Assembly (NCBI GenBank): GCA_944376785.1 | Contig: CALWDV010000001.1 | Location: 1 to 38,910 of the forward strand | From: an uncultured Clostridia bacterium | GTDB taxonomy: Bacteria; Bacillota; Clostridia; Christensenellales; UBA1242 | Reading direction: 5' to 3' | DNA: 38,910 bases | Shown: piece after piece, positions 1-38,910 of the stretch | Position numbering within the stretch: position 1 is the first letter of the stretch | Layout: each line of letters starts with the position of its first letter | The notes under the pieces: model-generated | Told to the model about the DNA's origin: nothing | The model's input: only the letters and a program-made list of their open reading frames with translations | The model's database searches: none | Position numbers and translations under genes: made by a program

Positions 1-1002
1 TATGGTTCCACTATACACTCTAAAGAATGTTAGTTTTCCAACAAATGGGTCACTCATAATTTTAAATGCTAAACCAGCAAATGGTTCTGTGTCACTGCTG
101 TGACGAGCAACTTCTTCGCCAGTTTTAGGATTAATTCCTTTAATGCTTTCAATGTCTGTTGGAGCTGGCATATAGTCAACAATGGCATCAAGTAATTTTT
201 GAACACCTTTATTTCCTAATGCTGTTCCGCAACATGTTGGGAAAATATTCATTTTAATTGTACCAATTCTGATACCTTTTTTAATATCTTCCACAGTTAA
301 TTCTTCACCAGAGAAGAATTTTTCAAGCAACGCATCATCTTGTTCAGCAGCAATTTCAATTAATTCATTTCTATATTTTGCTGCTTGTTCCTTGTATTCT
401 GCTGGAATATCTGTAACTTCCATATCAGTTCCAAGGTCATTTTTATAATAAATTGCTTTATTTTCAACTAGGTCAATTAAACCAACAAAAGTTTCTGCTG
501 ATCCAATAGGAATTTGAATTGGAACTGCGTTTGAACCTAATCTTGTTTTAATTTTTTCAACAACGTTAAAGAAGTTTGCATCAGGTCTGTCCATTTTGTT
601 AACAAATACCATTCTAGGAACTTTGTATTTGTCAGCTTGACGCCAAACTTTTTCACTTTGTGGTTGAACACCTTCACGTGCAGAGAAAACTGCAACTGAA
701 CCATCTAGAACTTTTAAGCTACGTTCAACTTCAATTGTGAAGTCAACGTGACCAGGAGTGTCGATGATGTTAATTTGATGTCCTTTCCAAAAACATGTTG
801 TTGCTGCACTGGTAATGGTAATACCACGTTCTTGTTCTTGAGCCATCCAGTCCATTGTTGCAGCGCCATCGTGCACTTCACCAATTTTATGGGTTTTTCC
901 AGAGAAGAACAAAATTCTTTCTGTTGTGGTGGTTTTACCAGCATCAATGTGAGCCATAATTCCCACGTTTCTATATTTTTCTATTGGAGTTTGTCTAGGC
1001 AT
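1..1002 (-). CDS. fusA: Elongation factor G, N-terminal 334 codons; the 3' end of the gene lies beyond the window start
   Basis: My own translation of the minus strand from ATG at 1002..1000 gives [88 protein letters not shown]...VFVNKMDR. The G1 (AHIDAGKT), G3 (DTPGH) and G4 (NKMD) GTPase motifs are present. An AAGGAG RBS lies 8 nt upstream, and the start is 18 nt after the rpsG stop. It is absent from the ORF track only because no stop codon falls inside the window. The frame stays open to nt 1. Confidence 0.95.
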
Positions 1003-1020
1003 AAATTTATCTCCTTAATC

Positions 1021-1491
1021 TTACCAACGATAATGTGCAAAAGCTTTGTTACTTTCAGCCATTCTATGCACGTCATCTTTTTTCTTATATGCCCCACCTG
1101 CATTATTATAGGCATCCATAATTTCTGCGGCAAGTTTTTCAATCATTGTTCTTTCATTTCTTTTTCTTGCATAAGTTACTAACCAACGAATTGCAAGAGT
1201 TTGTCTACGTTCTGGGCTAACTTCAATTGGAACTTGATAGTTTGAACCACCAACTCTTCTTGCCTTAGTTTCCAAAACAGGTTTTAAATTTTCTAATGCT
1301 TGCATAAAATATTCATTTGGTTCTGCTCCCGTTTTTTCTTTAATAATATCGAAAGCTCCATAAACAACATTTTGTGCAACTGATTTTTTACCATCATACA
1401 TAACTTGGTTAACAAGTTTTGTTATAACAACGTTATTATAACGAGGATCTGGTAAAACATCTCTTTTAGGTGCACCGCCTCTTCTTGGCAT
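1021..1491 (-). CDS. rpsG: 30S ribosomal protein S7
   Basis: The 156-aa ORF begins [20 protein letters not shown] and ends KAFAHYRW, the canonical S7 termini. AGGAGG RBS upstream; lies in the conserved rpsL-rpsG-fusA order. Confidence 0.97.
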
Positions 1492-1533
1492 GGAAATGTC
1501 CTCCTTGAATTATTTGATTATTTAATTTAATTA

Positions 1534-1905
1534 TTATTTAGCTTTTTTTGCGCCATATTTACTACGTGCTTGTTTACGTTTTGCAACGCCAGAAGCATCA
1601 AGAGTTCCACGGATAACGTGATAACGTACACCAGGAAGGTCTCTAACTCTTCCACCACGAATTAAAACTACGCTGTGTTCTTGCAAGTTGTGTCCTTCAC
1701 CAGGAATGTAAACTGTTCCTTCTTGACCATTACTTAATTTAACTCTGCAAATTTTACGAAGAGCTGAGTTAGGTTTTTTAGGAGTAGTGGTTGTTACAGA
1801 AAGACAAACACCACGTTTTTGTGGGTTTTGGTCTAATGCTGGAACTTTTGATTTAACAGTTTGACTTTTTCTACCTTGCTTTACTAACTGATTAATAGTA
1901 GGCAT
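1534..1905 (-). CDS. rpsL: 30S ribosomal protein S12, short 123-aa form without the Bacillus-type insertion
   Basis: The sequence runs [13 protein letters not shown]...[13 protein letters not shown]...[26 protein letters not shown], the canonical S12 signature. AGGAGG RBS in CTTTTGAAGGAGGAAAAGTAATG. Confidence 0.97.
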
Positions 1906-1939
1906 TACTTTTCCTCCTTCAAAAGAAGTAATAACTTTT

Positions 1940-1973
1940 TTAGGTAATTGCTTTCAACCCAAAGCATACCTAA
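1940..1973 (-). promoter_or_regulatory. Stable hairpin in the rpsL 5' leader: 13 bp stem with a 2-nt bulge and a 6-nt loop
   Basis: On the plus strand, ttaggta-at-tgcttt-caaccc-aaagca-tacctaa pairs 1940-1946 with 1967-1973 and 1949-1954 with 1961-1966. It lies about 35 nt upstream of the rpsL ATG and is not followed by a U-run on the minus strand, so it is not a terminator. Function unknown. Confidence 0.3.
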
Positions 1974-2169
1974 TAACAGGATTTCGCCTAGCACTTTATT
2001 ACTATTGATAGATACTTCAAAAGCAATAATAAGTATATTATACGGCGAATTTCAAAACTATATTTTTCACACCATCAACATAGTTTTGACGCTTAAAAAA
2101 TTGTTTATTCAACCAAATTTTTGCGTTAAAAAAAGAACACTTTTTTAAGCATACTATAATACGCTAATT

Positions 2170-2198
2170 ATATTAACATTAATGAATGTAAAAGTCAA
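2170..2198 (-). promoter_or_regulatory. Predicted sigma-70-type promoter of the rpsL-rpsG-fusA operon
   Basis: On the minus strand: TTGACT (2198..2193), 17-nt spacer, TAATAT (2175..2170), with TG at the extended -10 position (TGTTAATAT). It sits just downstream of the preceding terminator and implies a leader of about 255 nt. Confidence 0.5.
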
Positions 2199-2210
2199 CA
2201 AAATTGCAAT

Positions 2211-2248
2211 AAAAAAAGTGCCTAATTTTTTATTAACTTTGGCACTTT
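2211..2248 (-). terminator. Rho-independent terminator after the HicB-like gene
   Basis: The minus-strand stem AAAGTGCC / GGCACTTT (2248..2241 with 2222..2215) is followed by a U-run (plus-strand A-run 2211..2217). The loop is long (18 nt) but partly self-pairing. It starts 8 nt after the stop codon. Confidence 0.55.
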
Positions 2249-2255
2249 ATAATTA

Positions 2256-2534
2256 TTAAATTGCTTTGTTTTTATCGTTTAATTTACTTTCAACTAAAAC
2301 AACCAAATTTTTTGGATACATATCAATCATTTGTTCAAAAGGTGTTGGTTCTGGAATTTCCACACCATAACTAAATGCACATTCCAAATATTTATCTAAA
2401 TATGATTGTGCAGTGTTAACTGCATCTTCAACAGTTTTTCCTTCTGCAAAAACTTCTATGTCAAACATAGCGATTGTGTATTGTTGTTCTGTGTCATCAT
2501 AAAATAAAACAGCAGGAAATACAAATTTTTTCAT
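2256..2534 (-). CDS. HicB-like antitoxin-fold / UPF0150-type small protein (92 aa), orphan
   Basis: Start taken at ATG 2534 (MKKFVFPAVLFYDDTEQQYTIAMFDIEVFAEGKTVEDAVNTAQSYLDKYL...EIPEPTPFEQM...LVVLVESKL), with GGAG 5 nt upstream (GGAGAGCATATG). The pattern 'hydrophobic-YPA-hydrophobic-F, ..Y.V.F.D..., G.T.EEA...A..L, P.P' is that of the HicB_lk_antitox N-terminal fold. The GTG at 2585 used by the ORF track lies upstream of the predicted -10 box. Confidence 0.55.
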   Translation of the reverse strand: MKKFVFPAVLFYDDTEQQYTIAMFDIEVFAEGKTVEDAVNTAQSYLDKYLECAFSYGVEIPEPTPFEQMIDMYPKNLVVLVESKLNDKNKAI

Positions 2535-2571
2535 ATGCTCTCCGTTACAAATTAAACTTACTACTAAAATT

Positions 2572-2600
2572 ATTTTAACACACACATTAATTTTTGTAAA
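2572..2600 (-). promoter_or_regulatory. Predicted promoter of the HicB-like gene
   Basis: On the minus strand: TTTACA (2600..2595), 17-nt spacer, TAAAAT (2577..2572), preceded by TGT (extended -10). Confidence 0.4.
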
Positions 2601-2684
2601 ATAATTGTGTTATTTTTTTTCACAACAATTTAGTTTGAAAAAACAATGTTTTTACATAGTTTTTTAAAAAAAATAATAGAATAA

Positions 2685-2714
2685 AACAAAAAAAGAACCT
2701 TGTGGTTCTTTTTT
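2685..2714 (-). terminator. Rho-independent terminator after the 82-aa gene
   Basis: Stem AAAAGAACC / GGTTCTTTT with a 4-nt loop, flanked by an A-run and a T-run (bidirectional in form), about 20 nt after the stop at 2733. Confidence 0.7.
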
Positions 2715-2732
2715 GTTAATAATTAATATTAA

Positions 2733-2981
2733 TTAAAATTGTTTACCGTCACCATCTTTACCCATTTCTGGTTCATGGTTTTTGTTGAAATTTTTAGAAA
2801 ATTCCTTTACTCTTGCTATAAAATCTGCAGACAAACTGCTATATTTTTCAGCACCAACTTGACGAACGCCAACAACTTTGCCTTCTTCATTCATAACTGG
2901 TTCGAAACTAACATTAACTTTTGATGTTGAATTTTGTTGGTTTAATTTATTGTTTTTAAATTCATCAACTAAATTTGTCAT
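2733..2981 (-). CDS. Hypothetical 82-aa protein, no family recognised
   Basis: ATG at 2981 with AAGGA about 10 nt upstream. It has its own consensus promoter and its own terminator. The sequence MTNLVDEFKNNKLNQQNSTSKVNVSFEPVMNEEGKVVGVRQVGAEKYSSLSADFIARVKEFSKNFNKNHEPEMGKDGDGKQF has no signal peptide or TM segment and roughly balanced charge. Confidence 0.7.
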   Translation of the reverse strand: MTNLVDEFKNNKLNQQNSTSKVNVSFEPVMNEEGKVVGVRQVGAEKYSSLSADFIARVKEFSKNFNKNHEPEMGKDGDGKQF

Positions 2982-3053
2982 AGTGTTACCATCCTTGTTT
3001 AAAAAGTAATATATTTAAATTTATAACTCTATTTCCTTTTTCATTACGACTAA

Positions 3054-3082
3054 ATTATAACAATAAAACTAAAATTTGTCAA
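3054..3082 (-). promoter_or_regulatory. Perfect-consensus sigma-70/sigA promoter driving the 82-aa gene
   Basis: On the minus strand: TTGACA (3082..3077), exactly 17 nt, TATAAT (3059..3054). It lies just downstream of the rpoC terminator. The predicted TSS is near 3047, about 65 nt from the ATG. Confidence 0.65.
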
Positions 3083-3115
3083 TACCCTTTTTTTAAAAAA
3101 GTTATTGTATTTTAA

Positions 3116-3148
3116 TTAAAAAAAATTCCCTATATTTAGGGAATTTTT
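3116..3148 (-). terminator. Rho-independent terminator of rpoBC
   Basis: A 9-bp stem AAATTCCCT / AGGGAATTT (3123..3131 with 3138..3146) with a 6-nt loop is followed on the minus strand by a U-run. It begins 2 nt after the rpoC TAA. Confidence 0.75.
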
Positions 3149-3149
3149 A

Positions 3150-6100
3150 TTATTCAGCAATTTCGTTTTCATCAAAGAATTTTGCAACGCTTTCATCAAC
3201 TGAATTACTTTCGGTTTTAACTTCATTTGGATCAATTGGTTCAACATTTTTAAATGCTTTAAAACCTGTTCCAGCAGGAATTGGTTTACCAATCATTAGG
3301 TTTTCTTTTAATCCTTTTAATCTGTCAACCTTACCTTTAATTGAAGCATCGGTTAAAACTTTTGAAGTTTCTTGGAAGGAAGCAGCACTTAGGAAGCTTT
3401 CACAACTTAATGCAGCTTTTGTAATTCCTTGAACTAAACGTTTTGCAGTTGCTGGAACTCCACCTTCTGCTAAAACTCTGTCGTTTTCTTCTTCATATTT
3501 AAACACATCAACAATGTCACCTGCAAGTAAGTTAGTATCACCAACTTCTTCAATTTTAACATTTCTTAACATTTGACGAATGATAATTTCAACGTGTTTA
3601 GTGTTAATTTTAACACCTTGTGAAGAATATGTTGCCAAAATTTCTGACAAAATATATTCTTGAACGTCTCTAACACCACGAGTACGCAAGAAATCCTTAG
3701 GATAAATTGAACCTTCTGTTAAAACAGTTCCGGCTTCAACATAGTCACCATTTTTAACTTTTAGCACAACACCAAATGGAATAATGTAATGTCCATCGCC
3801 TTCTGGGTTTTTAACAAACACTTCAAAGTATTTACCACCATCTTTTCCGGCAGATTGAACTTCTTTAACAACAACTTTACCAGCAACTTCGGCAACTGTT
3901 GCAACACCCTTTGGTTTTCTAGCTTCAAACAATTCTGCAACACGTGGCAAACCTTGTGTGATATCGGCAGCGTTTGCAACACCACCAGTGTGGAATGTTC
4001 TCATGGTTAACTGAGTTCCTGGTTCACCAATTGATTGTGCTGCAATAATACCAACAGCTTCACCAATAGGAATAATTTCATTGTTGCTCATGTTTTTACC
4101 ATAACATTTTGCACAAACACCATGTTTTGAACGGCAAGTTAAAACAGTTCTAATTGTAACACTTGTTATTCCACAAGCTTCAATTTCATCGGCTTGTGCA
4201 TTTGAAATCATTGTGTTTGCAGGAACAATAACCTTTTTAGTTTTTGGATTAATAACATCGGAAACAGCAAATCTACCAACAATACGTTGTTTTAAACTGC
4301 AAACTGGTGTTCCGTCTTTTGTTATTGCAGAAACTTCAAGTCCTTTTACTTTTTCATTGTTCGATGCAAAACAGTCATCTTCTGTTACAACAACATCTTG
4401 TGCAACGTCAACTAAACGACGAGTTAAATATCCAGAGTCGGCAGTTTTTAAAACTTTATCGGCCAAACCTTTACGTCCACCACGGCTACTTAAGAAATAT
4501 TCAATAGGAGTTAAACCAACACGGAAGTTAGATTTAACAGGAATATCAACTTTACGACCAGATGTGTTTGCCATAATTCCACGCATACCACAAAGTTGTA
4601 AAATTTGTCCTGCGTTACCACGGGCACCAGAGTTTGCCATCATTCTAACAGGGTTTTGAACATCCATTTTGTTTAAAACAATGCCTTCAAGTTGTTTTGT
4701 TGCATCTTTCCAAAGTTTAATGTTCTTTTCAAGTTTTTCATCTTCGGTAATAAATCCACGTTTAAAGAATTTATTGTTTTCTGCAACTTTTTCTTCAACA
4801 TTTGCAACAATTTCGTTCTTTTCAGCAGGAATTTCCATGTCAAATACGTTAATTGTGATTGCACCCAATGTTGAATATTTATAACCAATGCTTTTAACGT
4901 TATCAAGCATTTTAACTGTTTCTGTTGTTCCTAAATTGTCAAAACATTTTTGAATGATTTGATCCAACCCTTTTTTACCAACAACAAAATCAATTTCATA
5001 GTTGTTAACATTTTCTTTAACACTTCTATCAACAAAACCAATGTTTTGAGGAATTCCACGGTTGAATATAATTTTACCAACAGTTGTTTTAACACGTGAT
5101 GTGTAAGGTTTTCCTTCAAATTCATTTGTTCTTCTAACATAAATTGAAGCTTGAATATCAACAACTCCTGTTTGATATGCCATTATTGCTTCATCTTCGC
5201 AAGTGAAAGTTTTATTTTCACCCTTTGCACCAGGTTTATCAATGGTTAAGTAATAAGAACCTAAAACCATATCTTGTGTTGGAGTTAAAATTGGGTCACC
5301 TGTTGCAGGTTTTAAAACGTTATTTGAACTTAACATTAATAATCTTGCTTCTGCAATTGCTTCTGGACTTAGTGGAACGTGAACAGACATTTGGTCACCG
5401 TCGAAGTCCGCATTAAATCCACCACAAACAAGTGGGTGTAAACGAATTGCTCTACCTTCAATTAACACAGGTTCAAACGCTTGAATTGATAATCTGTGAA
5501 GTGAAGGAGCACGGTTTAGCATAACTGGATGATCTTTAATAACTTCTTCCAAAATATCCCAAACCACAGGTTTTTGTTTTTCAATTAAACGTTTTGCAGA
5601 TTTAAAGTTTAAAGATAAGTTTCTATCAACAAGTTTATGCATAATGAAAGGTTTGAATAATTCAAGTGCCATTTCTTTTGGTAAACCACATTGATAAATT
5701 TTTAGTTCTGGTCCAACAACGATAACTGAACGACCTGAATAGTCAACACGTTTTCCAAGCAAGTTTTGTCTGAAACGACCTTGTTTTCCTTTCAAGCTTT
5801 GAGTTAAAGATTTTAGTTCACGTTGTTTTGGTCCTTGAACTGCCTTTCCACTTTTACCATTTTCAATTAAAGCATCAACAGCTTCTTGAAGCATACGTTT
5901 TTCGTTACGAATAATAACCTCAGGAGCACCAATGCTCATAAACTTTTTCAAACGGTTATTTCTGTTAATAATTCTACGATATAAATCATTAATGTCACTT
6001 GTTGCAAATCTGCCACCATCTAATTGAATCATAGGTCTTAAATCTGGTGGAATAACTGGCAACACTTCTAGCACCAACCATTCTGGGCGATTACCACTTT

Positions 6101-6755
6101 TTAAAAGTGAATCAATAATTTCTAAACGTTTGTTAATTTTTAGTTTCTTTTGACCTTTTGCAGTTGCACTTGCCTTGGTTAATTCTTTGTGTTCTTTTTC
6201 CAAGTCAATTTCTGCAAGTAATTCTCTAATTGCTTCACCACCCATTCCAACTTTGCAACAATCATATCCAAATTGTTCACATGCTTCACGATATTCAATA
6301 TCGTTAATTAATTGGAATTTTGTGAAACTTGTTTTACCTGGGTCAATAACAATGTATGACACATAGTAAACAACTTTTTCTAGTTGTTTTGTGTTTAAGT
6401 TTAAAAGTGTTCCAATTCTTGATGGAATACTTCTCATGTACCAAATATGTGCAACAGGAGTTGCAAGTTGAATGTGTCCCATTCTTTCACGACGAACACT
6501 GCTTTTTGTAACTTCAACTCCACATTTATCACATATTACGCCTTTATGACGAATTCTTTTATATTTACCGCAATGACATTCCCAATTTTTCTTAGGTCCG
6601 AAAATACGTTCACATAAAAGTCCACCCATTTCAGGCTTATGAGTACGATAATTTATTGTTTCTGATTTTGTTACTTCACCATAACTCCATTCACGGATTT
6701 TTTCTGGTGAAGCAACGCCAATTTTCATTGAGGCTAAATTGTTTAATTCAAACAT
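3150..6755 (-). CDS. rpoC: DNA-directed RNA polymerase subunit beta'
   Basis: The 1201-aa ORF carries the N-terminal zinc motif [23 protein letters not shown] and the catalytic NADFDGDQM, and begins [28 protein letters not shown]. Its size matches Bacillota-type beta'. The start is 9 nt after the rpoB stop, and its RBS (TAGGAG) overlaps that stop. Confidence 0.98.
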
Positions 6756-6764
6756 ATTTTACTC

Positions 6765-9700
6765 CTATTCTTCGTCATCGTCGCTAAAATCGTCAAATAA
6801 AGCGGATTCATCAAATATACTATCAAAGTCTTCCTCTAAATCTAAGTCAGCGCTGTTATTATTTTCATCAAATTCAAGTTCAATTTCTTTTTGTTCTTCT
6901 CTTGGTTTGGTTACTTCGCTAAATGATTCAGTGTTATCGGCATTCAAATCTGACAACTTAAATTCTTTGTCATTTTCAGTTAACAATCTAACATCCAAGC
7001 ACAAACCTTGAAGTTCTTTAATTAAAACCTTGAATGATTCTGGAACTGATGGTTCTGGAAGTGGTAACCCTTCAACAATTGCTTTATATGTGTTATATCT
7101 TCCTTCAACATCGTCTGATTTAACAGTTAGCATTTCTTGTAGTAACTTACTTGCACCATAAGCTTCCAAAGCCCAAACTTCCATTTCACCAAAACGTTGT
7201 CCACCAAACATTGCTTTACCACCCAATGGTTGTTGAGTAACATAAGCATAAGGACCAGTTGAACGAGCATGCATTTTGTCGTTAACCATGTGTTCTAGTT
7301 TAATGTAGTACATATATCCAACAGTTACAGGGTTTGCAAATGGTTCACCTGTTCTTCCATCGTAAAGTTGAATTTTTCCATTTTCAGGGAAATTGTTTTG
7401 TTTTAATAGTTCTTGAATATCGCTTTCTTTAACACCATCAAATGCTGGGGTTGCAATGTTAATGCCTAATGCTTTTGCAACAAGTCCCAAATGAACTTCC
7501 AAAACTTGTCCAACGTTCATACGTGATGGAATACCTAATGGGTTTAACACAATGTCAATTGGTTGCCCATTTGCCATAAATGGCATATCTTCAACAGGTA
7601 AAATTCTTGAAACAATACCTTTATTTCCGTGACGACCAGCCATTTTATCACCAACGCTAATTTTACGTTTTTGTGCAATGGTTACTCTAACCATCATGTT
7701 AACACCTGTTTCAAGGTCGTCTTTATTTTTACGGCTGAACACTTGAACATCAACAACAACACCACTAATACCATGTGAAACACGAAGTGATGTGTCTTTA
7801 ACGTCACGAGCTTTTTCACCAAAAATTGCACGAAGTAATCTTTCCTCAGGAGTTGGTTCTGTTTCTCCCTTTGGTGTAACTTTTCCAACTAAAATGTCAC
7901 CAGGTTTTACTTCTGCACCAACTCTAATAATTCCATTTTCGTCAAGATTTTTTAATGCATCTTCACCCAAATTTGGAATGTCACGAGTAATTTCTTCATC
8001 ACCAAGTTTTGTGCTTCTTGCTTTAACTTCTGCTTCTTTTAAGTTAATTGAAGTGTAAACATCTTCTTTAACCAATCTTTCGCTTAACAAAACAGCATCT
8101 TCATAGTTATAACCTTCCCAGTTCATGAAGGCAATTAACATATTTTTACCAAGTGCAAGTTCGCCATTTTTTGTGCTATAACCATCGGCAATGGTTTCAC
8201 CTTTCTTAACCTTTTGACCAGTTTTAACAATTGGTTTTTGGTTAATACAACTTTCTTGGTTTGTTTTTGTGAATTTAATTAAATCATATTTATCAATTGC
8301 ACCATTTTCAGCCATAATTTCAATATGAGTAGCATCTGAACTTATAACTGTTCCGGCATTTTTTGCAACAATTATTGCACCATTATCTAATGCAACTTTA
8401 TGTTCTAGACCTGTTCCAATCATTGGGGTTTCGGTTGTGATTAGTGGAACTGCTTGACGTTGCATGTTTGAACCCATTAACGCACGTGCAGTGTCATCGT
8501 TTTCTAGGAATGGAATGCACGCAGTAGGAACAGAAACTAATTGTTTTGGGCTAACATCCATGTAGTCAACCATATCTTTACTAACTTCTAAAATAGTGTC
8601 AAGATAACGGCAAACAACGTGGTCGTTAACAAAGCTTCCGTCTTCATTTAATGGTTCAATTGCTTGTGCAATATAACAATTTTCATCTTCATCTGCCATT
8701 AAATAAACAACATCGTTTGTTACAACACCTTTTTGTTTATCAACAACACGATATGGAGTTTCAATGAAACCATATTCGTTTACTCTTGCATATGTTGCAA
8801 GTGAGTTAATAAGACCAATGTTTCCACCTTCTGGTGTTTCAATAACACAAATTCTACCATAATGGCTATGATGAATATCACGAACTTCGTCAGTTGCACG
8901 GTCTTTACTAATACCACCAGGGCCAACTGCTGATAATCTACGTTTTTGTGCTAATGAACTAAGTGGGTTCATTTGATCCATTAATTGACTTAATTGGTGA
9001 CTTGCCAAGAAATCTTTGAATGCACGATTAATTGGTCTTGCATTAACAACTTGGCTTGGGGTGATGTCTGTTAAATCGTGGCTTTGTAAGGTTTCTTTAA
9101 CAGCGTTAACTAACTTATTCATACCACTTCTAAAACTATCTTGTAAAAGTTCACCTGCACCTTTTATTCTACGGTTGCACAAATGGTCAACAACATCAAC
9201 ATAACCAATGCCAACGTTTAAATCTAAGAAGTAACTAATTGTTGCCAACATATCATCCATAAATAAAGTTTTACCAACTAAATCTTTGGCATTTTCTTTA
9301 ATAGCTTCAATTTTTTCTTCTTTTGTTTTTAAATCTTTAATTAATTCCATTAATGTTGGATAGTGAACCATTTCAGTAATGCCAAGTTCTGCTTCGTTAC
9401 ATTTAACAATTTCAGAAACTCTAACACGGTTGTTACCAACCATTTTATGTGGTTTACCATCAACCATAACAAAAATTTCATTAATTCCATTTCTTGCAAA
9501 AGTTGAAGCAACTTCTTTTGAAATTGTTTCACCAGCTTTAACCAAAACTTCTTTTTTAGCTTTAATGTCTTCTGCTGCAACTAAACCAATGGCACGTGTA
9601 CCAAGATTTAATTTCTTATCAATTTTAAATCTGCCAACTTTTCCTAGGTTATAATATTGTGTGCTAAAAAATTGACTAAAAATAAATTGTTTTGTTGCTT

Positions 9701-10460
9701 CTGCACTAGGAATTTCACTTGGACGTGTTTTTTTGCTTAACTCAATTAATGCATCGTGTTGTGTTTCAACAGCATCTTTATCAAGTGTTGCACGCATTAT
9801 TTCGTTATTACCAAAAATATCTAAAATTTGTTCACGAGTGAATCCAAAACATTTTAAGAAAACGCCCAATCCAATTTTGCCACCTTTATCTAGGCAAACT
9901 CTAATGTAGTTAGGATCTTTTTCTTTTTGTTCCATTTCAAGCCAACTGCCACGAGTTGGAATTAATGTGCAGTTATAAAGTTCTTTACCAGTTTTGTCAA
10001 TGGCACGTTTATAATAAACACTTGGGCTACGAACCAATTGGCTAACAACAACTCTTTCAATTCCATTAAAAATGAAAGTTCCTTCGTCAGTCATATATGG
10101 AACATCACCTAAAAACACTTCTTGCTCAATAACTTCGCCTGTTTCTTTAATTACCAATCTTACTTTTACTTTTAAAGCAACAGAAAAATTACTGCTCTTT
10201 CTTTTTGCTTCGGCAATAGTAATTTTTGGTTCAGGTTCTAATGAATAATCAAGCAAATAAACTTCTGCTTTACCACTATAATCGGTTATTGGTGAAAATT
10301 CTTCTAATGCTTCGCCAATTCCTTGTGTGATAAAACGATTGTAAGAATCTTTTTGAATTCCAAGCAAATATGGTAAATCAATTAATTCTTTTGCGTGACC
10401 AAAAGTGTAACGAACAGTGTTGCCATATTTAACTTTTTTAATGTTTTCTGTGTTAAGCAT
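6765..10460 (-). CDS. rpoB: DNA-directed RNA polymerase subunit beta
   Basis: The 1231-aa ORF contains [27 protein letters not shown] (RRDR), [29 protein letters not shown] and [20 protein letters not shown] RBS 7 nt upstream. Confidence 0.98.
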   Translation of the reverse strand: [1231 protein letters not shown]

Positions 10461-10762
10461 AATTACTCCTTAATTTTTTTGCACTACAATACACTTAAAT
10501 TTTTAATTAAATTATTTTTGGGGTTAAATTTTAATAATTTAATTAACTAATTAAAAATATGTAATTTGAATTTATCGACAATTTTTTAGAACATACAAAA
10601 AAACTATGCTAGCTTAAAAAAACAAAAAAATTCTGCCTTTATTTCTAGCATATTTAACGAAAAAAAATATTAAATTAGCCTTTACTTGTGTTAAGTAAAA
10701 TCATCAATAAACCCCAAGCGTTTGAATTTTGCGCATGTTTCAAACACTACTATGCGAATATA

Positions 10763-10791
10763 AGTTTAGCATGTATTAAAAAAAGTGTCAA
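10763..10791 (-). promoter_or_regulatory. Predicted rpoBC promoter with an upstream phased A/T-tract region
   Basis: On the minus strand: TTGACA (10791..10786), 17 nt, TAAACT (10768..10763), preceded by TGC (extended -10). The region 10792..10850 is almost pure A/T, with A-tracts roughly every 10-11 bp (UP-element-like). This implies a leader of about 295 nt. Confidence 0.45.
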
Positions 10792-10951
10792 CTATGTTTT
10801 TTATAAAATTAAAAATAAATTTTAACAATTTTAAAAAAATTAAATAAATTTTTTATATATAATAACTAAATATATTATATATAAAATATATACCATATAA
10901 TAATATGACCTTAATTTACAAAGATTTTTATTTATTTGATTGTTTTAAAGC

Positions 10952-10990
10952 ATAAAAAAGACCCAAAAGTTTCCTTTTAGGTCTTTTTTT
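10952..10990 (-). terminator. Rho-independent terminator of the giant gene
   Basis: Minus-strand RNA: AAAAGACCUAAAAG-GAAA-CUUUUGGGUCUUUU, a 14-bp stem with one G-U pair, then a U-run. It starts 3 nt after the TAG stop at 10993..10995. Confidence 0.8.
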
Positions 10991-10992
10991 CA

Positions 10993-13900
10993 CTATGCTG
11001 TGAAAGTTGTTATGATTTTTGTATCCTCAGTGAATGTATAAGTTGTTAAATCAATTTCTTCACCAATAACATCACCATTGTAAAGTTTCCAAACCAATCT
11101 AAGTCCATTATGATTTAAATCACTAGTGTTTGGAATTAGTTCACTTGATATCACTGTGTTAATGTCGATAACAACTGGAATTTCTTTGTGAATATTTCCA
11201 TAATTTTGACTGTCATCTAAAACAAATGTAATAGTTATTTGTTTAATAAATTGAGCATAAATTTTTGTTTCACCTTGAACTATTGTGTTTTCAAAATCAA
11301 ACCTGGTTGAATAATTACTTGAAGTGTACCAACCATTAAACCTATAACCCTCTAAAATTGGATTGGTTTCTGGAACTGTTACTTTTGAATCATAATTAAC
11401 TTGAAGTGTATTAATTATTTGTTCACCTTCACCAACATCATAAACAAAACTTACATTTTGTGGAATTGGAACCCAATAAGCATAAACTTCATAACTATCA
11501 GTTATTGGTAGATTTATATCAAAATCTTCTGTTAAAGATTGTCCGCCATCTGTTGAAATTTTCCAACCTTCAAATGTATAACCTGTTCTAGATGGATCTA
11601 AGATGGTTTCAGCTTTTAAACTATCACCATGAAGTATTGTTTGAGTGTAAATTGGATCTTCTCCCGCAAGAGCATAGAAATTAACAGTATATTCATTTCT
11701 TTCCCATATTGCAATAATTTCAATATCACTTGTAATTGGAGTGGCAAAATCAAATGTTTCACCATTATATTGCCATTCAATAAATGTGTAACCTTCAATT
11801 TCTGGATCTTGTGGAGTTTTTCCTTCATCTTCAACTGAGTTACCATTTTCAATTAACAATTCAACGTTTTCTAAGTTTCCATTAGGATCGTTGTAGTTAA
11901 TTATTACATGTCTTGTAATGCCTTTCCACTTAGCATAAAGTGTAATGTTAGTTGTTACAGGGTTTGAGAAGTTATATGGACTACCTGTGCCTTCTGCATT
12001 CAAATACCAATCAACTAATTCATAACCATCACGAGATGGATCACTTGGTCTTTGAACAGGAGTGTTAATTGCAACTTCAACAACTTTTGCATTAGGTGCA
12101 CCTTCATAGTTATAGTTGAATGTAACTGTTCTAATAGCAACAAACAACGCATAAATATTTGTTTCTCTTTCAAAAGTGGTTGAGCTGGTTACTTTTGTGT
12201 TTTCAAATCCTGTTCCGTCAATATTATTTGGATCTGTTACAAGTTTAGCATCTTCCCAATCATCAATATATTGTTCTAATGTTTTTTGAGCATTTGTTTC
12301 ACCATCAATTGCACCATTTACTGTTTCATTCCAAATGGTTGTTGACATTAAATACCATGCACGGAATTTATATCCTGTTTTTGTTGGAGATAATTTTGGA
12401 TCACTGAAATCAATAGGTTTATTATGTTTAACTGTTATTGTTCCTAACGATTTATAATCATTACCTGAAATTTCATTATCATATAAACCAATAACATAAG
12501 ACGAATCTTCCCATTTTGCAATTAAATTCAAGTTACTTTCAACAATATGGTTTTCAATATATTGCTCTCCATTTTGATCAAACCATCCAACAAATACTGC
12601 ACCTTCCTTAGAATAAGTTGGAAGTTTTAAAGGGTCACCTTGATAATATGTTTCAGTTTTTATGCCTTGTCCATTTTGTGGATCAAATGTAACGGTATAT
12701 TGTGGTGTGTCACCATTCGCTTCAATGTATGAAGATGAAACAGTATCAAAGCTTACACTTGTTTTTGCCCAACTAGCTTGAGCTCCCCAACCATAGAACC
12801 AACCATAATAAGCACTATTTTCGCTTGAACCAACTTGACTATAATTAGTAAATCTAAATCCACCCGAGTCACTATTAATATGAGCTTCTGCTTTATATGC
12901 AGTCAATTTTACTGTGAAATGGCCCCATCCAGCGAAGTTAGGGTTTTCGGTTTTGACATTAACATAATAATCATAAACCGACAAAGTAGTTAACTCAGGA
13001 ACATTGTTGTGTAATAAAGTTGATGAGTTTTGTGTTCCACTTACTCGTGAATAATTATATTTTTTGTTACTTGAAAGATTTGTGTCTTTATAAACATTAC
13101 CACTTTTATAAACAACTTTTCCATCAACAATATGATAATCTCCTTTAAATGTAACACCACTTCCATTTAATCCATCAGTGTTATAATTTTTATAATAATA
13201 ATTTACACCACTTCTTGTTCTTGCATATAAGCCAACATATCCACGAATAGTATTACTTTCAATTCTTGAATTATTAATTGCAGTACCAGTAATTGCACCA
13301 GTACCAGAAGTGTCAAAATTTCTAGAAGCAACATAACCATTGTTGTAAGAATTTTTTATGGTTGTTTTATTTGCATATCCAACAATACCACCAGAATATC
13401 CATTTGTGGACATAACTTCACCCAATGTATTGTTAGTTACTTTATTTATTGTTGTAGATGAAGCATTTCCAATAATTCCACCACTTCGTTTTCCAGTGTT
13501 TATTAAGCCATTATTTGTTGCGGCAAATGCATTAGTATTAGTTGTATCTTCAACTATAACACTTGTAGCATTACCAATTATTCCACCAACATAAGACCCC
13601 TCTAAAACACCATTATTAACCACATTTTTAATAATTTTAGTTTGATTTGCATTACCAATTATTCCACCAACATAAGAATTACCCTTAACAGAGCCAACAC
13701 GTTCATCTAAAACGTTATTAGATTTATAGTGTATTTCTCCATTAAAATCACTGTTATATGAGTAGTTATAATCATTACCTGTAATACCACCAACATAAGT
13801 TTTACTTGTAGATTGATTGGTGAAACTTATGTCACTTATATTATTGCAACCATTAATATAATTATTTCCATTGGTTGAATATGTGTTTCCAACAATTCCA

Positions 13901-16900
13901 CCAACATAAACACTGCTAGCATAAATATTTCCATTAATATCACCCGTATTATTACTTGAAATAATATTAGTATCTTTAATATCAGCAACTAAACCACCAA
14001 CACCATCTTGTGTGATGTTTGCCTTTATATTAATGCTATTAGAAGAATTTGAAACAACAGAATTCGTTAATGTGTTTGCTATTGTACCAAATTTCTTGCT
14101 TACAGTAATTGTGTTATTTGAACTTATATTAACATTGCTTATATTAACAAAGTTACCAATATTAATAAGTAGTCCAGTTTCTTTATTTATTGTTGAAACA
14201 TTATAATTTAATTTTATTCTTTGCAAATTAACATTTTTAGAACTTTCACCAAATATAGAGCCAAACAATGAATAATCAACTGCATCAGCAGAAACAGAGT
14301 TAATTGTTAATGTATGATTGCCACCGTTAACATCATTTCTCCAAGGATAAGCTCCCATACCCATTGGACTTATATCACTAAGCGTTATATTAGAAATAAT
14401 ATTAATTCCACCAGTAACACTACTTACTCCAAAACGTTTCCTATTTAAATCGGTTAAATATTTAAAATGATCTGCATTTGAAACTTCATAGTTACTTCCA
14501 CTTAATGTTGGAGCACTTCCTTGTGGTAATGTGTTATATGCTAATTTTATTGTTTCAGCATTCGCATCTTCAACATTTTGCCATACTAAACTATCTGCAA
14601 AAACACTATCAAATTTAACATATTCTGAACCATCATATGTTATTTTAGTGTTTGTGTTTAAAACTGTGTTAATTGAAGCTAAGTTCATAACACCTTGGTT
14701 GAAATAATGATTTAAAGTGTTATTATTTCCAAACAAGAATGATGATGAAGCATTGCTTGAAACATCAATAGCAGAATATGTTTGAGTTAATAATTTGTTT
14801 AAATCACTACCATATCCAACAAATTTGCCAAATGTACTACTATCAATATTTTCTAAAACACCGTTAGAATATTTTTGAATTTTTCCTTTATTTAACAAGT
14901 TAACTAAATAGGTTGAGTTTGTTGTTGAATTTAAATTTATGTTACCTGCAATGCCACCAACATTGCCTGTTCCACCAATATTTCCTGTGTTAATCGCTTC
15001 GTAAATTTTACCACCCTGGTCAACATAACCTGCAATTCCACCAACAGAATTACCTAAGCCAACAACTTCTCCAATATTTGTTACTGCCTCAATTGAGCCA
15101 GAGCTTAATTTACCAACAATTCCACCAACATTTTCTTTTCCTTTAATATTGCCAGAATTATCAGGTTTTGAAGTTGTGTTCACACGTACTATATCATCAC
15201 CAGTATAATCAGTTGTCCAGTTTTCAATGCCATTAATTGAAACATTAACATATTCGGTTACTGTTTCGCTTATTTCATTTCCTAATGTGGCACCAACAAT
15301 TCCACCAACGTTATCACTTGTTGAAGTGATGTTGCCTGTGTTAATTGATTTTGTAATGTTTAATGAAACGTTTGAACCATAAACCAAACCAATAATGCCA
15401 CCTGCATTATTTCTAGAAACAGAAATGTTGCCATTATTAGTTAAATTATCAAAATCTCTTGACATTGTTAAATAAGCTGTTCCAACAATTCCACCAACAC
15501 CAGTTTGATCATCATCGTTAGTAAGCAAGGTACTTGCTATGTTTGCATTGTTTACTATGTTTTCAATTTCTGTGTTTTCTGCAAAACCAACAACGCCACC
15601 AACAGAACCTCTTCCAACAATTTTTGAATTGTCTAAATCATCTCCAATTGTTCCTACACCTGTTGAGCTTATAATTTTTGCATTTGAAGTATAACCAAAC
15701 AATCCAATATTTTTAGAATCTACGCAACTAACGCCAATAACTGAATTACTATCTTTGATATATGTTCCAGAAGTAATGATGTTAGTTATTTTATGTCCGT
15801 TGAAATCAAATGTTCCTCTAAATGAATTTGAACTGTTATATCCAATTGGCGACCAGATATAATCTTTCAAATTAATGTCTGCTGTTAAAACTATTGTTTC
15901 ATATTGGAATGTTTTTACACCAGTGTTAACTTGTTCTGCAATCCAAGCTAATTGCTCAGGTTTGTTAATAGAATAAGTTGAACCAGAAATCACCATTCCA
16001 TCATCATTAGATCTTGATACCCAATATGAAACTTTTGCATTTAGCACTGGATAATTATTGTTTTGACCAAACATTCTTGTCCATGCAGCACCCCAGGTGA
16101 AGTTTGGAATAGCTTCATTTATTAGGAAGTTTTCATCTATTTTATTATTAGAATTCATTGATGTTGTATCAAGGAAATTAATTGCATACATAGATTTTCT
16201 TGCAGTTTCATTGTTGTTAAAATCGGTACCATTTAAATTTAATGGACTATTGCCAAAGAATCTATGTAGTGTTTCAACAGAATCAGTGTTTTGACAAGCA
16301 TTTAAATCGGCACTGGTTGAATGTTGATCAATTCTTTTAAACTCGCCCGACTTCGTTAAACGGAAATCACCAATGTTTCCTGCAAAATACATTTCAGAAA
16401 TTAATCCATTTGTTTCAGAACTTGTTAACTGATTGCTTGCGTTAACACTTGCATTATTACCAAAATTGATAATTGCACTTGCAATGTTATCATCTCCGTT
16501 TGAAGCAATAACATATGAATTTACATAAGCATATTGCATTGTTGGTAATTTAAATTCAACTTTATCGTTTGCATTTAATCCAGAAGCATTTAAAATGTCA
16601 CCAACAATTCCACTTGCTCTGTTTGTTGCAAAAACATTTGCATTTTCTGTTCCAACTTTCATAATTAAGTTTGCACTTGTGGTTAATACCACACGTCCAG
16701 CTAATGCACCAGACAAAGCAAACCCACCATTTTTTGAAACACTTATAAAGTTACTATCTTTAATTAAAACATTGTTTGCAAAAGTGTTTTGATTTGTTGC
16801 ATAAACAGTTCCAAATAATCCAGCATTTTTATTTTCTTCAATAACTGTTACACCACTTATGCTAAATCCTGCACCTTCAATGTTTCCTTTAAACATTGCG

Positions 16901-19900
16901 TTAATTTTATTTCCAATTTCAAAACCTTCGTTAATAGCAGTTTTTAAATTGTCGAATCCGTTTCCAATTGGAGTCCATAATTTACCAGATAAATCAATGT
17001 TTTTGTTTAGCTTAATAGTTTTTCCTTCAAAATTAATTATTTTTAAAGTTGTTGTTTTAACAATTCCAAACTTAAATTCTGTTTTAGTAATGCTTAAAGT
17101 TCCGTCATCGTTTGAAACAGAAGTCATAATGTTTTCATTGAATTTTGCATTATTAAATGAAGCATAGTCAACAACTAAATTTTCTTGATATCCATAACTA
17201 TTTGCACTAGCAACATTTGCGAAATCTTCATTTGAATTAATTTCAATTATTGATTTATTTTTATAGTTATTTACTAATGTATTAAATTCATTTTGATTTA
17301 ATGCTTTTGCCCAATAGTAACCATTATCGCCAGATATGATTTCACTGTTAAAATTAAATCCACCTTTTGCCCCATTAGTTTCTTTTAATTCGTAACGAAG
17401 CATTGGAGCACCATAGTTAAGATTTGAGTTTGATGAACTTATTAAAATCCAATCATCAACAAAATTAAATCCGTTAATATTTGTTAAGTCACTTTGAACT
17501 TCGCTAGTGTTAAATTTAACATCAGTATTTACTGTGTTATTTAACTCATAAACACTTGAAGTTCCTAAGCCATCATAATAAGTTCCTTTTGTTAATGTGC
17601 CAGAAGTTGAGCCTTCCGTAACATTTTCAGTTGTTATTATGTATGATGTTTTAATTTTTCCAGAATTTGTTTTAGCAAATTCAAACAAGTTGTTTGTGTT
17701 TTTAATAACAGTTCTATAAATTGCACCATTATTAGCATTAGCAATATATGCTTTATTTGAAGAACTTAAACCACTAAATGCTAAGTTTGCAACAACGGAA
17801 TCAATTGCACCATTGTTATTATTTGCAACATATTTTAAATTGTTTGTTCCATTAAATCCATTTAAACCATTAAATGTTACTTCATAAACAACACCATAGT
17901 TGTTGTTAACCAAGCCATTTTTAATTGAGCTATTAACAATCATACCATAGTTATTATTAACTATCGCACTTGTTTTATTAGCTGTTATGAATAAACCATA
18001 AACCAAACTATATCTATCTAAATTATTAATTTCAAACGATGTGTTTGTTATTGCATTTTGATTTTGATAATAAATTGTTTGATTTACACCACTAAATGAA
18101 GATGTAACATTTGTGTCTGTGATTATGTAACTTGCATTATCTTCATCTAACGCATAATTTGTTGAAGGGCTAAGTTTTGTTCCACTTCCAACAACATATG
18201 ATACAGAATTTCCTGCAACACTATTTTCTAGGTTTAAAGTGTCAACTGTACCATCTGTGCCAATAGCGTTAGTAGATGTTTGAATCCAAGTTAAAATTGG
18301 ATATTTATTATTTACACCATACCATACTTGGTCACTGTTAAATCCTAATGTGGTTTTATCGGTAAATATTCCATTTGAATCGCCACAATTATAAAGCATT
18401 TCGTTAACAGTTAAACCATTCATATAGTCATTACTGAAAGGCACGAACTCTTTATTATAGTAGTTGTTATTAAATGTTAAGTTAGAAACTGTTTCAATAT
18501 TGCTTAATGTTACATTACTTGCAACAATATCAAAACCACCTAAGAAGCCACCTTTGTTTACTCTTTCATTATATAATGCATCATAATAAACATTATTAGA
18601 ATTCATTTCGCTATTATAAATATATTTACCAATAGTATAGTTGCTTCTTAATGTTAATGAAGAATTGTTGTTATTATATGAAATTGAACCAACAAACAAA
18701 CCAGCTTTTTGAGAATCAACATCATCTTCAAACATACTAGTTAATTCCAAATCTGTTGTTGCAATGTTGTTTGTTATTTCCACTTTATTTGAAATGGTAC
18801 CATTTAAAATTTGTGATGAAATATCAATTTTTCCAATAAATCCACCAACACTTGCTGTACCATTCATAGCATTCTTCTTAACAGAAACATTTCCAGTTGA
18901 AACACTTTGATCAATGCTTCCACTATAAACAACACCTGCAAATCCACCAACATATAATGGTTCATTAAATGTTAAAGTTGATGTTGGTTTAACAATTACA
19001 TTAGTTTGTGAAATAACTTTTTTAATTTGACCAAAACCATTTAAGGTTTGTGCCATTACTACTTCACCAAAAGCACCACCAGCATTAACAATGTTATTGT
19101 TTGAAACATTGTTATTGTTTGAAACATTGTTTTTGCAATCATCAATGGTTAATGTTCCTAAACTAATTAAGTTTGAAATTAATTGACCATTTGAAATTTT
19201 ACCAATTAATCCACCAGCTTTTAGCACAGATTCTGTACCTGATAACACAACATTTAAGTTTGTGTTTGCATTAACATTAACAACATTTGCATTATTAGCA
19301 TAACCAACTGCACCACCAACATTAACGTTGTTTGCATTTGTATTGGCAACATTATGGTTAATTTTATTAGTGTTTTTAACATTAATGTTTGCTTTTAATT
19401 CTTGATTATTACCAATTAATGTTTGAGAAATTTCATAACTTGTGTAAACCACAGAAGTTGTTTCTTGATTTAATGTTGAACCAACAACATAACCAATTGC
19501 ACCACCATAGTTTACCATTCCATCAAAGCCATTTACATTAACTGTGTTAGCTTCACTTCTTCCATAAATATAGTTTCTACTATATTTATTGTCAACACTT
19601 ATATCTTCTGTTAATAATGTTGCAACAGATTTACCAATTGCATTACCAATGTTAATTTCAGCAATTTTAGTTTGTGTGCCAAAATTTAAATCAGCATTAA
19701 TTTTTGCATTAATATTAACATTTGTAATTCTTGCTTGTGAACTTGTTTCATCATTGCTTCTACCAATTAAACCACCAATATCAAAACTTCTGTTTAAATC
19801 ACTTCCAAGTTTATCATCAGTTGGAATTATTGATGTTGAATTATTAAATGTTAATGAAGCATCAACCACAGAGTTTGTAATCATTGGTTCTTCAACCGTT

Positions 19901-22900
19901 AAACTTGTCATCATTCCAACAAGTCCACCAAATGCCAATGTTTTATTAACATCATTTTCAAGTTTAGAAATATCACCAATTTTATTAATGTTAATTAAAA
20001 CTTTATCATTTCTATCTGATAAATCTTTACTTACCACACCATTTTTAAATTGTAAATCATAAGTTCCACAATCTTTTATTGTGCCCAAAGCAGAAAAACC
20101 AACAAGTCCACCCACTGTTCCTGCACCAGATGTTGTTATGGTTGCACCATTAGTTATGTTGCTATTGGTTGCATTAATATAGCCAGTTACAATATTAACA
20201 TTTTCAATTTTAGTGCTCATTGTTGCATAACCAACTAATGAACCAATAAACAATGCACCTTGTTCAGTTTCATCAATGTCAATGTTAACATTTGATAAAT
20301 TAAAGTTTTTAAATTCTGCTTCTGATGCATAACCAACTAAGCCAACATATGTGCTTAACGCATTGTTAATTGTTAAATTATAAATTGTGTATTGATTGTC
20401 ACCATTAGAATGCAAACTTCCTTTAAATGGAATTGCTCTGGTTCCAACAGCTTCCCAAGGAATAACTCTTTGTTGTTCGTCCTTATTTTCTGCCAAGTCA
20501 ATGTCGTTCATTAAAATAAACTCAGCATTAGTATAAGTTGACATTAATTTTAAATCTTCATAAGTTCTAACTTCAATTCTTGTTTTTTCAGGTTTTGCTT
20601 CAAGATATGGGAAAACTGTGTTTTGATCGGCAGCAGTTTCTTTTCTAACACCTGTCCAACGATTTACATTCCATGTGTCAAACACTGGACTTCTGTAAAT
20701 ATCACTAGAAGAAGCAACTGTTTGATTATTAACAAATTTGTCACCCATACTTACTGCTTCTGTTGAAATAACATCTAATGTTGTAATAATTTCTTTAAGT
20801 GTTCTTGAAGATCCAATATTTTGCAATCTGCTATATTGATAGTAAACTTTTGCTGCTTCATCTGGGTTGGTTGTTGTTGAACCATCTTCCTTAATATATT
20901 GACCCTGATTGTTTTTCTTTGCTTCTTCAACATAACCAGAAAGCCCTGTTGGTTTGTACATTAATGTTGTAGTACTTTCGAATGTATCACCAGTGCTGTT
21001 TGTTGTGTTAGTAAATCTAACATCATCAACAATATATCTTTGATTTGTTGTGTATAAGAAATTACTGTTGAATGCACCAATTTCAGGCATTACTTCATAA
21101 AGTTTTTTAAATTCGTTATAGTCGGTTTCATTCATATTTAATTGTTCTTTTGTTGGAACAAGTAAATTTGAAACTGTAATTTTAGGTTGAACAAAGAAGT
21201 TTGTTTCACCTTTTCTTCTTTCATTTAATAGTCCAGAAGAACTTAAAGTGTTTGAAAGAGTTAATGCATTTCCTGTTTCACCAGTAACAACAACACCAAT
21301 CATTGCACCAATGCTTAAATTATTGTTTGCATTGTATGTTAAAATTCTGTCAGTTTCTAAATCTTCACTACGCCAAACGTTAGCTGCAACAACACCAACA
21401 AAATTTGTTGTTCTGCTTTCTATGTTTGACATATTAGATTTTGTTGGTTCAATGTATATGTAACTTCCAAAAATATCATTTTTAAATTCGGTTACATTTG
21501 ATGTTTCCATAAATGGATTAACTGTTTGTAATCCAACAAAGCCACCAGAAGCTTTAAATCCTGATACTGAACCAGTGGTATAGCAGAAATTATATTGTCC
21601 ACCAACACTTAATCCAACAAAGCCACCAGCATACATACTATCTAAGTTAATAACATTAATTTTTGAATAAGAATTTTTAACAACACCACCATTGTTAAAG
21701 CCAATTACACCACCAATATAGTGAGCATTTCCTTTAAACAAACCATTATAGTTTAAGTTGCTATTATTAACAGTTGGGTTTGTTGCTGATGTGCTAACAG
21801 CTGTTTTATAAGATTCATCAATTTGTTTTTGAAGAGTTGAAGAATGTTCAATGTAACTTCTATCAATTTCTCCACGGTTTTCACCAACTAGTCCACCTGT
21901 TATTCTGCTTCCAATAAGTTCTGGTGTTGCACGCTCTTCAACAATAAATGTTAAATCACTAGCTGTTGATTCATCACCATTTAATCCAAAAATACCACCA
22001 ACAATTTCACCAATTAATGAAACACTGCCTTGAATTGTTAGTTTTCTTGCTTTTGAGTTGAACAATGATAATGGATTAATATTTTCGTCTTCATCACGTT
22101 CATCAACATCAAAAATTCCTGCAATACCACCAACATATGAAACAGTTTCTGCATTATTGGTTAGGTCACCAATAACTTCTTTGTTATAAATGTCAAATGT
22201 TCCATAAACAGAAGGTAATTGATTTGAATAGTTTGCACTAAATATGTTTGAATTTTTAAAGTATGCGCTTTTTGCACTAACATTACTTGTTATATTAACA
22301 ATTTCACTATCGCCACTAATTATTCCAGCAAGTCCACCAACAATGTTCTTACCTTGAATTACTTCATCACCAGTTATGTTAACGTTAAATACGTTAGCAT
22401 TTTCAATAGAACCAGCTAATGCTCCAACATAAGTTACTTTGCTACCTCTAACTTCTGAAACATTAATGTTTAAATTCCTTACAACACCACGTTGTGAATT
22501 TTCTTTATCAAGTGGTTGAGTAATAATTCTACCAAACAAACCTAAGTGTGTTATGGTTTTACCGGTTTCAGGGTTTTCAAAATCTGTGTCTGAAACAAGT
22601 CGAAGTTCGTTAATGGTCATACCATTACCATCTAAGTCACCATAATAATCCATATTATAGGTTTGAGCAGTTAAATCTGTTTTATTAAATGCAATATCAG
22701 AAATAAATCTAATTGCAAAGTTTCTATCTTTTGCATCAACAGTTGCATCATAATTTAAGTAGTTATTAAAGTTTTCTGCCGATTTTATTAAAAGTGGGTT
22801 GTGAACACTTTCGCCAATAGTGTCAGAAATGTAGTTATAACTATTTTCCTCAGATTCATCTGTACCTGTCCAAACACGAATTGATGTTGTTTTTAAGTTT

Positions 22901-25900
22901 GCAGCAACAAGTTCTGGACGAGAAGAAACATAATAAGTATCTTTAAAGTGAGATTTATATAATATTTGAGATTCTGCATTTGGAATAAACCAAACACTTC
23001 TTGTAATGCTTTCTTCACTGCTTAATTCAAAATCAGTGTTAAATGCATAACCTTGGAAAGTGTTATATTCGCCAAATTGTGAAGCTCCCAAAGATGTTGC
23101 AGGTTCATTTTCATCCAAGAATTCTTCTGCATATGTAATTTCAGCAGTAACTGCATTTTCATCTGAACCAATTTTTAAGTAATGGCAATCTTCAATTCCT
23201 TCTGGATTTGCATTGTTATATTCATAATTTGATGATCTACCAACAAAAGGACTTGATGCCATACTATTAACTTTAACACTACTTAATGAATAACAAGAAC
23301 TAATTGTTCCATGTTCCTTATTATTATAAACAAATCCACTAGTTTGCATTGAACTGTTTACCATAATGTTTGAATAGCTGTTTGAAACAATAGAATCGTT
23401 TTCATAAACAAAACCACTTGCACGAGTTTTTGAACTAATTATTGAGTTCATTGCTCTTAAAGTTGCAACAGATGTTTTATAACCTTCTAAGTTAACACCA
23501 TTGTTAATATAATTGTAACCAGCAAAATCCTTTTTAGCATCTGCGTTTAGTCCAGTTTTATCTGCATAAGGATAATTTGATGTTCCATTGTTTGGATTTG
23601 AGAAGTTTATTCCCTCACCCAATCTACCTTGAACATAAGAATATTGAATTGCTGCATTTGTACCTGAGTTGAAAACAACAAATCCACCAGTTGCTGCTTC
23701 GGCATAGTTTTCTGCAACACGGTTAATAACATTTGCACCTTTAAAATATGATGTGCTAATTTTACCACTGTTGTTTGCAACAAAACCTGCAACATATCCA
23801 ACACCATTAATGGTAATATTTTCAACACTTGAATTTGTAATATAACCTAAAACGTCGGTACCTCTATCAAGGTTAACACCAACAAGCCCTGCCATGTAAT
23901 GAGTTTGAACATCAACAGTTGTTGTGGTTTCAATTCTAACAACTGACAAATCACGACGTGTGGTGTTTTCTTTTGCAATAATTTGCAAATCTCCATTCAA
24001 ATCTAAAACTGGTTGTTGTTGATCATCTTTTACATAATCTTTGTTTGGATAGAATCTTGAAAAATTATCAATTATAAATTTATTTTTATCAAATTCCCAA
24101 ACACCATTAACAACCTTATAATAACCACTATATAATGGGTCATTTGGATAAGCAGATGCAAAGGTTAATTCACGTTCTAGTTTTAACTCACCAGCATCTT
24201 CAACAACTTGAACATTTGTGATAATGCCTTCATTTTCACCAGCTAAAATTCCAAAATTGATGTTTTCATATGCTCTTGCATCAACAACTAAATCTGCATT
24301 TGTATTTGATTCACTTGCAGTTTCAATGCTGTTAGCCCAATTTTTAGGAACAATTTCAATAATTAAATTCTTAATTGTTGTTCCGCTATTAATTTTATCA
24401 AACAAACCAATGTTTTTGTTTGGAATTAATTCTTGACCATCAACATAAGCATCAAGTGCAAAACTTTCAATGGTTATAACATATCCGTTTCCATCTAAAC
24501 TGTTAATTTTTAAATCATCTCTAAATGGAACCCAATCGGTTAAAACTAAGTCGTTAACTAAAATGTAATCAACACCATCTTCCATCTTCATAAAATCTGT
24601 AACATTTTCAATAGGGTCTGGTTTTTCTTCATCTCTTACACGATAGAAACCAAAGCCAAATTCAAATGTTTTTTCATACTTATATGCTGTTACATTTTCA
24701 TATTTTTCTTTGTTTTCGCCAACTAATGCAACAATGCCGTTATCTGTGTAAATATAATTAACAAGTGCTGCTAATGTGTCACCACTATCGAATTTTGTGT
24801 TTTGAACAGAATAAACTAATGCGTTGTTAAATTCTTCTTCTGACTTACTTCCAATAATGAATGTTTTTGAAGAGTTGTAACCCAAACTTAATGTTCCATA
24901 TCTTCTTTCATCTGATTGGTCATATGTTTTGTTAACACTTCTCCAAACCTCAATTTCTCCTTCATAGTAACTTGAAAATTCTTTTTCAAGTTGTGTTATT
25001 TTTTCTTTAACCAAAGTTGAAATTGAAGGGTTATAAGTTGCTTTGGAAATTCTAACAATTAAAGAATATGGTTGATTAAACATTCCAACAAAACTTCCAT
25101 TTTCAACCTTATCAACAGAAATTTCATTAATTACAAAATCTGTAACTTTTAAGGTTAATGAATCTGTGTGAGTTATTGTTTCTCCATTAATTTGTTTTGT
25201 TACCGTTCCAACAATTTTAATATATCTGCTTGTTGGCAAATTAACGTTTGTTGTTATGCTATAACTTCCATTTGATTGTTTAATGTTGAAATCGCTACCA
25301 ATTCCACCTAAACGAACTTCCATTCCGTTTGTGTTTATTCTATAAATGTAACTTTCACTAAAATCAATGCTACCTTCAACGCCATTTAGTGTTGCTGTGA
25401 AAGATTGTTCTGTTCCACGTGCAATAGGTGCTTCTTTATCGCCATTAATTGAAAGTTGCAATGATGGAGGAGTTTGAACATCTAATGTTATTGATGCAGT
25501 TTTAACTACTTCACCATTTTTATATGCTCTTAAAGTAAGTGTGAATGAGTTTGCCTCTGTAACAAAACTATTAACTAATGTGCGAATATAAATGTTTCCA
25601 TCATATCCTGTAACACCATCTTGTGTTTTGTAAGAATTTTTAACTAGTTTTATTCCACTTGTTATTTGATTGTTTGAAACAATTAAAGTTTCATATTTAC
25701 CTGTGTATAAAACTCCACTTTCTGTTTCTTCAATGTTTGCCAACATTTGTTCAAATAGAACAATATCGTTTCCACTTCCAGTTGAAACAATTTCTAAATC
25801 ATCAAAATAAGCAAAATATGGAGAAATATAAACTTTTAAAATTCCAACATTACCTGGAATTAAATTATCATAAGCAATTTCACTTAAATTAACTTCGGTA

Positions 25901-28900
25901 ATTTTGTTTCCATTACTATCTGTTTTTGTGGTTGTTTCACTGTTTGGATAATGTTTTAATTTAATATCAACAATGTCTTGTGGAATTAATGTTACTGGCA
26001 ATGTTGCCATCATATTTAAATCAGCAATACTTGTTACTGAATTTGTAACAAACCCAAAATCATCATAATTAATTTCAGGTGCATTTTCTTTAACAGTAAA
26101 GAACTTAAATGTTCTTGTAAATTCTTCGTTCACATTTAATTTGTTTTCATCTTTAACAATTAAACCAAAATTGTATGTTATGTAGTTTTTATTATTGATT
26201 TCTTGTGGTATTGGATTGTTAACTAATAATGTTAAGTTGCCAATTTGGATTTCAGATTTGTATAAATTAATTATATTGCTTACACTAATTATTTTTTCTG
26301 TTCCAAATTCGTTTGAATAAACAACAAACAATTCTTCACTATCTTTATCAGTTTCAATTTCAATGTTAAATGTTGGAGTTCCATTAACTGGGAATGTAAC
26401 ACTATTTGTGCTTTGTGTTATTTTCCAACTTGATTTTGTTACTTTAACATCAAATTTTGAAATTAATTTACTAATTAAATTAATATAATCACTTTCTGTT
26501 ACAACATCAACATTAGCACTTAAATCTGGAATTTCAAAACCACCAATAATTTTAATGTTGCTTGTTACAACGTCTTGTCCACCACTTTGTTGAGTAATTG
26601 AATATGATTTGTTTAGTTCAATTTCAGAATCTTTTCCACCTTGATTTAATAACAAAACTTTTTCGTTATTAGATACAATGTATGGCACTGCAAATAAGGA
26701 AGCAGTGGATTCTTCTAAACCAACAAAATCGGCTGAGTTACCATATGGAACATCAATATAATAAACATATTCGCCATCTTTAAACTCTTCTGTGAAAGTT
26801 TGATTATTAATTGTAATGTTGAATGGATTATTATTGTCGGCAGTAGCTTCAATTCTTTGTGTGTGATAAATTGAATGATATGGTTTATAATCTTTTGTTT
26901 TTGTTGATAAGTAATAATATCTAACACCACTATTAGCATTTTGTTCTAATTCAAATTCTTTATTTATTGTTGAACCACTAACAAAATTATATGTAGCATC
27001 TAACATTGAATTAATTGGAAGAGTGATTGGGTTTTCATTAGAACTTTTACTAATGTTTATTACTGATCCATATTCAATTGATTTTTTGTTGCCTTGTGAG
27101 AAATAGGTTAAATCTAAACGTTGAGTTGCATTAACAACATTAACTTTAATAGATTTTTGTAGTGTTGTGTTATATGCTGAACTAATTGTTATAGTAGCAC
27201 TACCTGTGCCCTTTGCAACAAATTTGATGTTATTATTTTCATCAAATTCAACAGAAACCACGTTACTATTAGAACTTGAAATTTTAAAACTATTTGCACC
27301 AATAAATGTTGGTTCAGTGGTTAAATTTAATAGTTCACTTATTGAATATGTGTTTAAAGCTTTAATTTCGTTAGATAATGTGCTTGTTAAATTTGCAACT
27401 CTTTCATCTGATAAATTTGCATTATTGTTACCAAAATTAATTTGAGTTCCGTTAGGCACATAATTTGTGTCACTTAAAGAATAGAAATAAATTACACTAG
27501 AAGCATTTTCACCAATTCCAGAAATAAATGTGTCAACATAGTTTTGTTTGTTTTCAACAAATAAATTGGTTGGTGGGAAGTTTGCAAGTAAACTTACTTT
27601 ATATGATTTATCACCAGTTAATTCTAATTTGTTTTCACTTAGTAACACAGGTAAACCATTATTTACTTGATAGTTAAAATACCAATATGTGTTTAATTCA
27701 GCATTTTTAAATTCTTCCATTGATGTGGTGTAATCATTACCAGTGTCGGAATCTAGTAAACCATCAGAGTTTGAATCTAGTTTAATTCCGTAATCATCAA
27801 CTTCTTTTTCAACGCCATAAGCTTTGGTTTGCAATTTTAATGTGTTTAAATCACTTGTTGTGGCATCGTTTGTAACAATAACAGAAATTTCTTCTATTGT
27901 TTTTTCTGTCATCAAACCATCAAAATTGCTACGCATTAATGTTTCCTGATTAACTTTTAAGATGTCTGTGTTAACTGTTAAATAATTAACACCATCAAAT
28001 TCTTTAATTTTAAACACGCCATCATTGTCATAGTATTTATAGGTTATGTTAATGTCTTTTCTTCCTTCGCCAACAAATCCAACAGATTTGTTATTATCGG
28101 TAACAGAATTTTCACCAACAATATAAGAACCATTTAAATCAACAGCTTGATAATAGCTGTGAGAAATGTTGTTAAATGTTGACAAAATGTTATTATAAAC
28201 AAAATCTGAATTACTATAATTTGTGGTGTAAGTTTTAATTTGTGATGCTAAATATTTATATAGTGCATTATTTGAACTATTTTCATATTCACCATAATAA
28301 GCAAATGTTGTTGAAGCATTTAATGCATCACCAACTAAACCACCAGTTGCACTTGTTGCATTGTTTGAATTTGCTGTTACACGATTATATAAAACACCAA
28401 CATAACTGCTATTTGAAATTTGTGTTATGCCATCTGCTTTACCAACTAATCCACCAATACCTGACAAGTGACCTTGAATGCTTGCAAAAACTTGGTTTGC
28501 ATTTAAAACACCATTGGTTAACTTACCAACTAAACCACCAGCAAAATTTCTGTTGTTATTAGAAATTTCTTCTATGTGTGAATTAGCAAGCAAGATATTA
28601 CCATAATATCCACGACCAGTTTCAAGAGTAATGAAAGGGTCAACTATTGATTTTTCTGCATCATTATTATAATTATAAACTGTGTTAAATTGAATTGGAT
28701 TATAGTTTTCAACATTTATTACAGATGTTACAGGGGTTCCTGTGTAGTTAAATGTGTAGAATTGTGTTGTGTCACTAGTTGACATCAAACCAATATATTC
28801 ACCAATTAAACCACCAACATTGTTAAATCCTAAAATTGCAGTGTTATATAATTTAACTTTATCATTTAAATATAAGAACTCAACGCTATTATTGTTAACA

Positions 28901-31900
28901 ACGTTACTTCCATATGAACTTAAACCTTTTGCAATTTGTGTTGAACTATATTTGTTATAGTAATGTTTTGAAACATTTTCATTTTCCATATTAACATTTC
29001 TAAACACGTTATATTCAACATCACTGCTTCCAGTTAATAAATTGTTTTTAGAAATTTTTTGAATGTAGTATGTATCAGGTAAAACATTATCACCTGTTTC
29101 ATCGTAAACGCTTCTAATAAAATCTTTTGCATTATCATCAGCATCGTTTCCAGTGAAATATTGTGTTGCAACTAAGTTCACAAATTCATCATAAGTTAAA
29201 GTTATGCTTTCAAAACTTTCAACCAAAATTTGGAAATCAGAGTTAAAAGCAATTGAGTTTTCCATTGTGAAACCTTGTTCATCAACAGCAGCTTTACCAT
29301 TAACAAAACTATATACATTTGAAGAAACAGTGTTTGTTAAAGTTACAATTGCACTTTCGGTTTTTCCAACAATTCCACCAATGTTGTTATGTCCACGAAG
29401 AAGTGGGAAAGATTTTGTGTTTTGAATTGTTCCAACATTATGTCCAACAACACCACCAATGTTTGACATATAGTTGTCACTTCTGTCATAAACACCAAAA
29501 ATACTTGCTTTTACTTCTAAATTTTCAACAATTCCGTTATTAAATCCAACTGCACCACCAAATGAAGAATTTTGGTTGAAAATTTGTTTGTCGCTTGGCA
29601 AGTGTGCGTTAATTGAAACAAACACATCTGCACTATCGCTACCAAAACTTAATTCGCTAGAATCAGTTTTTGTAATTACTGCACGATTGTTAAATCCTGC
29701 AATACCACCAACATAAGCAATATTGTGAAGTTGTGCATGAACATTAATTTGAGCTGAAACATTAGCATTAACTACTTGTTCATATCTGCTTTCTTCTGGG
29801 TCGTTTGGATTATTTGTTTTTAAATTTAATTCATCAAACGTGTTATTTGAAGTGTTTTTGTTACCTTTTGCACTAATTTCTTCAACATTTTGAACTGTTG
29901 AATCTGTGTTTAAGTTTGCATTATTTAAAAATCCAATTAGTCCACCAACAAAATAATAAGATTGTTCACTAGAATCTGTTTGTGATGTTATATAAATTCC
30001 ACTATCTGGTATTTCAGCAGTGTTTATTGATTGATAATATGTTCCGTTAAATGATTGAACACCACTTAAATCGTTAACTGTAACATTAATAATTTGACCT
30101 TCTGCATAACCAGCAAGAGCACCTGCAAAGAAGTTTCCAGTAACATCATTTAATTCTGTTTTTATTAAGAAATTGTTTATTATTAAATCAGAAATAACAG
30201 AATTAGCACCTAAATAAGCAAATAAACCTTGATATTTCAAGTCACTATCAACAATTTTCATTCCACTTATTGTGTAATAAGATGTTGCTAAAACTTGCCC
30301 ATTAAATTTAATTTCTTGTTTTCCTGACAATGTTCCGTTAAATTGTAAAATATTATTATTAATATAACCAATAGGTGTCCAATTAGATAATGTAATATTG
30401 TTAATTAAAACATAATTTGCATTTAATGCAGAGTTAATTCTTTGCAAATCACTTGCATCTGAAACTTCAAAAGGACTTTGTATTGAACCATCTAGCACTC
30501 TAATTTTAATTTCTTTATATGAACCAATGCTTCCATCAGCACCCACACTATCTAATGCATAAATGGTTAAAATAACATCTTCATTTCCAACAATTTTTGT
30601 TAAGATTTGAACTGTTATTTTTTTGGTTACGTTGTTAATTGAAACCCTAACTGCACTATTATTAATTTTATAACCTAAATCTTTGTAAAGTGCAGTTGTT
30701 GGATAAACAGAGAATGAAATTTCGCGTGTGCAGTTTTCTGTGTTTGTATATATGCTACCATCATAACCTAAATCACGTTCATCATAAACAATTTCGTAAT
30801 ATTGTGTTCCGTTTAAATTATGAGTTTGAACATTTTCAAAAACAAAATTTTCAACTTTTTCTGCTTTATAAACAATAAATCTAACACTTTCAGTTTTTGG
30901 AGATTTTATTGTTGTTCCGTATTCATTTTTATATTCTTGTTGAACTCTTGCAATTATGGTAAATGTTAAACTATTAACACTACCACCAGAAATTTCACAA
31001 CTAACTGTTGCACGTTTAAAGTTTGTTTTAGAAGTTGTTAAAGTAACAATGTTAAATCCTGCATAGAATGTGTATGTTACTTCATCACCATTAACTGATG
31101 GTGAAACAGTAATTTCTGTTCCATTATACTCACAAATCCATTCAATATCTCCATAAGCTAGTGATGCATTGCTTGGTGAAGATGTTAAAATTATTTCATG
31201 AGTTCCATAAGTTGCAATTTGATTTGCACTTAAAGTGTTTTTATCATATAACACAACTTCTTTTGTTGTTGTTGAAAGTTTATCAAGTGGAACAGTTACT
31301 TCAACAATAAAATCAAAGTAAATGGTTTTTTCTTGGTTTCCCAATTCGTCAAAGCCAGTTATTTGAATTGTTACTTGGGAACTACCACCCATATTTTGTG
31401 TTTGAATTTTATAATTTGGTTTAATTTGAACAACACTAGTTGTTGTTGAATTTGCATTATAAATTAAACCAGTACCATTTAAAGATGTGTAATTTTTATT
31501 GTTAATTGTAAAGTTAATTGAAATATTTAAACCATTAGAAACTTTTAATGTTGATAAATTGCCACCCTTGTTATCTGTTGCATTAACTTTTAGTCCAGCA
31601 ACAGTTATATATGAATTTTCAGTTTGCAAACTTTCAAATAAAATTATTTTAAAAGTTACTTGACTTCCATTTTCAGCAATAACATTAATGTAACATTCAC
31701 CAATAACACCTTTTGGACTTAATGCAATTTGTGCTTGTGTTTGTGTTACTGTTACCAAAGCCCCTGCATCACTAACATCATTTTTAACAAGTTCAACTTT
31801 TAATAAATTATAGTTGTATGAAGTAGGTAATCCATTAATTTCAAGTCGGGTTAAAACATCAGGTTTGGTTATGTCAATGTTAACTTCATTTTTTGTTGTA

Positions 31901-33369
31901 CTTAAAACAATTTCTTCTGTTTCAATAACAATTGATACGTTTGTGAAAACTTCGTTATATGTATCACTAATAACACTTAAAATAATTTCTTCTGCTGGTT
32001 TTGTTTCAAATGAATGAGTTAAATAATAAACATTTCCAGCTGAAATTGGTGTGTTAAAAGGAATTGGATTTTTATAAGCATCAAACAATGCAATTTTATC
32101 GTCGCCAGTGTTTAATGATAAAATAACTTCTTGATTATTCATAACACCGGTTTCGTTGCTAACAACAATTTTAATTGGTGTTCCAAACAAATTTGTGCCA
32201 TCATAATTTGCAAAAAGTTTAATTTGATTTAACGCAGTGTTATCACTACCATTGGTAACCTCAACTTTTGTTGGGAAAGCTTCAACATTTATGTTTAAAA
32301 CAATTTTTTGAATGAATGGTTCATAATCTGGAAATTCGGCATGTTTAATAACAAATTCAATTTTGCTTTTTCCATTACCTATTGCATTAATTGTGAAAGT
32401 GTTTTGACTATTTGGAGTTTTATCAATTGAAACAACTCGGTTAATTTCACCATTGTTATCAATAATTGAGCCATCTTCTTTTAACCCCGTTACATCCACA
32501 ACATAGTTGTATGTTAAATTTGGGTCATTATCAAAATTAAAATAAATTGTTTTTGAAAATAAATTTCCTGTGTTTGTGGCAAGAGTTAAATTATATTCGC
32601 CACTACTATTTTTTTTTAAGGTAATGTCATCTTTAAAATTGTCAGGTGTGTTGTTATTGTTTTTAGGAACAATTTTATCAACTGGCACCAAACTAACAAC
32701 TTTAACATCAACATTTTCTGAAACAATTTCGTTGTTATATGTTGACCTTGCTCTCATTTTAAATTCTGTAATATTCAAATCGTTTGGAACGGTTAAGAAA
32801 TTACCTTCGGTTACAATTCTAATTAATTGAGCATCTGATGGGTTAGGATTAGATAATTCAAGTTTGATTCCATTTTGAGCAGTGCCTTCTGGGTTAAAGG
32901 TTAAAAATTTTGAAATATCAGTTCTTTCACCTTTAACAACTGGAATTACACTTGAATTAAATTTGATTGATGAAATTGGTTTTACCACTCTAACAGTTAT
33001 TTGTTCTGTTAAATTACCTTCCAAAGTTTTAACTGTTATGGTTACTGGACCACCCTGTTGTTTTGCTTCAAAAACACCAATGCTTTTTCCATCTTTAACT
33101 GTTGGATTTCCATTAACAACAGAAATAAAATCGTTAATAGGAACACTAAAAGTTACTGCACCATCATACCCTTTTGGCAAATTGGAAACTTGTGCAGTAA
33201 TAGAAAACAAATTGTTCTCTGGTCTTTCGTCAAGAACAATTTCAATGTTGTTTTGATTAACTTCTAATTTCATGTTTTTATACTTATCATCGTTACAACC
33301 ATAAAACATAATTAAGGCTGTGAACAAAATTAAAGTAAAAGCAAAAAATTTCTTTCTTATGTAACCCAT
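10993..33369 (-). CDS. Giant (7,458 aa) modular surface lipoprotein: Ig-like arrays, GLUG-type beta-helix modules and Listeria-Bacteroides repeats; putative adhesin or surface fibre
   Basis: A single 22,377-nt ORF in DNA whose other frames are broken every few dozen codons. ATG 33369 has a GAGGA RBS 7 nt upstream. The N-terminus MGYIRKKFFAFTLILFTALIMFYG-C25 reads as an SPase II lipobox. It has its own promoter-like site and a strong terminator. Repeat grammar is described in the sub-features. Confidence 0.9.
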   Translation of the reverse strand: MGYIRKKFFAFTLILFTALIMFYGCNDDKYKNMKLEVNQNNIEIVLDERPENNLFSITAQVSNLPKGYDGAVTFSVPINDFISVVNGNPTVKDGKSIGVFEAKQQGGPVTITVKTLEGNLTEQITVRVVKPISSIKFNSSVIPVVKGERTDISKFLTFNPEGTAQNGIKLELSNPNPSDAQLIRIVTEGNFLTVPNDLNITEFKMRARSTYNNEIVSENVDVKVVSLVPVDKIVPKNNNNTPDNFKDDITLKKNSSGEYNLTLATNTGNLFSKTIYFNFDNDPNLTYNYVVDVTGLKEDGSIIDNNGEINRVVSIDKTPNSQNTFTINAIGNGKSKIEFVIKHAEFPDYEPFIQKIVLNINVEAFPTKVEVTNGSDNTALNQIKLFANYDGTNLFGTPIKIVVSNETGVMNNQEVILSLNTGDDKIALFDAYKNPIPFNTPISAGNVYYLTHSFETKPAEEIILSVISDTYNEVFTNVSIVIETEEIVLSTTKNEVNIDITKPDVLTRLEINGLPTSYNYNLLKVELVKNDVSDAGALVTVTQTQAQIALSPKGVIGECYINVIAENGSQVTFKIILFESLQTENSYITVAGLKVNATDNKGGNLSTLKVSNGLNISINFTINNKNYTSLNGTGLIYNANSTTTSVVQIKPNYKIQTQNMGGSSQVTIQITGFDELGNQEKTIYFDFIVEVTVPLDKLSTTTKEVVLYDKNTLSANQIATYGTHEIILTSSPSNASLAYGDIEWICEYNGTEITVSPSVNGDEVTYTFYAGFNIVTLTTSKTNFKRATVSCEISGGSVNSLTFTIIARVQQEYKNEYGTTIKSPKTESVRFIVYKAEKVENFVFENVQTHNLNGTQYYEIVYDERDLGYDGSIYTNTENCTREISFSVYPTTALYKDLGYKINNSAVRVSINNVTKKITVQILTKIVGNEDVILTIYALDSVGADGSIGSYKEIKIRVLDGSIQSPFEVSDASDLQRINSALNANYVLINNITLSNWTPIGYINNNILQFNGTLSGKQEIKFNGQVLATSYYTISGMKIVDSDLKYQGLFAYLGANSVISDLIINNFLIKTELNDVTGNFFAGALAGYAEGQIINVTVNDLSGVQSFNGTYYQSINTAEIPDSGIYITSQTDSSEQSYYFVGGLIGFLNNANLNTDSTVQNVEEISAKGNKNTSNNTFDELNLKTNNPNDPEESRYEQVVNANVSAQINVHAQLHNIAYVGGIAGFNNRAVITKTDSSELSFGSDSADVFVSINAHLPSDKQIFNQNSSFGGAVGFNNGIVENLEVKASIFGVYDRSDNYMSNIGGVVGHNVGTIQNTKSFPLLRGHNNIGGIVGKTESAIVTLTNTVSSNVYSFVNGKAAVDEQGFTMENSIAFNSDFQILVESFESITLTYDEFVNLVATQYFTGNDADDNAKDFIRSVYDETGDNVLPDTYYIQKISKNNLLTGSSDVEYNVFRNVNMENENVSKHYYNKYSSTQIAKGLSSYGSNVVNNNSVEFLYLNDKVKLYNTAILGFNNVGGLIGEYIGLMSTSDTTQFYTFNYTGTPVTSVINVENYNPIQFNTVYNYNNDAEKSIVDPFITLETGRGYYGNILLANSHIEEISNNNRNFAGGLVGKLTNGVLNANQVFASIQGHLSGIGGLVGKADGITQISNSSYVGVLYNRVTANSNNATSATGGLVGDALNASTTFAYYGEYENSSNNALYKYLASQIKTYTTNYSNSDFVYNNILSTFNNISHSYYQAVDLNGSYIVGENSVTDNNKSVGFVGEGRKDINITYKYYDNDGVFKIKEFDGVNYLTVNTDILKVNQETLMRSNFDGLMTEKTIEEISVIVTNDATTSDLNTLKLQTKAYGVEKEVDDYGIKLDSNSDGLLDSDTGNDYTTSMEEFKNAELNTYWYFNYQVNNGLPVLLSENKLELTGDKSYKVSLLANFPPTNLFVENKQNYVDTFISGIGENASSVIYFYSLSDTNYVPNGTQINFGNNNANLSDERVANLTSTLSNEIKALNTYSISELLNLTTEPTFIGANSFKISSSNSNVVSVEFDENNNIKFVAKGTGSATITISSAYNTTLQKSIKVNVVNATQRLDLTYFSQGNKKSIEYGSVINISKSSNENPITLPINSMLDATYNFVSGSTINKEFELEQNANSGVRYYYLSTKTKDYKPYHSIYHTQRIEATADNNNPFNITINNQTFTEEFKDGEYVYYIDVPYGNSADFVGLEESTASLFAVPYIVSNNEKVLLLNQGGKDSEIELNKSYSITQQSGGQDVVTSNIKIIGGFEIPDLSANVDVVTESDYINLISKLISKFDVKVTKSSWKITQSTNSVTFPVNGTPTFNIEIETDKDSEELFVVYSNEFGTEKIISVSNIINLYKSEIQIGNLTLLVNNPIPQEINNKNYITYNFGLIVKDENKLNVNEEFTRTFKFFTVKENAPEINYDDFGFVTNSVTSIADLNMMATLPVTLIPQDIVDIKLKHYPNSETTTKTDSNGNKITEVNLSEIAYDNLIPGNVGILKVYISPYFAYFDDLEIVSTGSGNDIVLFEQMLANIEETESGVLYTGKYETLIVSNNQITSGIKLVKNSYKTQDGVTGYDGNIYIRTLVNSFVTEANSFTLTLRAYKNGEVVKTASITLDVQTPPSLQLSINGDKEAPIARGTEQSFTATLNGVEGSIDFSESYIYRINTNGMEVRLGGIGSDFNIKQSNGSYSITTNVNLPTSRYIKIVGTVTKQINGETITHTDSLTLKVTDFVINEISVDKVENGSFVGMFNQPYSLIVRISKATYNPSISTLVKEKITQLEKEFSSYYEGEIEVWRSVNKTYDQSDERRYGTLSLGYNSSKTFIIGSKSEEEFNNALVYSVQNTKFDSGDTLAALVNYIYTDNGIVALVGENKEKYENVTAYKYEKTFEFGFGFYRVRDEEKPDPIENVTDFMKMEDGVDYILVNDLVLTDWVPFRDDLKINSLDGNGYVITIESFALDAYVDGQELIPNKNIGLFDKINSGTTIKNLIIEIVPKNWANSIETASESNTNADLVVDARAYENINFGILAGENEGIITNVQVVEDAGELKLERELTFASAYPNDPLYSGYYKVVNGVWEFDKNKFIIDNFSRFYPNKDYVKDDQQQPVLDLNGDLQIIAKENTTRRDLSVVRIETTTTVDVQTHYMAGLVGVNLDRGTDVLGYITNSSVENITINGVGYVAGFVANNSGKISTSYFKGANVINRVAENYAEAATGGFVVFNSGTNAAIQYSYVQGRLGEGINFSNPNNGTSNYPYADKTGLNADAKKDFAGYNYINNGVNLEGYKTSVATLRAMNSIISSKTRASGFVYENDSIVSNSYSNIMVNSSMQTSGFVYNNKEHGTISSCYSLSSVKVNSMASSPFVGRSSNYEYNNANPEGIEDCHYLKIGSDENAVTAEITYAEEFLDENEPATSLGASQFGEYNTFQGYAFNTDFELSSEESITRSVWFIPNAESQILYKSHFKDTYYVSSRPELVAANLKTTSIRVWTGTDESEENSYNYISDTIGESVHNPLLIKSAENFNNYLNYDATVDAKDRNFAIRFISDIAFNKTDLTAQTYNMDYYGDLDGNGMTINELRLVSDTDFENPETGKTITHLGLFGRIITQPLDKENSQRGVVRNLNINVSEVRGSKVTYVGALAGSIENANVFNVNITGDEVIQGKNIVGGLAGIISGDSEIVNITSNVSAKSAYFKNSNIFSANYSNQLPSVYGTFDIYNKEVIGDLTNNAETVSYVGGIAGIFDVDERDEDENINPLSLFNSKARKLTIQGSVSLIGEIVGGIFGLNGDESTASDLTFIVEERATPELIGSRITGGLVGENRGEIDRSYIEHSSTLQKQIDESYKTAVSTSATNPTVNNSNLNYNGLFKGNAHYIGGVIGFNNGGVVKNSYSKINVINLDSMYAGGFVGLSVGGQYNFCYTTGSVSGFKASGGFVGLQTVNPFMETSNVTEFKNDIFGSYIYIEPTKSNMSNIESRTTNFVGVVAANVWRSEDLETDRILTYNANNNLSIGAMIGVVVTGETGNALTLSNTLSSSGLLNERRKGETNFFVQPKITVSNLLVPTKEQLNMNETDYNEFKKLYEVMPEIGAFNSNFLYTTNQRYIVDDVRFTNTTNSTGDTFESTTTLMYKPTGLSGYVEEAKKNNQGQYIKEDGSTTTNPDEAAKVYYQYSRLQNIGSSRTLKEIITTLDVISTEAVSMGDKFVNNQTVASSSDIYRSPVFDTWNVNRWTGVRKETAADQNTVFPYLEAKPEKTRIEVRTYEDLKLMSTYTNAEFILMNDIDLAENKDEQQRVIPWEAVGTRAIPFKGSLHSNGDNQYTIYNLTINNALSTYVGLVGYASEAEFKNFNLSNVNIDIDETEQGALFIGSLVGYATMSTKIENVNIVTGYINATNSNITNGATITTSGAGTVGGLVGFSALGTIKDCGTYDLQFKNGVVSKDLSDRNDKVLININKIGDISKLENDVNKTLAFGGLVGMMTSLTVEEPMITNSVVDASLTFNNSTSIIPTDDKLGSDLNRSFDIGGLIGRSNDETSSQARITNVNINAKINADLNFGTQTKIAEINIGNAIGKSVATLLTEDISVDNKYSRNYIYGRSEANTVNVNGFDGMVNYGGAIGYVVGSTLNQETTSVVYTSYEISQTLIGNNQELKANINVKNTNKINHNVANTNANNVNVGGAVGYANNANVVNVNANTNLNVVLSGTESVLKAGGLIGKISNGQLISNLISLGTLTIDDCKNNVSNNNNVSNNNIVNAGGAFGEVVMAQTLNGFGQIKKVISQTNVIVKPTSTLTFNEPLYVGGFAGVVYSGSIDQSVSTGNVSVKKNAMNGTASVGGFIGKIDISSQILNGTISNKVEITNNIATTDLELTSMFEDDVDSQKAGLFVGSISYNNNNSSLTLRSNYTIGKYIYNSEMNSNNVYYDALYNERVNKGGFLGGFDIVASNVTLSNIETVSNLTFNNNYYNKEFVPFSNDYMNGLTVNEMLYNCGDSNGIFTDKTTLGFNSDQVWYGVNNKYPILTWIQTSTNAIGTDGTVDTLNLENSVAGNSVSYVVGSGTKLSPSTNYALDEDNASYIITDTNVTSSFSGVNQTIYYQNQNAITNTSFEINNLDRYSLVYGLFITANKTSAIVNNNYGMIVNSSIKNGLVNNNYGVVYEVTFNGLNGFNGTNNLKYVANNNNGAIDSVVANLAFSGLSSSNKAYIANANNGAIYRTVIKNTNNLFEFAKTNSGKIKTSYIITTENVTEGSTSGTLTKGTYYDGLGTSSVYELNNTVNTDVKFNTSEVQSDLTNINGFNFVDDWILISSSNSNLNYGAPMLRYELKETNGAKGGFNFNSEIISGDNGYYWAKALNQNEFNTLVNNYKNKSIIEINSNEDFANVASANSYGYQENLVVDYASFNNAKFNENIMTSVSNDDGTLSITKTEFKFGIVKTTTLKIINFEGKTIKLNKNIDLSGKLWTPIGNGFDNLKTAINEGFEIGNKINAMFKGNIEGAGFSISGVTVIEENKNAGLFGTVYATNQNTFANNVLIKDSNFISVSKNGGFALSGALAGRVVLTTSANLIMKVGTENANVFATNRASGIVGDILNASGLNANDKVEFKLPTMQYAYVNSYVIASNGDDNIASAIINFGNNASVNASNQLTSSETNGLISEMYFAGNIGDFRLTKSGEFKRIDQHSTSADLNACQNTDSVETLHRFFGNSPLNLNGTDFNNNETARKSMYAINFLDTTSMNSNNKIDENFLINEAIPNFTWGAAWTRMFGQNNNYPVLNAKVSYWVSRSNDDGMVISGSTYSINKPEQLAWIAEQVNTGVKTFQYETIVLTADINLKDYIWSPIGYNSSNSFRGTFDFNGHKITNIITSGTYIKDSNSVIGVSCVDSKNIGLFGYTSNAKIISSTGVGTIGDDLDNSKIVGRGSVGGVVGFAENTEIENIVNNANIASTLLTNDDDQTGVGGIVGTAYLTMSRDFDNLTNNGNISVSRNNAGGIIGLVYGSNVSLNITKSINTGNITSTSDNVGGIVGATLGNEISETVTEYVNVSINGIENWTTDYTGDDIVRVNTTSKPDNSGNIKGKENVGGIVGKLSSGSIEAVTNIGEVVGLGNSVGGIAGYVDQGGKIYEAINTGNIGGTGNVGGIAGNINLNSTTNSTYLVNLLNKGKIQKYSNGVLENIDSSTFGKFVGYGSDLNKLLTQTYSAIDVSSNASSSFLFGNNNTLNHYFNQGVMNLASINTVLNTNTKITYDGSEYVKFDSVFADSLVWQNVEDANAETIKLAYNTLPQGSAPTLSGSNYEVSNADHFKYLTDLNRKRFGVSSVTGGINIISNITLSDISPMGMGAYPWRNDVNGGNHTLTINSVSADAVDYSLFGSIFGESSKNVNLQRIKLNYNVSTINKETGLLINIGNFVNISNVNISSNNTITVSKKFGTIANTLTNSVVSNSSNSINIKANITQDGVGGLVADIKDTNIISSNNTGDINGNIYASSVYVGGIVGNTYSTNGNNYINGCNNISDISFTNQSTSKTYVGGITGNDYNYSYNSDFNGEIHYKSNNVLDERVGSVKGNSYVGGIIGNANQTKIIKNVVNNGVLEGSYVGGIIGNATSVIVEDTTNTNAFAATNNGLINTGKRSGGIIGNASSTTINKVTNNTLGEVMSTNGYSGGIVGYANKTTIKNSYNNGYVASRNFDTSGTGAITGTAINNSRIESNTIRGYVGLYARTRSGVNYYYKNYNTDGLNGSGVTFKGDYHIVDGKVVYKSGNVYKDTNLSSNKKYNYSRVSGTQNSSTLLHNNVPELTTLSVYDYYVNVKTENPNFAGWGHFTVKLTAYKAEAHINSDSGGFRFTNYSQVGSSENSAYYGWFYGWGAQASWAKTSVSFDTVSSSYIEANGDTPQYTVTFDPQNGQGIKTETYYQGDPLKLPTYSKEGAVFVGWFDQNGEQYIENHIVESNLNLIAKWEDSSYVIGLYDNEISGNDYKSLGTITVKHNKPIDFSDPKLSPTKTGYKFRAWYLMSTTIWNETVNGAIDGETNAQKTLEQYIDDWEDAKLVTDPNNIDGTGFENTKVTSSTTFERETNIYALFVAIRTVTFNYNYEGAPNAKVVEVAINTPVQRPSDPSRDGYELVDWYLNAEGTGSPYNFSNPVTTNITLYAKWKGITRHVIINYNDPNGNLENVELLIENGNSVEDEGKTPQDPEIEGYTFIEWQYNGETFDFATPITSDIEIIAIWERNEYTVNFYALAGEDPIYTQTILHGDSLKAETILDPSRTGYTFEGWKISTDGGQSLTEDFDINLPITDSYEVYAYWVPIPQNVSFVYDVGEGEQIINTLQVNYDSKVTVPETNPILEGYRFNGWYTSSNYSTRFDFENTIVQGETKIYAQFIKQITITFVLDDSQNYGNIHKEIPVVIDINTVISSELIPNTSDLNHNGLRLVWKLYNGDVIGEEIDLTTYTFTEDTKIITTFTA
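10996..12702 (-). repeat. Seven tandem Listeria-Bacteroides (Flg_new / TIGR02543-type) repeats, aa 6890-7458
   Basis: The units are roughly aa 6891-6953, 6958-7076 (with an insertion), 7080-7148, 7154-7222, 7227-7299, 7304-7374 and 7378-7456. The best copy is RTVTFNYNYEGAPNAKVVEVAINTPVQRPSDPSRDGYELVDWYLNAEGTGSPYNFSNPVTTNITLYAKW, matching the YTVTF-..G-....P.DP.R.GY.F.GW-....F.....T.D..LYA.W consensus. Gln6890 was verified at nt 12700..12702. Confidence 0.8.
12703..13250 (-). other. Tyr/Trp/Asn-rich domain of unknown family (aa about 6707-6889)
   Basis: The stretch reads GYVGLYARTRSGVNYYYKNYNTDGLNGSG...SAYYGWFYGWGAQASWAKTSVSF. A related aromatic-rich segment ends the neighbouring giant protein. 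Confidence 0.4.
13251..24624 (-). other. Six consecutive GLUG-type modules (modules 2-7, aa 2916 to about 6706)
   Basis: Head motifs ('x-x-I-x-x-x-E-D/Q-L...Y-x-L-x-x-D/N-I-x-L...W-x-P-I/F...F-x-G-x-L/F-x-G-N-G-x-x-I') begin at aa 2916 (nt 24624), 3523 (22803), 4264 (20580), 5372 (17256), 5796 (15984) and 6290 (14502). Each head is followed by GG[IVL][IVA]G rungs, and most modules end in a W...(N)YP(I/V)L cap. Confidence 0.6.
19093..19128 (-). repeat. Perfect 18-nt tandem duplication, in frame: (NVSNNN) x2
   Basis: Plus-strand gttattgtttgaaacatt occurs at 19093..19110 and again at 19111..19128. It is codon-aligned (aa 4748-4759 of the giant protein). Confidence 0.9.
24625..27639 (-). other. 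Ig-like / beta-sandwich array II (aa 1911-2915), including a clear Big_2-like domain around aa 2030-2080
   Basis: FKISSSNSNVVSVEFDENNNIKFVAKGTGSATITISSAYNTTLQKSIKVNVV matches the Big_2 pattern (Gly2054 at 27208..27210). The rest has beta-rich periodicity without GG.xG rungs. Confidence 0.5.
27640..30477 (-). other. GLUG-type beta-helix module 1 (aa 965-1910)
   Basis: The head is SPFEVSDASDLQRINSALNANYVLINNITLSNWTPIG...FNGTLSG...YQGLFAYLG. It is followed by many rungs of the type F/VGG(A/I/V)(I/V/A)G.N.G.I.N. The cap is TYWYFNYQVNNGLPVLL (Pro1907 at 27649..27651). Confidence 0.6.
30478..33294 (-). other. Ig-like beta-sandwich array I (aa 26-964; roughly nine to ten domains of about 95 aa)
   Basis: Alternating beta-strand patterns recur and end in motifs such as 'VTITVKT...ITVRVV', 'KIEFVIKH' and 'QVTIQITGFD', typical of Big_2-like domains. 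No GG.xG rungs occur in this part. Confidence 0.55.
32609..32617 (-). repeat. A9 homopolymer in coding sequence (codons 251-254 of the giant gene)
   Basis: Plus-strand T9. The minus strand reads ACC TTA AAA AAA AAT AGT (T L K K N S). It is the longest homopolymer run I found in the window. Confidence 0.9.
33295..33369 (-). other. Lipoprotein signal peptide (aa 1-25, Cys25 as lipidation site)
   Basis: Positive n-region (RKK), 13-residue hydrophobic core AFTLILFTALIMF, then YG followed by Cys; polar NDDKYKN follows. The lipobox is non-canonical at -3/-2 (F, Y) but has Gly at -1. Confidence 0.7.
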
Positions 33370-33468
33370 TTTTTCATCCTCAAATTTATTATTAGTTTTT
33401 GAAAAAAAACAAATTTTATAACGTTATATATATTTATTATATTATATAATATATTACGGCTTAACATT

Positions 33469-33497
33469 AGTATAATTTTTATTAAAATATTAGTCAA
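33469..33497 (-). promoter_or_regulatory. Predicted promoter of the giant lipoprotein gene
   Basis: On the minus strand: TTGACT (33497..33492), 17 nt, TATACT (33474..33469), located between the upstream terminator and the RBS. The leader would be about 95 nt. Chance matches are frequent in DNA this AT-rich. Confidence 0.4.
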
Positions 33498-33635
33498 ATA
33501 AATATAGCATATGTTAAAAAAATGGATGAAAAATTTAGCATATTTTTTATTGATTTTGTTGTGTTTAAAAAACAATTTTTTGTTTTAAATTTTAATAAGT
33601 TTGAAAAATATTTTACATTAAAAAATTGGTCACTA

Positions 33636-33669
33636 AAACAAAAAAAGTGCGCTTAAAAACGCACTTTTT
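33636..33669 (-). terminator. Rho-independent terminator of the upstream giant gene
   Basis: Stem AGTGCG / CGCACT (33646..33651 with 33660..33665) with an 8-nt loop, flanked by an A-run and a T-run. It directly abuts the TAA stop at 33670..33672. Confidence 0.65.
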
Positions 33670-36600
33670 TTATTTTATAAATCCTGCATCTGGATTGTCA
33701 GAATAGAATTTAACATTTGACCAAGCATTCCAAACTATTGGTTTAAACCAACCTTCACGAGCATAGAAGGTGTGATATCCAAAGTTTTTTTCTTCAACCA
33801 ATGTGCCCTTATCAACCCATGTCATACCAGGATATGAATAATCTTTAAGATTTAAATATTTATATGATTCCACATAATATCCTAATTTAACATATTCTTC
33901 GTATTTATTTTTTAAATATGTTAAAACTTCTTTCTTTTCATTATTTGCCTGACTTGTCAAAGTTTCTAAATAATATATTCTATTATAATAACTATATCCA
34001 CCACCAGAACCATCTAATACAAAATTTTCAAATTCATCAGAATATTTTTTATAATTATTGCTTCCATAATAGAATGTTGTACCTGACAAACTAGAATTAA
34101 TATTAAATGTTCTTGTTCCAACATTTACAGTCCTATTTAATGTTGCATTGTTTGTTCCTGCTGCGGCAAAATCTTTAACATGAATTCCGTAGTTTCTATA
34201 TGTGTCATAAATGTTTAAAATTTGTGAATTTAAAACGTTTGCACTGTTAACTGTTCCACTTGTTGCACCTGCCACAAATCCAACCAAAATTTTGAATGAT
34301 GGTTTTCCTGGAATTTTTGTGTTGCCAGCAACTTTTGTTTCAATTCCACCATATTCAATAACATTATGTCCAATAGTTTTGTCGCAGTTAAACACACCTT
34401 TTGCACCATCGCCACCACCAGCACCTAAATAAGCATTAAAGTTATTATTTTTGTAATTTGCATCTTGCGAACCAATACCCATATATAATTCTGGCATATA
34501 ACCCGTGTGTTGATCCATGTCTAGTTCACTATTATAGTAAATGTTAGTACTGCTTACAATACAGTTTTCAATTCTACCATTGTTTGTGTAACCAGCAATT
34601 CCACCAACTAATCTTGATCCATAAACGTCGGCAACAACAATTATATTACTAATTGTTCCACTTAAATTGTTTCCAACAACGCCACCAATGTTTGCATTAT
34701 ACTTATCACTTGTTTGATTTGTTCCAACAGTAGCATAAACACTTGTTTTTGATGATGCCCCTTTAATTGAGCCTTTATTTATTCCGGCAATTCCACCAAT
34801 GTTATAACTACCATTTAATTTAACATTAGATTTGGTTGATGAAACACTTGCATTTGTGAATTCAACTGTTCCATTAGTATCAATATATCCAACCACACCA
34901 CCGCTTACATTATATCCAACAATTTCAACTTTTGAAATTTTTGGATTTACCAATTTTGCGTTAGAACCTAAATAACCAACTGCACCACCAGTTTGTGAAG
35001 CATTTGAATTTCCATTTAAAATTCCATTAGTTGCAATTGAATTATAATTATTGTTCCAATTATATGTTGTGTTTCTAATTGTGTCAAAGTTAGAAGCTGA
35101 ACCAGTGCCACTGATAATTGTTGAATTTCCCTTTATTTCGACATTTGTTATGGTTGGAGCAATTCCTGAACTTACTTCTTGTTTTGCATAACCAACAATG
35201 CCACCTAGTGCAATTTGACCGTTAATTTCAACAGAATCAACAACCAAATTTTCCAAAGTTCCAGCACTCAATTTTCCAACAATACCACCAACATTGCTGT
35301 TTCCGTTAATGGTTAAATATTGAGTTGTAACATTTGAAACTTTTCCACTATTATTAAGCCCAATCAAGCCACCTAAATTGGTTGAACTTGTTGCTGTTAA
35401 TTGTGCTTTTGCATTGCTTTCACCTTTAACAGTAACATTTTTAATTTCGCCGTTGTTAATTCCAACTAAAATTCCAACATTACCAGAAGATGAAATTGTT
35501 ACATATGGACTAACAATATTTAAGTTATCAATAACACTACCTGATGCAACATTTGCAAATAATCCAAATCCAGCATCAACACTTAAATTTGAACCTGTAA
35601 TTTTTAAATTATTAATTGAATGTCCAAGACCATAGAAGCTAATTTCATTATTTAACACTATTAAGTTATTAAATATTCCTGCATTACTACTTCCACTGTT
35701 TACTTTAGACATATCAATATTACTAATTAAAGCAATATTTGCATTAACCAAATTCAAATATAAGTTATTTATAACATTCATTTGTCCTGCATGATAAATT
35801 ACAAACAACGCTTTATTAGAAGATGTTGTTGAATTAACAAAACTATTAACAATTTGAGTGTTATCACTATTTCCAACAAACAAAGTTGGAAGTTGAATAC
35901 CACCATTTATAACAGGATATCCAAAGTTATATTTAGCAAATTCATTATTGTTTAATTTTGTCCAATTTGATGGAACAAATTGTGTTTTTAAGAATGAATT
36001 TGCAATGTTTTTCTCACCACTTGAAACAAAATCAACTGTTCTAGTGTATCTAACACCAGTTATGTCTTTTGAAGCATCGGCTGTGTTAACATCTAGATTT
36101 GTTGCCCCAGTGGTTACTGGTGTTGCTTCTATATCATAGAAACAATTTCTAATTTTTGCACCAGTTTCTTGTTGTCCAACAAAAACATTGTTTGAAACAC
36201 TTGTTGCAAACAAACTACCAGAATAATAAGATGTTTCAATTAATCCACTATTTTTATTTGCAAAACCTGAAATTGAACTTGCATTAGTTAAAACTTTATT
36301 ATCATTATCTTTGTTTATAATTGAAGAATTTGAATAGCAATCTTTAATGAATGCATTTTTAAAGTTTTCCTTAACAAAGCCACTAAATGAAAGATTTTCC
36401 ATTCTTAATGAGTTAGTTAAAATTAAAACATCACTTCCACTTTGAACAATGTTTGCATGGTTGTTATACACAAATGTTGCAACATCTTGACCAAAAATTA
36501 AATTTTGTCCAAATAAGTATCCATAAGTTACAACATTTATAATATTACCATAGTTATTTTGAACTAACGCACCTTTAAATAGTTCATTAGTGCTAGTTAT

Positions 36601-38910
36601 TCTTACAGCAAAATTTGATAAAACACCATAGTTATTAACAATTTTATCTACCACACCACCAGCATCTCTTCTTAGTTTAATAACTGGATAATCTGTTCTG
36701 CTTTCACTTGTTAACAATCCAGTGAAATCTTCACCAGAACCTAGTTTAATTATGTCGCCATCAACAGCAGATTTAACCATAACATAATATTTATCATTTT
36801 CAATAATATGTTCGTTTTTAGTTGTATCATTAATGTAATAAGGATTTAATTTTTCACCTTCAAGCACATCGTTGTTTTGTGATGATTTCATAAGTTGTAA
36901 AGCATCAAACATATCAATTGATGTGCCATCAATTTTGAATGTTGTTGGCAAGTTAAGTTTTGTTACATCTGTTCCATTTTTTACAACAAATTTATTATCG
37001 CTAACTTCATTTGTAACAAAATATGATGATAATTTATTGTTTAAAACAGTGCTTAATTTTGCATATTCAACACCACCAAAATCGCTTTGTTCAGTGCTGG
37101 TTGCATCAATAATAACTTTTGCACCATATTGTTGAGCATATGAATTTGTGAAGTTTGAATATGGTAAGAAATCAAACACAAAGTAAACATTTTTAAATGT
37201 TGTTTGGTTTATTTCTGATGCATATGCAATACCATTAATTGCCATATTATCCTGGTTATTAATTCCAAATTGTGAGTTGTTTTTGCTATCAAAAATTCTT
37301 GCAAGTGTGTAACCACCTTCAAATTTTGAACCAGTTCCAACAATTTGACCTGCAACCCCACCAACAATTCGTTTATCTGTTGATGTTGCATTAGGAGCAT
37401 TACCACCAATGTAAATATTAGCAAAGTTAATAAATTTTGTTAAAAGTAATGTTGTTTGAGATGATGTTGTTTCTGCTTTTCCAATAATACCACCAACAGC
37501 ATATGGATTTTGTATTGTAGTGTTAATTTCGCCATAGTTATATAGTGCTTCATATTTACCACCAACACCATTTCCAACAACGCCGCCAACATTAACAGCA
37601 TTAGAATTTGAGTTATTAACCACAACTTCTAAATTGCCCATATTATAAACTCTGGCAACATCTAAGTTTTCATTATTATTTTTAATAAGTCCAACCACAC
37701 CACCAACATTAACTGAACTTGCACTTGCAACAACTTTAATGTTTGAGTTGTTTGATGTGTTTAATTTGTTTGTTGTGTTTCCTCTAACTTTAAAGTTAAT
37801 TCCATAACCTAACACACCACCAACATTTGTTTTTAATGAAGTTGATGCTCCTGTTAAGTTATTAACTTCAATTTTTTGATTTTGTGCAACTTGACGATAT
37901 GCTGTTCCGTTACTTAAATAACTTAAATAATCGTTAACATTTATGTGTTCAACTGAACTATTCTCGCCATATCCAATTGCACCACCCAAATTTAAGTTTG
38001 TGTTTAAATTTGCATTAACCGAGAATTTCAAGTTTCCTTTAAAGTAAGCTTGATTTATTGTTGTGTTATAAATTGTTCCAAACAATCCACCCATATTAAC
38101 AGATTGACCATTTTCACAATCATACATAATAAACACGTTATTACTAATGTTATTGCTTTCTAACACAATGTTAGGGTCACTTTCAACAACTTGTTGGTTG
38201 TTAATTGAATTAATAACATTTGCATTAACATTATTACCAAGTCCAACAATGTTACCAACGTTAATATTAGTGTTATTTAATTGCAATCTAACTAATGTGT
38301 TATTAAACGACAACACATTAACATTTTCAAAGGTTGTTTTGTCACTTTCAGCAGCAACGCCACCAAAACTAATAGATTCACCTTCAACATTAGTTAATCT
38401 AGATAAAACTGGATTACTATTAACACTTTGCGCATTATTAATGTTTAAATTAACATTTTGAAGTGTGCTGTTGTTAACATATCCAATCATTAATCCAACA
38501 CCCTTATAATGATCAGCAAATCTAATGGTTTTGTCAGTTTTAAAATTAATATTAAAGTTAATATTGCTTAATACTGTGCTATTAACATTTTTTGCAAAGA
38601 AGCCGTTATATGAGTTGTTTAATAACGCATTATCATCAAGCATATCTAATGTGTTTGTAGCCCCAGTGCTACTTACATAATTAATTTCAAAATCAACATT
38701 CATTATTGTTGCAGTGTTTAAATATTTAAAGAATGTTGTTGTTTGATCACCAGGTTCTATTTCTAATTTTATTTTAGGATTTTTACCTTCACTTGTAACA
38801 CCAATTAATGTACCTTCGAAATTGTTAAAGAACACATCAGATCTTCCACTATCTGCAAGCACACTATTCATGTTATATTCGCCATAATTTAACAAATAGA
38901 ATTTATTTCT
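33670..38910 (-). CDS. Second giant GLUG-type repeat protein, C-terminal part (at least 1,746 aa); the 5' end lies beyond the window
   Basis: The frame stays open to nt 38910. The five codons upstream of the track's TTG 'start' at 38895 read RNKFY with no stop, so the 1,741-aa track ORF is a truncation artefact. The rung motifs match the 7,458-aa neighbour (VGGVVGLI, VGGIIGKA, LGGLIGLN, VGGIVGKL). An internal head lies around aa 1040-1100 (DMSKV at 35701..35715; FYGLGHSINNLKI...GFGLFANV) and a cap reads NWTKLNNNEFAKYNFGYPVINGG. Confidence 0.9.
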   Translation of the reverse strand, partial: RNKFYLLNYGEYNMNSVLADSGRSDVFFNNFEGTLIGVTSEGKNPKIKLEIEPGDQTTTFFKYLNTATIMNVDFEINYVSSTGATNTLDMLDDNALLNNSYNGFFAKNVNSTVLSNINFNINFKTDKTIRFADHYKGVGLMIGYVNNSTLQNVNLNINNAQSVNSNPVLSRLTNVEGESISFGGVAAESDKTTFENVNVLSFNNTLVRLQLNNTNINVGNIVGLGNNVNANVINSINNQQVVESDPNIVLESNNISNNVFIMYDCENGQSVNMGGLFGTIYNTTINQAYFKGNLKFSVNANLNTNLNLGGAIGYGENSSVEHINVNDYLSYLSNGTAYRQVAQNQKIEVNNLTGASTSLKTNVGGVLGYGINFKVRGNTTNKLNTSNNSNIKVVASASSVNVGGVVGLIKNNNENLDVARVYNMGNLEVVVNNSNSNAVNVGGVVGNGVGGKYEALYNYGEINTTIQNPYAVGGIIGKAETTSSQTTLLLTKFINFANIYIGGNAPNATSTDKRIVGGVAGQIVGTGSKFEGGYTLARIFDSKNNSQFGINNQDNMAINGIAYASEINQTTFKNVYFVFDFLPYSNFTNSYAQQYGAKVIIDATSTEQSDFGGVEYAKLSTVLNNKLSSYFVTNEVSDNKFVVKNGTDVTKLNLPTTFKIDGTSIDMFDALQLMKSSQNNDVLEGEKLNPYYINDTTKNEHIIENDKYYVMVKSAVDGDIIKLGSGEDFTGLLTSESRTDYPVIKLRRDAGGVVDKIVNNYGVLSNFAVRITSTNELFKGALVQNNYGNIINVVTYGYLFGQNLIFGQDVATFVYNNHANIVQSGSDVLILTNSLRMENLSFSGFVKENFKNAFIKDCYSNSSIINKDNDNKVLTNASSISGFANKNSGLIETSYYSGSLFATSVSNNVFVGQQETGAKIRNCFYDIEATPVTTGATNLDVNTADASKDITGVRYTRTVDFVSSGEKNIANSFLKTQFVPSNWTKLNNNEFAKYNFGYPVINGGIQLPTLFVGNSDNTQIVNSFVNSTTSSNKALFVIYHAGQMNVINNLYLNLVNANIALISNIDMSKVNSGSSNAGIFNNLIVLNNEISFYGLGHSINNLKITGSNLSVDAGFGLFANVASGSVIDNLNIVSPYVTISSSGNVGILVGINNGEIKNVTVKGESNAKAQLTATSSTNLGGLIGLNNSGKVSNVTTQYLTINGNSNVGGIVGKLSAGTLENLVVDSVEINGQIALGGIVGYAKQEVSSGIAPTITNVEIKGNSTIISGTGSASNFDTIRNTTYNWNNNYNSIATNGILNGNSNASQTGGAVGYLGSNAKLVNPKISKVEIVGYNVSGGVVGYIDTNGTVEFTNASVSSTKSNVKLNGSYNIGGIAGINKGSIKGASSKTSVYATVGTNQTSDKYNANIGGVVGNNLSGTISNIIVVADVYGSRLVGGIAGYTNNGRIENCIVSSTNIYYNSELDMDQHTGYMPELYMGIGSQDANYKNNNFNAYLGAGGGDGAKGVFNCDKTIGHNVIEYGGIETKVAGNTKIPGKPSFKILVGFVAGATSGTVNSANVLNSQILNIYDTYRNYGIHVKDFAAAGTNNATLNRTVNVGTRTFNINSSLSGTTFYYGSNNYKKYSDEFENFVLDGSGGGYSYYNRIYYLETLTSQANNEKKEVLTYLKNKYEEYVKLGYYVESYKYLNLKDYSYPGMTWVDKGTLVEEKNFGYHTFYAREGWFKPIVWNAWSNVKFYSDNPDAGFIK

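Follow-up and report, generated by a model that had tools for sequence, protein, structure and literature searches.

Proteins with Flg_new repeats and proteins with GLUG motifs are regarded as adhesin-like adaptations to the gut, and Flg_new adhesin-like proteins, some of which carry GLUG as well, have been treated as adaptations for adhesion in that habitat (PMC9723798; PMC7883539). Very large proteins are also on record: bacterial predicted proteins reach up to 85,804 amino acids, and Clostridia of the mammalian gut have predicted proteins of 10,000-30,000 amino acids with Listeria-Bacteroides and other repeats (West-Roberts et al., bioRxiv 10.1101/2023.11.21.568195), in a report in which lipoproteins are not mentioned. 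Within the Christensenellales, genomes of the family UBA1242 are smaller than 1 Mbp and without standard transporters, and these bacteria have been proposed to be obligate symbionts or parasites that contact other cells via unknown membrane proteins (PMC12306168).

The window analysed here is the whole stretch of 38,910 nucleotides from contig CALWDV010000001.1 of an uncultured Clostridia bacterium, and it contains a giant gene together with part of a second one. The giant protein of 7,458 amino acids resembles the gut Clostridia giants in being metagenomic, very large and predicted to be extracellular, and in carrying Flg_new repeats; those giants have been read as binders of host or prey surfaces. 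It differs from them in being smaller and, unlike the RCC1-type giants, non-repetitive in sequence. The preliminary description of this DNA had counted the protein among the largest of bacteria, a rank that the reported sizes do not support. The features are listed below in the direction of transcription. All of them are on the minus strand, which had been left out of the preliminary description for the giant gene.

33670..38910, minus strand: second giant GLUG-type gene (paralogue), C-terminal 1,746 codons, cut by the window end (sequence, module HMM)
33640-33671, minus strand: terminator of the second giant gene (recorded with the paralogue)
33469..33497, minus strand: promoter-like TTGACT-17-TATACT, weak, at chance frequency
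33377..33381, minus strand: ribosome-binding site GAGGA, 8 nt upstream of the ATG (read from sequence)
10993..33369, minus strand: giant open reading frame, 7,458 codons plus stop (ORF listing, translation, intact alleles elsewhere)
33295..33369, minus strand: signal peptide and lipobox, aa 1-25, with Cys25 as the predicted lipidated residue (PROSITE-type rule, conservation)
30490..33294, minus strand: N-terminal all-beta region, aa 26-960, putative beta-sandwich array (AF2, Foldseek; without Pfam match or detectable repeats)
27655..30486, minus strand: GLUG beta-helix module 1 with C-terminal extension, aa 962-1905 (Pfam GLUG, module HMM)
24622..27654, minus strand: second all-beta region, aa 1906-2916, without Pfam match, including a Big_2-like domain
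27100-27351, minus strand: Big_2-like domain, aa ~2007-2090 (transitive homology via P0133 and P0140)
21520..24807, minus strand: most conserved core, aa 2855-3950, consisting of divergent GLUG-like module 2 and module 3 (orthologue identity, module HMM)
within 21520..24807, minus strand: divergent GLUG-like module 2, aa 2917-3520 (module HMM 3300-3371, weak)
under the core entry 21520..24807, minus strand: GLUG module 3, aa 3523-4001 (module HMM 3524-4001)
18400..20592, minus strand: GLUG module 4, aa 4260-4990 (module HMM 4260-4606)
17038..18399, minus strand: NNxGxI-type repeat-rich region, aa 4991-5444 (by eye in the translation)
16030..17037, minus strand: GLUG module 5, aa 5445-5780 (module HMM 5445-5697, E = 5e-16)
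14500..15999, minus strand: GLUG module 6, aa 5791-6290 (AF2 right-handed beta-helix, Foldseek)
13168..14499, minus strand: GLUG module 7, aa 6291-6734 (module HMM 6291-6552 and 6559-6730)
12745..13167, minus strand: Tyr/Trp-rich segment, aa 6735-6875, without family assignment (composition; poorly conserved)
10996..12744, minus strand: Flg_new (Listeria-Bacteroides / InlB B-repeat) array, aa 6876-7458 (Pfam, NCBIfam, self-HMM)
10949..10994, minus strand: intrinsic terminator, hairpin and U-run, overlapping the stop codon (-21.7 kcal/mol, z = -6.5)

The giant reading frame starts with ATG, and the sole stop in its translation is the terminal one. At the base composition of the gene, each codon has a probability of 0.0876 of being a stop, which gives a log10 probability of -297 for 7,458 open codons; the other two sense frames contain 509 and 1,167 stops and stay open for at most 79 and 50 codons. 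At least six further assemblies of the species, obtained independently (ENA, Logan, NCBI), contain intact alleles of 7,452-7,461 amino acids and identical rpoB. Indels between conspecific alleles are in frame only, pN/pS of the giant gene within the species is 0.27-0.31, and its pS (0.048) is about equal to that of rpoB (0.044). The giant gene is real, as had been claimed against a chance open frame, and purifying selection acts on it. DNA repeats longer than 57 nt are absent, the repeats that were found being 60-85% similar and GGxxG-coding, and neither self-BLAST of the protein nor HMMs of eight N-terminal segments gave meaningful internal repeats; for this last reason the worry about repeat collapse was dropped, as was the candidate of a recently amplified repeat protein.

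The expression signals proposed for the gene did not fare equally. The ribosome-binding site in front of the ATG is present as described, and so is the terminator, which was missed by a simple terminator scan and revealed by folding. The promoter-like site does not stand out, since four such sites were found in this AT-rich DNA against 4.6 expected from shuffles. Rfam detected no RNA family over the whole window.

The N-terminus, MGYIRKKFFAFTLILFTALIMFYGC, fits the PROSITE PS51257-type lipobox rule at Cys25: R5, K6 and K7 are followed by a 17-residue hydrophobic stretch and then by M-F-Y-G-C25. Cys25 is invariant in 13 of 13 homologous N-termini, all of which have a signal peptide and Gly or Ala in position -1, and the Cys content of the giant protein is only 0.2%. 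With F at -3 and Y at -2, this allele departs from the stricter, canonical Gram-positive G+LPP pattern [LIVMFESTAG][LVIAM][IVMSTAFG][AG]C, which four orthologues (P0125, P0126, P0127 and P0130) match at the same position. The N-terminal hydrophobic segment is the single one in the protein. The giant protein appears to be of the lipoprotein type, with a predicted N-terminal lipid anchor, as the preliminary description had proposed, and its statement that HExxH, LPXTG and a C-terminal transmembrane segment are missing was borne out by motif and hydrophobicity scans. A sortase substrate was ruled out because the protein has neither an LPXTG (LP.T[GAN]) motif nor a C-terminal hydrophobic window, and an SLH protein because Pfam found no SLH (PF00395) or other wall-binding domain in it.

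This type of anchoring had been attributed to a wall-less or sortase-poor lineage, an attribution that is not supported. The closest genomes are gut Clostridia or Christensenella-labelled MAGs with 30% GC and largest contigs of 0.7-0.84 Mb, and nothing in this analysis shows that a wall is missing in them; the source is a Christensenellales-like gut bacterium.

About 90% of the giant protein is without a Pfam assignment. One slice passes the cut-off of Pfam GLUG (PF07581) and three others fall slightly short of it; module 1 reaches 28.5 bits, the cut-off being 20.5. The module HMM is more informative: its matches start at aa 962 (covering 962-1689), 3523, 4260, 5445, 5791 and 6291, and a weak seventh lies at 2917-3371, so that the multiple GLUG modules of the preliminary description are confirmed. 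In module 4 an 18-nt tandem unit (19087-19135) encodes NNVSNN, and its copy number varies among conspecific alleles. The NNxGxI-rich region that follows, to which neither the module HMM nor Pfam gave a match, is possibly another solenoid. Module 6, which has 1,808 sequence homologues, was modelled with AF2 (28-sequence alignment) as a right-handed beta-helix with pTM 0.74, in which aa 5790-6190 are mostly above pLDDT 90. In Foldseek the model is matched best by 3n6z and by three N-domains of IgA1 proteases (7uvk, 7uvl and 6xja), and generic beta-helices come next; the IgA1-protease-type matches reach a probability of 0.93-1.0 with TM-scores of only 0.31-0.43.

The two regions previously described as Ig-like arrays are a different case. 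The AF2 model of aa 1-1000 (2-sequence alignment) is poor (pLDDT 39.7, about 70 only for aa 31-225) and all-beta, and its Foldseek matches to tandem beta-sandwich (Ig/MG) arrays, with TM-scores of about 0.1, are a hint only. Pfam gave no match to Big_2 or any other Ig family in the giant protein, Big_2 was not found at E <= 5 in aa 1-960 or 1940-2960 or in the orthologue fragments P0129 and P0132, and HMMs detected no internal similarity among the domains of the proposed arrays. In the second region aa ~2007-2105 match the Big_2 repeats of the homologues P0133 (E = 4e-16) and P0140, and the region is otherwise restricted to the family of the giant, with 20 matches in 1.84 billion representatives. 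The Ig-like nature of these about 1,900 residues is only partly supported, by a low-confidence all-beta model and one Big_2-like domain. The structure predictions proposed for slices of the protein gave one confident beta-helix and one low-confidence all-beta region, and of the Pfam families that had been expected Flg_new and GLUG were found and Big_2 was not.

The C-terminal part agrees well with the earlier account. The Tyr/Trp-rich segment contains 11.5% Y+W against 5.8% overall and is ~13-20% identical to its orthologues. The Flg_new array, described as seven Listeria-Bacteroides repeats, consists of six firm repeats and a terminal one that is degenerate, according to Pfam and self-HMM. 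Flg_new (PF09479) matches in six stretches with E = 6e-53 and 177 bits against a cut-off of 27, Flg_new_2 (PF18998) matches too, and the NCBIfam repeat model TIGR02543, besides which NCBIfam gave nothing new, scores 77.8 against 20.95. The array also has a weak sequence match to the InlB B-repeat structure 2y5p. PDB sequence searches with single sequences over the whole protein and with a profile of the core gave nothing useful.

Exhaustive HMMER searches identified colinear orthologues of 6,590-7,804 amino acids in which size and part order are constant. The word-indexed search with aa 940-1960 had returned nothing at E <= 1e-5 because of its prefilter. No source names any member of the family, and the earlier judgement that it is uncharacterised holds. 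The position immediately upstream of rpoB is occupied by a reading frame that exceeds 3,000 codons in 26 of 35 related species genomes, and the other nine are without a giant ORF there. The chromosomal context of the locus, with rpoBC and rpsLG nearby, rules out a phage tail fibre. Conservation is distributed very unevenly along the protein. The core (aa 2855-3950) is 50-80% identical to orthologues against 17-45% elsewhere, it is without a PDB relative in the profile search and without a Pfam relative, and it aligns colinearly with the upstream paralogue of the related genome L086 (E = 2e-41); this paralogue, the counterpart of the second giant gene of the window, is longer than 3,127 amino acids. 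The upstream ORF itself, used as a query in the first metagenome scan, gave no match. At the other extreme, the C-terminal 1,000 amino acids are the least conserved between species (about 20% identity) and have 3-5 times more substitutions within the species. The Flg_new tip varies by subclade and is absent from more distant orthologues. The preliminary description had taken this tip to be the functional end; because it is not conserved across the family, Flg_new is not the essential function of the family.

Among proteins of known structure, the modelled cassette is most similar to the N-domains of M26 IgA1 proteases of S. pneumoniae (6xja/6xjb/7jgj) and G. haemolysans (7uvk/7uvl) and to B. 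ovatus BACOVA_03286 (3n6z). The IgA1 proteases share the GLUG motif, and homologues of the giant's cassettes often carry PF05342 (Peptidase_M26_N). They have one cassette, whereas the giant has seven or eight per chain and is without HExxH, the M26 catalytic domain, G5 and LPXTG. An M26 IgA1 protease (ZmpA-type) was ruled out because HExxH occurs nowhere in the protein and Pfam gave no Peptidase_M26 match. By sequence, the nearest parallels are the multi-cassette GLUG proteins of gut Bacteroidales and Firmicutes (P0001-P0120), for example a 1,297-aa 'T9SS type A sorting domain-containing protein' of Barnesiella intestinihominis and Alistipes DUF6562 proteins. They share the gut habitat and the ~350-aa cassette, in which the head motif W.PIG...F.G.FDG.GH.I.NL is followed by GGxxG coils, and they have 2-5 cassettes per protein, at 25-36% identity. 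However, their length is 4-7 times smaller, T9SS, SLH or other signals take the place of the lipobox in their anchoring or secretion, neither the two all-beta regions of ~950 aa nor the conserved core is present in them, and single alignments span at most about a third of a 1,101-aa query slice.

The C-terminal array links the giant to the Flg_new/InlB B-repeat adhesin-like proteins, including those of gut methanogens, through its matches to PF09479/TIGR02543, but these repeats make up less than 8% of the giant. An internalin (InlB/InlH) was ruled out, as Pfam found no LRR and NF033188, which matched nothing but the B-repeat part, reached 58 bits where the cut-off is 1,050. The right-handed beta-helix also serves as an adhesion module in S. 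pneumoniae PfbA (4mr0) and L. reuteri SRRP (5nxk), whose Foldseek matches to the giant are weak (probability 0.16-0.54). Ebh and SiiE are further giant adhesins with a long stalk-plus-tip design, as is proposed for the giant. These adhesins have sortase, TM or T1SS anchors and near-identical stalk repeats, whereas the giant has a lipobox and diverged modules. A giant protein of the Omnitrophota type, which would have many TM regions as well as a SecA DEAD helicase domain of divergent sequence, was ruled out, since the giant has one hydrophobic segment and no SecA-like helicase domain.

Taken with these comparisons, we consider it probable that the giant is a cell-surface, lipid-anchored, fibre-like protein of adhesin type from uncultured gut Clostridia labelled Christensenellales; its lipidation, surface exposure, extended shape, adhesion and target are what we infer. 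The protein would be exported by Sec, and Cys25 would be modified with diacylglycerol and cut by signal peptidase II, so that the N-terminus would stay tethered to the cytoplasmic membrane, in its outer leaflet. Beta-sandwich-type domains (about 1,900 residues) could then form, together with seven or eight GLUG cassettes built as rigid right-handed beta-helices, a long, non-repetitive shaft and, judging from typical domain dimensions, hold the distal end roughly 100-200 nm from the cell. Ligands would be bound by the fast-evolving distal end, which in this subclade is made of the Tyr/Trp-rich segment and the Flg_new beta-grasp repeats, and the faces of the beta-helices may bind ligands too, with glycans, mucus and other cells as candidates. 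A non-adhesive function, enzymatic or structural, could be located in the core, because about 90% of the protein is without Pfam assignment and the core has no PDB or Pfam relative.

It is also possible, if rather unlikely, that the giant and its tandem paralogue are the attachment apparatus of a genome-reduced, metabolically dependent bacterium on another microbe, and, with a similarly small probability, their role may be analogous to that of Omnitrophota giant surface proteins or Patescibacteria attachment structures. The closest genomes, with their small largest contigs, fit a tether of this kind, as do the reduced genomes and the proposed symbiotic or parasitic life of UBA1242; two adjacent giant genes (22.4 kb and more than 9 kb) would fill more than 3% of such a genome, the gene is kept across the clade, and its surface parts diverge fast, in an arms-race-like manner, being 35-44% identical where rpoB is 95% identical. 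However, 9 of 35 related genomes have no giant ORF at the rpoB position, and no domain is specific to microbial ligands over host or dietary ones. Carried furthest, the two proteins would be a cell-to-cell attachment organelle of reduced gut Clostridia, possibly UBA1242, with the core as a new functional module and the distal end setting partner specificity, a proposal to which we give about one chance in several.

More doubtful is an envelope function, in which the giant would form an S-layer-like or capsule-like fibrous coat against phage, immune factors or bile and would have no specific ligand. Clade-wide conservation with constant size and part order, a position adjoining highly expressed housekeeping genes and rapid divergence, which phage or immune pressure could explain, are consistent with a coat; moreover, the S-layer protein SbsC is among the Foldseek matches of the N-terminal model and some homologues of the GLUG modules carry SLH domains (PF00395). 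On the other hand, the SbsC match comes from the low-confidence model at a TM-score of about 0.1, the giant itself is without SLH or another wall-binding domain, and a 7,458-aa monomer with a single N-terminal lipid anchor is unlike the known lattice-forming S-layer proteins.

It is improbable that one or more of the beta-helix cassettes, especially those of the core, represent a displayed glycan lyase, hydrolase or epimerase, for which tailspikes, pectate lyases and AlgE epimerases would be the models. The Foldseek list for the GLUG module does contain P22/K2 tailspikes, polygalacturonases, pectate lyases and mannuronan epimerases, and the core, which the paralogue shares, far exceeds other parts in conservation, as would be expected of an active site. 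But these enzyme-type matches (probability 0.05-0.7, TM-score 0.13-0.29) reflect the generic beta-helix fold, the confident matches are to non-catalytic IgA1-protease N-domains, searches of Pfam, NCBIfam and PDB matched no enzyme family by sequence, and the absence of HExxH excludes an M26 protease. Finally, an artefact, whether a chimera or a collapse in the assembly or a pseudogene in decay left open by luck, has as its sole formal ground that every sequence comes from short-read metagenome assembly, and this reading, of negligible probability, is effectively refuted by a chance of about 1e-297 for the open frame, by the intact alleles that six or more independent assemblies (ENA, Logan, NCBI) contain, by a pN/pS of about 0.3 with all indels in frame, and by the absence of long DNA repeats and the colinear orthologues in many species.

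An adhesin-like fibre is not new in principle: adhesin-like proteins of the gut are commonly built from GLUG beta-helices, Ig-like spacers and Flg_new repeats, and bacterial proteins of greater size are on record. As judged from its sequence, the giant is an assembly of known adhesin-type parts around a core without known relatives. If the adhesin-like reading is true, a clade of uncultured Clostridia of the animal and human gut would spend a 22-kb gene and a second giant paralogue on one surface fibre, which in a small genome probably amounts to several per cent, and would keep the position of this gene fixed beside rpoB while its sequence changes very fast. The giant would show lipobox anchoring in a Gram-positive lineage for a protein that exceeds 7,000 residues, and it would also offer a conserved core of ~1,100 residues and ~1,900 beta-rich residues to which no family or structure is assigned. 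The gene could then provide a marker, an antigen or a bait for the enrichment of organisms that are known from metagenomes only.

The gene for the giant, a modular, predicted surface protein of 7,458 aa, is real, as the preliminary description maintained: translation of window positions 10993..33369 on the minus strand gives 7,458 codons that start with ATG and contain a single stop, the terminal one. With a composition of 38% A and 32% T, a random codon in this gene would be a stop with a probability of 0.0876, so that a run of 7,458 codons would stay open by chance with a probability of about 1e-297; the remaining two sense frames hold 509 and 1,167 stops, with a longest open run of 79 codons. 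The proposed ribosome-binding site (GAGGA, 8 nt 5' of the ATG) was found again, as was the terminator, for which folding gives a strong hairpin (-21.7 kcal/mol, z = -6.5) with a U-run, overlapping the stop codon. The promoter-like hexamers upstream of the gene, which had been counted among its signals, occur at the frequency expected by chance in AT-rich DNA and are therefore without evidential weight. An AT-rich leader of about 530 nt (10461-10992, minus strand) lies between the terminator and rpoB and includes a good promoter-like site, TTGACA-17-TAAACT with a TG extension (10791-10763). A search of the whole window against Rfam gave no match.

The reading of the giant as an assembly artefact is rejected. 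Conspecific contigs were sought by exact-match look-up of the window's RpoB in ENA, NCBI and Logan, and came from five or more further samples and assemblers; they share 98.2-99.98% DNA identity with the window, and wherever their reach is sufficient, the gene adjacent to rpoB is called at 7,452 or 7,455 aa. In addition, the 90%-identity protein cluster of the giant comprises six complete alleles of 7,452-7,461 aa, whose identity to the window protein is 97.8-98.6% and which depart from its length solely through in-frame indels. One of these concerns an 18-nt tandem unit encoding NNVSNN (window 19087-19135, in the region of aa 4747-4752), whose copy number varies among conspecific alleles and of which the window has one copy more than all six other alleles; further in-frame indels are located at aa 1861, 2179, 3117 and 3878. 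The synonymous divergence (pS) in the last 3,150 codons of the giant equals that in rpoB (0.048 versus 0.044), and pN/pS in the giant is 0.27-0.31, which shows that the gene is under purifying selection as a protein, relaxed in comparison with RpoB. No DNA repeat longer than 57 nt was detected in the gene, those found being 60-85% similar stretches that encode GGxxG, and at the protein level no two of its modules exceed 33% identity; repeat collapse is therefore no concern.

Downstream of the giant, on the same strand, are rpoB, rpoC, a HicB-like ORF, rpsL and rpsG, followed on related contigs by fusA and tuf. The HicB-like antitoxin ORF (2256-2585, minus strand) scores 24.2 bits, below the Pfam cut-off of 27, and shares the interval between rpoC and rpsL with an unannotated ORF of 82 aa (about 2733-2981, minus strand). 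Both are kept in the conspecific contigs and may represent a toxin-antitoxin pair inserted in the rpoBC-rpsLG cluster. The GC content of the window is about 30% throughout. Ranked by RpoB, the closest species (93-95% identity) are represented by gut MAGs labelled as uncultured Clostridia or Christensenella sp., whose sources are goat, humans (Hadza, Brazil), mouse, chicken and ruminants. Four relatives (L054, L058, L011 and L022) have single contigs of 0.71-0.84 Mb with about 30% GC, which would fit the genomes of less than 1 Mbp described for the Christensenellales family UBA1242 (PMC12306168).

The distribution was counted over loci L001-L072, species genomes with 10 kb upstream of rpoB, grouped by RpoB identity to the window. 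Where RpoB is at least 73% identical, the whole 10 kb is one frame open to the locus edge (more than 3,000 codons) in 26 of 35 genomes, the nine exceptions having ordinary-sized genes there, whereas none of the 12 genomes whose RpoB identity is 60% or lower has such a frame. The giant gene thus belongs to the clade at large and keeps a fixed position. It evolves very fast: its C-terminal 3,000 residues are 35-44% identical where RpoB is 95% identical. An exhaustive HMMER search with aa 1960-2920 against 1.84 billion representatives returned only 20 proteins, 11 of which are colinear giants (7,455, 7,525, 7,469, 7,804, 7,596, 7,417, 7,723, 6,590 and 6,664 aa) or, in two cases, fragments of giants; none of the family members is named in any source. 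In full-length alignment the overall identity is 27-47%. Conservation is best at aa 2500-4000, with a peak of 80% mean identity at about aa 3551-3600, and worst over the last 700 residues (about 20%), a stretch that is not alignable in the two shortest orthologues.

The GLUG-type modules recognised earlier are borne out by Pfam GLUG, which is above the cut-off in aa 940-1960 and slightly below it in three other slices. A search with aa 5700-6800 gave 1,808 homologues, chiefly gut Bacteroidales and Firmicutes proteins of 1,000-1,900 aa in which the same cassette of about 350 aa occurs 2-5 times, in some of them alongside Peptidase_M26_N, Big_3, SLH or T9SS sorting domains. A module HMM built from 28 cassettes located the following in the giant:

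aa 962-1689, GLUG cassette
aa 2917-3371, weak GLUG cassette
aa 3523-4001, GLUG cassette
aa 4260-4606, GLUG cassette
aa 5445-5697, GLUG cassette
aa 5791-6169, GLUG cassette
aa 6291-6730, GLUG cassette

AlphaFold2, given the 28-cassette alignment, yields a model in which most of aa 5790-6190 exceeds pLDDT 90 (pTM 0.74). By Foldseek this model is most similar to 3n6z and to the N-terminal beta-helix of IgA1 proteases; next come right-handed beta-helices of a generic kind, among them the adhesins PfbA and SRRP. The giant has neither HExxH nor an M26 catalytic domain and is therefore not an IgA1 protease of the M26 family. The C-terminal Flg_new repeats proved to be six firm and one degenerate, and the segment rich in Tyr and Trp that precedes them has twice the average content of these residues. 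Of the two Ig-like arrays proposed (about 950 residues each), what stands is a predicted all-beta character, modelled for the first; no Pfam match and no internal repeats were detected in either. The AF2 model, which covers aa 1-1000, is of low quality (pLDDT 39.7, reaching about 70 solely for aa 31-225) and matches tandem beta-sandwich arrays loosely, and the link to Big_2 is limited to aa ~2007-2105, through matches to two library proteins that carry Big_2 repeats (P0133 and P0140).

The N-terminus, MGYIRKKFFAFTLILFTALIMFYGC, agrees with the PROSITE-type lipoprotein rule, in line with the lipobox assigned previously, and is the sole hydrophobic segment of the giant, in which no LPXTG was found. 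Cys25 is invariant across the 13 homologous N-termini, each of which has Gly or Ala at residue 24; the Cys content of the giant is otherwise just 0.2%. The window allele, F-Y-G-C, is unusual at -3 and -2 and does not match the strict Gram-positive lipobox pattern, which four orthologues match at the same position. Lipoprotein processing of the giant is considered likely.

Immediately upstream of the giant lies a neighbour of the same type:

33670..38910, minus strand, second giant GLUG-type gene, open to the window end, at least 1,746 codons

Several GLUG cassettes were identified in it by the module HMM. Its counterpart in the related metagenome contig L086 (1-9384, plus strand) exceeds 3,127 aa, its frame running on to the edge of the locus; a colinear alignment pairs it with aa 2855-3947 of the giant (E = 2e-41 and 4e-21), to which, by this alignment, it is paralogous. 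Therefore, what the giant has in common with its neighbour is also its best-conserved part. Relatives of this core (aa 2855-3950) were found in none of Pfam, NCBIfam and PDB, profile search included. At the opposite extreme, C-terminal Flg_new repeats are confined to the closest relatives, those whose RpoB is at least 89% identical, and their number varies: in the C-terminal 950 aa of the orthologues, 1-5 stretches are recognised in L001, L002, L004, L054 and L024, and the more distant orthologues, in L027, L005, L011, L052 and L025, end in GLUG cassettes or in sequence without a Pfam match. The distal end has therefore been exchanged during the history of the family. Within the species, the last 1,000 residues carry amino acid substitutions at 3-5 times the density of the rest.

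What, then, could such a protein do? The best-supported model, and in our judgement the probable one, is a lipid-anchored, very long and rigid surface fibre. Its shaft would consist of beta-sandwich spacers and beta-helix cassettes, and ligands would be bound by the variable distal end and perhaps by helix faces too; typical domain dimensions suggest a length of roughly 100-200 nm, which is an estimate and not a computed value. In the literature, Flg_new proteins and GLUG proteins are treated as gut adhesion adaptations, with the function of GLUG noted there as unknown (PMC9723798, PMC7883539), and the identifiable parts of the giant are all known adhesin-type modules. A tether to a partner cell in a genome-reduced symbiont, which UBA1242 fits in habitat and genome style (PMC12306168), is conceivable but unlikely. 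A protective coat appears more doubtful still, and a surface glycan-active enzyme, which would be seated in the conserved core, is very improbable.

Bacterial proteins of far greater size are on record, including proteins of 10,000-30,000 aa with Listeria-Bacteroides repeats in gut Clostridia (bioRxiv 10.1101/2023.11.21.568195). What is new is the unnamed family itself, outside which aa 1960-2920 finds few relatives, together with the predicted lipobox anchoring of so large a protein, the 7-8 beta-helix cassettes that follow one another without being repetitive, the conserved core for which no relatives were found, the tandem paralogue, and the fixed site beside rpoB in at least 26 species.
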